In this document: one piece after another, positions 1 through 64,000 of the stretch | Layout of the letters: the number at the start of each line of letters is the position of its first letter | Position numbering within the stretch: position 1 is the stretch's first letter | Virus record (IMG/VR): IMGVR_UViG_3300049582_000032 | Coordinates: 1 to 64,000 of that record | Source: a virus | Direction: 5' to 3' (one strand) | Length of the DNA: 64,000 nucleotides | Notes under the pieces: generated by a model | What the model was told of the DNA's origin: nothing | Seen by the model: the letters and a program-made list of their open reading frames with translations, nothing else | The model's database searches: none | Program-made: the position numbers and the translations under genes

Positions 1-417
1 GAGATCGATGAACTCAAGGTCCGCTTGCCAGTATTGCATGAGCCTGTCATCCGCGCCAGCAGACGGCCTTGCGATCCAGGAAAACGTCATTCCATTGGTG
101 TTGTAGTAGGTATCGAGTGTACCGGCCCCCCAATTGCTGGTTTGCAGTCCGCCACCAGTCAGAAACTTGTTGAAGCCGTTATCCGCCAGGATGCCGTTAT
201 GAGCGCCATAGCTTCCAGGAGTTCCGGTCCATTCTCCATAGAGCGCGAGCGTGTTCGGGTCCGCGTTCGTCTTGTCGTCATTCAGCCTGTAGAGAGCGAT
301 AATGTCCGTTTGCGTTGCAGCCCCGACTTCCTCGACCTGCACGAACGTAATGTTTCGCTGTGGGACGGAAGGTGCCGCCGCGACACGCTTGAACCAGAAT
401 GGACTTGTCTTCAGCAT
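1..417 (-). CDS. Partial tail-associated, putative LamG/ConA-like protein (runs off window edge)
   Basis: Not in ORF track. Translated by hand from ATG 417: MLKTSPFWFKRVAAAPS...IIALYRLND..., open to position 1; starts 2 nt after the upstream stop. Confidence 0.65.
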   Translation of the reverse strand, partial: MLKTSPFWFKRVAAAPSVPQRNITFVQVEEVGAATQTDIIALYRLNDDKTNADPNTLALYGEWTGTPGSYGAHNGILADNGFNKFLTGGGLQTSNWGAGTLDTYYNTNGMTFSWIARPSAGADDRLMQYWQADLEFIDL

Positions 418-419
418 GG

Positions 420-2474
420 CTACCCTATCAACACAACGCCAGCGGATTCGACATGATACGGGATTGTTGTGTGTTCGTTCGGGCCGTCCGCGAGTACAAC
501 AGATCCTGTCTCTATGACGTAGTTATCCCCGAAGGAAATCGTTCTCCCCCCAATTGCATCCTGCTTGATCTTCAAGACGCCTTCCTTCCCTGCAACTTGG
601 TTCGTCGGATTGGCAAGAGCGCGGTTGCCTGCAATCGTGACCTTGAAGTTGATACCTGTGTTGAGGTCGATATTGATGACTGCCCCGTCAGTCAGTGTCT
701 GGAATACACTTGCAGCCAAGGCTATGCTCGGAGTGATGTATTTTCCTGTTGCGGTTCCAACCCACACTTCGGAAGCGGTTGCTGCGGCAGGGATGACATT
801 GCTTTGGATTGTCATGCACCTGATGACGCCAAACGCCTGTATTACGTAGGGAACGATGATCCACGAGCCGACAGGAGAAGCTATGGATGGCGTCCCGCCC
901 ATGAAGGAATAGTTCGTATCCCACGTGACGGAGTAGCCGCCAGATCCACCCTGAACAATGATGATCGTGCCGTTTGCGCCTACACGCTGATGAGAAATGT
1001 TCTGTATCGTGACATTCTGCTGAAGGGTAACGATGAAGTTGACGCCAAGATCGAGGTCCGGAAGCACGCTGGATGCATTGGGAAGGCTGTATGGGACGAA
1101 CAACCCTGCCAGGGAAGAGGGACTTACATATTTCGAGACTGCTGCTGCTGACCTGACTTCAGCAACGCTTGCGGCAGGTACGGCCTCACCGCCTCCAGAA
1201 CTCGCGGTTGTATCGACGGAAGTTGCGATGATGTTTCCGGGAGAGCGAACCTCATAGGGAACGATGGTCCATGCGTTCGGCGCGATGGGGATGACCGGAG
1301 TGACACCGCCGACGAACTTGTAGTCCGTATCCCACGTAACGGCATACCCCCCGGTTTCGTTCTGCTGGATGTAGAACCTTCCCTGCTTGCCGCTTCTCTG
1401 TCCGATTGGATTCGATATGTGCCTGTTGGCCCCCAAAGTCAGTGCAAACGTCAGGCCCTGATTGAGGTTTGGAACGATGCTTGCCCCGTCAACAAGGGTG
1501 ACATCCGCCATGGCCTCGAATGCTGAGTACGGAGAGAGAAACTTATCTCTTGCCGTTCCAGACCAGACATCGGATACGGTTGCGGATTCCGGCTCCTTTG
1601 TGAGCCTGACATTGCCGACCCCAATCACACGGTAATGGAAGACGGTTTCCGCGTTTGCTTCCGTGCGAATGGTAGGTGTCAATCCTCCGTCAAACTTCCA
1701 ATCAGAATGCCACGTCAGATCGTGTCCGCCGATTGCATCCTGAATGACGGTGATCTCGCCGTACCGTCCAGGCATCTGGTCTAATGGCGTATCTACGGTC
1801 CTGTCATCTGTGATCGTAACCCGAAAGTTCTTGCCCTCCCCGAAGTCGATGAAGATTGTTTCCTCATCAACGAGATCAACTGGTACTTCCGCCTCGATCA
1901 GAACGGATGGTGAGATGTATTTGAGCGACTCTAGAGCAAGCCACAGTTCCTCGACGGTTGATGCATTGAGCGACAAATCGCCTGTCGCTTCGACCGTACA
2001 GCGAATGACTGTTGGAGCCTGCACGAAGTACCGAACGATAATCCATGCGTGAGCAGCTTGCGGAAGCGTGGGAGGCCCGGAAGTAAATTTGTAGTTGACG
2101 CCCCACTCAAGATCATGTCCGCCGACGCTATCTTGCTGGATTACAAAGATCCCTGACTGCCCGTTCTTTGTGTTGATCGGATTGGATAAAACCCTGTCCT
2201 GGCTGATCGTTAAAAGAAAGTTGATGCCGTAGTCGAAATTAACGGGGATTGTGGCTGTGTCTGTAAGCGTGTAGGCGGCGTGGCCTTCAAAATATACTGA
2301 CGGGGATATGTACTTGTCTGTTGCAGTCCCTGCCCGGAACTCTGAGAAACCGGCAGCTTGGGCGCTTCCGGTTCCACCACCCTCACCCCCAAAGAGCATG
2401 AGGTGCCGAAGCGCCTTCCCAAGGTCGAGAAGTCCGCCTCTTTCGGCTTCCGAGATGTTGTTGAGAATTTCCAT
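420..2474 (-). CDS. Tail fibre-related protein with five tandem ~125-aa beta-rich repeats
   Basis: Five copies of KYISPS...TLxD...G.NF..T....R...NP....G..G...I.QD..GG....W...YKF; the same domain occurs in the C-terminal part of 14532..19403. Confidence 0.8.
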   Translation of the reverse strand: MEILNNISEAERGGLLDLGKALRHLMLFGGEGGGTGSAQAAGFSEFRAGTATDKYISPSVYFEGHAAYTLTDTATIPVNFDYGINFLLTISQDRVLSNPINTKNGQSGIFVIQQDSVGGHDLEWGVNYKFTSGPPTLPQAAHAWIIVRYFVQAPTVIRCTVEATGDLSLNASTVEELWLALESLKYISPSVLIEAEVPVDLVDEETIFIDFGEGKNFRVTITDDRTVDTPLDQMPGRYGEITVIQDAIGGHDLTWHSDWKFDGGLTPTIRTEANAETVFHYRVIGVGNVRLTKEPESATVSDVWSGTARDKFLSPYSAFEAMADVTLVDGASIVPNLNQGLTFALTLGANRHISNPIGQRSGKQGRFYIQQNETGGYAVTWDTDYKFVGGVTPVIPIAPNAWTIVPYEVRSPGNIIATSVDTTASSGGGEAVPAASVAEVRSAAAVSKYVSPSSLAGLFVPYSLPNASSVLPDLDLGVNFIVTLQQNVTIQNISHQRVGANGTIIIVQGGSGGYSVTWDTNYSFMGGTPSIASPVGSWIIVPYVIQAFGVIRCMTIQSNVIPAAATASEVWVGTATGKYITPSIALAASVFQTLTDGAVINIDLNTGINFKVTIAGNRALANPTNQVAGKEGVLKIKQDAIGGRTISFGDNYVIETGSVVLADGPNEHTTIPYHVESAGVVLIG

Positions 2475-2483
2475 TTCTCTACC

Positions 2484-4886
2484 TCACGGGAGCGCCGTTG
2501 GTGTCCAGGAAGTTGCAACCCATGAACCGCTACCATTGATCGACATTTTGTAGTGCTGATGCGCCGAGCCACCAGAAGCCAGCATCGTTATGCTTGCCGC
2601 TTCAGATGCACTTGACCCCTTGATGATGTTGATACCCTCAGTTGCCGTGGAAGTCCTCCTGACTCCAGCATGGAAGTCGTTCGGTGCGCATCCAGTGATG
2701 TGAACATTCGATACTTTATTGTAGTGTAACCACTCGGTATGGGCGCTATTGACATTCAGATTACAACCAAAGAATGTTACATTTCCGCACTGATCCAATA
2801 GCACTGGCGATGTACCATAAGTCATAAAAGAAGATCCGCTAATGTGCACGTTCCCCACGTTTCTGTTGTTTACGGAATCTCCAAGAATTATTGGACGTGG
2901 ACCGTCTTCTGTATAGAGACCGTTGATGGATATCGTATTTCCACTCAGTATAGCGACTTGTGCCGTATCATGCCCCTGGATAACACAATCATTTATGTGA
3001 ATGCCTATACCGCACTCAGCCCCTGTATCGCTATCGCAGAGAATGCCATATTGTGCTCCTGAAGACGTATAGATCCTGTCTATGGTAATGCCATGGTTTC
3101 CAGAATGACTGCTTGGTCTTCCTAGATGTATATGAGCCCTTCCGGTAGCACCATAGAATCTGCAAAGGCTAATCCTGCTTCCCCAGCAGTTTGTCATATA
3201 AATATTGTCTAAAGTAACAGCGCTTGTAAACTGCACGTTTTCTATGAGAGCTTCTGTAACAGCAGCAAGGTATATGCTATATGGAGCGCCGTTTGCCCCA
3301 AAACACAAGTCTCTGACTGACACTCTGGATTTTGCGCCACTGGCTGGAGAGTCATTGACCTTGAGAGCGGGTACAGCCGTATTGGACGCCCAAATAACGC
3401 TTTGGCCTGAACCTAAACCAGCGCCACGGAGAGTCTGTTCATTCTCAAGATAGAGCGTGTTCGCGCAGATATACCGGCCCTGGTTTATCAGAATCGTGCC
3501 TGATGAAGAGGCAGCATTGATCGCATTCTGCACCATCTGCCGCTCATCACCGGCAAACAAACCTTTTGCGCCAAACCACCTGACGTTCATTTCCTTCGTT
3601 TCAACTTGTCTTAGCCACATGCCGACAGAAGGAGTCGTTGGTGCTATCTTGGTCCCGCTATCATCGAATTTAGCGAATGTCAGGTTGAGCGTGCATCCCG
3701 TACCTGCAATGCAAGTCGTTGCGGCTGGCGTAGTCGGATCTACCGTGTAGTTTCCCTTGTCAATAAGGATAATGGACGTAACCGCGCCGTCAGTAACAGC
3801 AGTGATCAATGCCCTGGCGTTGCGTGATCCTACCGCCGTTCCACCGCTGACCCTCAAGAGCGTATTGGCTGAGTATCCGGTTCCTCCAGTGGCTATCGTG
3901 GCCGTGTTAACCATTCTGGTCTGTGCAACGGCTGCATCGAACCAGAAGACGCCGCCGCCCGTATCACCTTCTGTCGTATGCCCTTTCACATAAACGACAT
4001 CGTTGTCGGCAGGGGCAGTGATGGCCCGCAATGCCGCCAGATTGGCGACAGGGAGAAGTCCAGTTCCCTCAATAACCGTTCCGCCGCCTCCAGCAGGATC
4101 GGCCTTCCACCCGCGAGCACCTGTTGCGTCGGTTCCGTAGACCTTGTTCGCCCCTGGACTTTCAACATCGCCTACAAGAGCAAGCTGTCTTGAAGTTGAG
4201 AGATCCCCACCACCCGAGATAGAGCTTGTTCCTGTGATCGTGATCGCCTTGGCCGCATAAACCGTATCGTGGTTATGCACCGCCGTTGCGAAACTGGACG
4301 GTCCATACGTGCTGTTGTTGAGTTCGCCGCCAGCCGTGAGAACAGGAAAGTTTCCGACAGTTGGGGACGTTACGACGCTGATATAGAATGCGTCATGGTT
4401 GTGGCTGATCGGTGAATAGAGTTCGTCATGGTAGTGGACCGCCATTGCATACCGGGCATCGTGGTTATGCGTAATGGCGGAATACGCTTCATCATGGTTG
4501 TGGTTCAGTGGGGCGTAGGTATTGCCGTGGGTATGTGCGGCCTCTGCGAAATCATCAAGAGGAACGAGCGTGAATAGACCGTCTTCCTGCTGATGGAGCA
4601 CGCCTTCCGATGGAGACAGGAGCGATATTGCCGTGAGAACAGTGGAGACAGGTTGCCATTCGCCGGCTGATCCAGTGACGGTTCCATTTACCCACTTCTG
4701 TTCCGTAGCATTCCACTGAAGAACCTGACCGTCTTGCAGGGTTGTAATGCTGACATCTCTTTGTCCGCTGATCGTGGCCATCTCAGAGCGTGTAAGAACG
4801 TCGTCAATGGCATTTCCGATCTCTGAGGGGACACCTCTGCGCGCTTCGTTAATGCGCTGCCGGATCGTCTGGAAAACCGATGTCAT
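2484..4886 (-). CDS. Tailspike / depolymerase with pectate-lyase-like beta-helix and His-rich shaft
   Basis: NVRWFGAKG...QNAINAA...GRY beta-helix entry motif; HxH repeats. Start moved to MTSVFQ (ATG 4886) because the longer ORF overlaps a terminator hairpin. Confidence 0.8.
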   Translation of the reverse strand: MTSVFQTIRQRINEARRGVPSEIGNAIDDVLTRSEMATISGQRDVSITTLQDGQVLQWNATEQKWVNGTVTGSAGEWQPVSTVLTAISLLSPSEGVLHQQEDGLFTLVPLDDFAEAAHTHGNTYAPLNHNHDEAYSAITHNHDARYAMAVHYHDELYSPISHNHDAFYISVVTSPTVGNFPVLTAGGELNNSTYGPSSFATAVHNHDTVYAAKAITITGTSSISGGGDLSTSRQLALVGDVESPGANKVYGTDATGARGWKADPAGGGGTVIEGTGLLPVANLAALRAITAPADNDVVYVKGHTTEGDTGGGVFWFDAAVAQTRMVNTATIATGGTGYSANTLLRVSGGTAVGSRNARALITAVTDGAVTSIILIDKGNYTVDPTTPAATTCIAGTGCTLNLTFAKFDDSGTKIAPTTPSVGMWLRQVETKEMNVRWFGAKGLFAGDERQMVQNAINAASSSGTILINQGRYICANTLYLENEQTLRGAGLGSGQSVIWASNTAVPALKVNDSPASGAKSRVSVRDLCFGANGAPYSIYLAAVTEALIENVQFTSAVTLDNIYMTNCWGSRISLCRFYGATGRAHIHLGRPSSHSGNHGITIDRIYTSSGAQYGILCDSDTGAECGIGIHINDCVIQGHDTAQVAILSGNTISINGLYTEDGPRPIILGDSVNNRNVGNVHISGSSFMTYGTSPVLLDQCGNVTFFGCNLNVNSAHTEWLHYNKVSNVHITGCAPNDFHAGVRRTSTATEGINIIKGSSASEAASITMLASGGSAHQHYKMSINGSGSWVATSWTPTALP

Positions 4887-4914
4887 AGACCCTACACCAA
4901 TATGAAGAGAGTGC

Positions 4915-4940
4915 CCCTGCCCCCTTTGGAGAGGGCAGGG
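4915..4940 (-). terminator. Hairpin after the capsid operon
   Basis: CCCTGCCC...GGGCAGGG inverted repeat just downstream of the 4952 stop; weak U tract. Confidence 0.55.
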
Positions 4941-4951
4941 ATAATCTTCAC

Positions 4952-5569
4952 CTAGACAACAAGCGTTCCCCTGGAGGCTTCCCAATACCAGATATCTCCC
5001 GCCGTAGAGAGCGTGTCTGTAATGGTGAAACCTTCAGAGTTAGCTCCATCGCTTCCGCTGTATGGCTGAATGCCGTTCGCGGGCGTGACAAAGGTAACGC
5101 TGGACTCAGTCGCGATAGCGGCACCGGCAAGAGCATAGTTGCCCTTTTCCGTCTGTGCGGTCACGGTCGCGGCATTTGCCAATGAGATACCACCACCACC
5201 GTGAACGGTACTACCGCTAGCAAGGAGATCGACGTTCTCAGAAGTAAACGCTCCTGTCTGGTTCCAGTCCTGCCAGAAGAAGAACCCAGCAGCGTCACCA
5301 CCAGCCCATGAACCGGAAGTCACGGCAACACGCCTGACCTCCGCACGAACCAGTTTTGACGTTGCTCCCTGGATTACATCGCCAGGCTTGATCTCGGTTG
5401 TGCCTCCGGAAGTGAAGGCGCAGACTTTCAGCCTAAGCCAGACGTTGATGGCGGGAACGGTGCCATTCACCTTATAGAGCTTCACGACATCCGGAATGAA
5501 GCCAACTTGAATATTGTCGGCGCTACCAGAAGCAACGTGAAGGCCAGTTGCAACAGCTTGTACGGTCAT
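4952..5569 (-). CDS. Putative capsid decoration / virion structural protein
   Basis: Directly downstream of the major capsid gene; Gly/Thr/Ala-rich beta composition. Confidence 0.6.
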   Translation of the reverse strand: MTVQAVATGLHVASGSADNIQVGFIPDVVKLYKVNGTVPAINVWLRLKVCAFTSGGTTEIKPGDVIQGATSKLVRAEVRRVAVTSGSWAGGDAAGFFFWQDWNQTGAFTSENVDLLASGSTVHGGGGISLANAATVTAQTEKGNYALAGAAIATESSVTFVTPANGIQPYSGSDGANSEGFTITDTLSTAGDIWYWEASRGTLVV

Positions 5570-5584
5570 CTACTTGATCCTTCC

Positions 5585-6583
5585 TTAGATACCTGTCGCC
5601 GCTACTTCGAGGCGAGCCATCCAAAGCTGGTTCAAGATGGCCGTGGTGTGCCATGTTTTCCAACCGACATATCCGCGCTGTCCCAGCGGATCATCCTTGG
5701 TGCGCTGACCAGGGGGGATGATCGTTGGGTTGACGGCTCCCTCGCCTCTCAAGGCTACGGTTCCGAATGCATCCCGGCCAAAGAAGAGAACCGGGTAGAC
5801 ATCGGCATTGGTGCCAGAGGTGGACACCATACCGTTGATGAGCCCGCCACCATCCGCCCACTTGGAGAAGTCGGCGCTCAGGATAAACCGGACACTCTCG
5901 ACGGTGCCAAGTTCCATCTCATGAACGGTTGCACGGGTGCCGTATGCCGCAACAGGCTGGAACCCAGCGAGATTGCGGATATCTGGCTCAAGATCGGTAT
6001 GACAGACCGCGACGTAGCCTGCTTCCACCCACCGCGTTGCAAACCTGACGCTGGAATCAAGAATGCGGTTGATCGGCTCTGCCTTCTGCGCCTTCAGGAA
6101 CTTGACGACAGCCCTGATCTTGTTGAGCGTAATCGCGGTGTTTACATCGGTCCTGGCAGCGCCATTGTTATAAAAGACGCTCGTTCCGGCAATCAGTACG
6201 CCGAAAGTAAGGGCCTCAATGGTCCTGCCGATGTTCTCTCCGGCAGCCGCAGCCATGTCGTTGAGAACGGGGTCTTCGTGGGTGTCCTCAATGACATCGG
6301 TGATCTCTGCAACCATTCCGTATTGTTTGAGAATGGCAGAAACGTCATCGTAGCGGAACTGCGTTGCATTCGGGGTTACGCCTTCCTGCAACGGAGCCTT
6401 GACAGCGCCAAACGTCCTTGGACGACGCCAGCGGATTTGCTGGGATTTGTTCTTAGGCATCGGGGTTTGACGCCCGAGCTTGTCAAGAACGATATGCGGT
6501 GTTGCGTGCCGCAGCATTTCTACGGCGGCGTAAGCCTCAGTTCGGGGGCTTACTCCCGGATCTGAATAGCGGGTAATAGCCAC
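5585..6583 (-). CDS. Major capsid protein, N4-gp56 family
   Basis: MPKNKS..I.WRR, LQEGVTP, LKQYG, DPLGQRGYVGWK, ILNQLWMARLEVAA motifs. Confidence 0.92.
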   Translation of the reverse strand: MAITRYSDPGVSPRTEAYAAVEMLRHATPHIVLDKLGRQTPMPKNKSQQIRWRRPRTFGAVKAPLQEGVTPNATQFRYDDVSAILKQYGMVAEITDVIEDTHEDPVLNDMAAAAGENIGRTIEALTFGVLIAGTSVFYNNGAARTDVNTAITLNKIRAVVKFLKAQKAEPINRILDSSVRFATRWVEAGYVAVCHTDLEPDIRNLAGFQPVAAYGTRATVHEMELGTVESVRFILSADFSKWADGGGLINGMVSTSGTNADVYPVLFFGRDAFGTVALRGEGAVNPTIIPPGQRTKDDPLGQRGYVGWKTWHTTAILNQLWMARLEVAATGI

Positions 6584-6604
6584 GGGTTATGCCTTTCATG
6601 ACAT

Positions 6605-7702
6605 TCACCGCGCTTGTGCTTTGTCAGCAAAGTAGTCAAAAGCAAAGGTATCCGGGTCCGGGAGATCATCAGACCTGCCGACCGAACCGGGGGCTGACCG
6701 TGGGGCTATTGTGGCCGCACTTTTTAGCTGTACTTTCTGTTTCGGCGTAAGCTCGCGCGGTTGAGGTTTCGGTTTGTCTCCACTGCCGTTTGGTTTCGGC
6801 TTGTCCTCCTTGGACGCGGAGACGGATTCTGATTTCCTAGATTTGCGGGAACGATTGGCCTCAAATGCCGTGATGAGATCGAAAACTTCGTCAGCATCGA
6901 CAACATTATCCTTGTTGCGCTCCCATATCGCCTGCCTGTGCTTGCTGGACTGTGAGAACTCAAAGAAGTCATCATAGTTCTGAGCAACATATTGCAGCCA
7001 AGCCGGGTCGCTACCCGGTTCGCTGGAATCTTCTGCCCATTCCCTGTACATGCCTTCAAGTTTCACTGCCTCTCTCTGCTGATGCGTGAGATTGGCGTTG
7101 TCCTGCAATGAGCGGGCTTGATTCTCTATCTGTTGAATCCGGGAATGCATTGCCTCGAATAAGCGGCGCATGGCGGCTTTCTGAGGACCAGCAACATCGG
7201 CTCCAAAGTCTTCCTCGAACTTCTTCCAGTCCGGGGTATCGAAGATAGAAGCGACAGGATCTGCGGCCTCCGTCTCCTTATCATTGGCTGGCCCGCTTTC
7301 CTGCGAGGCGAGCTTCTGACTTAACTCATCAACTTTTTTCTGTAAATGCGCAACTCGGCCCCTATGTGATCGGGCCTCGTGCTCGTATTTCTCTGCCTTT
7401 TCCGCCTGCACTTTCAGGCTCTCGATCTCAGCCTTTAATGCGGCTGGAACGCCTTCATATGGATCGGCGGGCTCTTCTGTCGGCTCCTCTACCTCTGCCT
7501 CGCCTTCTTCCGGTTCCGGCTCGTCTTCCTCTGCTTGCTCCTCTGGCTCAGTGGCTGGCTCTATCTCTTTCTTCGAGACTTCTTCCTTTGCCTGGACAGA
7601 CTCTTTTGCAGTCGGCTTCTTGCCCTCCAATGCATCGGCGGCTTCACGCCAAAGATCGGATGCGTCGTCTACCTCTGTCTCAACTTGCTCGGTATCAGCC
7701 AT
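6605..7702 (-). CDS. Capsid scaffolding protein
   Basis: Acidic coiled-coil protein between portal and major capsid genes. Confidence 0.7.
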   Translation of the reverse strand: MADTEQVETEVDDASDLWREAADALEGKKPTAKESVQAKEEVSKKEIEPATEPEEQAEEDEPEPEEGEAEVEEPTEEPADPYEGVPAALKAEIESLKVQAEKAEKYEHEARSHRGRVAHLQKKVDELSQKLASQESGPANDKETEAADPVASIFDTPDWKKFEEDFGADVAGPQKAAMRRLFEAMHSRIQQIENQARSLQDNANLTHQQREAVKLEGMYREWAEDSSEPGSDPAWLQYVAQNYDDFFEFSQSSKHRQAIWERNKDNVVDADEVFDLITAFEANRSRKSRKSESVSASKEDKPKPNGSGDKPKPQPRELTPKQKVQLKSAATIAPRSAPGSVGRSDDLPDPDTFAFDYFADKAQAR

Positions 7703-7899
7703 CAGAGCATGGTCCCTGTTTCATAAGCTCTCCGGGCGTCCTCCTCAATCCTTCGGCACATCCTGATATCGCCGCGAATGAGGTTTGTGTCATCAGCAGA
7801 CAATCCAGGGGCCTCCAAACGTAGATGTAACTCTTCTACCATTTTTTGTGTGTACTTCACAAGCCAATTATACCCTTCCTGGTGCAGCCTAAAGCCCAC
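7702..7899 (-). CDS. Small head-module protein
   Basis: Overlap-coupled to portal and scaffold genes; ..TNLIRGDIR.. motif typical of post-portal genes. Confidence 0.65.
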   Translation of the reverse strand: MGFRLHQEGYNWLVKYTQKMVEELHLRLEAPGLSADDTNLIRGDIRMCRRIEEDARRAYETGTML

Positions 7900-10160
7900 T
7901 ACACATACCCGCCTGTTCTCTGTCCAATCTTCTCGGCCATGCCGATATCAGCGGCCATCTTACGCTCGCTGGACTCCAGTTCACGATCCTTGATGATGCG
8001 CTTCGTCTCGTTGTTGTCGAGGTTCTTGTTGGCGGCTGTTTCCTGCCTGAGAATCTCGATTTCATACTGCCTGTCGATGTCGTACTTGCGCGATTCTGCG
8101 TTGATAGTCGCCTGATCGACAGCAGCTTTGTAGTTCATCTCAGCAATCTGGAGCTTGATCTGTTCCGGACTTGGCTCTTCCGGCTGATTCTGTGCAGCAG
8201 CGGCAAGATCGGCAGCCATTTGCTCATCGGATTTGATGACCTCGTGTTGCGGCAGCATCATTGCTTGCGCCACCATCCTGGCCATCGGCATGACCTTCAG
8301 CGCTGGCCCGAGAATTGGGTGTGAAGCAAACTGCACGAGCATGGCCATCAATGTCGGGGCCTGCAACTCACGCAAGAGGAAAGTCGATACCCCCCTTGCC
8401 CGAATACGCATATCCCCTTTGATATGCTCCTTATCCGAGAACTGCATGTTCCAATTGAACAAGCGCTGCATGTTCGGCACGGTCACGTTATCATCGAAAT
8501 GCTTGACCAGAGCACGAAACGGAATCTTGACCTCATTGTTGAAGATCGAAACGCCCATGGCTGTCTGCATCGGCACAACGCCTGGATCTGCTTCCGCGAT
8601 TGTCGGAACACCGATTTCTCTGTCAATCGCCTGCAACGTCATCACGATAATGCGCTCAAGCTCTGCCTGACGGATATCGAAATGATACGTCTCGAACACC
8701 TTCTCTCCGGGTGCCGTTCCTGACTTCTTGATCCACGTTTTGCCAGGGTAAACCGTTGGATCTCCATCAGCCGGTTCTACAATAGAGGGGTTGTGGACGA
8801 TCTGTGGCAACGTCGCCAGATTAGCGTTATCGACCATCATTCTCCAGGCGGCGCACAGAACCGTTTGGGAATTTGCCATGAGGTGGGGAACGCCAAACCC
8901 AAAAATACTGTGATCGTCGCGCTTGTAATTGAAAACAGAATAGATGCACTCGCCGCTATCTAGCGGATTAACGCCGAACTTAAGAAGCGTCCCCTGGCAG
9001 AACCATACAGTAACATTGATTTCCTGAAGAGGATCAATCTCGCCTACATACGCCTTTAGATCATCGTCTTCTATATACGAGGCTATGTAGTCCATATCCT
9101 CCATTTCAATCGGACCATGATACTCCCATACATGGTATCGATCATTCATCGTGCCGAGATTGCCGTCATCCGCGATGCTACGCAATTCTGACACATAATG
9201 TGGGGCTGTCCCGCGAGGCTTCTCCTTCAAGAGCTTTCTGATATTCGGGAGTATGAACCCAGGAACGTTAGCAAGTTTTCTCAATCCGGATTTTGTAAGA
9301 AGATGCCGCTCAAAGAAGCTTTCCGACTCTGAGAGACACGTTGCATCCATGTCCGGAAACCAGTTCCATGGATCAACACGAAAAAACGCGGGCCTTGGCT
9401 CCGATATCTCCATCATCTCGTGGACGACAAAGCCGGATTGCTCGTCTGTTCGCTTGCTCCAGGACTTCTTTTTCTCCGTTGCCAGGACCGGACCCTTCAT
9501 AATGCCTGTTCCAAGCTTGCAGGCATCGTGAATCATGAGCTTACATTGATAGTTGTAATAGCATTCCTGGAGTTGGTCATCCATCTCGTTCTGCATGGCG
9601 TCAGCACGTCTTCTGGCCTCATCCATGACAGCTTGTGTTTCCGTTGCGCGCTGGAGAGCAAGTCTTTGTGCTTCCATGGCTTCCGCCGCTTCTGGCGTTC
9701 CTTCCGGCAATTGCAATAGCTGCTGCTGATTTTCCGATGCAAACCGCGCCCAAGCCATTGCCTCATCGCTGAGTTCCGGCACAGACGTAGGCGCTATGGA
9801 AAAGTTACGATCATCGACAGGAAACTCGATATCGACAATCCTGTCTTCCATTGCGGAAGTCTTTCGGCCAGTCTCATTCATAAAAACGACAGACCGATGA
9901 ATATTACTGAAGGATTTGATGTCTTTCTCTTCAGATTCCAGGTATCGCCCGTGATACTGGAAAGATTCCTTCACCCACCTTTGCTCTACGGTTCTTCGCA
10001 ATCCGATGCGTCTATCAGCCTCCCGCTCAAGTGTTGCCAACAGGGAATCGATCTTGACTTGGATTTCGCCAGCGGAGACGAGAACGCTGGAGTCATCCGT
10101 CCGTTCCTTGTTGAACCCGCCAGTGCCGGGAGATGTAGAAGGGGCAATAGGGAAAGCCAA
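7899..10160 (-). CDS. Portal protein (P22/podovirus-type)
   Basis: 753 aa; IHDACKLGTGIMKGP, RVDPWNWFPD, VWEYHG, SIFGFGVP, AWRMMVDNA; C-terminal coiled-coil barrel. Confidence 0.88.
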   Translation of the reverse strand: MAFPIAPSTSPGTGGFNKERTDDSSVLVSAGEIQVKIDSLLATLEREADRRIGLRRTVEQRWVKESFQYHGRYLESEEKDIKSFSNIHRSVVFMNETGRKTSAMEDRIVDIEFPVDDRNFSIAPTSVPELSDEAMAWARFASENQQQLLQLPEGTPEAAEAMEAQRLALQRATETQAVMDEARRRADAMQNEMDDQLQECYYNYQCKLMIHDACKLGTGIMKGPVLATEKKKSWSKRTDEQSGFVVHEMMEISEPRPAFFRVDPWNWFPDMDATCLSESESFFERHLLTKSGLRKLANVPGFILPNIRKLLKEKPRGTAPHYVSELRSIADDGNLGTMNDRYHVWEYHGPIEMEDMDYIASYIEDDDLKAYVGEIDPLQEINVTVWFCQGTLLKFGVNPLDSGECIYSVFNYKRDDHSIFGFGVPHLMANSQTVLCAAWRMMVDNANLATLPQIVHNPSIVEPADGDPTVYPGKTWIKKSGTAPGEKVFETYHFDIRQAELERIIVMTLQAIDREIGVPTIAEADPGVVPMQTAMGVSIFNNEVKIPFRALVKHFDDNVTVPNMQRLFNWNMQFSDKEHIKGDMRIRARGVSTFLLRELQAPTLMAMLVQFASHPILGPALKVMPMARMVAQAMMLPQHEVIKSDEQMAADLAAAAQNQPEEPSPEQIKLQIAEMNYKAAVDQATINAESRKYDIDRQYEIEILRQETAANKNLDNNETKRIIKDRELESSERKMAADIGMAEKIGQRTGGYV

Positions 10161-10229
10161 AGCTTTAAATCCTCAGTCTTTCACTGTAGAATATGCGCTC
10201 GCCATTCATCAGGCAAGGGAATAATCGAA

Positions 10230-10532
10230 GTGAGCAGAATCTACAAGTTCCTGGACGGGGTTACGGCTGACACAACCGGGGCCGCGCTCACCGTGGATAC
10301 GGATATGTATGACGAACTTGTGATGCAGATCGACATCACAACCGCCGCAAGCGTTGTTATTGAGGGCAGGATCGAAGGCATAACAGGGTGGGGCGTAATC
10401 AGTGATGGGACCATAACTACGGATAAAATCTTCCGCGTCAAGACGATGCCGGAAATGAGAGCCGTCGCCACGGGAGTCAACGGCGCGCTAAAGGTCTACG
10501 GTGTCGGCTCCATCGCCAAGGTATTCCAGTAG
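10230..10532 (+). CDS. Small beta-sandwich virion-type protein
   Basis: GTG start after AAGGGA; the upstream part of the track ORF is antisense to the portal. Confidence 0.6.
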   Translation: MSRIYKFLDGVTADTTGAALTVDTDMYDELVMQIDITTAASVVIEGRIEGITGWGVISDGTITTDKIFRVKTMPEMRAVATGVNGALKVYGVGSIAKVFQ

Positions 10533-11225
10533 ATGTTTTCCCCAATGTCGTCCTCCATGTCATCGACGATGCAAGGCGGGATCATCCCAGGCACGAAGTA
10601 TGATCCATGGTCCTGGATAACCGGCACTCCAAGCAGGGCGGACGACTTCACAGGGCTTGCCGCCAGCGCCGCCGTCAATGGCAGAACGCTTCCAACAGGT
10701 GGAGGAACATGGGTTGCGGATGCAGGATGGGTTGGCGTTGGCAATGGAACCGTCATGTCAAGCACAAACGGGCAAGCCGCGAAAGGCAACCTTGCGCACA
10801 GCAACTGCAAGGTCAGGATGATCTGGCATCCCGGATCGACAGGTGACAATCAGGTTAGCGTCTTTTGCAGAGATACCCAATCAACGGCGTTTCCAAGATA
10901 CGGGTTTCTTCTTTCAACGTATCCTGCCTATTCGTCAGGGCCACCAGCACAGGCAATCGCCGTGTACCGCAACGACGACTATAACTTCTCCAGGCTCGGA
11001 ACAGGCGCAGAGGACGGCTTCTATGAGGCTACGATCCTGAGAGACTGGAATGTCATGGAACTCAGGTGCGTCGGAACACTGATCTCGTGCTTCCTGAATG
11101 GCGTCAAGATAATCGAGTTAACGGATTCCGCATACTCAACATCGCGTTCCAGATGGGGGTTTGCACACACAAACCAGAGCAATACAGAGGCCAGGGTTAC
11201 TTACGTTGATTTTACGGTGCTTTAA
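10533..11225 (+). CDS. ConA/LamG-like (DUF1080-like) lectin-fold protein
   Basis: DDF..., WNVMELRCVGTLISCFLNG..I...TDS.Y...RWGF pattern. Confidence 0.6.
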   Translation: MFSPMSSSMSSTMQGGIIPGTKYDPWSWITGTPSRADDFTGLAASAAVNGRTLPTGGGTWVADAGWVGVGNGTVMSSTNGQAAKGNLAHSNCKVRMIWHPGSTGDNQVSVFCRDTQSTAFPRYGFLLSTYPAYSSGPPAQAIAVYRNDDYNFSRLGTGAEDGFYEATILRDWNVMELRCVGTLISCFLNGVKIIELTDSAYSTSRSRWGFAHTNQSNTEARVTYVDFTVL

Positions 11226-11250
11226 GAAGTCTTGAAGAGAAAGAAACAGC

Positions 11251-12060
11251 CTAGTAACCAATGCTAGATATTCCAGGTCTGTACCTTTGCCTCTTGTCAG
11301 TTGGCGACGGTTTAGTAATAGCATGGGTTTGAAACTCATGTATCAAGTACCGAGTGCAATCCATAAGATGATCGTATTCCTTAACGATCTTGCCATCTTC
11401 ATTCCTCCTGTACCACGTTATTTCCTCTCTCCAGTTCTGTAACGTGTTGAATACTCTTATTCGTCCTTCCGCAAACATCTCCTGGATACGATAGATTCCG
11501 CTTTCGACTGCATTCTTTGCCGGAACTAGATTCAATCCAAGTTCTGTGTACTGAGTGAACAGCCTTTGACCGTCCGTTGGGCTTCTGTTTCTGGAAGACG
11601 GATCGACAACACCAGGAATCCACGCACCTCTCGCCTTGATCGCTGCCGCATGAACGGATGGAAGTTCGTTTGCGGAGTAGTGCTCAGAATAGAGGTAAAC
11701 AATGCTCTCTTCTCTGTCCCAAGCGAGCCATAGGGCTGCTGTCCTTCTGATGCCGACATCAAGTGCGTACAATCTTGGCCAGAAAACGGGAATTTCAAAG
11801 GGTTTTATCAGGACATCCTTGACGTTGATCGGGTAGACGACGCCGCTCCCGATGGCCGGGATACCATGCTCACGGGCAGAGATCAGGTGAGGAGGCGTAG
11901 CGCGCCGCATTTCCTCCTTGGCTGTTTCGTCAAGGTGCGGAACGTCGTTCCACGTGATGGAAACCGTGGCTCTGGATTGGTTCAGTACCTTGATATCACG
12001 CAGGAGATCATGGTGCGTCAGGCCCGAAGCAGGATCGCTCCACTCTGGAGGCGTTGGCAT
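11251..12060 (-). CDS. Terminase large subunit, C-terminal half (lid plus RNase H-like nuclease), P22 gp2-like
   Basis: ITWNDVPHL, AREHGIP.IGSG.VY, LDVG..RTAALW.AWD, DPS, DHLMDCTRY; no Walker motifs. Confidence 0.9.
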   Translation of the reverse strand: MPTPPEWSDPASGLTHHDLLRDIKVLNQSRATVSITWNDVPHLDETAKEEMRRATPPHLISAREHGIPAIGSGVVYPINVKDVLIKPFEIPVFWPRLYALDVGIRRTAALWLAWDREESIVYLYSEHYSANELPSVHAAAIKARGAWIPGVVDPSSRNRSPTDGQRLFTQYTELGLNLVPAKNAVESGIYRIQEMFAEGRIRVFNTLQNWREEITWYRRNEDGKIVKEYDHLMDCTRYLIHEFQTHAITKPSPTDKRQRYRPGISSIGY

Positions 12061-12070
12061 GAAAGAACAC

Positions 12071-12274
12071 TTAAGCCGGTTCTGCCCCTCCGCTGTCCTT
12101 CCTGAAAATGCGCTTATCCGTGCTCATGCTGACAGGCTCTTGCGCTGGAGGCTGTGGCTGTTCAGGTTGAGGGTCTGGAATAGGAGGCATAGGCGGGATC
12201 GCGTATTGGCGGTTTTTCCTCGCAAGCCTCGCTTCTGCAAGCCATGCCCTGTAGTCTTCGTCATACTGTCTCAT
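12071..12274 (-). CDS. Small Pro/Gln-rich hypothetical protein
   Basis: ATG 12274 after AAAGGAGGG. Confidence 0.55.
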   Translation of the reverse strand: MRQYDEDYRAWLAEARLARKNRQYAIPPMPPIPDPQPEQPQPPAQEPVSMSTDKRIFRKDSGGAEPA

Positions 12275-12275
12275 G

Positions 12276-12304
12276 AAAAACCCTCCTTTGCTGGAAAGGA
12301 GGGC
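12276..12304 (-). terminator. Intrinsic terminator after nrdJ that also contains the next gene's SD
   Basis: Minus strand CCCTCCTTT-CCAGC-AAAGGAGGG-TTTTT. Confidence 0.75.
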
Positions 12305-12332
12305 TATTCTACACCTGATCCACGCTGTTCGT

Positions 12333-14078
12333 CTATGAGCAGGTTTTCTCACCAGTGGCCGGATCGTACATGCAAGCGGCCCCGTCTTGGCCGTTCGTAT
12401 CGAGAGAATTGAGAATACCCTTGCGGTAGCCTGCCGCCCGAAACGTTGTGCAACCCTTTGCTTTACTCTTATAGGCTCTCATATAGATGTCGCTAAACTC
12501 TTCCTCTGTAACCTCATCACCGATATTGCAGGTCTTTGAAACAGCTTGGTCAGTCCAATACTGAGCACGTGCCAGAACATCGACATGCTGGGTGGCCGTC
12601 ACCTCATCGGCGCACGTTCCAACGACACCGAACGCCATGAACGCATAGTTGAGAAGTTCCACCTCATCCTTGACGCCATTTCCGCGTGTGATAATGCGCT
12701 TCTGCCGGATGGAGAATGGAGGCTCTATTCCAGATGAAACATTGTCTCCAAAGAGAGAGATCGTTCCCGTTGGCGCTATGGAGTTGCATGTTCCGTTCCG
12801 GATGCCGTGTTTATAGATACCTTCCTGTAGATGCTCCGGAAGCTTCTTGATGTTCTCTCCCATTAGGAACTTGTCTCTGTCGAACAGAGGGAACGCACCC
12901 TTTCTGGAGGCGAGTTCAATAGAGGCCGCATAGCATTCGTTGCGAAGAGTCTCAAGAATCCTGTCTTGAAGATAAAGATATTCATCTGTTCCGTACTTCT
13001 CTCCCATGGCATGGATAGCGTCAGCAATTCCTGTGACACCGACGCCAACGCGCCGTTTGCTCTTTTGCTCGGCTTCCTGTGCGGGCGTGGGATAGCGGGT
13101 CTTGTCGATCACGTTATCCATCGCGGCAAAGAATGGTGCGATTGTTTTCTTGTAACCGTCCCAATCGAACTCCCACTTTGTTCCACCCCATCGAACGAGC
13201 TTGGCGATATTGATGCTTCCAAGAAGACATGCTCCATTTGCCGGCAGTGGAACTTCCCCGCATGGGTTTGTTCCAAGGATTTCTTCTACATACCATAAAT
13301 TGTTGAATTTATTGATTGTGTCTATGAACTGTACCCCAGGTTCCGCGTACTCCCAATTATTCTTCATGATCTTGTTCCACAGATCGCGCGCCCGGACTGT
13401 CTTGCGCCACTCTCCGTTGAAATGAAGATCGAACGGAAGGTCATTCTCGACGGCGAACATGAACTCATCGGTGCAGAGAACGGAAATGTTGAAATTCGTG
13501 AGCTTGTCGGAGTTGCGCTTGCAGTCTATAAACGCTTCGATGTCGGGATGATGACAGATCATTGTAGCCATCATTGCGCCTCTGCGATGACCTGATGACC
13601 GGATGGTGCGGCAACCTGTGTCATATATCTCCATGAAGCTGATCGGCCCGCTGGACGTTGAGCCAACTCCTTTGATTGGATCTCCTTCTGGACGAAGGTT
13701 GCTGAAGTTAAACCCGATCCCGCCTCCCTGCTGCATGGTGATCATGGCGTCATGGAAAACACTCAAGATGCCGTCATGCCCTGCAAGCGAGTCCAATATC
13801 ATTGGGGCATGGAAGCAGTTCTTATAAGTAACGCTCTTGCCTGTCCCTGATGCCGCCCATATACGCCCAGCCGGAACATTTATCTGTCTTTGGAGGCCAT
13901 CGAAGAGAGCGTCCCGGTGTGCTTCATCATCAGCCAGATCACAGGCGAGTCTCCAGCAGGCTTCAGTAAATGTCTCGTGCTCGTGTGCTGCGTATTTGTC
14001 CCTGAAGATCTGAATAGCTGCTTCGGTTTTGGGGCCATAGGAAGCAACAGTTGAGAAATCTTGGAGCATTCCGTCCAT
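12333..14078 (-). CDS. nrdJ: Class II (adenosylcobalamin-dependent) ribonucleotide reductase
   Basis: PAGRI, NCF, GGGIGFNFSNLRP, RRGAMM, TNPCGE, IAPTGTIS, SKT.N, C-terminal Cys pair; no nrdB seen in window. Confidence 0.9.
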   Translation of the reverse strand: MDGMLQDFSTVASYGPKTEAAIQIFRDKYAAHEHETFTEACWRLACDLADDEAHRDALFDGLQRQINVPAGRIWAASGTGKSVTYKNCFHAPMILDSLAGHDGILSVFHDAMITMQQGGGIGFNFSNLRPEGDPIKGVGSTSSGPISFMEIYDTGCRTIRSSGHRRGAMMATMICHHPDIEAFIDCKRNSDKLTNFNISVLCTDEFMFAVENDLPFDLHFNGEWRKTVRARDLWNKIMKNNWEYAEPGVQFIDTINKFNNLWYVEEILGTNPCGEVPLPANGACLLGSINIAKLVRWGGTKWEFDWDGYKKTIAPFFAAMDNVIDKTRYPTPAQEAEQKSKRRVGVGVTGIADAIHAMGEKYGTDEYLYLQDRILETLRNECYAASIELASRKGAFPLFDRDKFLMGENIKKLPEHLQEGIYKHGIRNGTCNSIAPTGTISLFGDNVSSGIEPPFSIRQKRIITRGNGVKDEVELLNYAFMAFGVVGTCADEVTATQHVDVLARAQYWTDQAVSKTCNIGDEVTEEEFSDIYMRAYKSKAKGCTTFRAAGYRKGILNSLDTNGQDGAACMYDPATGEKTCS

Positions 14079-14345
14079 AACGTTACTTATCCCTTACTCA
14101 GAGTTGGACACAGTTCAACCGATCAGAGGAACGTGCCTCTGTTTTTTTGACTTCTGACGCGGTGTGTTATTCTGCCGAAAACCCCAAAGGTATACCAGAT
14201 CTTGTGTCCTGGCTCAAGGCGAAAAAGTTGCATTCCAGCGAATAAACGACTTGACTTCGCTGATAGGCTTTATCTTGACCCCGACTTCCCGCATGGGTAT
14301 CATCACCATTGCTGTGTAGAATGAGAAGTCAGGCCGAAGGTCCTC

Positions 14346-14531
14346 ATGCCTCCTTTCCCAGGCCAGAAAATGTCAACGAACATGGCCTCCTCCATGGTTA
14401 TTGGTGGCGAATCCGTTCCCGCCGATCTGGAGGGGGAACTCATGTTCTATGGCATCACGAGCGATGACGGACTCGTTCTCAGATACGGCCCCGATCCAAA
14501 TGATGAAATGTGGTATGGCGCACCCCCGTAA
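14346..14531 (+). CDS. Small tail-module protein
   Basis: ATG after GAAGG; its stop directly abuts the ATG of the large fibre gene. Confidence 0.55.
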   Translation: MPPFPGQKMSTNMASSMVIGGESVPADLEGELMFYGITSDDGLVLRYGPDPNDEMWYGAPP

Positions 14532-17500
14532 ATGGCCATCAATGTAAAGACAACAGAAGTACCAGACCTGCTGATCGCCCCAGGGAGAACAGCAGGCCAA
14601 CTCAACACCATCGTCAACTCAGCCACAACCAGCATCTCCACCCTCCAGGATGACGTTGCCGCCGTTGAGGGGGCGCTTACCGCAACGCAAGGCGATGTCA
14701 CTACCCTTCAAGACGAACTTTCCGACGCCCAAGGGGACATCACCACTCTTCAGGGAACAGCACACGCCGCCGTTACACTTGCAGGAGAGTCATATCTCTC
14801 CCTGTCAGGCCAGCAGATCACGGCGAATGAGGTCAATCTCTCAACCCAAGTCACCGGGAACCTGCCGGTAACGAACTTGAATGGCGGAACCAATGCGTCC
14901 GCAAGCACGTACCTTCGTGGCGATGGAGTGTGGGCCACACCCGAAACAGGGACAACATACACAGACGAGAGTGCACAGGACGCCGTTGGCGGGGTGCTTG
15001 CCTCTTCCACAAGCATTACTCTCACCTACAACGATGCAACACCGTCCATCACGGCTACAGCAAACTTCGGATCAACCGCTGGCACGATAGCGGAAGGAAA
15101 TCACACCCACGCTGGCGTATATCAGCCATTGGATGCGGAACTGACAGCGCTTGCAGGTCTGACATCGGCGGAAAACACGCTTGGATACTTCACAGGATCG
15201 GGTACGGCCACCACAACCCAACTGACCGCATTCGGGCGTTCGCTCATCGATGACGCGGATGCCGCAACCGCACAAGACACCCTTGGGCTTGGCACGATTG
15301 CAACGCAAGCCGCAAACAATGTCACCATCACGGGCGGCGCTATATCCGGGATAACCGATCTCGCAATCACCGATGGCGGAACCGGATCATCCACTGCCGC
15401 TGGGGCCTTCAGCAATCTCAAGCAGGACGCAACAGAAGGCGCGACGGGTGTTGTCGAACTCGCAACAAGCACGGAAGTTGCCACAGGCACCGACACCACA
15501 AGGGCAGTCACTCCTGCCGGGATCGCGGCAAATTATCAACCGCTGGCGGCAAAGCTGACATCTCTTACTGGTCTTTCCGCATCCGCAGACAGAATAGCCT
15601 ATTTTAACGGTACTGATACCCTTGCGCTTACCAACTTGACATCGTGGGCAAGAACCCTCCTTGACGATGGAAGCGCGACAACAGCAAGGGGAACGCTAAA
15701 CCTCAATACGATGTCTACACAAGCCGCCAATAACGTTACGATCACTGGCGGCTCCATCACTGCAATTACTGATTTGGCAATCGAGGATGGAGGCACTGGA
15801 GCCAGCACAGCTTCCGGCGCTTTCGACAATATCAAGCAACCCGCTTCCGAAACTTCAACAGGTGTCGTTGAACTTGCCACAACCGCTGAAGCCCAGGCAG
15901 GCACGGACACCACGAGAGCAGTCACACCGGCTGGACTTGCAGCAGCCAATACTCCGGTTACGCTTGCTGGCAGCCTCGATTATCTCACGTTGAACGGGCA
16001 GCAGATCACCAGAAACCCGGTCGATCTCGCTACCGACGTTACCGGCAACCTTCCCATAACCAACCTCGCGTCAGGAACGAACGCCGACAACACCACATAC
16101 CTTCGCGGCGACGGACAGTGGGCTGTTCCATCCGGCACAGGAGGCTACACTGATGAAGCGGCCCAGGACGCCGTGGGCGGAATTGTCTCTTCGTCGGATT
16201 CCATCACACTCACTTATACGGATACAACACCGTCCATTGTCGCAACGGCCATTTTCGGAACGACAGCCGGTACTGTATGCGAGGGAGATGATTCCAGACT
16301 TCATGACCCTGTAACCCTTGCCGGTACACCTGACTACCTCACCATTGACGCACTGACGCAAGTTGTAACACGCGCCCTGATCAATCTTGCAAGCCATGTT
16401 ACCGGAACGCTTCCCATCGGCAGCGGCGGTACGGGAGAGGCAACAGCGGCAGCGGCTTTCGCGGCATTGAAGCAGGTTGCATCCGAGACAGCAACAGGCG
16501 TTGTTGAACTCGCAACGGTTGCTGAAGCGGTAGCGGGAACGGATACAGAACGCGCTGTCACCCCGGCTGGACTAGCGGCAGCAATCCCGGACCCCTTTGC
16601 AGACCCGGAACTTGGGGCCATCGCGGGTCTTACGTCAGCAGCAAATGCGCTTCCATACTTTACCGGATCAGGAACAGCGGATGTCACCACGCTTTCCGCT
16701 TTTGGAAGAACGCTCATTGACGATGCCGACAACACGGCAGCCAGGACGACTCTTGGCTTGGGGTCAATGGCAACGCAGGTTTCCAGCAATGTTGCCATAA
16801 CCGGGGGTACGATCACCGGAATTCCAGCCAGCGATACCACAACCGGCGTTATAGAACTTGCCACGAATGCTGAGGTTGCAGCCGGAACAGATACCGCACG
16901 TGCAGTTACTCCGGCAGGGGCAGCATCGTTTTACCAGCCCCTTGACGCAGAACTAACCGCTCTTGCCGGCCTTACGTCAGCGGCAGACAAGGTTCCTTAT
17001 TTCACTGGTTCCGGTACAGCAGGTGTATCCAACCTGACATCGTTTGCCAGAACGCTTCTCGACGACGACAATAATACGACAGCAAGAGGAACGCTTGGGC
17101 TTGGCACGATTGCGACACAAGCAGCGGATAACGTTACGATTACGGGTGGTTCAGTATCCGGCATTACGGATATCGCAATTGGTGATGGAGGCACGGGAGC
17201 GTCAACGGCTCTTGCAGGATTTGACAACCTGAAACAAGCCGCAACAGATGCTTACACAGGAGTCGTAGAACTTGCGACCAATGCCGAAGTCGCAACAGGG
17301 ACAGATACAACCCGCGCTGTCACTCCGGCAGGCGCTGCTTCCAGGTATCAGCCGCTTGAAACAAAGCTTACCGCTTTTTCGGGTCTTTCACCCGTTGCCG
17401 ATAGGATGCCTTATTTCACAGGCACTGGAACCATGGATATATGCGATCTCACACCATGGGCCAGAACGCTTCTCAACGACGGAAGTGCAATTACCGCTAG

Positions 17501-19403
17501 GGGAACGCTCAATCTCGGAACGATTTCTACACATGCCGCAGATAACGTTGCTATTACCGGCGGCTCCATCACCGGCATTACAGATCTAGCGATATCCGAT
17601 GGAGGTACCGGAGCCGGAACAGCGGCAGATGCCTTTACAAACCTGAAACAACCTGCATCTGAAACGGCAACAGGTGTTGTTGAATTAGCGACACTGGCGG
17701 AAGTCGCAACCGGCACAGACACTGCCCGTGCAGTTACTCCTGCTGGGGTGGCAAGCGTTCTTCATGCGCCCGTAACCTTAGCCGGAACACCGGACTACAT
17801 CACCATGACGGGGCAGCAGATCACCAGGAATGCGGTTGATCTTGCGGCGGACATAACAGGCAATCTTCCTATCGCGAACCTAAACGGTGGAACGGATGCT
17901 TCCGAAACAACCTACTGGCGCGGCGATGGAACGTGGGCTGCCCCATCAGGGACTGGTGGATATACGGATGAAGAAGCCCAGGACGCAGTTGGTACGATCC
18001 TTGCCGACTCCTCTTCCATCAACTTTACCTATACAGACGCAACGCCAGAAATAACGGCTGCCGCTATCTTTGGGACAACCGCTGGCACGGTTGCGGAGGG
18101 CAATCACAATCACGACGCAACTTATCAGCCACTTGAAGCAAAGCTCACCGCGTTTTCAGGGCTTTCCCCAATTGCTGACAGAATGCCATATTTTACCGGC
18201 ACCAACACCATGGATATATGCGATCTCACGCCGTGGGCCCGGACTCTTCTCAACGACGGAAGTGCTGCAACAGCGAGAGGAACGCTACTCCTCGGAACCA
18301 TAGCAACCCAGGCAGCGGATAACGTCTCCATCACAGGCGGTTCCGTCACTGGAGTCACAGATATCACCGTGGCCGATGGCGGAACAGGTGCTTCTACTGC
18401 TGCCGGCGGATTCGATAACCTGAAACAGGCCGCAACAGAGACCTACACAGGTGTCGTTGAACTCGCAACGAATGCAGAAGTTGCAACTGGCACGGATACG
18501 ACACGCGCTGTCACTCCTGCCGGTGTTGCATCAGTCCTGCACTCTGCTGTAACGCTCGCTGGGACACCAGACTACATCACGCTCAGCGGCCAGCAAATTA
18601 CGCGTGGGCTGATCGACCTTACGACCGATATTACCGGCAATCTTCCTGTCGGCCACCTTGGTTCCGGCACGAACGCGAGTTCAAGCACGTACTTGCGCGG
18701 GGATATGACGTGGCAGACGGTGACGGGCGGCCTTGCAGAGGCAACCAGCACGCAAGTCAGGACCGGGACTGCTGGAGTCGCGATCAGTCCAAGCGTAAGG
18801 AACGCTGCCAACGCTCCTGTTACTCTGACAGACGCGGCAACGGTTGCGATCGATATGAATGCCGGGCTTGTATTTCAGCTCACGCTTGGCGGCAACCGGA
18901 CAATGGGTCAGCCGACAAACCAGAAAGTTGGTCAAAGCGGTCAATTCGTCATTCTACAGGACGGAACAGGCGGGCGGACGCTCGCATGGCACGCGGATTT
19001 CAAGTTCAGCGGAGGCACTCCGGTCATTCCTCCAGCGGCAAATGCCTGGTGCGTTGTTGCTTATTATATCAGAGCAGCAAACGATATCGTTTGTGCCACG
19101 AGCGTGGATACAAGCAGGCTCCTGACTGTTACGGAGAGCGGTACGTCGCGAACGAACACATCAGCCGATGCCGGGAATTGGGTACGTTGGACATCAACAT
19201 CGGCTAAAACGTTCACCATTGCGAACAGCGTTGCGTCAGCCGGCGACGTATGGAGCGGAATCAATGCAGCGGCCTCTGGAACCCTGACCCTCGTAGCTGG
19301 CAGCGGCGTTACACTGACGGGCGCTCTGGCGTTTGCTTCCCTGAAATCCTACTCCATTCGCTTTGTCTCAGCATCTGCCGCTGATGTTGTTGGTGGTGCC
19401 TGA
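14532..19403 (+). CDS. Long modular tail fibre (1623 aa)
   Basis: N-terminal coiled coil; recurring YQPLDAELTALAGL...TGVVELAT.AEV.TGTDT.RAVTPAG and VTLAG.PDY...TGNLP...YLRGDG modules. Confidence 0.88.
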   Translation: MAINVKTTEVPDLLIAPGRTAGQLNTIVNSATTSISTLQDDVAAVEGALTATQGDVTTLQDELSDAQGDITTLQGTAHAAVTLAGESYLSLSGQQITANEVNLSTQVTGNLPVTNLNGGTNASASTYLRGDGVWATPETGTTYTDESAQDAVGGVLASSTSITLTYNDATPSITATANFGSTAGTIAEGNHTHAGVYQPLDAELTALAGLTSAENTLGYFTGSGTATTTQLTAFGRSLIDDADAATAQDTLGLGTIATQAANNVTITGGAISGITDLAITDGGTGSSTAAGAFSNLKQDATEGATGVVELATSTEVATGTDTTRAVTPAGIAANYQPLAAKLTSLTGLSASADRIAYFNGTDTLALTNLTSWARTLLDDGSATTARGTLNLNTMSTQAANNVTITGGSITAITDLAIEDGGTGASTASGAFDNIKQPASETSTGVVELATTAEAQAGTDTTRAVTPAGLAAANTPVTLAGSLDYLTLNGQQITRNPVDLATDVTGNLPITNLASGTNADNTTYLRGDGQWAVPSGTGGYTDEAAQDAVGGIVSSSDSITLTYTDTTPSIVATAIFGTTAGTVCEGDDSRLHDPVTLAGTPDYLTIDALTQVVTRALINLASHVTGTLPIGSGGTGEATAAAAFAALKQVASETATGVVELATVAEAVAGTDTERAVTPAGLAAAIPDPFADPELGAIAGLTSAANALPYFTGSGTADVTTLSAFGRTLIDDADNTAARTTLGLGSMATQVSSNVAITGGTITGIPASDTTTGVIELATNAEVAAGTDTARAVTPAGAASFYQPLDAELTALAGLTSAADKVPYFTGSGTAGVSNLTSFARTLLDDDNNTTARGTLGLGTIATQAADNVTITGGSVSGITDIAIGDGGTGASTALAGFDNLKQAATDAYTGVVELATNAEVATGTDTTRAVTPAGAASRYQPLETKLTAFSGLSPVADRMPYFTGTGTMDICDLTPWARTLLNDGSAITARGTLNLGTISTHAADNVAITGGSITGITDLAISDGGTGAGTAADAFTNLKQPASETATGVVELATLAEVATGTDTARAVTPAGVASVLHAPVTLAGTPDYITMTGQQITRNAVDLAADITGNLPIANLNGGTDASETTYWRGDGTWAAPSGTGGYTDEEAQDAVGTILADSSSINFTYTDATPEITAAAIFGTTAGTVAEGNHNHDATYQPLEAKLTAFSGLSPIADRMPYFTGTNTMDICDLTPWARTLLNDGSAATARGTLLLGTIATQAADNVSITGGSVTGVTDITVADGGTGASTAAGGFDNLKQAATETYTGVVELATNAEVATGTDTTRAVTPAGVASVLHSAVTLAGTPDYITLSGQQITRGLIDLTTDITGNLPVGHLGSGTNASSSTYLRGDMTWQTVTGGLAEATSTQVRTGTAGVAISPSVRNAANAPVTLTDAATVAIDMNAGLVFQLTLGGNRTMGQPTNQKVGQSGQFVILQDGTGGRTLAWHADFKFSGGTPVIPPAANAWCVVAYYIRAANDIVCATSVDTSRLLTVTESGTSRTNTSADAGNWVRWTSTSAKTFTIANSVASAGDVWSGINAAASGTLTLVAGSGVTLTGALAFASLKSYSIRFVSASAADVVGGA

Positions 19404-19406
19404 TCG

Positions 19407-20090
19407 ATGCACCTCTCACCGTTCTTCTTCTCTCCATTTCAGAGGCAACGTCAGGAAGTCTTCCCGATCGTAATGTCTATCACGCCAACTGAGGTCGGAT
19501 CGGGAACTTCGCACGATGTTTCTCTCGGAACGACCGTCAACTCTGGTGACTTACTGATCATGCTTGCTGCATCGGATGGAGGCACGGCTGATGTTCCCAC
19601 CACAGCGGCTGCAAACTGGACCACGATAGAGGATTTCAGCAACGCTCAGGCCGGTGGTGCGATTTTCAAGAAGCTGGCGGATGGAACGGAAGGCGGCACA
19701 ACGATCAACGTCGCAACAGCTTCTACAGAGGCTGTGGCTGCTCAAGTCTACCGCATCCGGAACTGGTCCGGGAATATCGCTGACGTTGCCGTTGTCGGGA
19801 CACCCGGCGCAGGGACGGACGCAACAGCGGAACCTCCCGCATTGACTCCGGGGTTCAACACAATTCATACGCTCTGGATCTGCGGTTCCGTCACATCAGC
19901 GGCCTTATCACTCAACAGCGGTCCTACGGACTACACACCCACGTTCAACGGCTCCAGCGGAACAGGATTTGGCCAGCTCGCGACCGCATGGAGACAGCTT
20001 GCCGCCGCGTCAACCACACCGGGTGCATTTACATACTCCGCAGCAACAACTTGGAGTTCAACGACCATTGCCGTTAAGGGCTTGGTCTAA
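19407..20090 (+). CDS. Tail-tip / adhesin-like beta protein
   Basis: Follows the fibre; SGDLLI..., WT.I, KLADGTEG pattern common in fibre-associated proteins. Confidence 0.6.
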   Translation: MHLSPFFFSPFQRQRQEVFPIVMSITPTEVGSGTSHDVSLGTTVNSGDLLIMLAASDGGTADVPTTAAANWTTIEDFSNAQAGGAIFKKLADGTEGGTTINVATASTEAVAAQVYRIRNWSGNIADVAVVGTPGAGTDATAEPPALTPGFNTIHTLWICGSVTSAALSLNSGPTDYTPTFNGSSGTGFGQLATAWRQLAAASTTPGAFTYSAATTWSSTTIAVKGLV

Positions 20091-20111
20091 CCATGAAAGG
20101 AATACAGTAAA

Positions 20112-20414
20112 ATGCCGTTCTCAGGTACAACGTTCTCAGAGATCGAATCCGCAAGGCTGAAAGTCGCAGATATCATATCTCAGAACAAGTCACGCATAGA
20201 ATACACCGATGGTGAATACGGAAGGATCGTGTCAGCAATGTCAGCGGCTGGTGCAGAATACGGACCACTTGTTGATGCGGCTGCAAATCTTTTGGCAACA
20301 GATCCAACGAACGAGTCCTATATCGTTCTTAATCAGTTCGTGCAAAACCACCTGGCGGATTTCAACGCAGTCAGCGCGGAAGCAGCTACAAAGGATCAAC
20401 TGGTTAATAGCTAG
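20112..20414 (+). CDS. Hypothetical helical protein in tail module
   Basis: AAAGGA SD; co-oriented with tail genes. Confidence 0.65.
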   Translation: MPFSGTTFSEIESARLKVADIISQNKSRIEYTDGEYGRIVSAMSAAGAEYGPLVDAAANLLATDPTNESYIVLNQFVQNHLADFNAVSAEAATKDQLVNS

Positions 20415-20423
20415 AACGAAATC

Positions 20424-20957
20424 ATGAGGCCATTATCAGGAACATTCGGACAACAGGTTGCCGGCGCAACAGAATACTCTATATGGGGAAGCACGACAGT
20501 CGGGACAGAAAACGTTGATCCGCTGGAGCCAAATATTGTCATCGGGACAAAGTTCAAGACAAATACAAACGGGAATATAATAGCCTGTAGGTGGCAGAGG
20601 ATAAGCGGTCAGGCCCAGGCCACATCGTTCGCTTTGTATCAGGGGTCAACAAATATCTCAGGAACAAATACAATATCAGGTGGAACAGACTCAGGATGGC
20701 AGCGGCAGAACTTTTCATCCGCCCAGAGTGTTACGTCTGGAACAATATATATGATTTGCCTGCTGCATCCAGGATTACCAACGGCATATTACGTTACAGG
20801 TGCTTTTTTCGCTTCTGCTTACACGAATGGACCGCTGACAGCAGTAGCAACTTCTGAATCATCAAACGGTCTCTATGAATACTCACCAACCATGGTAGCC
20901 CCGACAAATAACTTTAATAATACGTGTTATTACATTGACGTTGTTTTTACATCCTAA
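20424..20957 (+). CDS. DUF4082-like domain protein
   Basis: IGTKF..., SGWQ..NFS, NGLY.Y, PTN.FN...YYIDVVF. Confidence 0.75.
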   Translation: MRPLSGTFGQQVAGATEYSIWGSTTVGTENVDPLEPNIVIGTKFKTNTNGNIIACRWQRISGQAQATSFALYQGSTNISGTNTISGGTDSGWQRQNFSSAQSVTSGTIYMICLLHPGLPTAYYVTGAFFASAYTNGPLTAVATSESSNGLYEYSPTMVAPTNNFNNTCYYIDVVFTS

Positions 20958-20983
20958 TCACATCACGCGCCAAAGGAAAACCG

Positions 20984-21331
20984 ATGGATAGAGAGCACGA
21001 CAAATCAAAACTCGCAGCGGCCATTCTTGCCTTTGACTTGATCCTAGATGACATGCTGGAGTGCCTGGATACAGGGAAGGAGTTCCACCCAGCCGCCCAC
21101 ATTCTCATGGAGGCTCTGACAGGGCAAATGAGTTTCGTTCCACATATCCCACCATTGAAGCAAGAGTACGTGCTCAACATGGCTGCCATCGGATCGCTCG
21201 TCAGGTTGATCACTCTGTCAATGGATGTAGGCGCACAGAACATCCGAAGCGTCATAGAGATGCAGAAAGAAAAGCTTGAAATGCTCAGAAAGATCGATTT
21301 CCGTAGAGCCCAGGAGCAATCGTTGCACTAG
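20984..21331 (+). CDS. Hypothetical protein
   Basis: AAAGGA SD, 115 aa. Confidence 0.6.
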   Translation: MDREHDKSKLAAAILAFDLILDDMLECLDTGKEFHPAAHILMEALTGQMSFVPHIPPLKQEYVLNMAAIGSLVRLITLSMDVGAQNIRSVIEMQKEKLEMLRKIDFRRAQEQSLH

Positions 21332-22935
21332 GCAACTTTCTTCCTGATTACGCCCTTTTTGAAGAGAAAACTCTTAAGATCGTTGTTGATTAGCTTCACG
21401 GTTGCGGCATCCGGCTTCTTCGATCGGATGTAATCAAGATATCCCCACACAACCTGAAATTCATTCGGTATCTTTTTATCACAAAACGCCTTCGTTCTCT
21501 GCTTCCAGTTCTCGTGTCCTTTTGATTTATGGTATCCGATGACCTGAGCATAGAGATCCATGGCCAGTTCCCTTGTCCATGTCACTTTGGCCATCTCGCG
21601 AGACGTTTCAGCCACCAACTGGACGGGTATTTCCTCCAGAACATGGATTCTTGGAGGCATCGCGGTCCCGCATTTCGGGCATTTTCGGGCAGAAACAGGA
21701 TATTCGGTGCCACAAACACACTTGTAAAGCGCTTCGGTAGCGACTGCGTCCTCTTCCTCCTTTGCTTTACGCAACCTCTTCAGCTTCTCGGTGGCGCTTT
21801 TCGGTGTTTCCTCCAGATCCCAATCCCAATCGCTATCCGGGTGCTTCAATTTCTCCACTGTTTTTGTGTAATCCAGGACTTTTACACACGTTTTGTCACC
21901 GGATGGCCGTCTTCCGCGTCCGATTGCCTGTAGATACGTGATCAGGTTCATGACCTGCTGCTTATTCGGCCTTGCCAAGGCTACGCACTCGATTTCAGGA
22001 ATGTCCACGCCCTCTACAGCAATGCCGAAGTTGCACAGAACCTTGATTTCGCCACTCGCAAGCCGTGCATAGATCCGGTCTCGCGGGGATACGCCATCTT
22101 CTCCTGGCTCGTCGGATATGTCAGAGTCGATATGCTCCGCTGGGATGCCCGCACGATTGAACTGCTCGCACAGATGGATTGAGTGGCCCACATTCTTGGC
22201 GAAAAAGACCGTCTTGAGGTCAAGGCAATGCTCCTGCCACTGCTCGACGACCCTCCCGATCAGCTTGGGCGTATCCGCCATATCGTCCGGAAGCACCAGA
22301 CCCCTGGAATTGACCACACTGGCCGGAAGCAGGATTCCCGCCTCGACCATCTCATTGATCGACGGACCCCTAACGAGCGCATCGTACTGGCTGCCAAGCC
22401 CATCTCCGTTTCCTTTGATGGGAGTTGCGGAATACCCAATGAAAACCGCCTTCGGGTAGACCGTTTTCAGCCAGTTGATATTGCCGATATGGCATTCATC
22501 CACATGCACAACGTCTGCGGGAGGAAGCGCAGCCTCCATCGGGTCCAGGCCGTATTGCAGGTCGAGTTCCTTGTGCGAATCGCTGTCGATCAGCCCCTTT
22601 GCCCTTTTGTACCGGAGCCACAGGGTCGCAGTACACGCAACCTGGACAGGAGAATTCCTGTCATACGGCATTCCGGCCATCATGTATGACGGGTTCAAGC
22701 CGTACCTGCTGAATGTATCGTACATCTGCTTGGTGATTCGCCGCCGTGGCGTGATGACAAGCACATGCCTTCCCTTCGAGACAGTCCCTTTTGCGAGACG
22801 TGCGCTGATGTGCGTCTTCCCAGCCCCTGTTGGAGCCTGCACGCAGATATTCCGGATACTCCGCTTTCCGAAATCATAGATCTGCTGGATGATATTGGTC
22901 TGAAACCGCTCCCTGTTTGCGTTGATCAGGTCCAT
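21328..22935 (-). CDS. Superfamily 2 (DExH) helicase with C-terminal zinc ribbon
   Basis: APTGAGKT, DECH, SAT, EGVDIP, QAIGRGRR, CVC...CPKCG; start at MDLIN via TGATG overlap. Confidence 0.9.
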   Translation of the reverse strand: MDLINANRERFQTNIIQQIYDFGKRSIRNICVQAPTGAGKTHISARLAKGTVSKGRHVLVITPRRRITKQMYDTFSRYGLNPSYMMAGMPYDRNSPVQVACTATLWLRYKRAKGLIDSDSHKELDLQYGLDPMEAALPPADVVHVDECHIGNINWLKTVYPKAVFIGYSATPIKGNGDGLGSQYDALVRGPSINEMVEAGILLPASVVNSRGLVLPDDMADTPKLIGRVVEQWQEHCLDLKTVFFAKNVGHSIHLCEQFNRAGIPAEHIDSDISDEPGEDGVSPRDRIYARLASGEIKVLCNFGIAVEGVDIPEIECVALARPNKQQVMNLITYLQAIGRGRRPSGDKTCVKVLDYTKTVEKLKHPDSDWDWDLEETPKSATEKLKRLRKAKEEEDAVATEALYKCVCGTEYPVSARKCPKCGTAMPPRIHVLEEIPVQLVAETSREMAKVTWTRELAMDLYAQVIGYHKSKGHENWKQRTKAFCDKKIPNEFQVVWGYLDYIRSKKPDAATVKLINNDLKSFLFKKGVIRKKVA

Positions 22936-23399
22936 CAGGGGACCTCGACAACCTGAACCGGGGGAATGGCGATGTATTGCACTGGACTTTTCGATAGCTC
23001 GCGTTTTATGACCTCTCTGACAATCCTCCATTCCAGCCCCCCAAGGCCGCATCCTACTGCTGGCAGCGCAACGGTTTCGATGCCTCGCGCATTGCACTCG
23101 TGGTTCATATCTTCAAGGGCAGGACGTATATCCACGAGCCTCGATTTCTGTCTCCAGTGATACTTGGTCGGGAATAGGATGATCTCTGGTGGAGATTCCA
23201 CACCGGATTTCACCACCCTGACGCGGCCAAGCATCATCTCGCCACGGTTACACAGCGCTTTGTATGACCAGAGCATATCAGGAAATCGTTCCTTGAACTC
23301 CAGCTCCAATCCATTCCCCATTACGCCTACACAATTGACGGGATTGACAAGGGCTTGGCAATCCATGGAGAAGATATTGCCATTGCGGACGGTGAGCAT
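22935..23399 (-). CDS. Macrodomain ADP-ribose glycohydrolase, DarG-like
   Basis: VNPVNCVGVMG.G, FPTK.HW, ALPAVGCGLGGL.W. Confidence 0.88.
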   Translation of the reverse strand: MLTVRNGNIFSMDCQALVNPVNCVGVMGNGLELEFKERFPDMLWSYKALCNRGEMMLGRVRVVKSGVESPPEIILFPTKYHWRQKSRLVDIRPALEDMNHECNARGIETVALPAVGCGLGGLEWRIVREVIKRELSKSPVQYIAIPPVQVVEVP

Positions 23400-23449
23400 C
23401 AGTCATCCTCCAGCTATTCGAGGGAAGACACTTTCCCACATCCGGCCCA

Positions 23450-23479
23450 ATATGTCAAGTCAAGAATTGTGTTGACATT
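23450..23479. promoter_or_regulatory. Back-to-back -35 divergent promoter element, copy 1
   Basis: ATATGTCAAGTCAAGAATTGTGTTGACATT between divergent genes; identical copy at 61709..61738. Confidence 0.75.
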
Positions 23480-23531
23480 CAGCGCAGAATGCTGTCTAAT
23501 GGCGCGGAATTTTGGATTGGAGGCTAAAAAA

Positions 23532-23765
23532 GTGAAAATTACTCTCAGAATGGCAGACAATTACCAGGAACGCGACAAGCTTCATGAACAGCTTGGTAAC
23601 GCCATGTTCTCGCTCATGAACGCCGCTTCGATATTTTGTAGAATTGAGGGCGAAGAAGCAAAAGAAAGCGAAGCATACGATCTGATCTCCACAGCGATAG
23701 ACACAGTGGATGAAGCTATGAAGATCACGCCTGCTGGAATCATCGTAGAGCACTCAGACGCGTAA
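23532..23765 (+). CDS. Hypothetical protein
   Basis: GTG after GGAGG. Confidence 0.55.
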   Translation: MKITLRMADNYQERDKLHEQLGNAMFSLMNAASIFCRIEGEEAKESEAYDLISTAIDTVDEAMKITPAGIIVEHSDA

Positions 23766-23835
23766 GTGCAGATGGTGAGAGAAAATGGCCCCGTCGCAAT
23801 GATGGGGCCAAGTTTGGGAGGAAACGAACCTGACG

Positions 23836-24162
23836 ATGAGAACACTAGCTGCTATCGCAATCGCTGTCAACACTGCGTTTGCCACACCCGCTCTGGCCAT
23901 GAGCGCGCCTACGGAAAAACCGGATTTCGCACAGCAGCGTGAGGCCACGGTGGAATCGATGCAGGAATGCCATACGCTCATCGGGGCTGCGATGTTTCAG
24001 TACCGCATCCTGGACCGTATCGAGTTCGATGACGAAGCCATCAGCGTCACATGGAACGACAAGGCTGTCGGGCTTGGCGTAGCTGAAGAAGTCGGTGATA
24101 TGCAGGCAATCCTGATGTACTGCTTCGATCTGATTGAGCACCATAGAAACCCTGAGAACTAG
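23836..24162 (+). CDS. Secreted/periplasmic hypothetical protein
   Basis: Sec signal MRTLAAIAIAVNTAFATPALA. Confidence 0.7.
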   Translation: MRTLAAIAIAVNTAFATPALAMSAPTEKPDFAQQREATVESMQECHTLIGAAMFQYRILDRIEFDDEAISVTWNDKAVGLGVAEEVGDMQAILMYCFDLIEHHRNPEN

Positions 24163-24212
24163 CAACTCTGTTCTATGATGGATAGAGAAAGTCAAAGATT
24201 AGGGGGCCTGAC

Positions 24213-24968
24213 ATGGTCAAACAAGGCGAAACAATAGCTGTGTGGTTTTCTTGCGGTGCAGCTAGCGCCGTAGCGGCAAAAAAGACTATTGAGAAGTATG
24301 GGAAAATCGCGAAGATCAGGATCGTTAATAATCCTATAAAAGAAGAGCACAGCGACAATATGAGGTTTTTGCGCGATGTAGAAAGGTGGCTAGGAATCCC
24401 AATTGAATTTGCCATCAATACTAGATATCTATCTGGATCTTGTGTAGATGTTTGGAACGATAGGAAATTTATGTCTGGGCCAGCAGGAGCACCGTGTACA
24501 CTTGAATTAAAGAAAAAGGCTAGACTACATTGGGAAATAAATAACAATGTTGATTGGCACGTATTAGGTTTCACATTGGATGAAAAGAAGCGTAGTGACA
24601 ACTTTATTCGCAGAGAAAGAAGCAATCTGATTCCAGTCCTTATTGATGAGTGTATAACAAAAACACAATGTTTCGCAATAATTAAAGCCGCTGGTATCGA
24701 ATTGCCAGAAATTTATAAACTAGGATATCCGAATGCAAACTGTATAGGTTGTGTGAAGGCAACCTCACCAACATATTGGAATCATGTTCGTAAAATGCAC
24801 CAAGACGTTTTTAAACAGCGAGCAACACAATCACGGGAGATTGGCGCAAAACTTGTAAGATATAAAGGTAAACGTATTTTCCTAGATGAACTAGACCCAA
24901 GAGCAAGGGGAAAGTCCATGAAAAATATGGACTTTGAATGTGGACTTTTTTGTGAGGAGCGCGGATAA
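24213..24968 (+). CDS. PAPS-reductase-like (adenine nucleotide alpha hydrolase) phage protein
   Basis: VWFSCGAASAVA, APCT.ELKK, GF..DE..R, YKLGYPNANCIGCVK; AT-rich. Confidence 0.8.
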   Translation: MVKQGETIAVWFSCGAASAVAAKKTIEKYGKIAKIRIVNNPIKEEHSDNMRFLRDVERWLGIPIEFAINTRYLSGSCVDVWNDRKFMSGPAGAPCTLELKKKARLHWEINNNVDWHVLGFTLDEKKRSDNFIRRERSNLIPVLIDECITKTQCFAIIKAAGIELPEIYKLGYPNANCIGCVKATSPTYWNHVRKMHQDVFKQRATQSREIGAKLVRYKGKRIFLDELDPRARGKSMKNMDFECGLFCEERG

Positions 24969-24971
24969 CAC

Positions 24972-25457
24972 ATGCGCAAACTACCAAAACGCTGCGCCAT
25001 TGCACAGAAGAAGCAGGCAGCAGTCTTGAAGGTAATAGAGAACTCCATAGGCAAGCCGTGCCCAACGACTGACGAACTCGCCAAGGCCACCGGCCTTACA
25101 AAGAGCGACATCAGCCGGGCGACTTCCGCTCTCTACTTCAAGGGCATCTTGCAAGCCGACACAGACGGCGCAACAAGGAAGATCACCATCATTGCAACCG
25201 GCGAATCAACGCTTCCAGGGATTTTCTTCAATAAGCGCGGCATTCAGAGTCAGGAGCAGGATTGGCCAGCCGTGACAGGGATCAACATGGAGGGCGTCAG
25301 GTACGAGGACGCTACAAACATCCCGCTGGAAGACGCCATGCCGTTTCCGGTAAATCATCCTATCTCCAGAGCGATGCCAAGGATCAGGACCAACGACGCC
25401 ATCAATGTTCGGCTGAAGGAAAAAGCCAGGAACGTCTACGCTAAGGCTTGCGCATAG
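24972..25457 (+). CDS. LexA-like winged-helix DNA-binding protein
   Basis: PCPTTDELAKATGLTKSDISRA...L..KG.L. Confidence 0.65.
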   Translation: MRKLPKRCAIAQKKQAAVLKVIENSIGKPCPTTDELAKATGLTKSDISRATSALYFKGILQADTDGATRKITIIATGESTLPGIFFNKRGIQSQEQDWPAVTGINMEGVRYEDATNIPLEDAMPFPVNHPISRAMPRIRTNDAINVRLKEKARNVYAKACA

Positions 25458-25677
25458 CCTCAATCATGGAGATGCACTCTTCCCACTCGCCATGTCGCTG
25501 CATTGCACGAAGCCGCTCCACAAGATCACCAAGCCCCTCGCGGTATCCCTCATAGAACCGCTTTTCTTCAGCTTCACGGAGTCCCTTGCGATAACCCTCC
25601 TCGAATGCAGCCGCCCGGAGAGCTTCAACATCCACAGTGATTGGCTGGAAATCGCCAGAGTTCCCGTCATCGTCCAT
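25441..25677 (-). CDS. Hypothetical protein (EGYRxG repeats)
   Basis: Two xEGYRxGL units, a common small phage protein pattern. Confidence 0.55.
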   Translation of the reverse strand: MDDDGNSGDFQPITVDVEALRAAAFEEGYRKGLREAEEKRFYEGYREGLGDLVERLRAMQRHGEWEECISMIEAMRKP

Positions 25678-25706
25678 GACGGGTATTATAGCACGATATG
25701 GCAGGT

Positions 25707-26024
25707 CTACACCACCACCATTCGTTTCGGGTCCGTCTCGTGGGACCTTATCGCCAGGACGACTTGCATCCTGTCAGCGTTGTCATGATCCTGTGAATCT
25801 GTCATGTCCCAACCAAATGGCTGGACGGATGCAAAAACACCGTGCGCCACCTGCACCATCCCTCCAATCAACGGATACGGAGGCAGAGCATCCCTGATCG
25901 CATCCAAAAGACGCTTTCTGTGCCAGGACCAAGGCAAGTTCCCAGCATGAGGCAGGTCCCGAAGATGGCCAAGAGCCGCCTCGATATCCGTCTCTGAGAT
26001 TAGAAGTATTGGCCTTGGGATCAT
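25707..26024 (-). CDS. Hypothetical protein
   Basis: ATGA overlap with upstream gene. Confidence 0.55.
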   Translation of the reverse strand: MIPRPILLISETDIEAALGHLRDLPHAGNLPWSWHRKRLLDAIRDALPPYPLIGGMVQVAHGVFASVQPFGWDMTDSQDHDNADRMQVVLAIRSHETDPKRMVVV

Positions 26025-26290
26025 TCTTGATTTCTCCGGCAAACAAGAACCACATCATTGTTGTATACCCTGGAATGCTTGATGAACAGCTTGGCAATAA
26101 ACACGTCTCCAGTATCGACCAGCTTCATCGTAACAGACGGGACGACCTCTGTTGCAAAACCGTGTTCCACATTATCCGGAATATGCCTTGCAATCTGCTT
26201 CAGAAAGCTTTCCCTGTCCCAAGTGTCACCAAGAAATACTAGAACGTCCTTAAGGTTCTCGCGGCCAACAACTATATCCATGTCAGGCAT
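26021..26290 (-). CDS. Hypothetical protein
   Basis: Overlap-coupled operon member. Confidence 0.5.
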   Translation of the reverse strand: MPDMDIVVGRENLKDVLVFLGDTWDRESFLKQIARHIPDNVEHGFATEVVPSVTMKLVDTGDVFIAKLFIKHSRVYNNDVVLVCRRNQE

Positions 26291-26579
26291 CCCCAATGCG
26301 ATGCTCGTTCCGCTCAAGCCTGGCTTTCGCCGCCCACTTCATTGGAATAACCGCCAGCTTGACATCAACCCTTGGAGCCACCCTGTCCACAAGCCGATCC
26401 GCAAGATCATCATCAACATACATCACGGCATCCTTGAATGGACGGTCATCCGTGACTACGCCATCGTCATAGAACAAAGCCGCCGCATCCACGGCGTTAA
26501 CGATGCAGTAGCCCTCTTCCTTCCACTGAATGGCGCACTCGCACGCCGCGATGTCACTCTCGATATCCATCTCGTCCAT
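26283..26579 (-). CDS. Hypothetical protein
   Basis: GCTGGAGGA RBS 6 nt upstream. Confidence 0.6.
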   Translation of the reverse strand: MDEMDIESDIAACECAIQWKEEGYCIVNAVDAAALFYDDGVVTDDRPFKDAVMYVDDDLADRLVDRVAPRVDVKLAVIPMKWAAKARLERNEHRIGDA

Positions 26580-26684
26580 TTTGTCCTCCAGCTTTTGGTC
26601 TAAACGTTGACGGCACTATGTCACATCATTCCGGTGATGTCAAGTCTTGACTTCGGATGATGCTCATGGTAAAGTTTATCCATT

Positions 26685-27062
26685 ATGATATTCATCTCCG
26701 GATCACAAACCATTACCGATCTGACCACCGGCTTCACGCAGCGGATCGATAACATCATCGCCAAAAACCTGCCCGTCATAACCGGCAACGTGGAGGGAGT
26801 GGAGGCGGCAGTGGTAGCCTATTTAAGTTCCAAAGGCTACAGGAATTACGTACAACGGCCCAACCAGGATTGCATAAACTCCGCGAGCTACGGGCTGTTC
26901 ATGTGGGACGGAACCAACGACAGAACCTTGAAAAACGTCATGCGCATGAAGGCCATGGGCAAACCGTCCGTGATCTATACGCCGTTCAACACAGAACTCG
27001 GCAGGCCGGACGAGCCGCTGAAAGAGGAAACATACGTGCTGGAGGGCGTATCAAATGCCTGA
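26685..27062 (+). CDS. SLOG/YspA-like nucleotide-binding protein
   Basis: IFISGS.TI, VITG...GVE..V..YL...GY, FMWDG pattern; TTGACT promoter upstream. Confidence 0.55.
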   Translation: MIFISGSQTITDLTTGFTQRIDNIIAKNLPVITGNVEGVEAAVVAYLSSKGYRNYVQRPNQDCINSASYGLFMWDGTNDRTLKNVMRMKAMGKPSVIYTPFNTELGRPDEPLKEETYVLEGVSNA

Positions 27063-27285
27063 CTTTGAACATCTCGACCATGTTTTCGTGAATGAAGGCC
27101 AAGGCGAACGCTACGGCAGAATTGTCAAGAAACTCAACGCAGGATCTTATATCGTGGAGTTCATGGACAACAAAACACGAGGAACATTCGAGGCGGATCG
27201 TATCAGGCTGGCTAGCTGCGAGGAACAGATCAAGCTTGGATACTCAAGATATGATGAGGAGACGGTGACTGATCCAGAGTTCCTT

Positions 27286-28569
27286 GTGAACTACCCCTGC
27301 CTAAAGGCAGAGGCTTCTAGCTTCTCAGGCAATTGCGATTCACTTGGCTTGCGCCCCGCGGATCGTCTGACATTGCCTCCACTAGCAGTAGCGGGCGCTC
27401 CACCCGCCAAAATCCTTAACCCTTCATCACGTATATTGATGGCCGCGTTAACATCCCTATCATGGTGCGTTCCACAATGGCCACACTGCCAAGCGCGAAC
27501 CTTAAGCGGGATCTTATCATGAACGCTGCCACATACGTTACAAGTCTTTGTGCTCGGGAACCACCTATCGCATTTAACGAAAGCCTTTCCTGCACGCTCC
27601 GACTTGTATTCCAGGAAACGTGTGAGCATTCCCCACCCTACATCCGAAACAGCTTTCGCAAGATTGTGATTCTTCAGCACGCCTTTAACGTTTAGATCTT
27701 CGACGCATATGACTTGGTTTTCGTCAATCAGGCGTCGTGACAGTTTATGTAGATAGTCCTTGCGAGCACATGCGACCCTCTCATACGCCCTCGCAACAAG
27801 CCGCCGTGCCTTATTTCTTCCAGCGGACCCTTTCTTTCTGCGAGATAGCTTGCGCTGCTTCCTCTTAAGATTCCTTTCAGCTTTCCGAATATGTCTCGGA
27901 TTATCGAATTTAGACCCGTCGCTTGTGACGGCCAAATGAGTCAACCCAACGTCAATGCCAATCGCCTTGCCATCGCTGGAAATTGCAGGCAGTTCAACGC
28001 CATCATCCGTCAAGATAGAAGCATGGTATCGCCCGGCAGGATTCATGCTAACGGTAACGGTCTTAATGCGCCCGAATAGCTCTCTATGGACAACGCACCG
28101 AACCCACCCGACTTTTGGCAAATAGATTCGGCTGCCGTTAACCTTAACCCTCTGCGGGTATTGTATAGACTGCCTGCCATGTTTCGATTTGAAACGAGGA
28201 TAGCGCCCACGCTTCTGAAAGAAGTTCTCATATGCGCGAGAAAGGTTCTGTAATGATTGCTGCAACGCTTGTGAGTCTGCATCGCGCAACCATTTAAATT
28301 CTGCCTTCAACTTTGGCAGACGGATTGCCATTGCATGGTAGTTCAAGCCCTTGCCGGTTTCTCTATACAATGCGCCACTTGTCGCGAGGGCTTCATTCCA
28401 GACCCATCTAACGCAACCGAATTGCATCGTCAGAGCCTTAGTCTGATCTATTGTCGGATACATACGAATTTTGGTTGCCGTAAGCATTGTTTAGGTATAC
28501 AATGCTCTCGTCTAAATGTCAAGGGCCTTATATCCCCTGCCTAAAGACAAGGGTTTTACGGCCCATTAG
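27286..28569 (-). mobile_element. IS200/IS605-family tnpB-only (IS1341-like) element
   Basis: Related subterminal hairpins CCCCTGCCTAAAG(G/A)CA.(A/G)GG at both ends; right end TCAC; TTAT target motif outside left end; no target duplication. Confidence 0.88.
27291..28487 (-). CDS. tnpB: RNA-guided endonuclease TnpB
   Basis: HTH_OrfB N-terminus; RuvC GIDVG, VEDL, DRDVNAA.NI; CxxC zinc ribbon. Confidence 0.95.
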   Translation of the reverse strand: MLTATKIRMYPTIDQTKALTMQFGCVRWVWNEALATSGALYRETGKGLNYHAMAIRLPKLKAEFKWLRDADSQALQQSLQNLSRAYENFFQKRGRYPRFKSKHGRQSIQYPQRVKVNGSRIYLPKVGWVRCVVHRELFGRIKTVTVSMNPAGRYHASILTDDGVELPAISSDGKAIGIDVGLTHLAVTSDGSKFDNPRHIRKAERNLKRKQRKLSRRKKGSAGRNKARRLVARAYERVACARKDYLHKLSRRLIDENQVICVEDLNVKGVLKNHNLAKAVSDVGWGMLTRFLEYKSERAGKAFVKCDRWFPSTKTCNVCGSVHDKIPLKVRAWQCGHCGTHHDRDVNAAINIRDEGLRILAGGAPATASGGNVRRSAGRKPSESQLPEKLEASAFRQG

Positions 28570-29385
28570 ATAAGGTTGAGAACGGCTCTAACAGACGAGA
28601 CTTAATCGTAACTGCCTTTAATAGCCAGCCTCATACTAATGTAGCTTTTGGAACACTCTATCATAGAGTATCGCTGCCTGCAAGGAGAATTACACAAAGA
28701 GCTATTCTACCGCCCATGGATCGCCGGGTTGTATGTGTGTAGAGAGTGGCGGCGCACGAGACTAGCATAGAGGAAATGATGTGCATGGAGCCTGTGGGGG
28801 AATGGAACTGGTGGTAGGATAGCATAGAATCTGGTGGGTACCTAGAATTTTTGACGGGAGTACATAAAAAGAATCTTGGGTGATAGGGTATCAACTTTTG
28901 TACAGTACACCAGCAAAATAAAAAAAGACTCTTCACCTCCATATAAAAACAAAACATACCTTAACTCTTCACCTCAATATCAATACACTGCATCAGACGT
29001 ACTATGATGTTTGTGATTAGCGAACGGCTCACGTTCACCATCCGTTCCCACACCCAACCTCTCTGCCTCGCACCTCATGACCACCACCGCCACCCTACTG
29101 TCAGCCAGCGCCCGCACCACACAGTACGGGCAGAGACCCAACCGTCCGGCTATCCCTGCCGTACTCATCCCATCCACTGCCATGCACCCCAGTTCCCATG
29201 CATCCATACTCTTGCTCCCTGCCTGCCGCTCCCGTACCATCATAGCACCCTCGCCCCAACGAGAGTGAGATTGTCTTGAAATGAGAGCCGTGGGGTATCT
29301 GGCATAGGTGGATTTCCGCACGCAGAGTTTTGCAAGCATGACCATCTGTCCGGGCTCCTGAACAAAAGGAGAACACTCCGGGCAT

Positions 29386-29417
29386 GAAAAAAGGGCCACT
29401 GGGAAACTGGTGGCCCC
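29386..29417 (-). terminator. Intrinsic terminator ending the early gene cluster
   Basis: Minus strand GGGCCAC-loop-GTGGCCC followed by TTTTTT. Confidence 0.75.
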
Positions 29418-29433
29418 TTGTCACTCCGGCCGC

Positions 29434-29673
29434 CTAATCCCAATCGGGGCCGTAGACTCCACTGTCGCAAGCCGCCTCAAAACGTTCGTCTGTGTAGAAG
29501 CGTCTCAACCGGCCTTGCAGAGTCGCGTCATCAAGTGCTTCAAGCTCCTTCATGGCCGCTACTGCGTCTTCCCGATAGCAGAACTCGTCAAAACCATCGG
29601 TGACGCTATAGGCGCTTTGATCCTTCGGGCCAACGATGTAGCGGTAGCCGTCTTTGAAAACTGCCAGTTTCAT
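29434..29673 (-). CDS. Small early protein
   Basis: ACTGGAGGG RBS; ends before terminator. Confidence 0.65.
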   Translation of the reverse strand: MKLAVFKDGYRYIVGPKDQSAYSVTDGFDEFCYREDAVAAMKELEALDDATLQGRLRRFYTDERFEAACDSGVYGPDWD

Positions 29674-29806
29674 ATCACAACCCTCCAGTCAGCTTGCGGA
29701 ACTCCTCGCCCATCTCGTCTTTGCTCAGTTTGTCTTGAAGATTGATTGGCATTCTATTCTCCCCAGTATGGGCGAGTCCATCGGGGCTCGCCCTGTTACA
29801 TCGGCC

Positions 29807-30028
29807 TTAGGCTACGTTGAACCCCATACGCTTTAGTTCGTTGAAGGACTCCAATATCTTGTCTGAAAACTCAGCTTCCTTCCTGTCGTCGCCATCGCGG
29901 TACGCAACAGCAGACTTCCATGTGTCTGCCCACACCTTGCGGATTAGGCATTCGATAGCATCTCGCTCGCCAGCCGTCAGCTTTGAGGCAGTTACGCCAA
30001 CTATCTGTGGCAAGTTGTATTCGTTCAT
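29807..30028 (-). CDS. Small early protein
   Basis: GGAGGA RBS; TTGAC promoter at 30081. Confidence 0.65.
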   Translation of the reverse strand: MNEYNLPQIVGVTASKLTAGERDAIECLIRKVWADTWKSAVAYRDGDDRKEAEFSDKILESFNELKRMGFNVA

Positions 30029-30091
30029 CGGTTCCTCCATCAACCAACCTTCAATAATCCTACTCCCCCACCAGGGAACCGTCAACACTTT

Positions 30092-30340
30092 TTATTGGCC
30101 AGTAGAATAAAGCTTCTCGCACCCAAGAAAGACGTACAGCTTCGGGTGTGTCACCCTGATAAGCCCGATCTCGGCGTATTCATGGATAGCCTCGGCTTCG
30201 CCCTTGCAGTAAGCAACGCTCCCACCGAACGCCCCCAAGACGGCCAGCGAGCACGAGGCCACAAGCGCAACGCCAGCCAGGCCCCTGCGCCATCCTTTGA
30301 ACCGCCACCGAACAGTTTTGTCAGATACGATTGCATTCAT
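30092..30340 (-). CDS. Small membrane protein
   Basis: One hydrophobic helix. Confidence 0.55.
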   Translation of the reverse strand: MNAIVSDKTVRWRFKGWRRGLAGVALVASCSLAVLGAFGGSVAYCKGEAEAIHEYAEIGLIRVTHPKLYVFLGCEKLYSTGQ

Positions 30341-30619
30341 GATATCCCCACATTTGCAGCATTAAACTGCAATCTCCAGTAGCAAGGTGGGGTCCGCCGG
30401 CCATCAAGGTATCCAAAATCACCGGGCTGAGACCCCAAACTTACTAGTTTTGGTTGAAAAAGCCTATTTTGCCTCTTTACTGGCCTCCCAACACTCCGAA
30501 AAGCTCCGGTCCCTGTCATCGACCGCCATTACAAGCTCTCGGGGGCATTTAAAGAACACATACCGTTCCAATCCCACCGGCCTCCACCGGCAATTTCCAC
30601 AGTTCCTCATATCCTCCAC

Positions 30620-30805
30620 CTAGAACCAATGATCAGCGAAACCTGCCGCGTGTCGCTCCATCTTCCGAAGCGCTGCCGTATAGGTTTCTTGGTGCGAAAT
30701 GAGCCTTCTATCTTCACCCTCGCCCAAGCAATAGATCCAGAAGCACCTAGGCCCCTCCCGCTCTATCTCGTATCGATCCCGGCCTATCCTGAACTTCCTT
30801 GTCAT
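30620..30805 (-). CDS. Small early protein
   Basis: ATGA overlap with upstream gene. Confidence 0.6.
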   Translation of the reverse strand: MTRKFRIGRDRYEIEREGPRCFWIYCLGEGEDRRLISHQETYTAALRKMERHAAGFADHWF

Positions 30806-31005
30806 GACACGCTCAAATCCTTAACCATGATGCTGCCAGCCGCTCCAAGCCTCACTTCCCGAAGCCCGTCTGCTGGCCTGTTCTGCGGCAGGACGATGGC
30901 CCCCACCATCCCGTCCGCCATGAGTTCTAACGCCCTATCGACAAGATCAGCCGTCATTTCATACGAGCGGCCATTGTCGGCGTAGAAAATTCGCTGTTCT
31001 TTCAT
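30802..31005 (-). CDS. Small early protein
   Basis: GCTGGAGGA RBS. Confidence 0.6.
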   Translation of the reverse strand: MKEQRIFYADNGRSYEMTADLVDRALELMADGMVGAIVLPQNRPADGLREVRLGAAGSIMVKDLSVS

Positions 31006-31070
31006 CACATCCTCCAGCTTTTTGTCTTGCGCGCTAGCAGAAGTCCGCTAGGACGCTGTTGATATCCGGC

Positions 31071-31247
31071 CTATCTCTCGCCAGCCAGCCTACGCAGGCT
31101 GTAGCCGTTCCCTGGATCATTCGCCAATGCCTTACTCGGGAGTTCCATGATCCAAACCGTTTGCCCTTCCGCCGGGCTGATCGATCCCCAGATGTACCCC
31201 CCGACCAGAGCGCACCAGACGATGCCAAACGCCAACAGTTTTTTCAT
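31071..31247 (-). CDS. Small exported protein (58 aa, not in track)
   Basis: MKKLLAFGIVWCALVGG..., GCTGGAGAA RBS. Confidence 0.6.
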   Translation of the reverse strand: MKKLLAFGIVWCALVGGYIWGSISPAEGQTVWIMELPSKALANDPGNGYSLRRLAGER

Positions 31248-31296
31248 GATTTTCTCCAGCGGTTTGGGCGACCCGGTTCAGAGCCGCCCGTTGTCC

Positions 31297-31527
31297 TTAC
31301 CGATTGCGCGTTCTATCGCAGTAGCGCTTCCGTTCCTTTCGCACGTCAGCCAGAGCCTGTTTTGCTTCAGCTTCCGTCTCAAAGCCTTTGCAGTGTTCCT
31401 TGACTGCCAGGACGTTGAAGTTGACGGTTCCCTTAGCCATTCTGCCGACGACTGCCCACCCGAGATTCGGAATGCTTTCCGCAGTGATTGACGTTACGAA
31501 CGGGATTTGATGACTGTATCTGATCAT
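31297..31527 (-). CDS. Small early protein
   Basis: ACTGGAGA RBS, ATGA overlap. Confidence 0.55.
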   Translation of the reverse strand: MIRYSHQIPFVTSITAESIPNLGWAVVGRMAKGTVNFNVLAVKEHCKGFETEAEAKQALADVRKERKRYCDRTRNR

Positions 31528-31685
31528 TTCACTGTCTCCAGTTTCCTGGCCATGCTTGCGAACGTCGCGGGTCGTTTCCCTGGCATTTCCAGCACTTCGG
31601 CGATGCGTTTTTCTCGTGCTTCCCTTCCGTCTTTCAGCAGAGTTTCCGAGATCGCAAAAATTTCCTTCATTGAAACGTGACTCAT
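31524..31685 (-). CDS. Small early protein (53 aa, not in track)
   Basis: MSHVSMKEIFAISETLL..., GCTGGAGAA RBS, promoter at 31746. Confidence 0.6.
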   Translation of the reverse strand: MSHVSMKEIFAISETLLKDGREAREKRIAEVLEMPGKRPATFASMARKLETVK

Positions 31686-31902
31686 GATTTTCTCCAGCTT
31701 TTGTGTTCCTCTTGTGCTTTCAGCCTACGCCCCTACGCACCCTCTGTCAACTCTTATTCTCTCTAACCCCCAAAAAAGCCCACCATCGCTCCGATCACGG
31801 CCAGCCCGGTCGCTAACACTCTGTAACTCCACGATTTTTTCCGAACCCTAGGAAAATGCATTCCCAAGTTGTATTCATGCGCAACCATTGGTATGTCCTT
31901 CA

Positions 31903-32178
31903 TCACCCGTAGCAATGCCTGAACACAACGCTTCCATCGCCGTCTCCTGTCAGGTATCCGCGAACACGGCATCCCTTGATTGAGCATACCGCCCCAATGC
32001 TGAAGAACGTGTCCGGTTCCGCGGATGTGACATAGACATTTGCCCGCATATCACCTGCCAAGCTTTCAAGTCTACAGTTCCTCACTTCTGACAGGGAAGG
32101 CCCGCCCATCCAGTCCGTGTAGCCCACGCGTGCTCCGTCCAACTGATCCTCAAAGAAGTCTGTACGGAATTTCTTCAT
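31903..32178 (-). CDS. Small early protein
   Basis: MKKFRTDF..., GCTGGAGG RBS. Confidence 0.65.
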   Translation of the reverse strand: MKKFRTDFFEDQLDGARVGYTDWMGGPSLSEVRNCRLESLAGDMRANVYVTSAEPDTFFSIGAVCSIKGCRVRGYLTGDGDGSVVFRHCYG

Positions 32179-32236
32179 GGCGACACCTCCAGCCAGTCGT
32201 TGGACATCTGCCGCTGTGGCGTTGGCTCGTACATCT

Positions 32237-32464
32237 TCAATCCTCCAGCTTATTCCCAAGGCCGCGCGCTTCCGCAAACTCCTCGATGGATTGCTCCTCA
32301 AGGATTTGCTCAAGCTCATGCGTGCCGTTCATGTCATCTTCGCGTTCTATTGCATACAGAGCCTGAAGAATATCAAACCACAACTCCGCTGCATCTTCCT
32401 TGTTGCTCGTTATAGAAAGCGCGAAATCCGATGCCTCCCGTAATGCGGCAGTAAGGTCAATCAT
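32237..32464 (-). CDS. Small acidic early protein
   Basis: Overlap-coupled; GAGGAG RBS. Confidence 0.55.
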   Translation of the reverse strand: MIDLTAALREASDFALSITSNKEDAAELWFDILQALYAIEREDDMNGTHELEQILEEQSIEEFAEARGLGNKLED

Positions 32465-32706
32465 CGGGTGCGCTCCTCGTGATCAAGCATTAAGGACTCG
32501 TCCCATCCCTGATCACTCTCGCGCTCCTGCTTTCCGTTCAGGCAACGCCCCGACCATTCGCAGAACTGTAACTTTGCATCAGGAAGAGGGTGGACGTTCT
32601 CAACACCCTTCAGGTTTTCCAGCTTAAGAAGGTTGAAATAGGTTTCCACAAAGCGAAACCCTATTCCGTTTTTATCGCCACCCGCTACCTTCAGAACCTT
32701 TGTCAT
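32461..32706 (-). CDS. Small early protein
   Basis: GCTGGAGG RBS; promoter at 32769. Confidence 0.6.
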   Translation of the reverse strand: MTKVLKVAGGDKNGIGFRFVETYFNLLKLENLKGVENVHPLPDAKLQFCEWSGRCLNGKQERESDQGWDESLMLDHEERTR

Positions 32707-32787
32707 TTCCTGCCTCCAGCAACAAGAAATTATTAACTGTGTAGAGTGTACGCCCCCAGCTATGAGAAGTCAACTCTTTTATGCTGG

Positions 32788-33417
32788 TTACGCTCTTTCT
32801 CCGTTCTCGTGGAATGTGTATTCGTTCGCAATGATACCCTCGTCTACTACCTCATTCGACATATGGTATTCGTATTCATCCCGCAAACTACGTTCTAGCC
32901 AATGGGCGAAATCGTACAGGCACTCTTGGAGGGCTTCTTCCGCGCCTTCGGATAAATCCTGATAGGCGGGGCTATCGCGCTCGACACTGAAAAGCATATT
33001 GTTCCAATTATTCAGTTCGATTCTAGCGGTTAGCTGGTAGAAGTTCTTACGCTGGATAGCTTGAAGCTTACTGGCGATATCGTGCAACTCTTCGTCTTGG
33101 GGTGCATACTCCTTGACTGCCTTGACGGAGTTTTTTGCATACGCATAATCACCTTCAAAGCCTGTCGAGTACCTGCCGTTCAATCCATCCCAATAGACGG
33201 ACGGCTCTTTCCTTGTGCCACCACCCATAAGGCGGACTGTCTTTTGCTTGATATCAAGGCCAAGCTTCTCGCAGATCGTAGCGAAGCCCTCGACAACCGA
33301 CTCCGACCAGTACCAATCATCGAAATTCCATGAGCGATACCAGTCGCGGGCGCGTTCCTTGGCCGACTCATCAAGCTCGTCGAACGTGTAGACGGTTACT
33401 TCCCTGACTTGCGGCAT
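32788..33417 (-). CDS. Acidic/aromatic mobile-element protein (family often annotated as antitoxin of a TA stability system)
   Basis: TVYTFDELD..AKERARDWY...EYEY..S.E.VDE.I.ANEYTF..NG. Confidence 0.7.
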   Translation of the reverse strand: MPQVREVTVYTFDELDESAKERARDWYRSWNFDDWYWSESVVEGFATICEKLGLDIKQKTVRLMGGGTRKEPSVYWDGLNGRYSTGFEGDYAYAKNSVKAVKEYAPQDEELHDIASKLQAIQRKNFYQLTARIELNNWNNMLFSVERDSPAYQDLSEGAEEALQECLYDFAHWLERSLRDEYEYHMSNEVVDEGIIANEYTFHENGERA

Positions 33418-33553
33418 GTCTTGGTTTCCTCTTGTCTTGTGTTCTGTATCCATGATGATAAGAGCGGGTTCCGGTGCCGTCAACACTTTTTTATGCTTGA
33501 ACTGAGAAAAGTTCCATGGCATACTTCAGGAAGATTGAACGAGAGGAGACGAG

Positions 33554-33811
33554 ATGGACTACCCCACCAAATACCCCTACAAGGTCGAAAAGCCCGATAC
33601 AAGGAGGGCCGGAAAACTGGCTGGCAAGAAGCTTCTCTTCGGAGAGTATAGCAGGTTCGCGGTTGCCCCGGTTCATTCCAGGTTTGAGGGTTCTACACCA
33701 TGGTTTGTGTGGGATGCGGCTCTGATCGACGAGCAAGGGCTGGCTGAAACCATCGTCATCAAGGACTCCTTCGAGGAGGCGATGAACACGCTGAAGAGGC
33801 TGGCTCTGTAG
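33554..33811 (+). CDS. Hypothetical protein
   Basis: GAGGAG RBS. Confidence 0.6.
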   Translation: MDYPTKYPYKVEKPDTRRAGKLAGKKLLFGEYSRFAVAPVHSRFEGSTPWFVWDAALIDEQGLAETIVIKDSFEEAMNTLKRLAL

Positions 33812-33847
33812 GGAGACAAGGGGCCAGCAGCGCCCCCACCCCCCCCT

Positions 33848-33889
33848 GCCGTAATTGGATCAACTTGGGGCCGTAATTGGATCAACTTG
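33848..33889. repeat. Tandem 20-bp direct repeat GCCGTAATTGGATCAACTTG x2
   Basis: 33848-33867 and 33870-33889; 14-bp core recurs at 36700-36713. Confidence 0.9.
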
Positions 33890-34772
33890 CGCTGTAAAAA
33901 GCAAAATCCTCCAGTTCCAGGATATCCTCGATTTCCTCACGCTCCCTCTTCGGAAGGTCGCCCAACATCCGCATACCTTCATCCCTGCCTGAGCCACCGG
34001 AACAGATCTTCTTCAAGACTCTCATTGCGGATTTGGAGAACGTCACAGACTCCTTTACGTGCTCTACCCACGCCCCGTAAACCAATGGCACCCACCCCCT
34101 CACCATGTCCTCAATGACACAGGCATAGGCCCGGATCTCGGACTGAGCGTGGGGGTCAGTGCGCAGCTTCAGGAAATGCAGCAAGTTATGAAGGTCGATC
34201 TTCCATCGGAACTCCGTGTACGTGGATAGCGGCAAATGCTCCCTGGCTTGCTCCGGGGCTATACCCTCATCAAGCATGGCGTTGTAGAGAAGGAAGGCAC
34301 GCTCATTATCCTCACGGACTTTTCTTATGAAATCGCCGCTGCCATCAGCAATACCACCACCCCTCCCCTGCTTGTTGTTCTCGGCCTTGACGTAAAAGGA
34401 GTCTGGAAGGTGAAATTCATTGCCAAGCTCCACATACCGCCCGCTCTGTTCGCTCGCCGTGGCCGTGCGATGGCGCAACCACTGCCTGAGAACAAATATC
34501 GGGGCTTTCACATGGAAGGCGATCTCTCCGTATTCTATCGGGCTAGAATGGCGGTGCTTCACAAGATAGTTGATCAATCCGCCAGGATTTGCGGAAGTCT
34601 CCTTGCCATAGCTCACACGCGCAGCCGCAACGATGTCGCTGTCACTCCCCATGTAATCAACACATCTGATCCACCCCTTATCAAGAACAGGGAACTTCCA
34701 TCCAAGTATCTCATCAAGGTATGGTGAACTCTCGCGGGCGGTCGCTGTTGACTTGTCTATCTGTCTCATCAA
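33882..34772 (-). CDS. thyX: Flavin-dependent thymidylate synthase
   Basis: AARVSY, RHSSP.E, RQWLRHRTA..SEQSGRY, LR.DPHAQ.EIR. Confidence 0.95.
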   Translation of the reverse strand: MMRQIDKSTATARESSPYLDEILGWKFPVLDKGWIRCVDYMGSDSDIVAAARVSYGKETSANPGGLINYLVKHRHSSPIEYGEIAFHVKAPIFVLRQWLRHRTATASEQSGRYVELGNEFHLPDSFYVKAENNKQGRGGGIADGSGDFIRKVREDNERAFLLYNAMLDEGIAPEQAREHLPLSTYTEFRWKIDLHNLLHFLKLRTDPHAQSEIRAYACVIEDMVRGWVPLVYGAWVEHVKESVTFSKSAMRVLKKICSGGSGRDEGMRMLGDLPKREREEIEDILELEDFAFYSAS

Positions 34773-35536
34773 TCATTTCCTCCGGGAATAAACAGTCTTG
34801 ATATCTCCGATAACCCCTTGAGCGGTGTGAATGTCGTAAGAACAACAGCCTTGGGTTTTGTCATTGTCCTGATCAGGCATTCGTTGTATATCTCTACATC
34901 CCCCTCTTCATCCAGCAAAACAAAATCGCGCTCAGTCCCTTCAAACGACAACCTCCCCTGCTGGTAACTTTTGACACCTATCCTGCTGTAATGTCCCGAT
35001 ACATGACGGATACGAACGGTATCAACAAGTTCTGTAACTCCCGCTTTCCATGACGGCGGATTATGAATGAGCTTGGCAGGGATGATCCCGTTCCCTAGCA
35101 AGCCCTTCTTTCCATCAATGATGGCGATATCACCAAACAGCTTCCTTTGCAGAATGTCCCGCGTGGTTTCGTTCGTCTGGCCAACCACCCACCCATCGAC
35201 AGGTCCAGGAAAGCGAAGCCCAGGCCACCAGTCCGGATAGATTCCGGTAGTGAAACACGCCACGGCAAACCCACCGGCCAACGTCTTCCCAACACGGTTT
35301 GCAGCCATGATGTTGCTTTCCCGCATGAAGGAAGTCATGTAGAAGGCGGCTAAAGCCTTGCGGTAATTCCTCCTCGCATAGATCTTCTCTCCGCGCTTGA
35401 AAACAACGGTGTCAGGTCCCCTCCATACCGTATCCTCGTCCGGGAACATGGAGTAGAAGGAGCGACCCGCCATGCGCCGGTCAAGCTCCCCCATAACCTC
35501 AAGGAGTTCTCGTCCTGTTTCAGGATCTATCTGCAA
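34769..35536 (-). CDS. Terminase large subunit, N-terminal ATPase half, P22 gp2-like
   Basis: Walker A MAANRVGKT, YPDWWPG.RF, TTRDILQ.KL, KSYQQGR, Walker B FVLLDEE, coupling motif TFTP; stops 14 codons later. Confidence 0.92.
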   Translation of the reverse strand: MQIDPETGRELLEVMGELDRRMAGRSFYSMFPDEDTVWRGPDTVVFKRGEKIYARRNYRKALAAFYMTSFMRESNIMAANRVGKTLAGGFAVACFTTGIYPDWWPGLRFPGPVDGWVVGQTNETTRDILQRKLFGDIAIIDGKKGLLGNGIIPAKLIHNPPSWKAGVTELVDTVRIRHVSGHYSRIGVKSYQQGRLSFEGTERDFVLLDEEGDVEIYNECLIRTMTKPKAVVLTTFTPLKGLSEISRLFIPGGND

Positions 35537-35542
35537 TTCTTC

Positions 35543-36667
35543 CTACTCGACAAATGAAACGCGCATCGGCGCAATCGACGCATGGAACTCACGATCCAAC
35601 TGGCCACGAATACGAATTGGCTTCACTCCATCCCCGAAATCAATCATGACCTCCCTTGTCAATGCGGGCAGCATATACTTCGGATTGAACGCAAGCGGAC
35701 CAACCGTACCTCCACCCGTATCGGCATCGAAGAACGAACTTGCGGAGCCTTTATCAACGCTCTGCGAGAACGCCTCCAAGCCATCCTCGCCGGCAACGGA
35801 ACACACCCCGACATATCCGCTCGACTGCGGAAGACAAAGCTCGATTGCGTAAGCAAACTGCTGATAGTCTACACTGATGCCGGAATCTCCATCACCAAGC
35901 ACCTCCTCATAATTAACATACCCAGCTTCCACCAACGCAGTGACAAAGCACCCGTCTGGAGAAACAAGTATGAACTTTGTTTCGTCGATATAAATGCTCA
36001 CCGGGAACATTGAGCCTACCGTTTCCAGGAACGCAAGCATGTGGTTGATCGAACTTGCGGGAATCGTAAGGCCATGTGGAATGTCCAGGAAGTCAGGCCG
36101 AGAAACGGCATACCGGCCAAGTGCGCTTCCATTGGTCGCAACGGAGATCAGCTTATCGCCATTCGTATGCAGATAGACGCCCTTGATGTGAAACCTCGGG
36201 TCATCCGTCTTCGTCAGCATGAAATCCTTGACGTTCACGATCAGGGACTGCAAGTCACCAGCCTTCATCTGTGGCAGAGAACCATGCACTTCCGGGAATG
36301 GCATGTGCCCGGCTGTATTCTCGTCCATCGACTTCAAGACGAACCTTGACGCGCCCTCCACGGCCAAGCCTGTTGCAGTCAGCTTGAACGACAGTTTCTC
36401 TCCAAGCGACTTGTTCTTGACAATCCCGACTAGCTGTTTTGCATCCAGATAAACAGGCCCTCCATCCTCCGGTTCATCCGCATAAACGCTATGGCGAACC
36501 GCGCAGCCGTTGCCAGGAACAGACATATGGAGTCTGCCCTCGGAAACACTCAAGGAAAGCACCGATTTTACAACATGGCCATTGTCCATTACCCATGCAT
36601 TTCGCTCAATCTTACTTAAATCCTTGAGCAGGGCGTGGAAATTTGCCCTCGCAACCTTGAATTTCAT
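35543..36667 (-). CDS. dnaN: DNA polymerase III beta clamp-like protein
   Basis: 374 aa; MKFKV.R..F..LL, RFHIKGVYL, VATNG..L, YVNYE.V, AFNPKY, IAPMR. Confidence 0.8.
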   Translation of the reverse strand: MKFKVARANFHALLKDLSKIERNAWVMDNGHVVKSVLSLSVSEGRLHMSVPGNGCAVRHSVYADEPEDGGPVYLDAKQLVGIVKNKSLGEKLSFKLTATGLAVEGASRFVLKSMDENTAGHMPFPEVHGSLPQMKAGDLQSLIVNVKDFMLTKTDDPRFHIKGVYLHTNGDKLISVATNGSALGRYAVSRPDFLDIPHGLTIPASSINHMLAFLETVGSMFPVSIYIDETKFILVSPDGCFVTALVEAGYVNYEEVLGDGDSGISVDYQQFAYAIELCLPQSSGYVGVCSVAGEDGLEAFSQSVDKGSASSFFDADTGGGTVGPLAFNPKYMLPALTREVMIDFGDGVKPIRIRGQLDREFHASIAPMRVSFVE

Positions 36668-36724
36668 AGAAGTTCTCCAGCAGTTGAAGACCCATCCTAC
36701 CGTAATTGGATCAGCCTTGTCAAG

Positions 36725-37300
36725 TCATTCTTCATACTCGATAACATTATCCCCACTCTCTATGATTGGCATATCAGAAACCTTCAAGCCCAGGTTGTCC
36801 TCCAGGATGTTACGGAGCTTGCGGTTCAACTCCTCATCCGACATCGTGTTGATGTTCATCGTGCGGTTATCAACGTTAACCGTCTTGCTTGGTGAAAATC
36901 CGCCAGCAGCGTCCTTTGCAGCAATGGTCAAAAGATCAAGGCTACGGCCCACCTTCCCTGTCGCCAGAGCCTCCGGATAGATGCGGTTGAAAAGCTCCTG
37001 ATATTTCTCCATCCTGTATGCAAGAGAGTGTATTGGAATGTTGTTGACACCCTGCTCATAGAGCATTCTTTCTTTCATGAACAACCGGATACGCGCGCTT
37101 GCTTCGCTCCTGCCGTTTTTGTCGAATATAGCCCGGCGGTCGTTCAGAAATTCTCCTAAGTTGCAACGCGCAAACTCATCTGGTGTCGGATCTCTCCCAA
37201 ACATCTCTCTAAAGTGATAGATGATCGTAGGATGATCGACATGACGGGCGAACGCCTTTATCAGATACTTGTCAACCCTGTGTTGTTCCGATGTCGCCAT
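36725..37300 (-). CDS. Putative terminase small subunit (DUF2280-like)
   Basis: IPI.SLAYR...YQ, LL..AAKD..GGF, C-terminal MSDEELN. Confidence 0.75.
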   Translation of the reverse strand: MATSEQHRVDKYLIKAFARHVDHPTIIYHFREMFGRDPTPDEFARCNLGEFLNDRRAIFDKNGRSEASARIRLFMKERMLYEQGVNNIPIHSLAYRMEKYQELFNRIYPEALATGKVGRSLDLLTIAAKDAAGGFSPSKTVNVDNRTMNINTMSDEELNRKLRNILEDNLGLKVSDMPIIESGDNVIEYEE

Positions 37301-37315
37301 CTCAATTCCACTTCA

Positions 37316-38482
37316 TCATGACATTCTGAAACTCTCGGCTCGTTTCAACCAACCATTGATCCACTTCTTGTTCTTCGGTTTCGATGCAACCAAGGAATGA
37401 TAATACGCCTTCCGCCTGTCCACCAAGGAATTGTTCACTTCCTTCAAGTCGTACTTTTCAATAGCAGCCCTTGTTGCCTGCCCAACAATACCATCAACGC
37501 GAATGCCAGCACCAAACGTATTCAATGTTTCCTGAAGCAGCATAATTGCCGTTTGCGGCCCGCTGTTACAGGAAATGTCAAGACAATGGGACTGGATTGC
37601 TTCCGGCAACGTGTCTATGCTAGGTCCAAAGTAATACTCTTTTCTATAAATCTCTTCTGCCTCTGTTCTTGTCAATGCTTTCACCTCTTCTTCCCAGCAC
37701 GGCGTTCCCCTCCACGCGCTCAGCGTCCGCCAAGTGATTCCGTACTTCGTCGGCCCGCCGCTGTCCGCTGGATCATTAACGTACTTGGTCCCCTCCTTCT
37801 TTATCAAGGCGGAGATCATTGCGTCTATCGCTTCCGGCCTTTTACCTGGAGGCGGCGGCAAGGCAGGCTCTACGACAACATCAGGAAGCTTTGGAGCAGG
37901 CTTCTCAAGCGCCTTTTCCTTAACATCCAATGCCCAGGCAGGGGCTGGCGGCTTACGGGTCGGTGGGGTGGTGACGACCAGGGGGGTTCTGGCTTCAATG
38001 ATCGCTTTCTCTCTCTCCCTGATGATCTCAAGCGCCTTCTCTCTTTGCTCAGGAGTCAGTCTTGGCTTGCGTATGTCCTCACTGACGATTCGGGAGCCGA
38101 ACCAGAATGCTATGACGGCCAGGAACAGAGTCCATATCTCTTCCGGAACAAAGTCCATCGAAACCATGTAGCCGATGAAACTGTCCAGATCGAAGAATGG
38201 CCAAAAGAACATCCCCACAATCCATAGCGTGATCAATGGACGTGGAAGACGGCTCAACCCATCGACAAAGCTGTCCCATTTGGTCTTTGGTGGCCTGCCC
38301 GCGAACTCTGCTGCATGACTGGCCAGCACCGCCATCTGTTCATCATGAACGTTTGACTCTATAGCCTGCCGACCTTCCTCCCTTTGTGTCTCGTCTCCTT
38401 TCGTAACGCGGATGATCTTGGTCGCAGTATCCCCAACGCCCGTTATCGTCCTTCCAAGGCCGTTGAGAATCCATCCAAGCAA
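37316..38482 (-). CDS. Fusion of GTA-type holin domain with GH108 N-acetylmuramidase and peptidoglycan-binding domain
   Basis: FVDGLSRLPRP...VPEEIW.L....AFWFGSR; Pro-rich linker; EG.KYVNDPADSGG.TKYGIT; VDGIVG..T; GWLKR. Confidence 0.85.
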   Translation of the reverse strand: MLGWILNGLGRTITGVGDTATKIIRVTKGDETQREEGRQAIESNVHDEQMAVLASHAAEFAGRPPKTKWDSFVDGLSRLPRPLITLWIVGMFFWPFFDLDSFIGYMVSMDFVPEEIWTLFLAVIAFWFGSRIVSEDIRKPRLTPEQREKALEIIREREKAIIEARTPLVVTTPPTRKPPAPAWALDVKEKALEKPAPKLPDVVVEPALPPPPGKRPEAIDAMISALIKKEGTKYVNDPADSGGPTKYGITWRTLSAWRGTPCWEEEVKALTRTEAEEIYRKEYYFGPSIDTLPEAIQSHCLDISCNSGPQTAIMLLQETLNTFGAGIRVDGIVGQATRAAIEKYDLKEVNNSLVDRRKAYYHSLVASKPKNKKWINGWLKRAESFRMS

Positions 38483-38590
38483 AATACACCTATGGTTTCG
38501 ATGGCATATGCCGTAATTTTACCCTTTATCGTTGTGCTATGTCCATGCTAGAGTTAAGAGAGGTTCTTATGAGCCCCGAAAAGGAAGGCT

Positions 38591-38968
38591 ATGATCTCGT
38601 CGGAAGTCGTTCTGACCATAAACGCAGCGCTGGTTGTGATCATCCCGGCAGCCGCATATTTCGTGGTGTCATGGTTGCGGGCCAAGGCGGATGACTTGAA
38701 GCGCAGGCAGGACGAGACATACGAAATCGCCGCCAAGAGCCTCAACCAAAGCCGTCAGAACTCCGAAGTGCTCAGTAAGAACACGGCTCTCACGGAGAAG
38801 ATCGCAATCGCAACGAACGGCAATCAGGAGGCGGCGAGAGCCAGCGGATACATAGCCGGGCAGATAGCGGAAAGACTCTCAAAGAAAGCAATAGAGTGCG
38901 ACGAGAGCGAACTCGATGAGCTTGAGAAAGCCTTCAAGATCAACCCAAGGAAAGACGAAGAAAAATGA
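38591..38968 (+). CDS. Single-pass membrane protein next to lysin
   Basis: N-terminal TM helix plus coiled coil. Confidence 0.65.
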   Translation: MISSEVVLTINAALVVIIPAAAYFVVSWLRAKADDLKRRQDETYEIAAKSLNQSRQNSEVLSKNTALTEKIAIATNGNQEAARASGYIAGQIAERLSKKAIECDESELDELEKAFKINPRKDEEK

Positions 38969-39381
38969 TACAACTAGAGGAAGTCATCCATTGGGTTATC
39001 GTTGCTATTGTCACGCTTAACCTTGCATTGCTTTTTCTGATCGCCTTTCTCGCACACACAAGCGTTCAACGGCACGCTAAGAACGCAAATCTACTCAGAG
39101 ACAGCATCTCACGGCTCACCCGGCACGAAGAGGAAGAGGCCGGGAACTGGATGGCCTTCACGTCAGGCATATCCGATACCTTCCAGCAAATCGTCAAATG
39201 GCAGAAAATGACCGCGCGCATGATGTACCGTGACGCTCAGGCCCTCGGCACGCATGATGAGAACGTTGCGGAACTTCTGGTCAAGGCGAACGAGATTTCG
39301 GATCAACTGAAAATCATCGTGGCAAGGAGCCAAGCCATGAAGCCGGAACCCTTGGATGTCAATTACGACTCGTCCGGGTGA
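38965..39381 (+). CDS. Single-pass membrane protein
   Basis: N-terminal TM helix; ATGA overlap. Confidence 0.65.
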   Translation: MIQLEEVIHWVIVAIVTLNLALLFLIAFLAHTSVQRHAKNANLLRDSISRLTRHEEEEAGNWMAFTSGISDTFQQIVKWQKMTARMMYRDAQALGTHDENVAELLVKANEISDQLKIIVARSQAMKPEPLDVNYDSSG

Positions 39382-39923
39382 AACTCGATCCTGACCACCA
39401 TCCTTGCGAAATCCATATGCTTGATGGTTTTCGTCTCGAAGATCAGATCGCCCTCATAGGCATTGCCGCTCAGGCTCGTCACCCTACCCCGTCCCCTACC
39501 GCCATCGTATGATAGAACGTCCACGTCAGCCACACGCACGCAATGCCATGGCCCTGAGTAGATAGGACACCTCAAGACCTTCCTGATCCTGCCATCTGCA
39601 TCCACCTGCATTTGTGATCCTTCTGGAGTTATGGTGATCGAACCACGGCGCAGTACACCCTTGGCAGACGACAAGGCGATAGGCTCAACCGGCCTTGTGA
39701 ACGGAGCGGAATAGCTCTTGCCCTTCGGGCGCTTCGGTAAAGCCCTTAAGCTCTCCTCGAAACTCCTGATCAGATCATCAAGGCTCTTTTCCTTGTACCT
39801 TCCGATCGTTCTCTCGGAAACGCCGAACTCCCTTGCAAGCTCCCTTGGAGACTCGCCCGCGACCGCCCTTTTGTGTATATCGACAGCCTGTGACGGGGAA
39901 ACCTTCTTCGTGTAGTCAGGCAT
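39363..39923 (-). CDS. HTH DNA-binding protein
   Basis: GESPRELAREFGVSERTIGRY. Confidence 0.75.
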   Translation of the reverse strand: MPDYTKKVSPSQAVDIHKRAVAGESPRELAREFGVSERTIGRYKEKSLDDLIRSFEESLRALPKRPKGKSYSAPFTRPVEPIALSSAKGVLRRGSITITPEGSQMQVDADGRIRKVLRCPIYSGPWHCVRVADVDVLSYDGGRGRGRVTSLSGNAYEGDLIFETKTIKHMDFARMVVRIEFHPDES

Positions 39924-40350
39924 CAGCGAACCTCCCAGCCTTCAGCATTTCGATCATGTGCAGACAATCCTTATCGTCAGATGGCAGCAGGTTTACCAGC
40001 TTGACCCACACACTCCTTGGACACGGCCAGTTCATGGGGCAATAGCAGCCTATGTCCCTGCCACGAAGCAGACGGGCATTCATCAAGGCGGCATTTCTCC
40101 ACACACGAAGACTGATGATTTCCGTCATGGACGCGGAAGGAGGCGCTATTCCCCTGAAAACAAGCTCGTCGAACATGATCAGGCCATCCCTTGCTCTCTC
40201 GAAACCGACATGGCGGCTTGAGTGATACGGGAGAAACGGGTTCTTCCACCTGTCACGGAATATAAAGGCTGTGCCAGGTGGACAAACAGTCCTGCTTTTC
40301 TCCTTTCTTAATACAACCGCCTTGCTCACCGTGTTTTCCGCCAGTCCCAT
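39916..40350 (-). CDS. DUF4326-like protein
   Basis: W.NPF and LRGRDIGCYCP..PC; usual following His appears replaced. Confidence 0.65.
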   Translation of the reverse strand: MGLAENTVSKAVVLRKEKSRTVCPPGTAFIFRDRWKNPFLPYHSSRHVGFERARDGLIMFDELVFRGIAPPSASMTEIISLRVWRNAALMNARLLRGRDIGCYCPMNWPCPRSVWVKLVNLLPSDDKDCLHMIEMLKAGRFADA

Positions 40351-40874
40351 GGCTTCTCCATCTCTGAGTCCATGTGTACGCCAATACCGTTGGCCCTGGC
40401 CTCTTCCTCTAACGCAAGCAACATTTTCTCGTCCAGGCCAGATGTAAACCGCGTGTCAACAAGCACGTTTCCTGTCTCAACCATATGAGAGGAGATATCA
40501 ATGCCCTCCTTTGAGCACTTCATCACCCAGCGGTCATAGCTCTCACTGATCTTAAGGCATTTCAATGTGCCCCGGTTGTCGTTCAAGAGCCAATCGAGTT
40601 CTTCCGTCGCGTTCTTGGCGCAATCAAAAACCCCACCCTTCAGCAGGTTATTGCACACCTGCCCACGTTCTGGAGCATCAACACCATGAAGACGGACCTT
40701 GACACGAACAGCCTTTGCATTCTTGACGAAATACGGCGTTAGAGGAATCGTGAACGTGTCCCCGTCATGCACATCCGCAATCTCGTTGAAGGCCCAATAG
40801 AAAGGCGGCGGATCGGCAACGGCAATGGACGTAAACCCAAGGAAGGCCACAACTCCAGATATCAACTTATTCAT
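40326..40874 (-). CDS. Exported thermonuclease (SNase family)
   Basis: Signal peptide; VHDGDT, VRLHGVDAPE.GQ, SYDR, E..AR...IG. Confidence 0.85.
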   Translation of the reverse strand: MNKLISGVVAFLGFTSIAVADPPPFYWAFNEIADVHDGDTFTIPLTPYFVKNAKAVRVKVRLHGVDAPERGQVCNNLLKGGVFDCAKNATEELDWLLNDNRGTLKCLKISESYDRWVMKCSKEGIDISSHMVETGNVLVDTRFTSGLDEKMLLALEEEARANGIGVHMDSEMEKPWDWRKTR

Positions 40875-41145
40875 TTTGCAACCCATTGTCCGCAAGAAAC
40901 CGATCAATCATATCCATGCTGCTTGTCGCAAACCTGTCCGTTTCCTCCCACGTTCCATTGTGCATGATATCCGTGTTCTCAGCGTCGATCTTTGCTACTA
41001 GCTTCCACCACTTAATTGCAACATCGATCCTCCATGTCTTAGCGACAATCTTCGTGATCTCCTCAATCTTCTCCCTTAATGAAATCAGATTTAACGTTGC
41101 GTTGATGACAATATCATCATCAGCTTCAATATTTGTTGTCTGCAT
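40867..41145 (-). CDS. Hypothetical protein
   Basis: Overlap-coupled with nuclease gene. Confidence 0.5.
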   Translation of the reverse strand: MQTTNIEADDDIVINATLNLISLREKIEEITKIVAKTWRIDVAIKWWKLVAKIDAENTDIMHNGTWEETDRFATSSMDMIDRFLADNGLQNE

Positions 41146-41218
41146 TGGAAACCCATTGACAATCTGAACTAATTGCTATATATACACGGTTATCATTCAA
41201 AACACAAGGAGAAACACC

Positions 41219-41653
41219 ATGCCGAAAGGCAAAAGCAACGAAGATCGTGAGACGATGAGTGGAAATCTGTTCATCGTAGAGATGGCTGAAGATAGCGCAA
41301 ACGTAACGCGCCTCCCAATCAACGTGAAGCTGGAGACAAACACGGTTGAGGTCAATAGCGGGGATGTCATCTACCCCAAGCGCGACCACGCCGTTCGGGC
41401 GATTGTTGAGGTCATTACGGATGATCTCGGCAGCACGTATTCCACTGACGGTCTTTCAAAGGGTGCCGCCAAGGCCGTTGCAAAGCACGTCGAAGGACTG
41501 CGCAAGAAGGTCGCTCAGGCCGTGCGGGCTCAGATCACGAAAGCAGGTGCGGGGCAGACTGTTTCCATCTCCCTTGATCCCGCCGAATACGATATCGAGG
41601 ACGATAGCGAGGACGAAGACCTGCCGGAAGATCAATTCCAAGCGGCAGAGTAA
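41219..41653 (+). CDS. Hypothetical protein with acidic tail
   Basis: TTGACA-N17-TATATA promoter, AAGGAG RBS. Confidence 0.75.
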   Translation: MPKGKSNEDRETMSGNLFIVEMAEDSANVTRLPINVKLETNTVEVNSGDVIYPKRDHAVRAIVEVITDDLGSTYSTDGLSKGAAKAVAKHVEGLRKKVAQAVRAQITKAGAGQTVSISLDPAEYDIEDDSEDEDLPEDQFQAAE

Positions 41654-41704
41654 CACTGCAAGATAAGGCTTGACTTTGCCGAAAGCAGCCTTATCATTCT
41701 ACCT

Positions 41705-41826
41705 TAGAGCAAGGGGAGTGTAGCTGCTTTAGTGGTTCTCCAGCACTTCTAAAAGCCTCAGGCTCCTCCCGGCTCTTTGAAACCCCTGGCAGCCAGCCCC
41801 CCTCTGGCTCCAGGGGTTTCGCCTTT
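41705..41826 (+). ncRNA. Candidate phage sRNA with anti-RBS loop (GUUCUCCAG) and C-rich terminal hairpin
   Basis: TTGACT-N16-TATCAT at 41670-41697; long hairpin AGAGC..GGGAG..GCTTT-AGTG[GTTCTCCAG]CACT..AAAGC..CTCCC..GCTCT; then GAAACCCCTGG...CCAGGGGTTTC; no ORF. Confidence 0.65.
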
Positions 41827-42018
41827 CTAGCCTACAGCATCCGGATTATCATGGAACTTACGGAATAGCTGGTCCCACTGGCTTGCGCGAATCATGCGTG
41901 GAAGCTTCGGGTCTTTCTCGGATTGAAGCCTGATATACTGTTGAAACGCACAGAGAATTTCCATCTCCTGAGCCGCGAATTCCTCTATCGTGAGTTCAGG
42001 ATCTTTGTCTTCTTCCAA
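41827..42018 (-). CDS. Small hypothetical protein
   Basis: AAGGAG RBS; resembles 43700..43885. Confidence 0.6.
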   Translation of the reverse strand: MEEDKDPELTIEEFAAQEMEILCAFQQYIRLQSEKDPKLPRMIRASQWDQLFRKFHDNPDAVG

Positions 42019-42029
42019 GGTGATCTCCT

Positions 42030-42578
42030 TCAGGCTATCAGTGGCTCATACGTGACAATCGAATCTATCACACCATCACTATAGTAATCTCTAACTTCCT
42101 TCACCAGGAACCCGTCTGGCGCATACTCGAACGTGATTGTATCCATCCCGCCAAAGCCGATTGCGACAAAGTTCTGGAAACTCTGCACCCGCTGCGTAAC
42201 CTGCCCGAGATCGTTGACGGCTTGCGTCATTTCGTATGTGTATTCAGGCTCAGGATCAGTATCGTACTGGTACTTCCAAAACTCATGGGATAGAACGCCA
42301 TTCGTGTATTCGTAATCGGCGGTTGCGTGATAAATCCATCCATCCGCGCCCGCCTTCTCACGAAACACGTCCTGGAATTCGATCTTCCCATCATCCGTGT
42401 ACGAATACTCTTCCCGATAGACTTCCTCGAAGGAGCCATCCCCGTCTCTGTCGTACAGATCAGACTGGTAGGTCAGATCGTCGCCGCCGTCGAGAAAACG
42501 CTTCTCGGATACGGAAGTTGATTTCAGGGTTCCATCGGGATTAAGGTTGGTCCAGGTCTCCTTGTAATCCTGCGGCAT
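42030..42578 (-). CDS. Acidic beta-hairpin repeat protein with DxDGDG motifs (YD-like)
   Basis: DRDGDGSFE, YSYTDDG, DYYSDGVID. Confidence 0.75.
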   Translation of the reverse strand: MPQDYKETWTNLNPDGTLKSTSVSEKRFLDGGDDLTYQSDLYDRDGDGSFEEVYREEYSYTDDGKIEFQDVFREKAGADGWIYHATADYEYTNGVLSHEFWKYQYDTDPEPEYTYEMTQAVNDLGQVTQRVQSFQNFVAIGFGGMDTITFEYAPDGFLVKEVRDYYSDGVIDSIVTYEPLIA

Positions 42579-42587
42579 GCAATATCC

Positions 42588-43583
42588 TTATGCGACAAGC
42601 GGGTCGAATGTGACAACCTCACTGTAATCGATGATCTTATCAAGGCCGTAGTCTATCGTGTGCGAAATTACGTCGTCGTTCGCGCCATCGCCATCCAGAT
42701 CGGCATACTTGAAGCGCTCCCTGTCCCTGCCATCAAGATAACCGGACTTGGAACCGGGGGTGAACTTGCCGTCCAAGTTCCCATCGTGGGATGTTAGCCT
42801 GTCAGTTACCAGCCCGTCCGCGTTCCTCCAGGTTTCGATCAGATCCCTCTTATAGACATCCTCAGCAGGCCCTATGTACTCAACAAGCTCCTTGGTATGG
42901 CTGCTTGATACCTGAGTCACTGTTGTTCTGGTTACGAAGTGCTGTCCAGCATAGATGATCTTTGCATTGGCGTCGTCAAACAGCCACGTGTCGGTGCGGT
43001 GCCAACCTTCATCAGCCCAAACAAACGGGTCCATCCGATCAATGGATATCATCCGGCCAGTGGAATCGTAGTCGCAGTCTTCGCCCACCACGAAATCGTA
43101 CAAGGCGGCATCGTCGATCAGCGTAACGTCTTTCCAGCCCTCTTGCGTGTAGCTCGTATCCACCCGCCTGTAGCTTGTCGGATCTTCAAAGCCCTCCACA
43201 TAGCCACGGGTTTCCTCCACGGTCAGGTTCCCGAAGGAATCGAAAGTGTAAGCCGTAACGCTGCTGTTGTCGGCAACGCCGTTCCCGTCGCCATCGCCAG
43301 TATCAACCCGATCCAGGATCATCCGCCCAAAACCATCGTATTGAAGGGACCGGAACTGCTCGAAGTCCGTCAGGCCATCGCCGTTCGTGTCAAAGGTGAC
43401 GTGCTCACCCATCAACACTCCAGCCGCATCATAAGCACATGAAGTTGTCTTGAAGTTATCGGTGACGCCATCAGCCCCGTAGTCAGTGGCCATCGACCTG
43501 GAAAGAACACGTCCACTCGCATCGGTCGTAACAGACTCCGAAGAAGAGAAACCGTTGTAATCGATCTTCCGTGTGTAGCTCAT
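42588..43583 (-). CDS. Acidic beta-hairpin repeat protein with DxxGDG motifs (YD-like)
   Basis: DTNGDGLTD, DGNGVAD, YDGFGR, DLDGDG; start at MSYTRK after GCTGGAGG. Confidence 0.75.
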   Translation of the reverse strand: MSYTRKIDYNGFSSSESVTTDASGRVLSRSMATDYGADGVTDNFKTTSCAYDAAGVLMGEHVTFDTNGDGLTDFEQFRSLQYDGFGRMILDRVDTGDGDGNGVADNSSVTAYTFDSFGNLTVEETRGYVEGFEDPTSYRRVDTSYTQEGWKDVTLIDDAALYDFVVGEDCDYDSTGRMISIDRMDPFVWADEGWHRTDTWLFDDANAKIIYAGQHFVTRTTVTQVSSSHTKELVEYIGPAEDVYKRDLIETWRNADGLVTDRLTSHDGNLDGKFTPGSKSGYLDGRDRERFKYADLDGDGANDDVISHTIDYGLDKIIDYSEVVTFDPLVA

Positions 43584-43699
43584 CGCTGCCTCCAGCGTAA
43601 GGGGTTCATTTGGGGTATGAGTTGTCATGATCTCGTTAAAGATCAAGAGGATGCTAGGGCAAAATCCGCAAGCGCGCTGTGGGAAAACTCACAATCTTC

Positions 43700-43885
43700 T
43701 CAGACGCCACCTCTCAGTTTGAGATCCCCAAGCCACTCGGCAAACGCCATTTCCCATTCCTCTTCGCTCTTCACCAGTGGATATGCGTCCGGGTGCAAGG
43801 CAGAGGAAGCTCGCCACTCTTCGTAGAAATCCAGGAAGAGAGAACGCTTGGCCATAACCCATTGATCAAGTGTTGATACGGACAT
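43700..43885 (-). CDS. Small hypothetical protein
   Basis: GGAG RBS; resembles 41827..42018. Confidence 0.55.
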   Translation of the reverse strand: MSVSTLDQWVMAKRSLFLDFYEEWRASSALHPDAYPLVKSEEEWEMAFAEWLGDLKLRGGV

Positions 43886-43953
43886 TACTTAACTCCATCG
43901 TCTCTCTCCAGCATTTCGTTATAGCAGCAAGTATATCATAACAAGCTATGTTG

Positions 43954-44232
43954 TCAAGTCTTTTTAACGTAGCATGCATGTATACGATCAATCGCGTTAA
44001 ACTGCTTCCACGAAGGGCTATAATCTTGCAAAAACACCTTGTTCATGATGTCCGTAACCATGGCGCGCTGCTTTGCTGGAAGATCAGGAACCTCAAGGAT
44101 TTTTCTGCATTGATCCCCCAGCTTCACAGCCCACTCGTCCAATGGCTGCATGGAGTCCTCAACCTTTGACTTTCGCATCCGATCTTGAAGATTGCGCTTC
44201 TCCCACTCGAACTTATGTCTTCGCTTTGTCAC
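43954..44232 (-). CDS. Hypothetical protein
   Basis: Co-oriented operon member. Confidence 0.55.
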   Translation of the reverse strand: MTKRRHKFEWEKRNLQDRMRKSKVEDSMQPLDEWAVKLGDQCRKILEVPDLPAKQRAMVTDIMNKVFLQDYSPSWKQFNAIDRIHACYVKKT

Positions 44233-44234
44233 AG

Positions 44235-44495
44235 TTACCCCTCAAGGACAGTCGCCAATCCAGATTTTAACTTGTCCTTATCCTCATGCGCGTCCATACG
44301 CCCTGCCATTACGAATAGATCAATAGAAAGACTATTCATAACCGAAGCGGCGTTCAGAACCGTTCTGTACGAAACTGTCCCGTTCTTAATCCTCTCTTCA
44401 ACAGGCTCCAGCACGCCATTCTTTAAAGACTCGACAACCAAAAGCAGAATTTTCATATCTGATTCATTCATTCGCTTTCCTCCTGTTTCTTCCAT
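44235..44495 (-). CDS. Hypothetical protein
   Basis: AGGAGG RBS before MNESD (probable start). Confidence 0.55.
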   Translation of the reverse strand: MEETGGKRMNESDMKILLLVVESLKNGVLEPVEERIKNGTVSYRTVLNAASVMNSLSIDLFVMAGRMDAHEDKDKLKSGLATVLEG

Positions 44496-44530
44496 TCAAG
44501 TAAAAAGGGATTCGTAGTGAGGTTCTTCCG

Positions 44531-44863
44531 TCATATCTCCTCTAGCCTCTTCAGTTTCCGTGGCTTGCCATCCGTCACAATCTCTGGCGTCAGATGACCA
44601 AGATACTCATCCGTAACGCCATCCAAGAGCTTGCCGTTGCTGTAGACCTTGATCGACATGATAAGCCCCGCTCCCCTCTTGCGAACGCACACCTGCAAGT
44701 CTCCCACAACATCGTGGGATTGCTTCAAGGTTTCCGCCATTTCCTTAACGAACACACCGTAGGCTGCGTCCAACATGCCACGAGCCCTTGGACCACGAGG
44801 CGTTGAAGCCTCATGCGGCAACTTCTTGTACTTTGAGCTTTGGCCTAGTGGACGGACTCGCAT
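44531..44863 (-). CDS. Hypothetical protein
   Basis: GCTGGAGAG RBS; promoter at 44917. Confidence 0.6.
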   Translation of the reverse strand: MRVRPLGQSSKYKKLPHEASTPRGPRARGMLDAAYGVFVKEMAETLKQSHDVVGDLQVCVRKRGAGLIMSIKVYSNGKLLDGVTDEYLGHLTPEIVTDGKPRKLKRLEEI

Positions 44864-44967
44864 TGCGCTCTCCAGCGATTCAACTTCAGAGCATTGTAGT
44901 GGGATTGCGGGGTGATGTCAAGACTTTTGTTGGGGCGTTACGATCTAATAATGTGTGGGTGGATCGC

Positions 44968-45615
44968 CTACCCCTTGAAAGCAACGTCTCTGTTAACGCA
45001 AAACCTATTCGCATCTAATTGACTTAAATACCCCTTATCCATCAACTCTCTTGCTGACAGGCGGAAGCTTCTCATGGAAGTTCCCGTCATGCGCAACAGA
45101 TACTTCCTTTCGTCATCTGAAATTGTCGCGATATTCCGCCTATTCATGACAGCCCCCATGAACATAAAGAGAGCGTGCGCCTTGTGCTTCAGATGAATCA
45201 TTGACTCAAACTTATCCATGTAGATGCTGAATCTCGCTCTCTCGTCACAAGGAAAGACAATCATGAATGGACGGTCATGAGGCATGCGACGTACCGCGTG
45301 GTTCTTGTTGTACCCGCTGCTGATGGCATCATATTCTGCAATCAGACACTCTTCCATCTCCAGAATGTCTTCAATGGTGTCTCTCGGCTCAAATACCTTA
45401 ACCGTATATCCATCCTTGGCATACATGTCGAAATCCCTCTGGAACTCCTTAATTGTATGCTTCCCACGGCTTAGAAGATGAAAATGCTGGTCAACCCTCT
45501 TTGCAACATCTGTCGATGATCCAACATATGACTTCCCATTAGCCCTGCATGTGATGACATACGCGCTCTTGTGATTTCTAGGTATTTGCCTATCTACTGG
45601 CTTTATCATAACCAC
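44968..45615 (-). CDS. GIY-YIG nuclease fused to RepL-like winged helix
   Basis: AYVITC.ANGKSYVGSS.D..KR..QH; C-terminal ..ELMDKGYL....RFCVN..VAFKG. Confidence 0.75.
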   Translation of the reverse strand: MVMIKPVDRQIPRNHKSAYVITCRANGKSYVGSSTDVAKRVDQHFHLLSRGKHTIKEFQRDFDMYAKDGYTVKVFEPRDTIEDILEMEECLIAEYDAISSGYNKNHAVRRMPHDRPFMIVFPCDERARFSIYMDKFESMIHLKHKAHALFMFMGAVMNRRNIATISDDERKYLLRMTGTSMRSFRLSARELMDKGYLSQLDANRFCVNRDVAFKG

Positions 45616-45646
45616 ACCTCGGATTCCTCCGCTTCCGCGTTAATCT

Positions 45647-46120
45647 TCAGACTTGGCACGCAATACGATGCAGGCCACTTGTTTCCTTGATCCCTTCTCT
45701 CTTCCTAAGAGTCTTGAACCTCTCATTCTGGCGTGAAATCTCAAAGTCTTTATTCTCCTTGTGACTTACCAAGATCACGCCATCAAGCTTTGCGTACTTC
45801 TTCTTGTTGTTCCATGATGACCATGCGATCTCATGGTTAAGAATGTACACGTTCGAGTTTCCAGACTTCAAAATTCCGATAAAGCCATTATCCTCAAGGA
45901 CCTTTATGGCCCTGTATATGGTCGCCCTGCTGCACTCGAAATACTCTTGCAGAACGTCATACGAGCATGCGAGTGCATTTGCCTTGTCCATATGCTCCAT
46001 AAGGAAGGTCAATATGCAGGCTGAAAGCGAGTGCTTCCGCATCAGCCACCTCACTTCAGGCATGTTCCTTCTATAGAGCTGCACAAAATCCTCATTCTTC
46101 CTGTCGTCAAGAACGCTCAC
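45647..46120 (-). CDS. RepL-like replication/maintenance winged-helix protein
   Basis: FVQLY, L.FLMEHMD..NAL..SY..L, SRATIYRAIK.LE..GFI, NVY.LN.EIAW. Confidence 0.75.
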   Translation of the reverse strand: MSVLDDRKNEDFVQLYRRNMPEVRWLMRKHSLSACILTFLMEHMDKANALACSYDVLQEYFECSRATIYRAIKVLEDNGFIGILKSGNSNVYILNHEIAWSSWNNKKKYAKLDGVILVSHKENKDFEISRQNERFKTLRKREGIKETSGLHRIACQV

Positions 46121-46609
46121 GGCGATACCTCCATCCCTCGGATCTGACGCATAGGTATGTCATCCCTGAAACAAAGTCAATCATTTTCTGCGAGGAATGC
46201 GCGCGGATTTGCAACACGTTGTCTCGCTATGTTTCACCCTTGAGGTGAATGTAATGTTTCATAGCTGGTGAAACATACGCTCCAAAAATCCCTTTAAAAT
46301 CAACGGCGATTTTTTGCTCTTCTTACTCTAATACCCTTCCGGTCCCCCTACCAGCGCCGCATCCCTATGTCGCTCCGTCCCGTCGCTCGTCGGGCGTAAA
46401 AGAATGCTCGCTCCGCTGCGCTTGTCTTGAAGGTAAAGATCTCCACCAGCCCTCCCTTCCTCACCCTTCCCCAATCGCCATAGCAAAGAAGAGTTGACAT
46501 CACCATCTGGCATATGGCACACTGACGGCCACATGAAATCTGGAGGACACGATGGCCGACAAAAAATTAATCGCCAACTTGCTGGGTATGTCGCGGCTGC
46601 ATTCTTGAC

Positions 46610-47203
46610 ATGAAGAAACGAGAGGTTATCCCAATCCCGTATGAGGATTATGATGGAACCGAGAGCGCCCAGGACATGAGGTCCGGTTTGTTGAATGAAC
46701 TGAGGGTTTTCGGAGGCGGTCATGCCAGCATACCGGCAACTTTTGGAGGATCGCGCCCGGAGCCTGTGATAGCCTGTGTCTTTATCTTCAAGACTCCTTC
46801 TACTACTCGAAATGCCGGAAGTGGAGTTTGCACAGGCGTCTTTCCAATGAGCGGATCTTCTGATGGCAGATCTTCATATGACATGGAACGGAGAGGGTTT
46901 CGATATCGAGATGTCTTGGTCAGGGTAAGAGAATCGGACTACCTCGAAATAGAGCGGATCGCAAGCAATAAGGGCGTATCAAAGGGATATCTTATTCAGA
47001 AGGCCATAGAAGGGATTGCGTTGCAAGATCGTCATTTGAACAGAACTACCAAACCGCACGGCCTGCTTCCTGGGAAGAAAGAGCCGCTACACCGAGAAGT
47101 GTTCGGGGCAAACGGAAAACTCCTTCATGGGTTGCTGGCCGTGTGGCTCATTCTGATGCTGGCAGTCGGTACTGCCTTCATGTTCGGGTGGATACACTTC
47201 TAG
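46610..47203 (+). CDS. Ribbon-helix-helix (CopG-like) protein with C-terminal TM helix; true start probably near 46850-46890
   Basis: VLVRVRESDYLEIERIASNKGVSKGYLIQKAIE; hydrophobic C-terminus. Confidence 0.55.
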   Translation: MKKREVIPIPYEDYDGTESAQDMRSGLLNELRVFGGGHASIPATFGGSRPEPVIACVFIFKTPSTTRNAGSGVCTGVFPMSGSSDGRSSYDMERRGFRYRDVLVRVRESDYLEIERIASNKGVSKGYLIQKAIEGIALQDRHLNRTTKPHGLLPGKKEPLHREVFGANGKLLHGLLAVWLILMLAVGTAFMFGWIHF

Positions 47204-47218
47204 GCTCGCTAGGATCGA

Positions 47219-48259
47219 TCAGGATTGACGGGAAGCTAGTGACCCACCCCAGCGGTCGTTACGCCCCCATACCGCCCTGCTGGCGCTTCTCATGAGCACC
47301 CTGACGATTGGCGGCGGTGGGGGAGCAACAACCTCGTCGAAGATGAACAGGGACTCTCTTCCGACTTGGCTACGGTACATTCCACCAAAGGTATGACCTA
47401 CGTTCGGCACGGTCCATATATCATGGCTGCCAACGCCGACCTGCCTGACCAGATGGTTGAACCACGCCTGCCCGCGTTCGAACCGATTGAAGCCTTGGAA
47501 GTTCGCTGCCGTAGAAGTGTCGAGGTCTGAGTCCTGTTCGATATCGTCCTCTCCAAGGATCACATCGATGTCGCGTTCAGCATAATTAGTGATGATCTGG
47601 TTTGACCCGACAGCGCTCATGTAGCTGTTGAGGCTGAGCATCCCGTAGGCATAGCTGTTGTAGGTGCTCGCACTGACACCCGATGGTATGGCGAAATTGG
47701 TTGTGCTTCTGCCGACCGGCCTTTCCTGGGTGAGGTACATATACGAGCTTGGGTTTGCGATCACGTACTTGATGGCGACACCGGCCCTTGGAGCAATGCC
47801 GCCGCCGCTATACCGTGCCGCGACCTGCCCTCCAGCGCTGTGGCCAGTCATGGTTATGCGTGTGAGATTTGGAAACTTGGCGATGTCCATAAGCTGGGTG
47901 ACAAGGTAGTCAAGAACCGTGTATGAGGATGTGCTCCCGTTGACCGAAGTGTTCCCCTGCCGCCATGCGTTGGTCCAATAATGGTGCGTGGCTGTGTCGA
48001 TGGAATGCGGGGCCATATCCTCATCTTCAAGGAACTGAGGCGAGATGACGGCTACATTCGTAGTGGATCGTCCTGTGTCCTCGACGCCATCAACGACGGC
48101 GTTCATGATGGACTCTGCTGTTTTGGAGGCCCCATGAACAACAATGATGCCATGCGTCACAAGCGGATGTGTCCCGCTGATGGAGTGCGTTCTGGCGTAT
48201 GGAAGCTGTCTTCCATTGACGGTGAAGCGGTATGGGGCAACCTCATCGACAACGGCCAT
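47219..48259 (-). CDS. Alpha/beta hydrolase, paralog 1
   Basis: VVHG, GHSAGGQ, ANPSSY, VPNVGH. Confidence 0.88.
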   Translation of the reverse strand: MAVVDEVAPYRFTVNGRQLPYARTHSISGTHPLVTHGIIVVHGASKTAESIMNAVVDGVEDTGRSTTNVAVISPQFLEDEDMAPHSIDTATHHYWTNAWRQGNTSVNGSTSSYTVLDYLVTQLMDIAKFPNLTRITMTGHSAGGQVAARYSGGGIAPRAGVAIKYVIANPSSYMYLTQERPVGRSTTNFAIPSGVSASTYNSYAYGMLSLNSYMSAVGSNQIITNYAERDIDVILGEDDIEQDSDLDTSTAANFQGFNRFERGQAWFNHLVRQVGVGSHDIWTVPNVGHTFGGMYRSQVGRESLFIFDEVVAPPPPPIVRVLMRSASRAVWGRNDRWGGSLASRQS

Positions 48260-48321
48260 CAGTTTTCCAGGCTTTCGTTTAGATGTTGCATTATATGGGC
48301 GTCTGGTGTATATGTATACGC

Positions 48322-48720
48322 ATGACGCGCAGATATTCCAAAAACGCCGGAGCAGTCTTCTCGCTCAAGTACCACATCGTCTGGTGCTCCAAGTACAGAC
48401 GTGATGTTCTTGCGCCGCCTGTTGACGCTCGCCTCAAAGGGGTCATTGCTGACGTAACAGCAGAGCATGGTTGGATTATCCACGCATTGGAGGTCATGCC
48501 AGAGCATGTTCACCTGTTTGTGGAAGCCGACCCAGGGCTGTGTGTAGCCGAGATTGTCAACCGTATCAAGGGAGCCAGCAGCCGGATATTGAGAGCAGAG
48601 TTCAGTTCTCTCCGAACAAGGCTCCCAACTTTGTGGAGCAGGAGCTACTTCGCAGCCACCACTGGCAGTGTCTCCGATGATGCTATCAAACGTTACATTC
48701 AGACGCAGAAGGGCGTATGA
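48322..48720 (+). CDS. tnpA: Y1 HUH transposase
   Basis: YHIVWCSKYRR, MPEHVHLF, KGASSR, LWSRSYF, RYIQTQ. Confidence 0.95.
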   Translation: MTRRYSKNAGAVFSLKYHIVWCSKYRRDVLAPPVDARLKGVIADVTAEHGWIIHALEVMPEHVHLFVEADPGLCVAEIVNRIKGASSRILRAEFSSLRTRLPTLWSRSYFAATTGSVSDDAIKRYIQTQKGV

Positions 48721-49890
48721 ATGATACTCTCCTACAAGTTCAGGCTGTACCCAAACAGGGCTCAGGCGGTTGGCCTTACCGAAATGCTTGGCTCTCTGTG
48801 TGACCTCTACAACGCCGCTTTGCAACAACGAATCGAGGCATACCAGAGACAGGGGAAGACCTTGCGATATGTCGAGCAATCTTCCGAACTGAAATCTGTG
48901 CGTGCCGTTGATGCCTGCCTTGGCAGCTTCAGTTTCAGCACAGAACAACAGGTATTGCGGCGTCTTGATAAGGCATTCAAGGCATTCTTCGGTCGTTTGA
49001 AGAAGGGTGGTAAGGCAGGGTTCCCAAGGTTCCGGGCGAAATCCATGTTCGATAGTGCTGAGATGCGCGTTGGTGACGGGCTCACAATCCGTAAGAGCAA
49101 GCGTCTCGGGATTGTTGGTATTCCGGGAGAGATCAAGGTTAAGTGGCACAGGAAACTGCCAGTGGAAGCAAAGCTCGGCGGGGCCGTTGTCTCCAGGTCT
49201 AATGGGCGCTGGTACATCTGCTTTCAGATCAAGCTGCCTGATATCACGATCACACGAAACGGCCCCGCAATTGGTATCGATGTGGGCCTGTCGTCGCTGA
49301 TTGCCACGTCGGATGGCGAGACGGTGGCCGCGCCGCGTTGGACCTGCAAGGCGGCGAAAAAGCAACGACGGCTTCAGCGTGCGCTCGCTCGTTGCCGCCG
49401 AAACAGCAGACGGAGATTGAAGGTCAAACGAAACCTCGCTCGGCATAGCGCCAGAGCCGCCAACCGCCGTCGCGACTTCCTGCATAAGCTCTCGCGGTCG
49501 CTGGTCGATCGCTATGCCGTGATCGCAATCGAAGATTTGAGCGTTGATCGATTGGCCCGGTCGATACTCGCAAAGTCTGTTCATGATGCCGCATGGGGCC
49601 AACTTCGGCAGTTCCTGACTTACAAGGCTGAAAGTGCCGGTTCGGAAGTGATTGCCGTCGACCCGCGCGGGACCTCGCAACTGTGCTCGGAGTGTGGGTG
49701 TCACGTCCCGAAAACTCTTGCCGTTCGCTGGCACAACTGCCCGGAATGCGGATATTCCGCCGACCGGGATGTCAACGCTGCCCGAAACGTGCTTCTTCGA
49801 GCCAACCTTCTGCGGCCTGGAACGGGCCTTGGAGCGCAAAGCGTGCCGGGTGCGGCGAAGCTTGCTCCAGAAGCCGTCTGCTTTAGCTGA
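48721..49890 (+). CDS. tnpB: RNA-guided endonuclease TnpB
   Basis: YKFRLYP, GIDVG, IEDL, TSQLCSECG, DRDVNAA.N. Confidence 0.95.
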   Translation: MILSYKFRLYPNRAQAVGLTEMLGSLCDLYNAALQQRIEAYQRQGKTLRYVEQSSELKSVRAVDACLGSFSFSTEQQVLRRLDKAFKAFFGRLKKGGKAGFPRFRAKSMFDSAEMRVGDGLTIRKSKRLGIVGIPGEIKVKWHRKLPVEAKLGGAVVSRSNGRWYICFQIKLPDITITRNGPAIGIDVGLSSLIATSDGETVAAPRWTCKAAKKQRRLQRALARCRRNSRRRLKVKRNLARHSARAANRRRDFLHKLSRSLVDRYAVIAIEDLSVDRLARSILAKSVHDAAWGQLRQFLTYKAESAGSEVIAVDPRGTSQLCSECGCHVPKTLAVRWHNCPECGYSADRDVNAARNVLLRANLLRPGTGLGAQSVPGAAKLAPEAVCFS

Positions 49891-49973
49891 CGGAGTGTTC
49901 ACTTTGTTTTAATTCCCTCAAAAATCAGTGTACTATTACCATAGGCCGCTCATGGTCTGCAAGGGAGCTTTAG

Positions 49974-50300
49974 ATGGACATATGGGAGAAGGAGGCTGCG
50001 CTCTGGCAGCTTGGAGGAGGAAGAGAAAGCAAGCCGGGCAAGGTGGCGATGGAGTTTGCGTGGTATTCCGAGTCCCATCACAAGGAGTTGGCTAATCTCA
50101 ATCCTCCTGGCGTTGTGTTCCTTGTCAGGGTGAACGGGCAAAGGAAGGCCGCAACCTTGATCTCGAAAGATTCGGAGGCTGTAGAGCGGTACGGAAAACC
50201 TGACGCAAAGTACCAGGGGCGATTTCAACGACACATGGAATTCCCGGCTGCTGCGGATCAGGTGCCGATTGGGTTCGAGGGCAACGATCCCCCACCATAA
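49974..50300 (+). CDS. Hypothetical protein
   Basis: AGGGAG RBS. Confidence 0.55.
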   Translation: MDIWEKEAALWQLGGGRESKPGKVAMEFAWYSESHHKELANLNPPGVVFLVRVNGQRKAATLISKDSEAVERYGKPDAKYQGRFQRHMEFPAAADQVPIGFEGNDPPP

Positions 50301-50379
50301 TCAACAATTGCAAAATCCTGTGCCATTTGCTACATTTTCCTGATCTCCAATCTGAAGAAATCAGAACAAGGAAGCCAGG

Positions 50380-51243
50380 ATGGCAATCTCTAGCAGGATT
50401 TTCACGTTCGATCATGGGGGAAACTCCATGAAAATAAGTTACGATGGCACCCAGGATGTTCACACGCCCAACCAGCAGGACAAAACGGTGGTTATTGTCC
50501 AGCATGGCAACAGCAGGGACAGTGCTGGCATTGCAAGATCGGTAGAAAGATCCGCTCAGGAAGCCGGTGTCGATGCTGATGATTTCGCGGTGTTTTCCGT
50601 TGATTTCACCACATCATCCGACAAGAAGTCAGGCCAGCCGTATTGGACAAGCAGCGGATGGAAGGGTGGCGATCTTTCGGTGGATGCTTCCCCAGGTCCA
50701 AGGGTTTCGTCGTTCGATGTTATCAACGATCTCATTGCTGAAGTCTCCGAGAACTTCCCAGCCATGGAGAAGCTTGTCATCACAGGCCACAGCGCTGGCG
50801 GTCAGTTCGTCTCCCGCTACATTGGGGGTGCCGATCTCTCTTCCGTTCCAGCCGATGTTGATGTCGATTTCATTGCCGCGAACCCCTCATCCTGGATGTG
50901 GCTCGACGAGAAGGTCCCCTACAAATACGGCTTGGATGATCTCAACAGCTACATGGCCAAGATCGGTGCGGATGGCATCGTGGATAATCTTCAGGAGCGT
51001 GGCCTTACCATCATGATCGGCACTGAGGACACGAGCCGTGTCAATGATCTGGACACGAGCCGCTATGCCGAGTTGCAGGGGCGAAATCGCTATGAGCGCG
51101 CTCAGAACTACGACGAGCACCTTGACGAGTATTTCAACGGTGCATCCAATCACGAGTATGTGGAGGTTCCTGGAGTTGGACACAGCCACGGCGGAATGTA
51201 CCGTTCCTCAATTGGAGAGGATCTTCTTTGGGGAGATATGTAG
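50380..51243 (+). CDS. Alpha/beta hydrolase, paralog 2 (alternative start 50428)
   Basis: VQHG, GHSAGGQ, ANPSSW, VPGVGH. Confidence 0.88.
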   Translation: MAISSRIFTFDHGGNSMKISYDGTQDVHTPNQQDKTVVIVQHGNSRDSAGIARSVERSAQEAGVDADDFAVFSVDFTTSSDKKSGQPYWTSSGWKGGDLSVDASPGPRVSSFDVINDLIAEVSENFPAMEKLVITGHSAGGQFVSRYIGGADLSSVPADVDVDFIAANPSSWMWLDEKVPYKYGLDDLNSYMAKIGADGIVDNLQERGLTIMIGTEDTSRVNDLDTSRYAELQGRNRYERAQNYDEHLDEYFNGASNHEYVEVPGVGHSHGGMYRSSIGEDLLWGDM

Positions 51244-51308
51244 CAAGGAACCCCTGCACCTGATATGGTGTTTCCTCCAGAACAACTTTGGAGCAGGGAC
51301 CAAGAGCC

Positions 51309-51482
51309 ATGAGCGAAGAGAAACAGAAAGACCCGCAAATCGAGGAGCTTGAGAAGGAAGTCCAAAAGTCGTACGAGCTTGGTGATGGACCAGACGAGGA
51401 AGAGAACGAGGTCCATAGGAATGAACAGGACAAGGACGTGACCGTGCCGGAAGAAGGCGTGCCAAGCCCAAGCGTTCGGTAG
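51309..51482 (+). CDS. Small acidic protein
   Basis: 57 aa, Glu-rich. Confidence 0.5.
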   Translation: MSEEKQKDPQIEELEKEVQKSYELGDGPDEEENEVHRNEQDKDVTVPEEGVPSPSVR

Positions 51483-51626
51483 GTTTGTCTTGAAGTTGAT
51501 GTAAGTTCCAAGCCCCGGCAGGTGACGCCCACTTGTCGGGGTTTTCCATGCCTGCAACAACAAAGAGTTGACCTGCCGCCCATTCTCCGGTATAGTCGCC
51601 TTGGGGGTCGAAAGCTGGAGAAGACA

Positions 51627-52220
51627 ATGAAACGTGCCCTGATGTTGAGCGTTGCGGCTGTAGCGTTCTCGACGAGTTCCGTTGCCGCTGAAGTGTGCAA
51701 TAGCAAGGTAAGGTCAGCCCCTGAGCATATCGTTCGGCTGGTCCACGAGATAGCGCCAAGGCATAACGTTGATCCTGGCCTCGTGTTGGCGATGATCTCT
51801 GTTGAGTCGGCCTTCGATCATAAGGCGGTGTCGCACAAGAACGCCCGTGGCCTGATGCAGATTATCGGGGCTACGTTCGAGCGTTTCGGGACTGGCGATG
51901 TCTTCAATCCTCAAGACAACATCGGCGGTGGGGTCAGGTTCATGCGCTGGTTGCTGGATCGCTTCAAGGGTGACGTGTCCCTGGCATTGGCTGGTTACTC
52001 CGCAGGACCGGGGGCTGTGGCCAAACATGGTGGCATACCTCCATACAAAGAGACGATACAGTACGTCAGGAAGGTTCTGTCCAGGTATGGCTGCCCGATT
52101 GCTGTAGTGGCGATGCCAGAGCCGCAAGCCACACAGAATCCCGCCAAGGTTACTGAGATCAGCTACGTAAATCCATGGGAACCGGCTGGCCTCAGAAAAC
52201 AAACAAGCGTGGGCTGGTAA
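51627..52220 (+). CDS. Exported lytic transglycosylase (SLT)
   Basis: Signal peptide; ISVESAF, ARGLMQI, ALAGYSAG, IPPYKET..YV; GCTGGAGAA RBS. Confidence 0.92.
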   Translation: MKRALMLSVAAVAFSTSSVAAEVCNSKVRSAPEHIVRLVHEIAPRHNVDPGLVLAMISVESAFDHKAVSHKNARGLMQIIGATFERFGTGDVFNPQDNIGGGVRFMRWLLDRFKGDVSLALAGYSAGPGAVAKHGGIPPYKETIQYVRKVLSRYGCPIAVVAMPEPQATQNPAKVTEISYVNPWEPAGLRKQTSVGW

Positions 52221-52261
52221 AGAAGAGTTGACACATATGATGCATCGATGTATGATGACTT

Positions 52262-52546
52262 TTGTTGGGTTGGAAAAGAGGTATGGTGATGATCGCGGTA
52301 ATCGACAATCTGGATCAGTACGATCACTTATACGAGTGGGCCACAAATGAGTATGGTCCTTCGATAGAAAGCGGAAAGACTGTCTGGAGCAATGCATTCT
52401 ATGGGCCTCCAAAAGCAACAGACAGATACAGCGTCGATCAACTTACTCGTATTGGTATGGTTGGGGTTTATCGCAAGAGAGATGGAAAGCCACTTACCAT
52501 TCTGAAATCAGAATTCTATGTCCTGAATAATCTGTTGGAGCGATAG
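52262..52546 (+). CDS. Hypothetical protein (start uncertain)
   Basis: Downstream of promoter at 52228. Confidence 0.5.
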   Translation: MLGWKRGMVMIAVIDNLDQYDHLYEWATNEYGPSIESGKTVWSNAFYGPPKATDRYSVDQLTRIGMVGVYRKRDGKPLTILKSEFYVLNNLLER

Positions 52547-52550
52547 AGAT

Positions 52551-52949
52551 ATGTCTACGATGCCTAAGCGTGTTCACTTTGATCCAATGGCCGATGGTGG
52601 GTGCCCGCAGTGCGAGTGGGTTGAAGACAATTTCGGGGTCCATTTGTTCAAGATGTGTGAATTGCACCAGAAGATTGGTGAGCTGGAGGAAGAGAGGATT
52701 TTCGACAAACAGTGCTACGATATAATGAGTGATATGTTCAACAAGGTGTGCTCAATCCTTGATGTTGGTGAAGAGGAAGATGCTGCCGCTGTTGCCAGGG
52801 ATCGAATGGAGGATATCAGATATCTTGATAAGATCTGCAAAAGGATTGATGCCATGAATCTATGGACCGCGATAAACTATCGTGAAGATGATGATAGGCT
52901 GGATTATTTAGAGAATTGTCCTGAAGCCCCTATAAAGGTGACAACATGA
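52551..52949 (+). CDS. Hypothetical protein with CxxC
   Basis: Operon member. Confidence 0.55.
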   Translation: MSTMPKRVHFDPMADGGCPQCEWVEDNFGVHLFKMCELHQKIGELEEERIFDKQCYDIMSDMFNKVCSILDVGEEEDAAAVARDRMEDIRYLDKICKRIDAMNLWTAINYREDDDRLDYLENCPEAPIKVTT

Positions 52950-53377
52950 AAGCAATCGAGAAAGCTGAGGCTGCAATGCGCGAGGCACATGACAAGCACA
53001 AGGATAAGTTCATCAACCCGTGGGAGTGGGCAACGCCGAACACTCAGAAGGTGATTTCTCATGCGGATGTTGTGAAGCCGTTTGCGACGTTCACGGTCTT
53101 GGGTGTTTCAGAGAATGGGCGTGGTGGCAAGGCGGTTGCGGTTCATCATTCAAGGAAGCGCGATGAGGCAAGGGAGTATGTGCGACTTCAGCAAGAGCAA
53201 GGCGCGAAGCATGAGTTTTTCGGAAGAGCTTCCTTTGTCACGGTGCGCTCCAATTCCAGCATTGCTGAGAGATACATGTCACAATTGCCGAAGGAGCAGG
53301 TCAAGCAGCAGGCGTCAGAGCCGAAGAGACAGCCAAAGGCTCATCGGAAGGAACAGCAGCTTACCATGGGGTTCTAG
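52946..53377 (+). CDS. Hypothetical protein
   Basis: ATGA overlap. Confidence 0.6.
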   Translation: MKAIEKAEAAMREAHDKHKDKFINPWEWATPNTQKVISHADVVKPFATFTVLGVSENGRGGKAVAVHHSRKRDEAREYVRLQQEQGAKHEFFGRASFVTVRSNSSIAERYMSQLPKEQVKQQASEPKRQPKAHRKEQQLTMGF

Positions 53378-54126
53378 TGAACGACTTCCTCAAGTGGATT
53401 AATGATCCAGAGACACTTCATAACAACCGGAATAGGGTGGTTGATGCTGTCAGACCGGAGATCCAGCACGCGGCATGGGTTCTGGATCTTCCGAAGGTAA
53501 CGGCACAATCGAGGCCGGGGCGTTACCTTGCTGCCAGGGGGCTTTGGTTTGATGGCCGCTATCCCAACGATCTGAGGATTGCCGGCAATGGCGACATGAT
53601 TACTCTCCTTCGGGATCGTAATGGGTTGGTGTGCTCATATCAAAAAACTGTCCTCAAGGAGGGGCCGCTGGGATACCCCTACAAAGAAAAGTCAGTCATG
53701 ATGAAGAACCCGGATGGATACAAGATTCCACGCGATGCCGCCATTCGTTTGGGGACTGCCTTTCGTGTTATGGGTGTTGGGGAAGGGACAGAAACAGCGC
53801 TGTCTGCCTTGAAGAGGTTCGGCGTTACGACATGGGCTCTTGGCGGCTCATCAAGGATGGAGATGTGGACGCCTCCTGTTGGGATTAAGGCGCTTCACAT
53901 CTTCAAGGACAGGACGAGCGACAAGGAGCTTGAGAAGGCTAGAGCAATCGGTGGCATCTCTCCTGTTGACAAGGCGGCTCAGGTATTGAGAGGGCGTGCG
54001 CACAAGCTTGGGATAGCCGTTACGGTGCACGAGCCTGAGAGGGGTATAAGGCTGGATAACGGCAGGCCAATCAGCGATTTCAATGATGTCTTGAGGAATG
54101 AAATGAGCATGGAGATGCAAAGATGA
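53377..54126 (+). CDS. Toprim-domain primase-like protein
   Basis: YLAARGL, AAIRLG, VGEGTETALS, IFKD, DFNDVL. Confidence 0.82.
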   Translation: MNDFLKWINDPETLHNNRNRVVDAVRPEIQHAAWVLDLPKVTAQSRPGRYLAARGLWFDGRYPNDLRIAGNGDMITLLRDRNGLVCSYQKTVLKEGPLGYPYKEKSVMMKNPDGYKIPRDAAIRLGTAFRVMGVGEGTETALSALKRFGVTTWALGGSSRMEMWTPPVGIKALHIFKDRTSDKELEKARAIGGISPVDKAAQVLRGRAHKLGIAVTVHEPERGIRLDNGRPISDFNDVLRNEMSMEMQR

Positions 54127-54392
54127 GTGAGTTCCAGAAGGCCCGAAAGGGAGCGAACACCAACAATGCCACTGAAATTAACTACACTGCCACAAAGGAA
54201 GGTGCCGTACTCCACACGAAGGATGGTGATACCACAATCCCATTGAAGAAGCTTGGTGAGATGTACACGAAGGCTTTGGAGTTGCATAGGGCTCATCTAT
54301 CACAGGATAGGTCAAAGCTTGTAAAAGGAATTGATTTCAACAACAAAAGAGATTATGATCCAAATGAAATGAGGTATAACCGTAGTCGGTGA
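54123..54392 (+). CDS. Hypothetical protein
   Basis: ATGA overlap. Confidence 0.55.
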   Translation: MSEFQKARKGANTNNATEINYTATKEGAVLHTKDGDTTIPLKKLGEMYTKALELHRAHLSQDRSKLVKGIDFNNKRDYDPNEMRYNRSR

Positions 54393-54393
54393 T

Positions 54394-54909
54394 ATGCAGA
54401 TCCCTGATGACATTCACGTATATGGAGACAAGAACTTCAGGGGTATGTGTCCTGAAGAAAAGCACGAGATAGCTTCATTCTTCCAGGAACTAAGGTTACG
54501 ATATCCGGATCTTGCAAAGACAGCGTGCCATGTCCGCAATGAAGGTAAGCGCACCAGATGGGAAGCGTACAAGCATAAGAAAGAGGGTATGGTTCCGGGG
54601 ATAGCTGACATAGTGATAGGGGGGATACCGACAGCTTTCATAGAACTCAAACGCAGAGATCATACTCAGAGCAAGCTGCCTACAGGACAGATTGAGTGCC
54701 TAAGAGCGGCAAAAAGCCAGGGGTGTTTTGTTGCGATAGCCCTTGGTGCGGAAGCCGCAATGAGGGCTGTAGAGCGATGGATGGCGTTATCTAAGAAGGT
54801 TGAGAACGTTCTTGCTCAGAACGGCCTGACGAAGGAGAACGGATATGGCTCCAGGGAAAAGAGAGAACAGACTAAGGTGGCGGATTTCTCCAGATCGCTC
54901 AACAGATGA
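54394..54909 (+). CDS. VRR-NUC nuclease
   Basis: HVRNEGKR, EGMVPGIADI, FIELKR, Q. Confidence 0.85.
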   Translation: MQIPDDIHVYGDKNFRGMCPEEKHEIASFFQELRLRYPDLAKTACHVRNEGKRTRWEAYKHKKEGMVPGIADIVIGGIPTAFIELKRRDHTQSKLPTGQIECLRAAKSQGCFVAIALGAEAAMRAVERWMALSKKVENVLAQNGLTKENGYGSREKREQTKVADFSRSLNR

Positions 54910-55120
54910 CTACGCTGTGAACGAGAACGGGGAACCGGCATTTCTGGTTGAACTCAGCCCGTTCGATGGGTGGATTTTGCACGAGCCAAAGATGACGGAA
55001 TACTGTGGTATGCGGATTATCGTATGGGAGCCTGTATGGGAGTGCGACAGGAAGGAACAGGCTATTCGGGAAGCCGATATCCGTCACAGGTGCAGAAAAA
55101 GTGTTGACGTGACGCCTTGA
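54845..55120 (+). CDS. Hypothetical protein
   Basis: GAAGGAG RBS. Confidence 0.45.
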   Translation: MAPGKRENRLRWRISPDRSTDDYAVNENGEPAFLVELSPFDGWILHEPKMTEYCGMRIIVWEPVWECDRKEQAIREADIRHRCRKSVDVTP

Positions 55121-55165
55121 GAATGGCATGATGACGGGCATTCAAGCAAGGACCGGGGTGAAACT

Positions 55166-55756
55166 ATGATTGTCTCCTTCGTCTCTAAATACCGCAAGGT
55201 CGGCAAGAACCATGCTTGCGAGACCATCGTCAAGAGCAAGGTAGCTGGCAAGGTGCAGTTGGTTGAGTTTACCTCGGCGCTGAAGGTGTGTGCCGATCTC
55301 TTCATGGACGAGAGCCACGACAAGCACAGCATTGTCCCATGGTTCGGTGTGTCAAAGATCGACGTTGTGAACGCGATCAGCGGGGCGCTTGAGAGGCTTC
55401 ATCCTGAGATCCCGGTTATGAAGATCAAGGATGAGATCGAGCGGCTTGTCATCGACGGCTGGCACGTTCTTATCCCGGATGTTCGCAGGCAGCGTGAGTT
55501 CGAGTGGCTGGACATGATTGCCGAGCGTCATGGATTTGACCATCACATCCTTGAGGTTTTCCCCGTGGACAAAGAGGGGATGATGATGGACACATGGCAG
55601 AGCGCAACCGGAGAGCCGTGCGGTTATGAGGTCTGGAGGGACAGGCGGCGCTCCATCATCGCCAATGATGGGACGGAAGATTTCGATGCGTGGGCTGTTT
55701 CTGTATTCCGGTCTTTTTTGAGAGACACGGAAAAGCATAAACATGAGGAAGCATGA
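55166..55756 (+). CDS. Deoxynucleoside monophosphate kinase-like protein (divergent)
   Basis: VGKN, F.SALK, VLIPDVR..RE, IIANDGT. Confidence 0.6.
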   Translation: MIVSFVSKYRKVGKNHACETIVKSKVAGKVQLVEFTSALKVCADLFMDESHDKHSIVPWFGVSKIDVVNAISGALERLHPEIPVMKIKDEIERLVIDGWHVLIPDVRRQREFEWLDMIAERHGFDHHILEVFPVDKEGMMMDTWQSATGEPCGYEVWRDRRRSIIANDGTEDFDAWAVSVFRSFLRDTEKHKHEEA

Positions 55757-55885
55757 TGAGCACACTAATTGTCAGCGTCTTAAGGAAAGACAGAGGCGAT
55801 TGGCCGAACGCACGTTTGTTGGTTCACAATGATGGCGCTCATAATTTCGACAAGTGGATATATGAACTGAAGACGGAGCTTTTTA

Positions 55886-56581
55886 GTGGCTAATCCGCTG
55901 GATAAGTACATGATTACAGACGCTGATCATGAGCGGCGTAAACGTGTTCTTGGGGGCAGTGACGCAACCATACTGGCGAAGGGGCGGCTGGATGACATCA
56001 TCGATTTATGGAAGTTGAAGACTGGCTTGAAAAGCCCGAGCAAGGCGTTTCCTTCACTTGCCCAGCTTTTGGGAACAGCAACCGAGCAATTGAACGCCGA
56101 CTATTTCGAGGCAAGCACAGGCAGGCTGGTATGGGGTAGGAGCACGAATCTCACGCACCCGGAACATCAGTGGCTCGGCTTGTCTGCTGACGGATTTACG
56201 AAATCGGATGACGGCAGAGACGCATATCTTGAATTCAAGTTCATATCATGGAACAAGGATTTAAACAGACTGTATGAAGAACGCCGTTATGAGTTTGAAA
56301 ATCTTATTAGGAGAAGGGCATGGGCGGAAGAGGTGATCCTACCAAGGATCTTTGATACCTACTACGCACAGTGCCAACACGCGATGTTTGTAAGTGGTCT
56401 TGAAGTTGCAATACTCTGCCCTATAATCGGAAATGAGCAATACCCACGGGAGTTCGAGTTCGATCCAGAATATTTGGATGCTCTGTTCGATCTTGAACAG
56501 CGATTTTGGACGTTTGTAGAACTTAAGATAGAGCCAGATGAATCAGTCATGGGAGGAGTGAGTTTTGAACGAGCAGGATAG
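55886..56581 (+). CDS. YqaJ / lambda-exonuclease-family nuclease
   Basis: LGGSDA, LW..KTG, LSADG, LEFK, YYAQCQHAM.V.G, FW..V. Confidence 0.85.
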   Translation: MANPLDKYMITDADHERRKRVLGGSDATILAKGRLDDIIDLWKLKTGLKSPSKAFPSLAQLLGTATEQLNADYFEASTGRLVWGRSTNLTHPEHQWLGLSADGFTKSDDGRDAYLEFKFISWNKDLNRLYEERRYEFENLIRRRAWAEEVILPRIFDTYYAQCQHAMFVSGLEVAILCPIIGNEQYPREFEFDPEYLDALFDLEQRFWTFVELKIEPDESVMGGVSFERAG

Positions 56582-56807
56582 AAGTGATTTCTCGGATGCC
56601 TTCGATGAACTGAAGGACGAACTAAGCTATGCGGTCAAGGACCATGGGTTCGACGCGGCATTTCGTGCACTGATTACACTAACTGCAATTCTTGCTTTGG
56701 AACTGTATGAGGATCATGCAGAGGCCAGCAAGGCAATGACAGAAATATTCTCCGAGGAATCACTGGCTAGGCTTGTTTCCTTAACATCTATCAAAAGAAT
56801 GAGTTGA
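56565..56807 (+). CDS. Hypothetical protein
   Basis: GGAGGAG RBS, TTG start. Confidence 0.55.
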   Translation: MNEQDRSDFSDAFDELKDELSYAVKDHGFDAAFRALITLTAILALELYEDHAEASKAMTEIFSEESLARLVSLTSIKRMS

Positions 56808-56870
56808 CATATACATCATTCTTTGGTAACATTTGGAACATCAACGGTATAGCGAAATTGGAGAAAAGAT

Positions 56871-57257
56871 ATGACGAACAAAGTTGAGCTTGAGGGGTTT
56901 GTTGGACAGGATGGAGAGATGAAAACTCTTCCTGGCGGTGCATCGGTTTTCAACTTCTCTATTGCGACAACTGACTCGTGGAAAGATCGCAACACAGGGG
57001 AACAAAAGAAGGTAACGGAATGGCATCGTGTTGTCTGCTATGGAAAAGTTGCCGATGAAGTTGCCAGCTTTGTAAAAAAAGGGGCTTTGGTTTATGTTCG
57101 TGGAAAGCTCAAGAACCGCAGTTGGACAAATCCGTCTGGAGAAAGGCGAACGACTACCGAAGTCCAGGCATACGAGGTTTTGCAGAAGGAGCGCCACGCG
57201 GCAGGGTCAGGCTGGACGCGGCAGGCTGCCGATCTGGATGATACCGTACCCTTCTAG
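56871..57257 (+). CDS. ssb: Single-stranded DNA-binding protein
   Basis: NKV.L.G.VG.D, TEWHRVV, KG..VYV.GKL..RSW, DDTVPF tail. Confidence 0.95.
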   Translation: MTNKVELEGFVGQDGEMKTLPGGASVFNFSIATTDSWKDRNTGEQKKVTEWHRVVCYGKVADEVASFVKKGALVYVRGKLKNRSWTNPSGERRTTTEVQAYEVLQKERHAAGSGWTRQAADLDDTVPF

Positions 57258-57280
57258 CATCTGACCGCTGGAGAGAAAGC

Positions 57281-57724
57281 ATGACGAAGCGCAACAAGTT
57301 GCAGAAGCATCTACGCAAGGCCATAAAGCAAGCCGAGAAGGCATGGTGGATGCACCTGCAAGTAGATACGAGTCCGGAGAATCTTGCCCTTGCCAAACAG
57401 TTACGTGATGTTGCTGATTTGCTTGTAAGCGCTTCGTCTGATGTCCATGCACCCCCAGTGAACACTGGCGGTCCTGGATACGAGATCATCACAGACCCGG
57501 AGGTTGCCAAGACCAAGCTTGCCATGCTCGCCGCCGAACATGACGGACACAATTTTCTGACGATGACCGAGGAGGAAGCAGAGCCATACACGAAGGAAGC
57601 TTCCATATGGGTGACGTGGCACGTAAGGGACAGTAAGCCGCTTGTGTTCCCTCCAAAGAGCGTGATGCTTACAGAGAATGGTGGGCTTGTAGTCGAGTGC
57701 AGGGAATTGCCGGAAAATGGGTAA
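57281..57724 (+). CDS. Hypothetical protein
   Basis: GCTGGAGAG RBS. Confidence 0.6.
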   Translation: MTKRNKLQKHLRKAIKQAEKAWWMHLQVDTSPENLALAKQLRDVADLLVSASSDVHAPPVNTGGPGYEIITDPEVAKTKLAMLAAEHDGHNFLTMTEEEAEPYTKEASIWVTWHVRDSKPLVFPPKSVMLTENGGLVVECRELPENG

Positions 57725-58337
57725 GCGGGCATTCCAGGAAGCATTCAGCGGGGAATTCGATAGGGTAGAGAGAGATTTCTACCCTACTCCCGCAAGCGCT
57801 GTTGATCCACTGTTGCCGTTCTTGGAGTACGAAAGAAAGTCAGGTGACTTCCTTGGATGGTCCGAGCCTTGTGTTGGTGGCGGGGCTATAGTTGATGCTC
57901 TTAAGTCAAGTTATCCGAACATGGTTTTCTCGTGTGATATCGAACCAACCGGGAAAGCAAGACCGTATTCCGATTTATGCAACTGCCATGAGATTACGGA
58001 AGACATATGCCTTGAGTGCGGAATAGATGTCTTCATCACCAATCCGCCGTGGCCTGCCAAGTTCCTAAAAGGCGAGCCAACTACTGGCATCATCAAGCAC
58101 CTGTCAGGTCTCAGGCCAAGCTGGTTTCTGCTTTCCGCAGATATCGCCCACAACGGATACATGGCTCATCTGTTGCAGAGATGTACGCACATCGTTTCCG
58201 TTGGCCGCGTGAAATGGATACCTGGAAGCAAGAACACTGGCGTTGACAACTGCGCTTGGTATCGGTTCGACGCCAAGGAGTCCCCAACGGTCCCAAGGTT
58301 TTATGGGAGGGGAATTGTCCCCCCTAGTGCAGTCTGA
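57717..58337 (+). CDS. SAM-dependent DNA (amino) methyltransferase
   Basis: DFYPTP, EPCVGGG, DI, ITNPPW. Confidence 0.82.
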   Translation: MGKRAFQEAFSGEFDRVERDFYPTPASAVDPLLPFLEYERKSGDFLGWSEPCVGGGAIVDALKSSYPNMVFSCDIEPTGKARPYSDLCNCHEITEDICLECGIDVFITNPPWPAKFLKGEPTTGIIKHLSGLRPSWFLLSADIAHNGYMAHLLQRCTHIVSVGRVKWIPGSKNTGVDNCAWYRFDAKESPTVPRFYGRGIVPPSAV

Positions 58338-58521
58338 GATCGGCTCCTGTCGAGTAGCCAAGCAGGTTGAGCAGGAACACGATCACCACGATAACGGCGA
58401 CGATCACAACCAGCACGTTCAGTAGCTGCTTTATCTTCGGGTCCATCGGCAAATAGGTATTCACAGCCCACAGAGCAACGCCAACCAGAATGATGACGAT
58501 AACAAGCGTAAGCAGCGACAT
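58324..58521 (-). CDS. Small two-helix membrane protein (Thivi_2564-like)
   Basis: LVIVIILVGVALWAVNTYLPMDPKIKQLLNVLVVI. Confidence 0.7.
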   Translation of the reverse strand: MSLLTLVIVIILVGVALWAVNTYLPMDPKIKQLLNVLVVIVAVIVVIVFLLNLLGYSTGADLRLH

Positions 58522-58585
58522 CCCAGGCTCCATCGGAAAACGCCAAGCATAGACCCAAATCGTGGATCACGTCAAGGAAAGAAAA

Positions 58586-59428
58586 ATGACTGGAAAATGT
58601 AGCGTTGAGAGGTGCGATAGACCTGTTAGGGTCAAGTCTCGTGGATGGTGCTCAATGCATTACCAGAAGTGGCATAGGCACGGAGACCCGCTTGGTCTTG
58701 CTATCCGTGAGGAGCGGAAGTGCTCAGTGGATGGTTGCGGTCGGAGACATAAAGGCAAGAGTTTCTGTGAGAAACATTTAAGGATATACAATAACCATGG
58801 AGACCCGTTAGGCGGAAGGCAGAAGTTTGTTGGTTATGGCCTAACATGCAGCATTGAAGGGTGCTACCGGGAACATCGAAGTAACGGTTATTGTGAGGCA
58901 CACTACAAGAGGGCCAGAAAGTATGGCTCGCCGCTTTCTGGAAAAACTTACAAGGGTCAGTTGCCTAAGTGGATAGATGAGAACGCGCATTATGCTTCTG
59001 ATGAATGTCTTATATGGCCATATTCTAAATCAAAGCAAGGCTATGGGCAGATTAAAGTAGGCGGAGTGATGCAAAGTGTACATGTTATAATGTGTAAGAG
59101 GACACATGGCCCAAAACCTACACCTGATCATGTAGCGAGGCATCTGTGCGGGAACGGCCACCTTGGGTGCGTAAACCCAAAGCATCTAGTATGGGGCACG
59201 ATGAAAGAAAACAATGCAGACATGATGATACATGGCACATCAAGAAGAGGCATCGGTACATATGCATCTCAACTAACAGAAAATGACGTGCTTAACATAG
59301 TCGATATGATTAACTATGGCATGAAAAAAGTAGACATTACGAATCAACTCGGCATACCTGCTTCTGTAATATATAGAATCAGCTATGGAGGAGCTTGGTC
59401 ATGGCTGACTGGCAGGAAAAACAGATGA
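58586..59428 (+). CDS. HNH homing endonuclease with three N-terminal Cys/His zinc-finger repeats
   Basis: CSV..C...C..HY...RHGDP x3; CLIWP, GYG, RHLCGN...CVNPKHL..GT..EN. Confidence 0.85.
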   Translation: MTGKCSVERCDRPVRVKSRGWCSMHYQKWHRHGDPLGLAIREERKCSVDGCGRRHKGKSFCEKHLRIYNNHGDPLGGRQKFVGYGLTCSIEGCYREHRSNGYCEAHYKRARKYGSPLSGKTYKGQLPKWIDENAHYASDECLIWPYSKSKQGYGQIKVGGVMQSVHVIMCKRTHGPKPTPDHVARHLCGNGHLGCVNPKHLVWGTMKENNADMMIHGTSRRGIGTYASQLTENDVLNIVDMINYGMKKVDITNQLGIPASVIYRISYGGAWSWLTGRKNR

Positions 59429-59431
59429 TAG

Positions 59432-59463
59432 GCCGGGCTCTATCAAGACACCGAGAGCCCGGC
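59432..59463. terminator. Hairpin between convergent genes
   Basis: GCCGGGCTCT...AGAGCCCGGC. Confidence 0.6.
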
Positions 59464-59470
59464 TGCTATA

Positions 59471-60043
59471 CTACGAGATCAGAACGTCTGTGCTTATGTG
59501 AACTTGGTATTCCCACGTGCCATCGTTCCCGTAATCCCCAACCTCATAGACAAGTTCATTAGCCTTGTTATATTCATATACGAAGCGGTCTTGCCATTCG
59601 AAATTTCCGTCACCTTCTCCATCGTATTCCGTAAGGCGCTCGATGACGTTTCCTCTTTTGTCGAGAGTCACGGTGCTGCGATAGGCGCTATCGAAATCAA
59701 GTTGCCCGTCGTTTTCTCCGTCATTGTCATACTGTGTAAGTTCGGAAACCTGGACGCCCTTCTTGAATTCGTATTCAGACACAGAACGCCAGTCAACAAC
59801 GCCGTCGCCTGTATAGTCGCCTTGGTTGACGGCCTTGATTATATTTCCTTTGCGGTCGAACGTGTTATCCGTCCACGCCGAGTAATCTATTGTTCCATTC
59901 ATATCATAATCTTGCGCCCATTTGTACTGTATCTGGTTCCCTTTTCTGTCGAAAGTAGTTGTTTCATAGGCAACACTGTCGGTTACTCCATCACCGTTAT
60001 GATCGTACGAGTATGTCTTTGTGACTGTTTTGTTTCTTGCCAT
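59471..60043 (-). CDS. Acidic beta-hairpin repeat protein with DxxGDG motifs (YD-like), third paralog
   Basis: About five 29-aa repeats D.NGDG..D....T.TFDRKGN; AGGAG RBS. Confidence 0.78.
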   Translation of the reverse strand: MARNKTVTKTYSYDHNGDGVTDSVAYETTTFDRKGNQIQYKWAQDYDMNGTIDYSAWTDNTFDRKGNIIKAVNQGDYTGDGVVDWRSVSEYEFKKGVQVSELTQYDNDGENDGQLDFDSAYRSTVTLDKRGNVIERLTEYDGEGDGNFEWQDRFVYEYNKANELVYEVGDYGNDGTWEYQVHISTDVLIS

Positions 60044-60246
60044 CTGAATGCTCCTGATAATAAAAATCAATCACAGGTAGATTGACAGCTACTATTTTAC
60101 ACCTATAGGAAAATGCACGTCAAGAAGAAGATGTCTTGAAGATAAGGCATCAGCCAAGGCCCCCGCAGCGTCACCCCATCCATAAAAGAGTTGACATGGC
60201 CAATGCAGCATGGTAGGGTTGCTCTATCAGAACATGGAGAGACAGC

Positions 60247-60687
60247 ATGAAATTTAACCAAACACTTACCGTTGAGTTCATGGGGCCTGAGCCACGGCAA
60301 GCAACGCCAGGGGCAGCGGCCTTCGATCTGGTAGCGGATATCAATGAAGAGATTGAAGCCCCCTACTTCGAGTCAATCATCGTGCCAACAGGAACCGCCG
60401 TCGCTATACCTTACGGATATGCTGGCCTGATCCTGCCGAGATCGGGCTTATCCAGGGACGGCCTTGTGATTTGCAACTCTCCTGGCTTGATCGACAGCGA
60501 CTACAGGGGGGTGATTGGAATCATCGTGAAGCGGCGGTGGCTCTTTAAGAGCATGAAGGTAAAGCCGCAAATGCGACTGGCTCAGCTTCTAATCATCCCT
60601 GTGCAGCAAGTGGCGTTTGAGCGCGTCACAAGCTTGACACTTACAGTGCGTGGTTCGGGTGGTTTTGGAAGCACGGGAGAGACATAA
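60247..60687 (+). CDS. dut: Trimeric dUTPase
   Basis: AAFDL, PRSGL, GLIDSDYRG, RLAQL, RGSGGFGSTG. Confidence 0.95.
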   Translation: MKFNQTLTVEFMGPEPRQATPGAAAFDLVADINEEIEAPYFESIIVPTGTAVAIPYGYAGLILPRSGLSRDGLVICNSPGLIDSDYRGVIGIIVKRRWLFKSMKVKPQMRLAQLLIIPVQQVAFERVTSLTLTVRGSGGFGSTGET

Positions 60688-61004
60688 TGGAACCGCTGAA
60701 GCTCATTGAAAAGAGTGAAAGTTGCGTTTGTGGGGGAATTTTTCCACCAGGATACGAAACTATTGGAATTGTTAGTGTCCTAGCCGTTATGGCTCTTGTG
60801 TTTATCTTTGGAATGTGGATTTACGGAACTTCCATTAATAGAGCACATAAGAGGTGGTTCAAAGGCTACGATGCTGGCAGAAACTATGCAAAGAATGTCA
60901 ATAAGCTTCACCCGGAAGTGCTAAGCAATCTCCATGATAAGGAGTTCATGGCAGGCTTCCTGAAAGGCTACAATAGCAACCTATTTCCCGAAAGGCTACA
61001 ATAG
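60687..61004 (+). CDS. Membrane-anchored hypothetical protein
   Basis: One TM helix; 3' end altered by a 23-bp duplication. Confidence 0.55.
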   Translation: MEPLKLIEKSESCVCGGIFPPGYETIGIVSVLAVMALVFIFGMWIYGTSINRAHKRWFKGYDAGRNYAKNVNKLHPEVLSNLHDKEFMAGFLKGYNSNLFPERLQ

Positions 61005-61012
61005 CAACCTAT
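60962..61012. repeat. 23-bp direct repeat GAAAGGCTACAATAGCAACCTAT x2
   Basis: 60962-60984 and 60990-61012. Confidence 0.9.
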
Positions 61013-61139
61013 AGAGGCCAAACATAATCTAAAAAATCCCCCCTTGGTCCATACCTTGGGGGGAAATCCTCGCATATGACGCGAGGTAGGCGGGGCGGGT
61101 CGCTGAAGCAATAACGATACCGCCTCGCATTCGCCCCTG

Positions 61140-61652
61140 TCAAGCAAGATTTTCGTCGGTAGCGCGCTTGCGTTTGGCGCTAGCCTGTTTCTTCTCTTCA
61201 AGACGCCTGTACGCTTCCTTGGCCTCATCCCAATTCTCCGGTAGAGGAACACCCATGTCGGTTGCAGCCTTCTCCAGTGCAGGCACATGGCTTGGCATAA
61301 TCCTTACTGATCTCTTGGACATGCTCTTGAGCGATGCGATAGGGATACCGGAAGCCTCATGAAGCTCCTGCCAGCCTCCATATGTTCGCGCCAAGGCCGT
61401 GATGAACCGATTGAGCGCTGTCGCCCCCAGCCTCTGGTAAAGCTGCTTGGAAGTGAGCACTTCTTCCGGGACATCCGTTACACCCTTGTCGTTCGCCAGG
61501 GCAATGAGACCTGCCTTGTATCGTTCAAAGAAACCGTTCCTGATCTGGTTTGAAATGTTCGTATGTCCGGACTTGCCAAGCGCCTTGGCGACGGCTACAG
61601 AACCGCCCAGGTCCGTGATGAACTTCTTCCTTTGTAACTGCTCGTGATCCAC
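61140..61652 (-). CDS. Tandem Cro/HTH-like regulator
   Basis: Two FIT.L...GG...(VAKALG/LHEASG) units; divergent from the erf operon. Confidence 0.65.
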   Translation of the reverse strand: MDHEQLQRKKFITDLGGSVAVAKALGKSGHTNISNQIRNGFFERYKAGLIALANDKGVTDVPEEVLTSKQLYQRLGATALNRFITALARTYGGWQELHEASGIPIASLKSMSKRSVRIMPSHVPALEKAATDMGVPLPENWDEAKEAYRRLEEKKQASAKRKRATDENLA

Positions 61653-61708
61653 TTCTTGATCTCTCCCTCATGCATGAGTTGTCCGATCCTCGCTCTATAC
61701 ACCATCCC

Positions 61709-61738
61709 ATATGTCAAGTCAAGAATTGTGTTGACATT
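61709..61738. promoter_or_regulatory. Back-to-back -35 divergent promoter element, copy 2
   Basis: Identical to 23450..23479; minus-strand TTGACT-N17-TATAGA. Confidence 0.75.
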
Positions 61739-61798
61739 TCTGTTCGTGTCGGTTAGGCTTCGGTAGATAGAGAACCATCAAAACCAAGGAGTTGCAAC

Positions 61799-62677
61799 AT
61801 GGATGGCGCTTTGGAGCCGGCCTACGGGTTTCTGACAGTTACCGAGATTGGTGAGGTCGAGAAGCTTTATCCTATCCTTATGGCTGCACAAGCCGAGTTG
61901 CCGAAGATTGAGTTGAACGGGAAAGGACAGGTGGGAACTAGGAAATACAAGTACGCAACACTGCCGAACATTCTTGAAAAGATCCCCCCTGTTCTAAGGG
62001 ATCACGGCTTGCTCTATCGAGAGACGATTTTGCCCGTCACTGATCTTGGTGTGCTATACCTCAGAGCCGAACTGATCCATGTTGGGACAAAAGAAGCTCC
62101 AGGATCGTTTGCAAGGCTCGTGTCGCACTACCCTGTGTGCTCACTGGCAGAGAGGAACCAGCAGGAGATAGGAAAAGCCATTACGTATTCCAGACGCTAC
62201 ACGATGTCGCCCATGTTGGGAATCGTTGTAGAAGAGGATACAGATGGTGAAGGTGCCCCAACGGGAGATGATCCCAAACCATCATACAAGCCCGTAGCAA
62301 AACAGTCGGCAGTGGAACGTAAAGCAGCGGCTAAAGCCGAGGAACTGCCTGCACCAGATCCTGAGACAGGAGAGGTAGTTCCAGTCGAAAACCCTGACGT
62401 TACGCTAGGCAAGGAACTGCTGGCAACTGCCAAGAAGGATTCACTTGTACTGGAGGAGATCACAGCGGCACAGGACAGGGTAAAGCTCATCGTTGCCGAT
62501 AGCGCGCGCAATGCCCTGGAAACAGCGTTACTCATCCGCTCGTTCCTGACTGAGCAAACACATGACGCCATGGAACTTGCGAGAGATCAGTTGCCGAACC
62601 TACCAAAACATTGGAAGCCTGACTTCAAGAAGCTTATCGATAAGCGCGAAGCTGAGATCAAGAAGGGTACAGCATGA
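61799..62677 (+). CDS. ERF-family ssDNA annealing protein
   Basis: AQAE, YKYATL, QEIGKAITYSRRY....LGI...EDTDG. Confidence 0.88.
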   Translation: MDGALEPAYGFLTVTEIGEVEKLYPILMAAQAELPKIELNGKGQVGTRKYKYATLPNILEKIPPVLRDHGLLYRETILPVTDLGVLYLRAELIHVGTKEAPGSFARLVSHYPVCSLAERNQQEIGKAITYSRRYTMSPMLGIVVEEDTDGEGAPTGDDPKPSYKPVAKQSAVERKAAAKAEELPAPDPETGEVVPVENPDVTLGKELLATAKKDSLVLEEITAAQDRVKLIVADSARNALETALLIRSFLTEQTHDAMELARDQLPNLPKHWKPDFKKLIDKREAEIKKGTA

Positions 62678-63219
62678 GCCGCAACAAGAAAACTGGCATT
62701 TGGGCAAGATATCAAGACGGCTGGTTTATCCCGTTCTCAGGGGAATGTACTGATCGCTCCCTTGAGGACGGAAAGGTTTACCGTATCAAGATAGACGAGC
62801 AACGCTACTGGCCACGGCATGAGTGGTTTATGGCTTTCGTTCGGGAGGCATGGGAGAGCCTTCCAGATGAGGAGCACAACAAGTACCGGAATGCAGATCA
62901 TTTCCGCAAGCGTATGCTGATCGCAGCCGGATACGCCACAGTGCAGAAAATGCCAATGCCATCAGAGGAAGCGGCCACAATGATGGCGACATATCTAGGA
63001 AAGCTTACGGATGACTACAGCATCGTGACAACGGCTCAGAATGTCGTGATCGTGATGACGGCAAAGAGTCAATCCTTGGGCGATGTCGGGAAACCAACAG
63101 GTATGGAAAATGAGGAGGAGTTCAAACGTTCATGTAACGATGTAGTCGAGTGCATAGCGAGATTGTACGGCATAACACCAGATACGATAGCTAGATATAG
63201 GAACGGGCGCGACAGATGA
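62674..63219 (+). CDS. DUF1367/NinB-like protein
   Basis: R...RHEWFMA.V..AW, FRK..LI.AGY, AKS.S; follows erf. Confidence 0.6.
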   Translation: MSRNKKTGIWARYQDGWFIPFSGECTDRSLEDGKVYRIKIDEQRYWPRHEWFMAFVREAWESLPDEEHNKYRNADHFRKRMLIAAGYATVQKMPMPSEEAATMMATYLGKLTDDYSIVTTAQNVVIVMTAKSQSLGDVGKPTGMENEEEFKRSCNDVVECIARLYGITPDTIARYRNGRDR

Positions 63220-63455
63220 AATCTGACAGAAGCGCAATCCATTCTCTCGATGATGCGCTGATAGTGCTCGTTGAGCTTATTAAGTTTACACAAGAATTAT
63301 ACGATGTGGCAGGAAAGGAGGACAGAATGGAATACGAAACCATACTAAACAACTTACGACGGGCGCATGTTTCTTTGGTTCTCAAATGGGCCAAGGAACA
63401 TGGGTTTACAGAAAACACATTAGATGGAGTTGTTGGTAGCAATGAAGAGAACTAA
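63216..63455 (+). CDS. Hypothetical protein
   Basis: ATGA overlap. Confidence 0.5.
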   Translation: MKSDRSAIHSLDDALIVLVELIKFTQELYDVAGKEDRMEYETILNNLRRAHVSLVLKWAKEHGFTENTLDGVVGSNEEN

Positions 63456-64000
63456 CGAAGAGGTTTACAAAACCGGACAGGAATATGGTGTGGAGTTAGG
63501 AAGACACAGAAAGGACTACGGCATAAGAAACGTTTCTGACGCTATGGATGCCTTGAGTAAGAAAGGTGACACTCTTGGACTCTCCAGGGAAGATAGGCGA
63601 GAGTTCAATATGGGATTCTTCAACACGTTTGACCGCGCCAGAGAGCATGGCGTACAAGAGAAAGGCATCATCGCGAAGTCCGTTGAAAGAGCCAAGAACT
63701 GGATGGGCTTGGGCAGCATCAAGACCGAACCGCACGAGATCCACAAGCGGGAGCCTAAGTACGATACCGCCGTTCTTGCCAAGTCACAGGAGCGTACACA
63801 TCAGGACAACAAGCTAAACCCGTATATGGTCCGACCGGGCGACGTTAGGCCACAAACAGCGGAGCAGTCCAAGGCGTATGAAAGGCGTCTTGAAGTTGAA
63901 GGCAAAGCACAGGCCGCGAAGCAGGCCAAGCTTGCAAACGACATCGCTGCAATGCCTCAGCATAATGGCATGATCCGTGATAGTACCACTGGCGCAGGAG
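63442..64000 (+). CDS. Partial hypothetical protein (runs off window edge)
   Basis: Not in track; ATG 63442 MKRTNEEVYK..., open to the end. Confidence 0.6.
   Translation, partial: MKRTNEEVYKTGQEYGVELGRHRKDYGIRNVSDAMDALSKKGDTLGLSREDRREFNMGFFNTFDRAREHGVQEKGIIAKSVERAKNWMGLGSIKTEPHEIHKREPKYDTAVLAKSQERTHQDNKLNPYMVRPGDVRPQTAEQSKAYERRLEVEGKAQAAKQAKLANDIAAMPQHNGMIRDSTTGAG

Follow-up and report, generated by a model that had tools for sequence, protein, structure and literature searches.

Two separate conserved genes, 22.7 kb apart, encode the large terminase of an uncultured 101-kb phage

The stretch of DNA analysed here (the window, 64,000 nucleotides) comprises positions 1 to 64,000 of IMG/VR record IMGVR_UViG_3300049582_000032, a linear record of 101,660 bp that is judged to be ~90% complete and is possibly incomplete. 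In this uncultured 101-kb phage the large terminase (TerL) is encoded as two separate conserved genes lying 22.7 kb apart, one for the ATPase core (piece A) and one for the lid and nuclease (piece N). Both ORFs, first pointed out in an initial annotation made from the sequence alone, are present at the coordinates claimed for them; they are collinear on the minus strand, with piece A upstream. The features of the two loci and of the interval between them are collected in Table 1.

Table 1. Genes and sequence features at the two terminase loci and elsewhere in the window
Feature	Position	Strand	Basis
Major head protein gene	5585..6583	-	phrog_1357, E 4e-61
Portal gene, downstream of piece N	7899..10160	-	phrog_332, phrog_1216
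TerL piece N, lid + nuclease, 269 aa, ATG start	11251..12060	-	Pfam, PHROG, fold
Small Pro-rich ORF, 67 aa from ATG at 12274	12071..12274	-	Sequence read
Terminator-like hairpin after ribonucleotide reductase gene	12281..12299	-	Pattern match only
Ribonucleotide reductase (RNR), first large gene of the 22.7-kb interval	12333..14078	-	Pfam Ribonuc_red_lgC, E 1e-107
Tail-fibre protein, 1623 aa, opposite strand, in interval	14532..19403	+	17 PHROG families
SF2 helicase, in interval	21328..23097	-	Pfam ResIII, DEAD, Helicase_C
IS605-type TnpB (OrfB), in interval	27291..28487	-	Pfam OrfB_IS605 (E 3e-29), Cas12f1-like_TNB, HTH_OrfB_IS605
14-bp motif CCGTAATTGGATCA, copies 2 and 3 (33849, 33871), at thyX stop	33849..33884	+	Exact match
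thyX; start overlaps piece A stop	33882..34772	-	Pfam Thy1, E 5.5e-51
TerL piece A, ATPase core, 255 aa, TTG start	34769..35536	-	Pfam, PHROG, fold, motifs
DNA polymerase III beta sliding clamp (dnaN); ends 6 nt before piece A start	35543..36667	-	phrog_947, E 3.5e-26
14-bp motif CCGTAATTGGATCA, copy 1, in promoter-like spacer upstream of dnaN	36700..36713	+	Exact match
Candidate small terminase, 191 aa	36725..37300	-	ESM Atlas features only
HNH_3 gene, elsewhere in window	58562..59428		

Piece A is part of a dnaN-terL(A)-thyX block, and piece N lies just upstream of the portal and capsid genes. The dnaN product matches three beta-clamp Pfam domains, none of them above its cut-off, and a promoter-like TTGACA-18-TAGGAT sequence is found upstream of dnaN (36723..36694, minus strand). 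Exact copies of the 14-bp motif occur only three times in the 101,660-bp genome and together bracket the block. The last codons of piece A had been described as supplying a GGAGG and the start overlap for thyX; GGAGGA could indeed be read there, and the thyX ATG overlaps the stop codon by one base. For the candidate small terminase, the nearest ESM Atlas clusters were DUF2280 (0.96, 187 shared features), and one Terminase_5 cluster scored 0.90; searches of Pfam and PHROG yielded nothing, and BLASTP against the small terminase (TerS) of the EBPR podovirus gave no similarity.

At the other locus, the small Pro-rich ORF has a strong AAAGGAGGG site at its ATG and a stop 10 nt ahead of the start of piece N, and matched nothing in Pfam or PHROG. 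Its ribosome-binding site coincides with the 3' arm of the terminator-like hairpin; terminator-like sites are no more numerous in this region than expected from shuffled sequence. Piece N itself is without a well-placed Shine-Dalgarno sequence, the nearest GGAGGGG lying ~26 nt upstream; to be translated, it would have to rely on coupling with the small ORF. The portal is 37% identical to the one that follows TerL in a related locus (L012), and the order of piece N and portal is the canonical terminase-portal order. Between the two loci lie ~30 genes on both strands, with opposite-strand gene blocks separating A and N; the 1623-aa product matched mostly tail-fibre families (top tail-fibre match, E 1.9e-36). 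No homing-endonuclease gene was found at either junction in the window. The genome also carries a full portal, capsid and tail module, as well as VirD4-, VirB11- and TrbI-like genes of type IV secretion.

For piece A, the Walker A motif (NRVGKT), the Walker B motif with catalytic Glu (LLDEE) and the C-motif (TFTP) of a P-loop ATPase were all identified. The protein matched Pfam Terminase_6N above its cut-off (positions 1-145 of 215, E 3e-5), phrog_2 (positions 281-404) and phrog_31467 (E 1e-53). A fold search was needed to place it, because phmmer against PDB sequences returned no match. The AlphaFold model (pLDDT 93.6) aligned with the ATPase domain of P74-26 TerL, residues 9-207, with a Z score of 15.0 and an rmsd of 3.0 over 167 aligned positions; Z scores against the ATPase domains of P74-26, D6E, Sf6 and T4 were 12-15. 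Across 46 stand-alone homologues the Walker A, DEE and FTP motifs are invariant. Piece A is a Rossmann-type ATPase core as far as the helix after the C-motif, and it terminates at ...TFTPLKGLSEISRLFIPGGND-TGA, 17 residues past TFTP.

Piece N comprises the last ATPase strand and the lid (residues 1-68), followed by an RNase H-like nuclease (residues 69-252). It matched Terminase_6N at positions 160-210, Terminase_6C above its cut-off (positions 13-154 of 155, E 1e-7) and phrog_2 at positions 421-596. Sequence (E 1.7e-21) and fold comparison both recovered the P22 gp2 nuclease (4DKW); in the latter, residues 69..252 of the model aligned with 289..482 of the chain over 182 positions (Z 25.4, rmsd 2.6). 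The acidic triad expected of this C-terminal nuclease is present, and none of D101, D153 and D234 varies among 46 stand-alone N-type sequences. The start of N-type pieces is conserved as MPEI(S/T), and most of them begin just 5-10 residues ahead of the conserved strand; the window piece starts MPTPPEW... and has ~20 extra leader residues relative to most relatives.

The initial annotation had described the halves as complementary and the break as falling inside the ATPase/lid unit, and the mapping agrees on both counts. The two pieces cover adjoining stretches of the Pfam and PHROG profiles and of intact relatives, and on the intact TerL of EBPR podovirus 1 they lie 7 codons apart. Piece A ends at residue 207 of P74-26 TerL, 189 of D6E and 164 of Sf6, and by fold mapping the nuclease begins at piece N residue 69, well after the break. 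The cut falls in a variable-length surface loop after FTPL, between FTPLxG...F and the WxD(V/A)PHL strand, a loop that ranges from 27 to 49 residues across intact relatives. By profile and fold matches, pieces A and N together correspond to one P22 gp2-type TerL. An intact TerL elsewhere in the genome had been raised as an objection; Pfam searches of the whole 101,660-bp record (TerL_ATPase, Terminase_3, GpA_ATPase) found no second or intact terminase, leaving A and N as its only terminase-like genes.

A search for the same split in related contigs had been proposed. Among 126 distinct related loci, at least 23 have their break in this loop as well. Together with stand-alone protein clusters numbering 1,098 for A-type and 1,094 for N-type sequences (E<=1e-10), this removes the uniqueness that the initial annotation had implied. 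The best 120 A hits were all 230-321 aa long and 118 of the best 120 N hits 231-277 aa, and several contig sizes are common to the A-type and N-type lists. Because the same cut recurs in over a thousand relatives, the two-protein terminase is, judged from these sequences, real and widespread. Gaps between the halves in relatives start at 16 nt, some being only 16-65 nt, and reach 4.4 kb in a 58-kb genome that is complete and carries terminal repeats; in one further record the gap is 12.3 kb, and the 22.7 kb seen here is the widest separation among the examples compared. Three relatives (L006, L032 and L037) carry HNH and NUMOD4 endonuclease genes between the halves, and in L006 Rfam also places a tRNA in the gap. 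In four others (G001, L012, L017 and L046) the genes between the halves are almost unannotated by PHROG and Pfam, with no common content shown. Counterparts of each half that match it in length and share at least 90% identity turn up on further contigs, the longest being 21,218 bp for A and 28,697 bp for N, and the two sets have no contig size in common. Homologues 62-74% identical at the protein level also keep the same lengths. Scans of IMG/VR, metagenomes and genome contigs yielded no relative above 47% identity.

Relaxed selection on the halves had been named as a further objection. Between split relatives more distant than the 62-74% identical homologues, dN/dS was 0.10-0.32, and the catalytic motifs are invariant. 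Modelling of both halves as a complex, suggested at the outset, gave an ipSAE of 0.88 as against 0.00 for the best of three controls; 58 of 80 solved complexes score that high, as do 2 of 110 mismatched pairs, counts that are only rough here because custom alignments were used. Runs share at least 89% of contacts, partner pLDDT is at least 82, and the modelled interface involves A 51-84 and 237-251 with N 2-70. The value may reflect memory of solved one-chain TerLs, and we take the model as consistent with assembly of A and N in trans. Separately expressed chains that would assemble in trans, as the initial annotation proposed, are the best-supported reading, given their own starts and stops, distinct contexts, conservation and the complex model. 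The phage probably makes its large terminase as two polypeptides, with A and N assembled in trans and their genes later separated by insertions and rearrangement.

The type IV secretion genes may point to another transfer route, and with a record only ~90% complete the halves might be decaying remnants in an element that no longer packages by TerL or that uses a helper. We regard this as unlikely: every catalytic motif is kept in both pieces, homologues at 62-74% identity retain the same lengths, dN/dS is 0.1-0.3 in split relatives, the portal, capsid and tail module is full, and the same split is found in the complete 58-kb phage genome with terminal repeats. A chimeric or misjoined contig, conceivable for a metagenome-derived record, would make the split or the distance an artefact of assembly. 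This seems very improbable, since both breaks are clean gene ends (stop, start and neighbour-gene overlap) and many independent assemblies are broken at this very place, among them another record in which 12.3 kb separate the halves. Near-identical proteins that begin and end alike are found on further contigs, up to 21 kb for A and 28 kb for N, and no contig of these sizes holds both.

Restoration of a single molecule at the level of RNA, protein or DNA was also considered. Group I introns interrupt terL in other phages (PMC4246154, PMC12880540), and a trans-splicing group I or II intron could in principle join the two messages. Rfam, however, gave no match at gathering score in the whole window and none at E<=1 around either junction, in keeping with the initial reading that no intron was visible; nine split relatives are likewise without an Rfam intron, a conserved thyX ORF directly follows piece A, and the 16-65 nt gaps of some relatives are too short for an intron, so that splicing of this kind is most unlikely. 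Ligation by a split intein would have precedents in metagenomic 'fractured genes', in which an endonuclease gene lies between the halves (PMC2677866), and in the inteins of some TerLs (PMC7156551). There is no room for a ~100-aa N-intein, because piece A ends 17 residues after TFTP; intein termini are absent, as had been stated, with no Cys/Ser after the break and no HN before the restart. The leader of piece N is extein-like, aligning to intact TerLs from residue 10 with no HN then C/S/T, and most N-type pieces start only 5-10 residues ahead of the conserved strand. We give this explanation hardly any credence. Excision of the 22.7-kb interval, comparable to that of the skin element in sigK, would suit pieces that are collinear on one strand and is equally far-fetched: the junction regions share only a few chance 10-mers, in line with the earlier remark that no repeat was visible, the interval ORFs scanned include TnpB and no recombinase, the interval holds RNR, thyX, helicase and tail-fibre genes, and two-piece terminases of this kind with gaps of only 16 nt also occur.

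For two chains assembled in trans, the complex model suggests how a protomer could form. The first ~70 residues of N would dock on A, by the strand leading into Walker A and the C-terminal helix of A. N would then supply the next beta-strand of the core, the lid subdomain, the linker and the entire nuclease domain, so rebuilding a single TerL protomer without a covalent link, which would work as usual with the portal encoded beside piece N. As to history, we infer that the split arose at a site repeatedly hit by homing endonucleases, an origin proposed by analogy with relatives because no such gene adjoins either half in the window genome. With the halves from then on independent cistrons, insertions and module shuffling would have put 22.7 kb between them, an interval that now carries RNR, a tail-fibre block, the helicase, TnpB and thyX. 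Piece A would have become embedded in the dnaN-terL(A)-thyX block, and piece N would have kept its place at the start of the structural module.

A more speculative reading is that the separation of the halves is functional, not neutral drift, with A timed early and N late and the motor needing an overlap of the two programmes. The ATPase piece would then be made with early replication and nucleotide genes, in the block bracketed by its private 14-bp motif, and the lid-nuclease piece with late structural genes; in general, the terL split site would be a recombination hot spot that collects fast-changing accessory and host-range genes. This set of proposals, taken jointly, we consider doubtful. 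On this reading, the tail-fibre gene (1623 aa) that lies between A and N would be an example of such a gene.

To our knowledge, every large terminase with a solved structure or a biochemical characterisation is a single chain whose ATPase, lid and nuclease communicate via covalent linkers. We found no description in the literature of an intron-less two-chain TerL. A naturally occurring form under selection, broken ahead of the final core strand and the lid and present in over a thousand lineages, would help to test how lid and nuclease are coupled to ATP hydrolysis, would let one ask if the stoichiometry or timing of the two parts is regulated, and would show how homing endonucleases reshape essential phage genes. 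To the series of distances between the halves (16 nt, 4.4 kb, 12.3 kb, 22.7 kb) the window adds the extreme. Annotation pipelines label such halves 'hypothetical' or 'domain-containing protein', and tools that use TerL as a completeness or phylogeny marker will mis-score split-TerL phages.

Several known arrangements were compared with this one. The two exons of herpesvirus UL15, to which the initial annotation had likened it, are an analogy only. In a split-intein fractured gene the first piece is followed by an N-intein and the second is preceded by a C-intein that ends in HN plus C/S/T; neither is seen here, and the recombinase and direct junction repeats of a skin/sigK-type system were likewise absent, the former among the interval ORFs scanned. 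Like the terL genes with group I introns and endonuclease genes of Lelliottia phage phD2B, K1E and Jug phages (PMC4246154, PMC12880540), two or more ORFs together give the full protein. In those genes the exons are read as RNA-spliced, whereas Rfam detects no self-splicing intron between the coding pieces here and ~30 two-strand genes intervene. Genes in pieces are also known from T4, whose topoisomerase genes 39 and 60 offer a comparable example. In Aeromonas phage Aeh1, as reported by Friedrich et al. 2007 (PMC1851037, cited in PMC5418858), nrdA is split by mobE, a free-standing homing endonuclease. The likeness is that an essential phage enzyme consists of two independently translated ORFs needing reassembly, which is predicted here, and the three relatives with endonuclease genes have the HNH gene exactly between the terL halves; in the window, by contrast, the junctions are without an endonuclease gene and the halves are not neighbours. 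The one-chain TerLs of the P22 gp2, Sf6 gp2 and T4 gp17 type (Terminase_6N + Terminase_6C) have the same two catalytic modules and motifs and share the terminase-portal order, piece N adjoining the portal gene. Where those place ATPase and nuclease on one polypeptide, the phage described here has a pair of ORFs in different gene blocks, each with a stop and a start of its own: the enzyme is divided between two independently translated reading frames, and the break falls at a tolerated site before the last ATPase strand and the lid.

Within the source record, which is linear, 101,660 bp long and judged about 90% complete, with the window as its first 64 kb, one large terminase (TerL) was found as two minus-strand ORFs combined, an ATPase core (piece A) and a lid-plus-nuclease piece (piece N). 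The initial annotation had described TerL as split into two free-standing genes 22.7 kb apart, and this observation proved right in every detail, because the profile matches of the two pieces are complementary, relatives carry the gene as one ORF, and family profile searches revealed no further terminase family in the 101,660-bp genome. Both pieces align to neighbouring stretches of the intact TerL of EBPR podovirus 1, with seven codons between them; in this phage and in Chlorobiaceae phage CV-1-33, terL is a single ORF (~475 aa) that precedes the portal gene. Piece A also matches a PHROG of ~260-residue proteins of "unknown function" (E 1e-53).

Genes around the terminase pieces in transcription order (minus strand), followed by other elements of the window
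Feature	Coordinates	Strand	Remarks
Endolysin	37316..38482		first in order
Candidate small terminase (TerS)			191 aa; a lead only
Beta clamp (dnaN)			
Piece A	34769..35536	-	255 aa; Pfam Terminase_6N 1-145 of 215; phrog_2 281-404
thyX			
Interval of ~21 kb			unknown-function genes, TnpB, PAPS-reductase-like gene, SF2 helicase, opposite-strand tail-fibre block, RNR
67-aa ORF			
Piece N	11251..12060	-	269 aa; Terminase_6N 160-210; Terminase_6C 13-154 of 155; phrog_2 421-596
One ORF		opposite	
Portal, probable scaffold, major head protein			
TnpB	27291-28487	-	between the halves; IS605-type (OrfB_IS605, Cas12f1-like TNB and HTH domains); no TnpA seen
PAPS-reductase-like protein	24213-24968	+	in the interval; phrog_424, E 8e-42
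Tail-fibre protein	14532-19403	+	between the halves; 1623 aa; apart from main tail module
DUF4082 protein	20424-20957	+	between the halves; follows tail-fibre protein
Terminator-like hairpin	12281-12299	-	past RNR gene
CCGTAATTGGATCA, one copy	36700-36713		before dnaN
CCGTAATTGGATCA, two copies	33849-33884		at thyX stop
HNH_3 endonuclease gene	58562..59428	+	

The junctions of piece A are tight, lying 6 nt past the clamp gene and overlapping thyX by 1 nt; reading of the latter junction bore out the overlap of the thyX start with the piece A stop. The 101,660-bp genome has exactly three copies of a 14-bp motif, CCGTAATTGGATCA, whose positions bracket the dnaN-terL(A)-thyX block, whether as a candidate regulatory site or as a candidate scar of movement; the upstream copy falls between the two boxes of a promoter-like sequence, TTGACA-18-TAGGAT. 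Ahead of piece N, the 3' arm of the hairpin doubles as the Shine-Dalgarno sequence (AAAGGAGGG) for the small ORF that follows, an arrangement that could couple termination and translation, and the stop of this ORF lies 10 nt ahead of the piece N start. The PAPS-reductase-like gene may be a DNA-modification or an auxiliary metabolic gene. Outside the window, at 68.6-79 kb of the genome (L182:4627-14934), a VirD4-like coupling protein, a VirB11-like ATPase and a TrbI/VirB10-like protein are encoded; such type IV secretion genes together with a full virion module fit a phage-plasmid-like element.

The position of the cut was followed by fold alignment. In the piece A model from AlphaFold (pLDDT 93.6), residues 25-255 matched residues 9-207 of the P74-26 TerL ATPase (Z 15.0, rmsd 3.0, 167 aligned), with the end of the piece mapping to residue 189 of D6E TerL, 164 of Sf6 gp2 and 306 of T4 gp17. 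The piece N model (pLDDT 84.3) matched the P22 gp2 nuclease (chain 289-482, Z 25.4, rmsd 2.6, 182 aligned) only from residue 69, and D6E from chain residue 232, so its first ~68 residues are the end of the ATPase domain, made up of a core strand (VSITWNDVPHL) plus the lid. The break itself sits in the variable loop between FTPLxG...F and WxD(V/A)PHL, which spans 27-49 residues without conserved sequence in intact relatives.

That the pieces are pseudogenes is disfavoured. In sets of 46 stand-alone sequences per half, the Walker A residues N80, R81 and K84, the Walker B and catalytic Glu residues D209, E210 and E211, and F236-T237-P238 were invariant in the A-type proteins, as were nuclease residues D101, D153 and D234 in the N-type; dN/dS between split relatives, from pairs with unsaturated dS only, was 0.10-0.32. 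N-type pieces share a conserved MPEI(S/T) start, which argues for a real initiation site. Misassembly is likewise disfavoured, since proteins at least 90% identical and of the same lengths occur on other contigs (A up to 21,218 bp, N up to 28,697 bp); no contig size in these sets holds both pieces, which hints at a shared long separation. A model of the A+N complex gave an ipSAE of 0.88, while none of the three controls scored above 0.00, with at least 89% of contacts agreeing between runs, a partner pLDDT of at least 82, and an interface of A residues 51-84 and 237-251 with N residues 2-70. Among solved complexes, 58 of 80 attain this ipSAE, as do 2 of 110 mismatched pairs (rough counts, since our own alignments were used). 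One-chain TerLs are already solved, so the predictor may have passed by remembering that fold, and the model is taken to indicate likeness, not binding.

For stand-alone homologues, 5.8 billion proteins were searched, restricted to lengths near the query. This gave 1,098 A-like clusters (the best 120 all 230-321 aa, 47-99% identity) and 1,094 N-like clusters (118 of the best 120 being 231-277 aa), with several contig sizes common to both lists. The window pieces are nearer to stand-alone proteins (up to 74%) than to any intact TerL found (at most 46%). Split genes, sought in related contigs as initially suggested, were present at no fewer than 23 of the 126 distinct IMG/VR and metagenome loci, with the break in the same loop in all but one; 92 loci are intact. 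Locus L021, counted as intact, carries an in-frame stop in this loop (about 10690-10700; …LDAAE*LFVTF…), which could mark another split gene or a site of read-through, or be a sequencing error.

Among split relatives, short gaps were 16-65 nt, with ORFs adjacent or overlapping, and longer ones 210, 526, 629, 776, 819, 954, 1,831, 2,120 and 4,410 nt, the last coming from a 58-kb genome that is complete and has terminal repeats. A second far-apart case, G001 (L168, 1439-15278), has its halves 12.3 kb apart on one strand, all intervening genes sharing that strand; a protein of 1469 aa that belongs to no known family directly precedes its nuclease piece, and an HTH (Sigma70_r4-like) ORF directly follows its ATPase piece. 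A quick ML tree required ~10 changes of split/intact label, at least 2 forced by supported branches, and put the window, on a long branch, in a group with three further split loci (SH-aLRT 97).

Joining of the pieces by RNA trans-splicing or by split inteins, or restoration of one terL gene by programmed excision, is disfavoured in each case. No intron was detected in any examined gap of the split relatives, and HNH endonucleases (NUMOD4 + HNH_3 type, or HNH type) are encoded between the halves in three of them (L006, L032 and L037); in L006 a tRNA gene (2908-2980) lies alongside two such genes. Neither junction in the window carries an endonuclease gene; the HNH_3 endonuclease encoded elsewhere in it shares 33% identity over 104 residues with the one inserted in L006.

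Full-text literature searches turned up terL genes interrupted by introns or inteins, but no account of a two-chain TerL that lacks an intron. The terL genes of phD2B, K1E and Jug phages are split by introns (PMC4246154, PMC12880540), unlike the split relatives here, and the pattern also differs from split-intein fractured genes (PMC2677866). The HNH genes and intron-less gaps of the split relatives follow the pattern of the genes-in-pieces that free-standing homing endonucleases create (Friedrich et al. 2007, PMC1851037). The window TerL is thus regarded as a variant of genes-in-pieces, a known kind, and as the most widely spaced among the examples compared here.

Follow-up and report, generated by a model that had tools for sequence, protein, structure and literature searches.

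A GCTGGAG element at translation starts of a soil phage, and its possible reading by a small RNA

Why should a phage place the same seven bases, GCTGGAG, a few nucleotides before the start codons of many of its genes, when part of this word cannot pair with the usual anti-Shine-Dalgarno sequence? The question arose from a window of 64,000 nucleotides (positions 1–64000 of IMGVR_UViG_3300049582_000032), which was analysed over its whole length and belongs to a novel, 102-kb phage from soil (record length 101.7 kb); its host is probably Gram-negative. The original prediction had proposed a translational regulon of non-structural genes, read by a small RNA or by a GGA-binding protein.

Position and context of the motif

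At all 14 predicted positions GCTGGAG was found on the expected strand, with an ATG 6–8 nt downstream, and the next base was a purine in every case, as had been claimed (7 G and 7 A); among copies away from ribosome-binding sites, a purine followed in 21 of 33 (P 0.002). Eight of the 14 sites lie behind TTGAC-type promoters, in agreement with the earlier statement that many motif genes are first cistrons. On the minus strand, first cistrons preceded by GCTGGAG(G) encode a 154-aa phosphatase-like protein (motif at 23408–23414, 8 nt before ATG 23399; promoter TTGACA at 23458), a 98-aa protein (26586–26592, 6 nt before ATG 26579; promoter 26643) and an 81-aa protein (32714–32720, 7 nt before ATG 32706; promoter 32773), and those preceded by GCTGGAG(A) encode a 53-aa protein (31692–31698, 6 nt before ATG 31685; promoter 31750), a 374-aa sliding clamp (36675–36681, 7 nt before ATG 36667; promoter 36723) and a 110-aa protein (44870–44876, 6 nt before ATG 44863; promoter 44921). 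On the plus strand, GCTGGAG(A) at 51614–51620 stands 6 nt before ATG 51627 of a first cistron for a 197-aa transglycosylase-like protein (promoter 51568). Operon-internal sites are GCTGGAG(G) at 31012–31018 (minus strand, 6 nt before ATG 31005, 67 aa), GCTGGAG(A) at 31254–31260 (minus strand, 6 nt before ATG 31247, 58 aa) and GCTGGAG(A) at 57267–57273 (plus strand, 7 nt before ATG 57281, 147 aa). A 331-aa gene on the minus strand has GCTGGAG(G) at 43590–43596, 6 nt before ATG 43583.

The remaining three sites, all on the minus strand, involve very short reading frames. GCTGGAG(G) at 32243–32249 lies 8 nt before ATG 32234, the start of a mini-ORF of just 19 codons. The stop of this mini-ORF overlaps with ATG 32178 of a 91-aa gene; the motif of this latter gene, GCTGGAG(G) at 32187–32193 (8 nt before its ATG), sits within the mini-ORF as codons W-L-E. 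GCTGGAG(A) at 43906–43912, downstream of a promoter at 43957, lies 7 nt before ATG 43898, which opens a mere 10-codon mini-ORF, and a 61-aa gene begins at 43885. Thus, the starts listed originally are all ATG (compared with 119 of 144 genes overall), but two of them, 32234 and 43898, open mini-ORFs only. In two runs, 214 other letters stand in place of the segment 43880–43959. In population variants, spacers adjoining the sites were altered or lengthened, and no difference fell inside a motif among the differences listed, which speaks weakly for a start-associated element.

Several sequences may extend the set. Variants with ACTGGAG, which had been predicted before ATG 29673 and ATG 31527, were verified on the minus strand at 29683–29689 (followed by G; 79 aa) and 31536–31542 (followed by A; 76 aa), respectively. 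A TCTGGAG(G) variant (TCTGGAGG) at 46539–46545 on the plus strand lies 6 nt before ATG 46552, the start of an 18-codon leader ORF, which is downstream of the first rightward promoter (46494) and ends 1 nt before ATG 46610. GCTGGAG(G) at 27038–27044 (plus strand) may also belong to the set; it occupies the loop of a small hairpin (ATACG/CGTAT) and is separated by 10 nt from ATG 27055, whose ORF continues into a TnpB element, and one run showed a 15-nt tandem duplication of the motif site. In the complete record the family also includes ACTGGAGG, ahead of both 64423 and 64943, as well as GCTGGAGG, which precedes a virion-module start (TTG at 90447).

The analysis confirmed that the motif is real and that its position is locked to translation starts. 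The window contains 34 copies of GCTGGAG, compared with 10.8 ± 3.1 in shuffled sequences. In a count of 7-mers before ATG-ORFs that was independent of gene calls, GCTGGAG ranked first (14 seen, 1.9 expected), and where GGAG was followed by an ATG-ORF (n = 74), it was preceded by GCT 14 times and by the next-best trinucleotide 5 times. CTGGAG also encodes Leu-Glu; at the in-CDS rate of 32 copies per 188.5 kb of strand, 0.07 copies would be expected in the 6–8 nt windows of the 144 called genes, where 12 were seen (P 4.7e-23). The starts of many unrelated genes are preceded by an identical short asymmetric word in 14 exact copies, as is typical of a start-associated sequence. Nothing is conserved in the flanks except an A-rich stretch at -4 to -2, as would be expected more of a short single-stranded RNA site than of a DNA operator. 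The accessibility of the sites was neither higher nor lower than that of other Shine-Dalgarno sequences.

Within the genome, 10 of 39 genes of the leftward arm (21–46 kb) carry the motif, compared with 2 of 105 elsewhere (P 3.5e-5). The supposed restriction to non-structural genes was borne out weakly (0 of 31 late genes and 12 of 113 other genes, P 0.048, a value weaker still if the start at record 90447 is counted); the clustering follows the leftward arm, and this is the better description. A motif comes after seven of eight leftward sigma70-type promoters and after one of ten rightward promoters.

Pairing with 16S rRNA and occurrence in other genomes

The GGAG(R) part is an ordinary Shine-Dalgarno core: as in the canonical system, GGAG(G) pairs with CCUCC of 16S rRNA, at 6–8 nt from the AUG, and this holds for the core only. 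Unlike the canonical case, GCU and an A at position 8 stay unpaired. The earlier assertion that the GCT part does not pair with the usual anti-Shine-Dalgarno sequence holds both by the sequence of the 16S tail and by duplex energies; GCU is invariant at the 14 sites and yields zero gain in pairing energy against GAUCACCUCCUUUCU, as calculated with the 16S rRNA of Metarhizobium album (end ...GCGGCTGGATCACCTCCTTTCT), which may not be that of the host. The motif thus combines a Shine-Dalgarno core with conservation at positions unable to pair with 16S rRNA.

The density of the motif is 138 per Mb in the phage and at most about 16 per Mb in 121 alphaproteobacterial genomes, i.e., about nine times that of the richest of these. 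The motif is rare in these genomes and so does not look like a general feature of the host type, although the true host may differ from them. It was also not found in four capsid-related phages, and it is therefore private to this phage among the related phages and Alphaproteobacteria sampled. For the non-structural region, searches of IMG/VR, JGI metagenomes and 5.8 billion proteins gave no relative except one 95% variant, and the evidence for a pair of motif and small RNA comes from one genome. A search for RNA runs that contain the stretch gave none.

A candidate small RNA and competing explanations

A candidate small RNA unit is located at 41670–41828 on the plus strand. Its promoter, TTGACT-16-TATCAT at 41670–41697, has 10 of 12 matches, and it is followed by an imperfect long hairpin and then by a GC-rich terminator hairpin of 18 bp, whose U-rich tail fails a simple T-run rule. 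The unit contained no ORF and matched no Rfam family, C4 included. Folding of the whole unit gave -57.3 kcal/mol (z -4.3). The predicted 8-nt apical loop UCUCCAGC (41737–41744, plus strand) is the exact reverse complement of GCUGGAGA and represents the only motif copy which is neither within a gene nor at a start.

The original proposal of a small RNA as reader is supported in part: the loop is an exact complement, its bases are predicted to be 0.70–1.0 unpaired in the ensemble, and only one of 47 other motif copies lies inside a comparable loop on the opposite strand; hairpin 1 alone, however, is no more stable than shuffled sequences (z -1.0). About one chance copy of the 7-mer is expected in the 7.4 kb of intergenic sequence, so that the link rests on the location of the copy, judged after the fact. 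Predicted duplexes of the motif with the loop reach -16.4 to -16.9 kcal/mol, compared with -6.4 to -9.3 with the anti-Shine-Dalgarno sequence, and Shine-Dalgarno sequences other than the motif reach just -8 to -9 with the loop. At the sliding clamp site (36675, minus strand), complementarity to the candidate RNA extends over 11 contiguous nt. When 146 translation-initiation regions were scored against the RNA, the motif genes (11 called starts and three alternative starts added by hand) were all within the top 28 and made up five of the top seven, a ranking which is circular. The predicted loop would thus present an exposed seed complementary to ribosome-binding sites of its targets, as in c4 RNA. 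Since the only orphan copy lies where a candidate RNA exposes the exact complement, an RNA-controlled translation regulon is possible, and a link between loop and motif appears plausible, if tentative.

An alternative without any dedicated reader would regard GCUGGAGR as the strong ribosome-binding site preferred by this lineage (GGAG/GGAGG core at the best spacing, A-rich bases upstream, AUG, and in many cases AAA as second codon), with GCU as a frozen accident or a small preference at the level of the ribosome, and the copy at 41738 as a coincidence. It can draw on the normal core at normal spacing, on AAA or AAG as second codon in 5 of the 14 motif genes, on the expected chance copy and the unexceptional hairpin 1, and on a mild excess of the motif pattern over a reversed control in the 121 sampled Alphaproteobacteria; moreover, CTG-GAG codons make TGGAG the most frequent context of GGAG in the whole genome. 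Yet without selection it is very unlikely that 14 unrelated genes would share three invariant bases which do not pair (14 against 5, n = 74), and the unconserved flanks show that the sites are not duplicated cassettes. Position 8 is as often A as G, although just G would pair with the anti-Shine-Dalgarno sequence, and this fits pairing with a U of the loop better. Considering also a density nine times that of any sampled bacterial genome and the sharp limitation to one arm, we hold this explanation to be rather doubtful.

The octamer might instead be read by a protein, i.e., a translational repressor or activator of phage or host, or an endoribonuclease acting on ribosome sites of early genes. 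Precedents exist: T4 RegA binds translation-initiation regions of early genes, whose Shine-Dalgarno sites are cut at GGAG by T4 RegB, and GGA is the sequence bound by CsrA. Most proteins of the leftward arm are without a recognisable family, which leaves room for an unknown RNA-binding protein, and the site at 27038 and the orphan copy, if read on the minus strand, show the motif in a hairpin loop like CsrA-type sites. But the base before GGA is U here, not the A preferred by CsrA, and no protein candidate adjoins the orphan site. The suggestion of a GGA-binding protein found no support in the phage, since six-frame searches of the 101.7-kb record gave no match (E ≤ 1) for CsrA (PF02599), RegA/RegB (PF01818 and PF10715) or Hfq (PF17209); a protein reader seems improbable, though one supplied by the host is conceivable. 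Far less credible is a word acting at the level of DNA, such as a Chi-like recombination signal, a restriction/modification site (CTGGAG) or a half-operator. GCTGGAGG does appear among the Chi variants of Haemophilus and, for some Proteobacteria, among the Chi candidates, and the 7-mer is roughly 3-fold above shuffles genome-wide, but GCTGGAGA makes up half of the sites, and the two octamers are enriched to the same degree. Copies outside ribosome-binding sites fall in roughly equal numbers on the sense and the antisense strand; the spacing is tied to the ATG (6–8 nt) and not to genome ends or promoters, the distance to the -10 box ranging from 12 to 24 nt. Neither repeat symmetry nor flank conservation for a DNA-binding protein was seen, and a restriction site would show avoidance, not enrichment. 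A Chi-type hotspot was rejected on account of the equal A and G at position 8, the missing polarity and the ATG-locked spacing.

On balance, then, it seems somewhat probable that GCUGGAG(R) is a start-associated sequence, which tags a set of non-structural genes, mostly of the leftward arm, for a common control of translation initiation. The element, usually following A-rich bases, would extend the ribosome-binding site by a few bases in a manner private to this phage, on genes which are mostly first cistrons downstream of host-type sigma70 promoters, and the whole octamer would be recognised by a trans-acting reader. The favoured reader, itself a tentative choice, would be an RNA of about 120 nt from 41.70–41.83 kb, antisense to the leftward arm, whose loop UCUCCAGC could pair with all eight motif bases (A-U or G.U at R). 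Such pairing would cover the Shine-Dalgarno sequence and block 30S binding on operon leaders, and so the leftward arm would be switched off, either during a carrier state or at a late stage of infection. The mode of action would be like that of the c4 RNA of P1/P7, yet with about 14 dispersed targets. In other words, there may possibly be a phage-encoded small RNA that serves as a "private anti-Shine-Dalgarno", its 8-nt loop reading the GCU tag at the ribosome-binding sites of some 14 phage genes. If this is true, one RNA could silence or time a whole genome arm at translation and leave host mRNAs untouched.

Comparison with known systems

Among known systems, the motif comes closest to GGGATAGGAGCCC, the start-associated sequence (SAS) in mycobacteriophages of cluster K (Pope et al. 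2011, PMC3203893), which is located 3–7 nt upstream of non-structural genes, most of them with an ATG start, and is conserved beyond 16S pairing; its role, an open question since 2011, was still given as unknown in PMC11373665 (2024) and PMC12699233 (2025). Both are short asymmetric words a few nucleotides before mostly ATG starts, in about 11–19 genes per genome; both contain a Shine-Dalgarno core, are conserved beyond the reach of 16S pairing, and have one orphan copy away from gene starts. SAS lies outside the virion module and is rare in the host; the present motif may share these two traits, with a possible exception at record 90447 and with its rarity seen in the sampled Alphaproteobacteria. 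The motif described here differs in its length (8 nt, compared with 13 for SAS) and in marking promoter-proximal cistrons of one arm, and the phages are unrelated. Since the word is not GGGATAGGAGCCC, homology is absent and no ESAS-like inverted repeat is present upstream, it should be considered analogous to the cluster K family, not part of it. In Anaya-type cluster K phages, a gap free of ORFs contains a conserved hairpin, whose apical loop carries the single reverse-oriented SAS. Keshu, Amgine and Ekdilam, also of cluster K, keep 14–16 SAS without an exact anti-SAS loop, so that start-associated motifs do not in general require one. If the proposal for the present phage holds, an orphan anti-motif in a hairpin loop may account for at least some mycobacteriophage SAS.

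The c4 RNA of P1/P7 is a small structured RNA, encoded by the phage and needed in trans to block phage gene expression; it pairs short exposed stretches with target boxes at the ribosome-binding site of icd/ant. The candidate RNA resembles it, and likewise the CI RNA of P4, as a phage-encoded structured RNA. However, the target of c4 is a single operon leader, which also gives rise to c4 by processing, whereas about 14 dispersed targets are proposed here, for a predicted RNA lacking an Rfam C4 match. The gene sets of T4 RegB and RegA are comparable as a temporal class of phage genes with a distinctive signature at translation initiation, which is read by a phage factor and puts the entire class under post-transcriptional control, although the T4 readers are proteins, no RegA or RegB homologue was found here, and the reader in the present phage is a proposed one; compared with the T4 GGAG sites, the extra specificity of the motif is the GCU 5' of GGAG. 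The UCCC loops of staphylococcal RNAIII and RsaE, and GcvB, use a loop or single-stranded seed complementary to the Shine-Dalgarno regions of many mRNAs. The predicted C/U-rich, anti-Shine-Dalgarno-like seed, directed against multiple such regions, is of the same type; those, however, are host small RNAs acting on ordinary Shine-Dalgarno sequences, while the proposed phage seed would have three extra bases, matching a tag that is private to genes of the phage.

Position and enrichment of the motif

The sequence GCTGGAG precedes an ATG by 6–8 nt at each of the 14 places where it had been predicted (first motif base on the minus strand: 23408, 26586, 31012, 31254, 31692, 32187, 32243, 32714, 36675, 43590, 43906 and 44870; on the plus strand: 51614 and 57267), and the following base is a purine in all 14 cases (7 G, 7 A). 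When all 7-mers ending 4–10 nt before any ATG which opens at least 50 codons were counted, independently of gene calls, GCTGGAG was the most enriched (14 seen versus 1.9 expected), and the words overlapping with it, CTGGAGG and CTGGAGA, came next in rank. The trinucleotide GCT stands before 14 of the 74 GGAG sequences that precede an ATG-ORF; the second-best trinucleotide reaches 5. The comparison with the background inside coding sequences, based on 144 called genes, gave 12 motifs in the windows of 6–8 nt, with 0.07 expected (P 4.7e-23). An information profile showed eight constrained positions and an A-rich stretch from −4 to −2, the rest being unconserved. The motif is thus non-random to a high degree, and it is private to this phage.

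The original prediction had confined the motif to non-structural genes. That contrast is weak (0/31 late genes versus 12/113 others, P 0.048), and the real one is between the leftward arm and the rest of the genome: 10 of 39 genes in this arm carry the motif, compared to 2 of 105 elsewhere (P 3.5e-5). Two diverging arms start near 46 kb: the leftward one runs from 46 to 21 kb (minus strand) and the rightward one from 46.5 to about 79 kb, where it terminates in TrbE/VirB4-like genes. According to PHROG searches, capsid, portal and fibre genes are located at 0.4–10.2 kb (minus strand), a fibre protein of 1,623 aa at 14.5–19.4 kb and further virion proteins at 79.8–101.6 kb of the record; between the virion modules are genes for replication, recombination, nucleotide metabolism and lysis and many small unknown genes. 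An 851-aa protein at 72036–74591 of the record, beyond the window, has distant similarity to TrbE/VirB4 (about 20–23% identity, E values down to 2e-19 against plasmid trbE). The leftward arm contains a gene for a TnpB transposase of the IS200/IS605 type (27291–28487, minus strand; phrog_506, E 9e-131), which overlaps the 3' part of an ORF at 27055–27522 and has its best DNA matches (67–70%) in alphaproteobacterial plasmids.

The full virus record of 101,660 bp is about 90% complete (IMG/VR). It was obtained from a rhizosphere metagenome, and the phage is present in rhizosphere metagenomes of many studies. Close relatives were not detected by megablast against phages, by IMG/VR scans seeded with the clamp and helicase proteins, or by scans of JGI metagenomes with a 331-aa protein and the clamp; a single homologue of the clamp (95%) was found among 5.8 billion proteins. 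The nearest relatives of the capsid protein have 61–66% amino acid identity, with at most 66% to anything compared; they share no DNA with this phage beyond the capsid gene, and the best prophage match is from Metarhizobium album (65%). A search for tRNA genes yielded none.

Promoters, leaders and variant sites

The genome contains about two dozen intergenic promoters of the sigma70 type, many of them with the extended context AAGAGTTGACA. At about 20 intergenic sites (e.g., 31750, 32773, 46494, 51568, 52228, 60191) the upstream context was AAGAGTTGACA, AAGACTTGACA or AAGTGTTGACG, and this may reflect an UP-like or extended −35 element peculiar to the phage. Many motif genes are first cistrons after a TTGAC promoter, as proposed: the motif follows 7 of 8 clear leftward promoters and 1 of 10 rightward ones, and six sites are internal to operons. 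The motif lies at a variable distance from the −10 box (12 to 24 nt) but at a fixed one from the ATG, and the stretches which separate it from the promoters are mutually unrelated. Taken together, the promoter relations, the spacing, the operon-internal sites and the unrelated flanks point to a putative action on the mRNA at translation initiation. The predicted accessibility of the ribosome-binding site within the leaders did not differ between motif sites and other Shine-Dalgarno (SD) sequences (0.39 versus 0.47, P 0.23).

Looser members of the set were also present. ACTGGAG occurs ahead of the starts at 29673 and 31527, as predicted, and before 64423 and 64943 of the record; GCTGGAGG precedes ATG 27055 by 10 nt and is also present ahead of a TTG start (90447 of the record) within a virion module. 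An ATG was confirmed behind all 14 motifs, but those at 32234 and 43898 open merely 19 and 10 codons, respectively. The mini-ORF of 19 codons (32178–32234) runs into the start codon of the following motif gene (ATGA overlap) and holds the motif of that gene as codons. Another one of 18 codons (46552–46608) is headed by TCTGGAGG at 46539 and leaves a single base between its end and the first gene of the rightward arm. The third, of 10 codons (43868–43898), overlaps in a different frame the ATG at 43885 of a 61-aa gene with a separate GGAG 7 nt ahead of it. All three are promoter-proximal, each behind an NCTGGAG site. Because their ends abut the ATG of the next gene, the mini-ORFs of 19 and 18 codons look like putative coupling leaders.

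Variant strains which are about 2% apart exist. Among the 40 differences listed out of 377, spacers beside 32187, 32243 and 31692 had changed or gained bases and one insertion was situated just 5' of the motif at 26586; none was inside a motif, the numbers being too small for a test. One motif site was touched by a tandem duplication of 15 nt (ATACGTGCTGGAGGG) at 27031, seen in one run. The region 43880–43959, comprising promoter, motif and mini-ORF, was replaced in two runs by 214 other letters. Contigs of two runs matched up to 41620 and then diverged, and other contigs matched solely from 41576 rightwards, which suggests a mosaic junction at 41576–41620, a short way upstream of the unit for the candidate sRNA (41670–41828, plus strand).

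Explanations of the motif and its possible reader

As originally stated, the GCU part does not pair with the standard 16S rRNA tail; GGAG(G) alone does. The tail used was that of Metarhizobium album, host of the best capsid-prophage match (...GCGGCTGGATCACCTCCTTTCT). Predicted duplexes with it amounted to −6.4 kcal/mol for GGAGA and −9.3 kcal/mol for GGAGG, regardless of the preceding bases, and GCU as an extension of 16S pairing was therefore rejected. A general bacterial habit is at odds with the density of GCTGGAGR-N5-7-ATG, which is 138 per Mb in this phage compared to about 16 per Mb in the richest and about 4 in a typical one of 121 alphaproteobacterial genomes sampled. Nor did the motif come with the capsid lineage: four related phage records of that lineage had no enriched 7-mer of this kind. 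A protein binding to GGA, which had been proposed as reader, found no support in the phage itself, which has no homologue of CsrA, Hfq, RegA or RegB.

Other roles of the word itself were considered. GCTGGAGG is a published Chi-type octamer, but a function as Chi does not agree with the equal enrichment of GCTGGAGA, the unpolarised orientation of copies outside ribosome-binding sites and the spacing set to the ATG. A role of CTGGAG as a restriction site can be dismissed, because the word is enriched rather than avoided. The motif is not the coding end of upstream genes, since the sites are intergenic except for 32187, inside the mini-ORF of 19 codons, and 32243, which spans the stop codon of the gene before it. 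The variable distance to the −10 box speaks against a promoter element, and the unrelated flanks against duplicated cassettes of promoter and ribosome-binding site. On balance, we consider it at least somewhat probable that the motif is a start-associated tag which is read at translation initiation.

A candidate reader is encoded in a gap of 173 nt, devoid of ORFs, between a plus-strand gene (41219–41653) and the end of a leftward operon at 41827. The gap contains a promoter-like site (TTGACT-16-TATCAT), an imperfect long hairpin (hairpin 1) and a GC-rich hairpin of 18 bp with a U-rich tail, which fails a simple T-run rule. Both the minimum-energy fold and the ensemble show hairpin 1 with an apical loop of the 8 nt UCUCCAGC (unpaired probability 0.70–1.0), the exact reverse complement of GCUGGAGA. 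Predicted duplexes between motif leaders and the loop are in the range of −16.4 to −16.9 kcal/mol, which is 7–8 kcal/mol better than ordinary SD sequences with the loop and also better than the motif with 16S rRNA. The A or G at motif position 8 fits pairing to the 5' U of the loop, and the leader of the clamp gene (ATG at 36667) has 11 contiguous bases complementary to the candidate sRNA. A ranking of all translation-initiation regions by duplex with the loop is circular and was not counted as evidence. The loop copy is the sole one of 48 motif copies in the genome which is neither in a gene nor at a start; when opposite strands were folded in windows of the same size for the 48 copies, the complement fell entirely within the loop of a small hairpin only for this one and that at 27038. 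Since about one intergenic copy is expected by chance in 7.4 kb of intergenic DNA, the argument for the sRNA depends on the location of the copy.

Hairpin 1 alone was not more stable than shuffled sequences (z −1.0). No Rfam family reached the gathering score in the window, with chance-level matches at 41.6–41.9 kb; a 15-mer from the loop region gave chance matches only, and no RNA runs containing 40.5–45.5 kb were listed. The protein of the neighbouring gene (41219–41653) had no Pfam family, and its matches in the structure atlas were all below a TM score of 0.4. The 16S rRNA of Metarhizobium album contains GCUGGAU, matching the motif in 6 of 7 positions, directly before the single-stranded anti-SD tail, and the loop (UCCAGC, 41737–41744) is thus complementary to that stretch as well; this is probably a coincidence.

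A translational regulon is a reasonable reading. The version which had been proposed, with an sRNA as reader, is a specific hypothesis that draws on a real motif and an exactly complementary predicted loop. Recognition of the motif by this RNA is plausible but, in view of the chance copy, the hairpin stability, the T-run failure, the single genome and the few variants, less likely than not.

Comparison with known systems

The closest described feature is the start-associated sequence (SAS) of cluster K mycobacteriophages, a 13-nt word located 3–7 nt before mostly ATG starts of 11–19 non-structural genes per genome; it extends past the part that pairs with 16S rRNA, hardly occurs in the host, and includes a single orphan copy that is reversed (PMC3203893). 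Whether RNA or protein reads it was left undecided by its authors (PMC3203893), and its role was still called unknown in 2024 and 2025 (PMC11373665, PMC12699233). The present motif is a separate analogue: the word differs, the inverted repeat upstream of the SAS (ESAS) is lacking, and the phages are unrelated.

In phage Anaya, as an example of cluster K1, the orphan SAS (record about 59840–59905) lies in an ORF-free gap of 385 nt between gp96 and gp97. On the transcribed (forward) strand a strong hairpin has it as the 10-nt apical loop CCUCCUAUCC. Of the cluster K records, 138 show this region conserved, and in some records a hypothetical protein is annotated over it. In the aligned subset, most Anayavirus-type members have kept the hairpin with a largely invariant stem, and changes in the outer stem preserve pairing, as read from the alignment by eye rather than by a tool count. 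In Ekdilam and Amgine the hairpin is kept and the loop no longer matches the SAS; in Keshu the hairpin is absent. These three phages have 14–16 SAS each, and since an exact anti-SAS loop is missing from them, cluster K provides no strong support for an sRNA reader. The comparison shows that the architecture of an anti-motif loop recurs in cluster K, not that it is required. No mention of this hairpin with the reverse SAS was found in the SAS papers examined.

The SAS has been known in mycobacteriophages since 2011, without a reader or a mechanism. A shorter, analogous motif now appears in a phage which is not related to these and has host-type promoters, and the loop of a candidate RNA is its exact complement. 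It is possible, if somewhat unlikely, that this is the first case where the reader of a start-associated sequence can be named. Phages would then tag their own messages by a private mark at the ribosome site, and one RNA would control a whole block of genes; this would be a new layer of gene timing or immunity in phages and would provide engineering with an orthogonal translation switch ready for use. Should the sRNA reading fail, the motif would still show that private extensions of ribosome-binding sites arise independently in distant phage lineages. Among mechanisms that have been worked out, that of the c4 antisense RNA of phages P1 and P7 comes closest to the candidate sRNA; c4 RNA is needed for keeping the icd-ant operon off. 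As known from classical work, c4 RNA pairs with the ribosome-binding region.

Follow-up and report, generated by a model that had tools for sequence, protein, structure and literature searches.

The 173-bp gap between two converging genes (positions 41654-41826) in the genome of an uncultured phage contains a candidate non-coding transcription unit on the plus strand. From its host-type promoter, an RNA of about 120-125 nt would start near position 41704 (an inferred start site), form a weak 5' stem-loop, and end at a terminator hairpin followed by a U-rich tail. The unit is supported in silico by the fit of its promoter to a phage promoter family, by the terminator, by the absence of an ORF, by the accessibility of one C/U-rich segment, and by the complementarity of this segment to a ribosome-binding motif of the phage, together with the ranking of the genes that carry this motif among the predicted targets. 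On these sequence grounds, a discrete RNA, or a 3'UTR carrying the segment, is probably made. As the best explanation of its features, we tentatively propose that this RNA may repress the GCUGGAG-tagged genes of the phage by pairing with their ribosome-binding sites (RBS).

The phage genome and the gap at 41654-41826

The window analysed is the first 64 kb (64,000 nucleotides) of a single 101,660-bp genome, a metagenomic viral contig deposited as an IMG/VR virus record (linear, about 90% complete). The phage has genes for portal/adaptor, ribonucleotide reductase, helicase, thymidylate synthase, endolysin, tail fibre and sliding clamp, and a search for tRNA and tmRNA genes found none. The nearest isolated phages, whose hosts are mostly Alphaproteobacteria, have portal proteins of at most 33% identity. 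The relatives retrieved by portal alignment in IMG/VR reach only 34-36% identity, and the GCTGGAG RBS motif is absent in these. Closer relatives exist as protein records, namely a 95%-identical clamp encoded on a 21-kb contig, and portals 75% (51-kb contig) and 58% (76-kb contig) identical. The genome also encodes on the minus strand (27291-28487) a 398-aa protein with a strong match to a PHROG transposase (phrog_506, E 9e-131), which overlaps an opposite-strand ORF (27055-27522) with a GCTGGAG RBS, and which may represent the insertion of a mobile element into a phage gene.

A locus homologous to the gap was sought in phage, plasmid, IMG/VR, metagenome and genome collections, and none was found. 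Blastn searches against phages and against plasmids returned no match, and the proteins flanking the gap, like the clamp, had no relatives in IMG/VR. A pattern search of IMG/VR with the 17-mer loop and the H3 arm (see below) gave chance matches only, with dissimilar flanks. The clamp retrieved a single unrelated 27% match (L005), with zero genes in common with the phage, from the metagenome collection, and no match from the collection of genome contigs. Nor is there a paralogous copy of the gap elsewhere in the genome. An Rfam search, which the initial annotation had suggested as a check, matched no family to the candidate RNA: over the whole window no family reached its gathering threshold, and for 41600-41900, with E values up to 10, four noise-level matches to unrelated families were all that appeared.

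The gap is preceded on the plus strand by a gene for a 144-aa protein with an acidic C-terminus (41219-41653), which has a canonical AAGGAG-type RBS and its own TTGACA-type promoter; no family was found for this protein, and no relatives in IMG/VR. The promoter-like site, read from the sequence at 41156-41184 (TTGACA, then a TATATA-type -10), indicates that plus-strand transcription should enter the region. On the other side, a minus-strand operon, which includes the repeat protein 42030-42578, ends with a 63-aa ORF (41827-42018; TTG start after AAGGAG) whose stop lies 6 nt from the terminal hairpin of the gap. Seven of the 12 converging junctions of the genome measure 25 bp or less, as against the 173 bp found here. 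The initial annotation had located the features of the gap correctly, but had overlooked this converging-gene setting.

As had been claimed, the interval is free of ORFs: none of 20 aa or more is present within 41698-41826 on either strand. A coding role for this interval was rejected on that account, the sole mini-frame being of six codons and poorly spaced.

Three consecutive hairpins, H1, H2 and H3, occupy the gap. H1 (41662-41695, plus strand) starts 9 nt past the stop of the upstream gene, and is a near-perfect stem of about 14 bp closed by a tetraloop; its energy is -15.8 kcal/mol (z -3.41), and 0 of 200 shuffled sequences folded as well. This hairpin, missed in the initial annotation, overlaps both the -35 and the -10 of the candidate promoter, and the promoter match could therefore be incidental.

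The second hairpin is the imperfect H2 (41706-41776, plus strand), the minimum-energy fold, whose top stem-loop (41726-41756) holds the loop discussed below. A hairpin of about 70 nt had been reported at this position and is indeed predicted there, but its stability is not beyond chance (z -0.92, with 39 of 200 shuffles as good), and the top stem-loop taken separately gives the same picture (-5.9 kcal/mol, z -0.54, 57 of 200 shuffles as good). The octamer CTCCTCCC, likewise reported at 41763-41770, is present but not exposed, since CUCCUCCC pairs with GGGGAG at 41714-41719 in the stem of H2.

The terminal hairpin, H3 (41778-41821, plus strand; arms 41779-41789 and 41810-41820), is as strong as the initial annotation had claimed: at -31.5 kcal/mol (z -6.64), it is the most stable fold among all 50-nt windows of the genome. 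Its U-rich tail (41822-41830) is interrupted and is found on the plus strand only, so that H3, by its polarity, would terminate plus-strand transcripts. A second CUCCAG is located in the 3' arm of H3 (41809-41814), where it is base-paired; it may be due to chance.

The promoter of the candidate RNA

The sigma-70-type promoter previously assigned to 41670-41697 (plus strand) was recovered, with TTGACT at 41670-41675, a 16-nt spacer and TATCAT at 41692-41697. It matches the consensus at 10 of 12 positions and fits a promoter family of the phage. The family comprises about 20 copies, nearly all of them intergenic and directed towards a gene, in which a common upstream context (an A-rich stretch ending in GAG, GAC or GTG) precedes TTGACA, a spacer of about 17 nt and TAnnnT; examples in the window are found at 30085, 31750, 32773, 33483, 36723, 43957, 44921, 51568, 52228, 56804, 60191 and 61731. 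The existence of this family suggests that the non-structural region is transcribed by the host RNA polymerase.

Genome-wide, 21 sites match sigma-70 at 10 of 12 positions, compared with 10.7 +/- 3.6 expected from Markov controls. Fifteen of these 21 fall in the non-coding DNA, which makes up about 22% of the genome (a share that rests on crude gene calls), and almost all point at a gene. When a matrix built from the other promoters of the phage was used for scoring, the -35 and upstream context of the candidate ranked 29 of 203,276 genome positions. With the -10 and the spacer added, its full score was 16.6 (rank 21 genome-wide), a value inside the leave-one-out range of the training promoters (5.9-27.3). 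Among the sites at ranks 21-31 of the full score, 9 of 11 are intergenic, against the roughly 22% of the genome that is non-coding. From its sequence and score, we regard the candidate promoter with good confidence as real. No plus-strand gene lies downstream of it; if active, it would give rise either to a short RNA with its end at H3 or to transcripts that run on past H3 into the converging operon, in antisense orientation.

In silico, then, the unit agrees with the working definition of a trans-acting sRNA gene, in that it is ORF-free and has both its own promoter and a same-strand intrinsic terminator. It also has the arrangement of a 3'UTR-embedded sRNA, with a same-strand gene upstream, H3 as the common terminator, and a separate promoter. 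Because no U-tailed terminator is present between gene 41219-41653 and H3, transcripts of that gene probably also contain the sequence of the unit, as their 3'UTR.

Other parts of the genome show related arrangements. A second orphan unit was noticed on the minus strand at 61031-61143, in a 135-bp converging gap. The promoter is of the family type, with TTGACA and TATCGT 18 nt apart, ranks 22nd by promoter score and extends over the stop codon of gene 61140-61652; it is followed by a small hairpin and by a canonical terminator with a six-U run. The RNA would be about 78 nt long, and it has no complementarity to start regions. A 33-nt block, repeated with 97% identity at 23447-23479 and 61706-61738, lies in divergent promoter regions with back-to-back TTGAC elements, and resembles a bidirectional promoter or operator cassette that has been duplicated. 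Beyond the window, a plus-strand promoter-like site at 91242 (rank 26 on the promoter score), which no plus-strand gene follows, lies in a gap of 400 bp (91095-91494) within the structural module, on whose minus strand the genes are encoded.

The GCTGGAG motif and its complement in the loop

The heptamer GCTGGAG occurs 34 times in the window, where 10.8 +/- 3.1 copies are expected, and 48 times in the whole genome. It outnumbers every other heptamer in the 22-nt stretches that precede the 119 predicted starts (15 of 119), and GCT is the commonest prefix among RBS of the GGAG type (14 of 72, a 3.6-fold enrichment). The initial annotation had counted it as the RBS of at least 14 ORFs, which is about right: 13 copies are followed by ATG 6-10 nt downstream and by an ORF of at least 50 aa, and three more are marginal. 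The best predicted target is the RBS of the beta-clamp gene (35543-36667, minus strand), located at 36675-36681 on the same strand, with the -10 of a phage promoter 12 nt upstream. The others, assigned on the basis of spacing and ORF length and spanning 23408-57273, are on the minus strand at 23408, 26586, 31012, 31254, 31692, 32187, 32714, 43590, 43906 and 44870, and on the plus strand at 27038, 51614 and 57267.

Besides the clamp, the genes with this RBS include those for a Macro-domain protein, an SLT transglycosylase and a repeat protein, and several small ORFs without assigned function. The Macro-domain protein (22935-23399, minus strand; PF01661, E 1.7e-16) may, judging from its domain, process ADP-ribose as an enzyme and possibly act in counter-defence.

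For eight of the sixteen GCTGGAG copies assigned as RBS, the -10 of a family promoter is found 12-24 nt upstream, which places the motif no more than a few bases from where the mRNA would begin. The spacing of the motif to the start codon is tight, while that to the -10 is variable, which argues for a translational rather than a DNA-level signal. The conserved 3' end of 16S rRNA offers no pairing partner for the GCU prefix, and some other reader of the motif is therefore plausible. Homologues of the proteins RegB, CsrA and Hfq were sought in the genome as possible readers and none was found, which leaves room for an unfamiliar protein.

The top of H2 reads AGTG, GTTCTCCAG, CACT (41731-41747). 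Within it, the segment GUUCUCCAGCA (41735-41745, plus strand) is complementary to GCUGGAG(A/G)(A/G), with the exact complement of GCTGGAG at 41738-41744. The exposure of this segment in the loop, as proposed in the initial annotation, is borne out by the folding model, in which positions 41737-41744 are predicted to be unpaired (p 0.70-1.0) at an opening cost of 0.35 kcal/mol. No other stretch of the gap has a complement that is found repeatedly in start regions (peak 15 for this segment), and the complement of GCTGGAG occurs just once in truly intergenic, non-RBS DNA, in this gap. As previously noted, the minus-strand copy of the motif is not itself an RBS, as no start codon follows it at a distance of 3-13 nt. 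The possibility that it marks the start of a decayed gene on the minus strand was rejected, since neither a start codon nor, upstream on that strand, a family-type promoter is present.

Pairing of the loop with the 119 translation start regions was estimated with a loop-restricted, accessibility-corrected method. The GCUGGAG genes ranked first and held most of the best energies, in agreement with what the initial annotation would predict, and the 11-nt perfect complementarity that it had described for the beta-clamp RBS was confirmed on the sequence. The estimated energies were -14.1 kcal/mol for the clamp, -13.7 for the gene at 26579 and -11.1 for the mini-ORF at 43898, these being the only three targets at -11 kcal/mol or better; the next five GCUGGAG genes ranged from -9.5 to -7.7 kcal/mol, and the median of the 119 regions was 0. 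It should be considered that predicted sRNA-target pairs are often wrong. The complementary core measures only 7-9 nt and contains the generic GGAG, and the flanks of the 9-nt core show no further complementarity common to the targets. The chance of finding CTCCAGC in a 123-nt RNA is 2.7% at the genome's own frequency, and higher for looser matches.

Proposed regulation, alternatives and known systems

The mechanism we propose is that single-stranded UUCUCCAGC would pair with the GCUGGAG(A/G)(A/G) RBS of some 13-16 non-structural genes. Many of these sites are in short leaders, only a few bases away from the 5' end. Pairing would keep the 30S subunit from binding, and the translation of the tagged genes would be lowered together. 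From the features of the unit we infer production of the RNA, its pairing in vivo, and repression as the direction of the effect; any role in timing, such as an early-to-late switch or the maintenance of latency, would be pure conjecture. As to the regulatory reading given in the initial annotation, the promoter, the plus-strand terminator, the accessibility of the segment and the ranking of the pairing all held up, but the hairpin that presents the segment proved unremarkable. The fuller form of the proposal, in which the loop of one phage sRNA reads a 'private' Shine-Dalgarno (SD) extension, GCUGGAG-purine-purine, on about 13-16 early, promoter-proximal genes and switches down their translation, is somewhat unlikely.

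The gap might instead be a plain terminator region, in which H3, and perhaps H1, would end or stabilise both transcription units, whereas the promoter, H2 and the anti-motif would be there by chance and no discrete RNA would be made. This would suit the converging genes and the position of H3, 6 nt from the minus-strand ORF stop, as well as an H2 that is indistinguishable from shuffled sequences; about 10.7 promoter-like 10/12 matches are in any case expected genome-wide by chance, and, because H1 is a true palindrome extending over both hexamers, the hexamers could be by-products of H1. However, two independent coincidences would then have to fall in one 173-bp gap: the Markov expectation of finding a 10/12 promoter in the family context is about 2% over such a length, and the chance of the anti-motif is about 3%. 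Moreover, matches at the promoter score of the candidate are still overwhelmingly intergenic, and a terminator needs only about 50 bp, most converging junctions here being of 25 bp or less. Since two coincidences would be needed and 173 bp would be left unexplained, a real unit is favoured, and we consider a plain terminator region unlikely.

If the unit is real, its job might be a different one. An sRNA or 3'UTR element could target host mRNAs, stabilise the upstream mRNA, or shield the converging minus-strand operon from plus-strand transcription, all of which are possible, and its match to the RBS motif would then be coincidental. The promoter and the terminator support such an RNA to the same extent as they support the repressor, while the anti-motif is short (chance about 3% or more) and the hairpin presenting it is weak. 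In addition, according to a review on the subject, the phage sRNAs that have been characterised mostly have host targets, or else regulate one or a few genes of the phage (PMC12197685). What such an RNA would leave unexplained is the exact match of the GCU extension to the sole accessible C/U-rich segment, and the location of this segment in the only clear orphan unit of the region; another job for the RNA therefore appears somewhat unlikely. Far less credible is a function for the minus-strand copy, in which transcripts reading through from the operon would expose GCUGGAGAAC in the loop of a hairpin and so act as decoys for a protein or nuclease recognising the motif. Read-through is plausible, because H3 has no U-tail on the minus strand, and the minus-strand fold also puts the motif, with no start codon behind it, in a loop. 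Nevertheless, the minus-strand fold of the gap is not unusual (z -1.9), the search for proteins like RegB, CsrA or Hfq in the genome gave none, and a single copy is present here, while known decoy RNAs carry many sites; we regard the decoy as very improbable.

Repression by RBS pairing, the reading we favour, has precedents outside phages. AbcR and cuckoo RNAs in Alphaproteobacteria, and RsaE/RoxS in Firmicutes, pair through a short exposed C/U-rich segment with the SD sequences of many mRNAs, and the candidate would likewise direct an exposed C/U-rich segment against many RBS. However, those RNAs are chromosomal and recognise the generic G-rich SD of host mRNAs, whereas the candidate is phage-encoded and its pairing would reach the non-SD prefix GCU, which marks a subset of phage genes. 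Nor does it have the family model and the loop-exposed CUCCCA or CCUCCUCCC that define AbcR and cuckoo: no Rfam family was matched, and the cuckoo-like CUCCUCCC is buried in a stem. In its location, directly downstream of a same-strand gene, with a common terminator and a separate promoter by the stop codon, the candidate resembles sRNAs of the DapZ/MicL type, but the promoters of the latter are usually inside the coding sequence rather than beside the stop codon.

The timing of gene expression in large phages is generally attributed to promoters, to sigma-factor takeover and to proteins. Among the latter, RegB and RegA of T4 recognise the translation start regions of early genes, which are shut down together. 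The likeness to the candidate is conceptual, in that one factor would act on a recognisable sequence in the start regions of early genes, with the difference that the reader would be an RNA.

The closest phage parallels are c4 of P1/P7 and CI of P4, which are phage-encoded and regulate mRNAs of the same phage in trans through short complementary segments thought to be in loops; those of c4 cover a ribosome-binding site (PMC12197685). The candidate is also phage-encoded and would act in trans on mRNAs of its own phage, but the sites addressed by c4 and CI number one or two and belong to one operon, from whose transcript these RNAs are themselves processed, whereas the candidate would address about 13-16 dispersed genes. 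It has no Rfam match to the C4/CI family, and its complementary sites are spread over 23-57 kb and over both strands. The same 2025 review reports the action of P1 c4 on the ant RBS and several phage sRNAs directed at host targets, and the text available describes no phage RNA that reads a motif common to many phage RBS (PMC12197685).

If the proposal is false, the gap is just a terminator region of the usual kind, and a different explanation has to be found for the GCTGGAG motif in the RBS. If it is true, the candidate would represent anti-SD regulation by sRNA in an altered form, in which an RNA recognises a shared RBS tag, not complementary to rRNA, of a class of genes. A post-transcriptional regulon built in this manner would be new, and it would account for an RBS variant that is otherwise puzzling.
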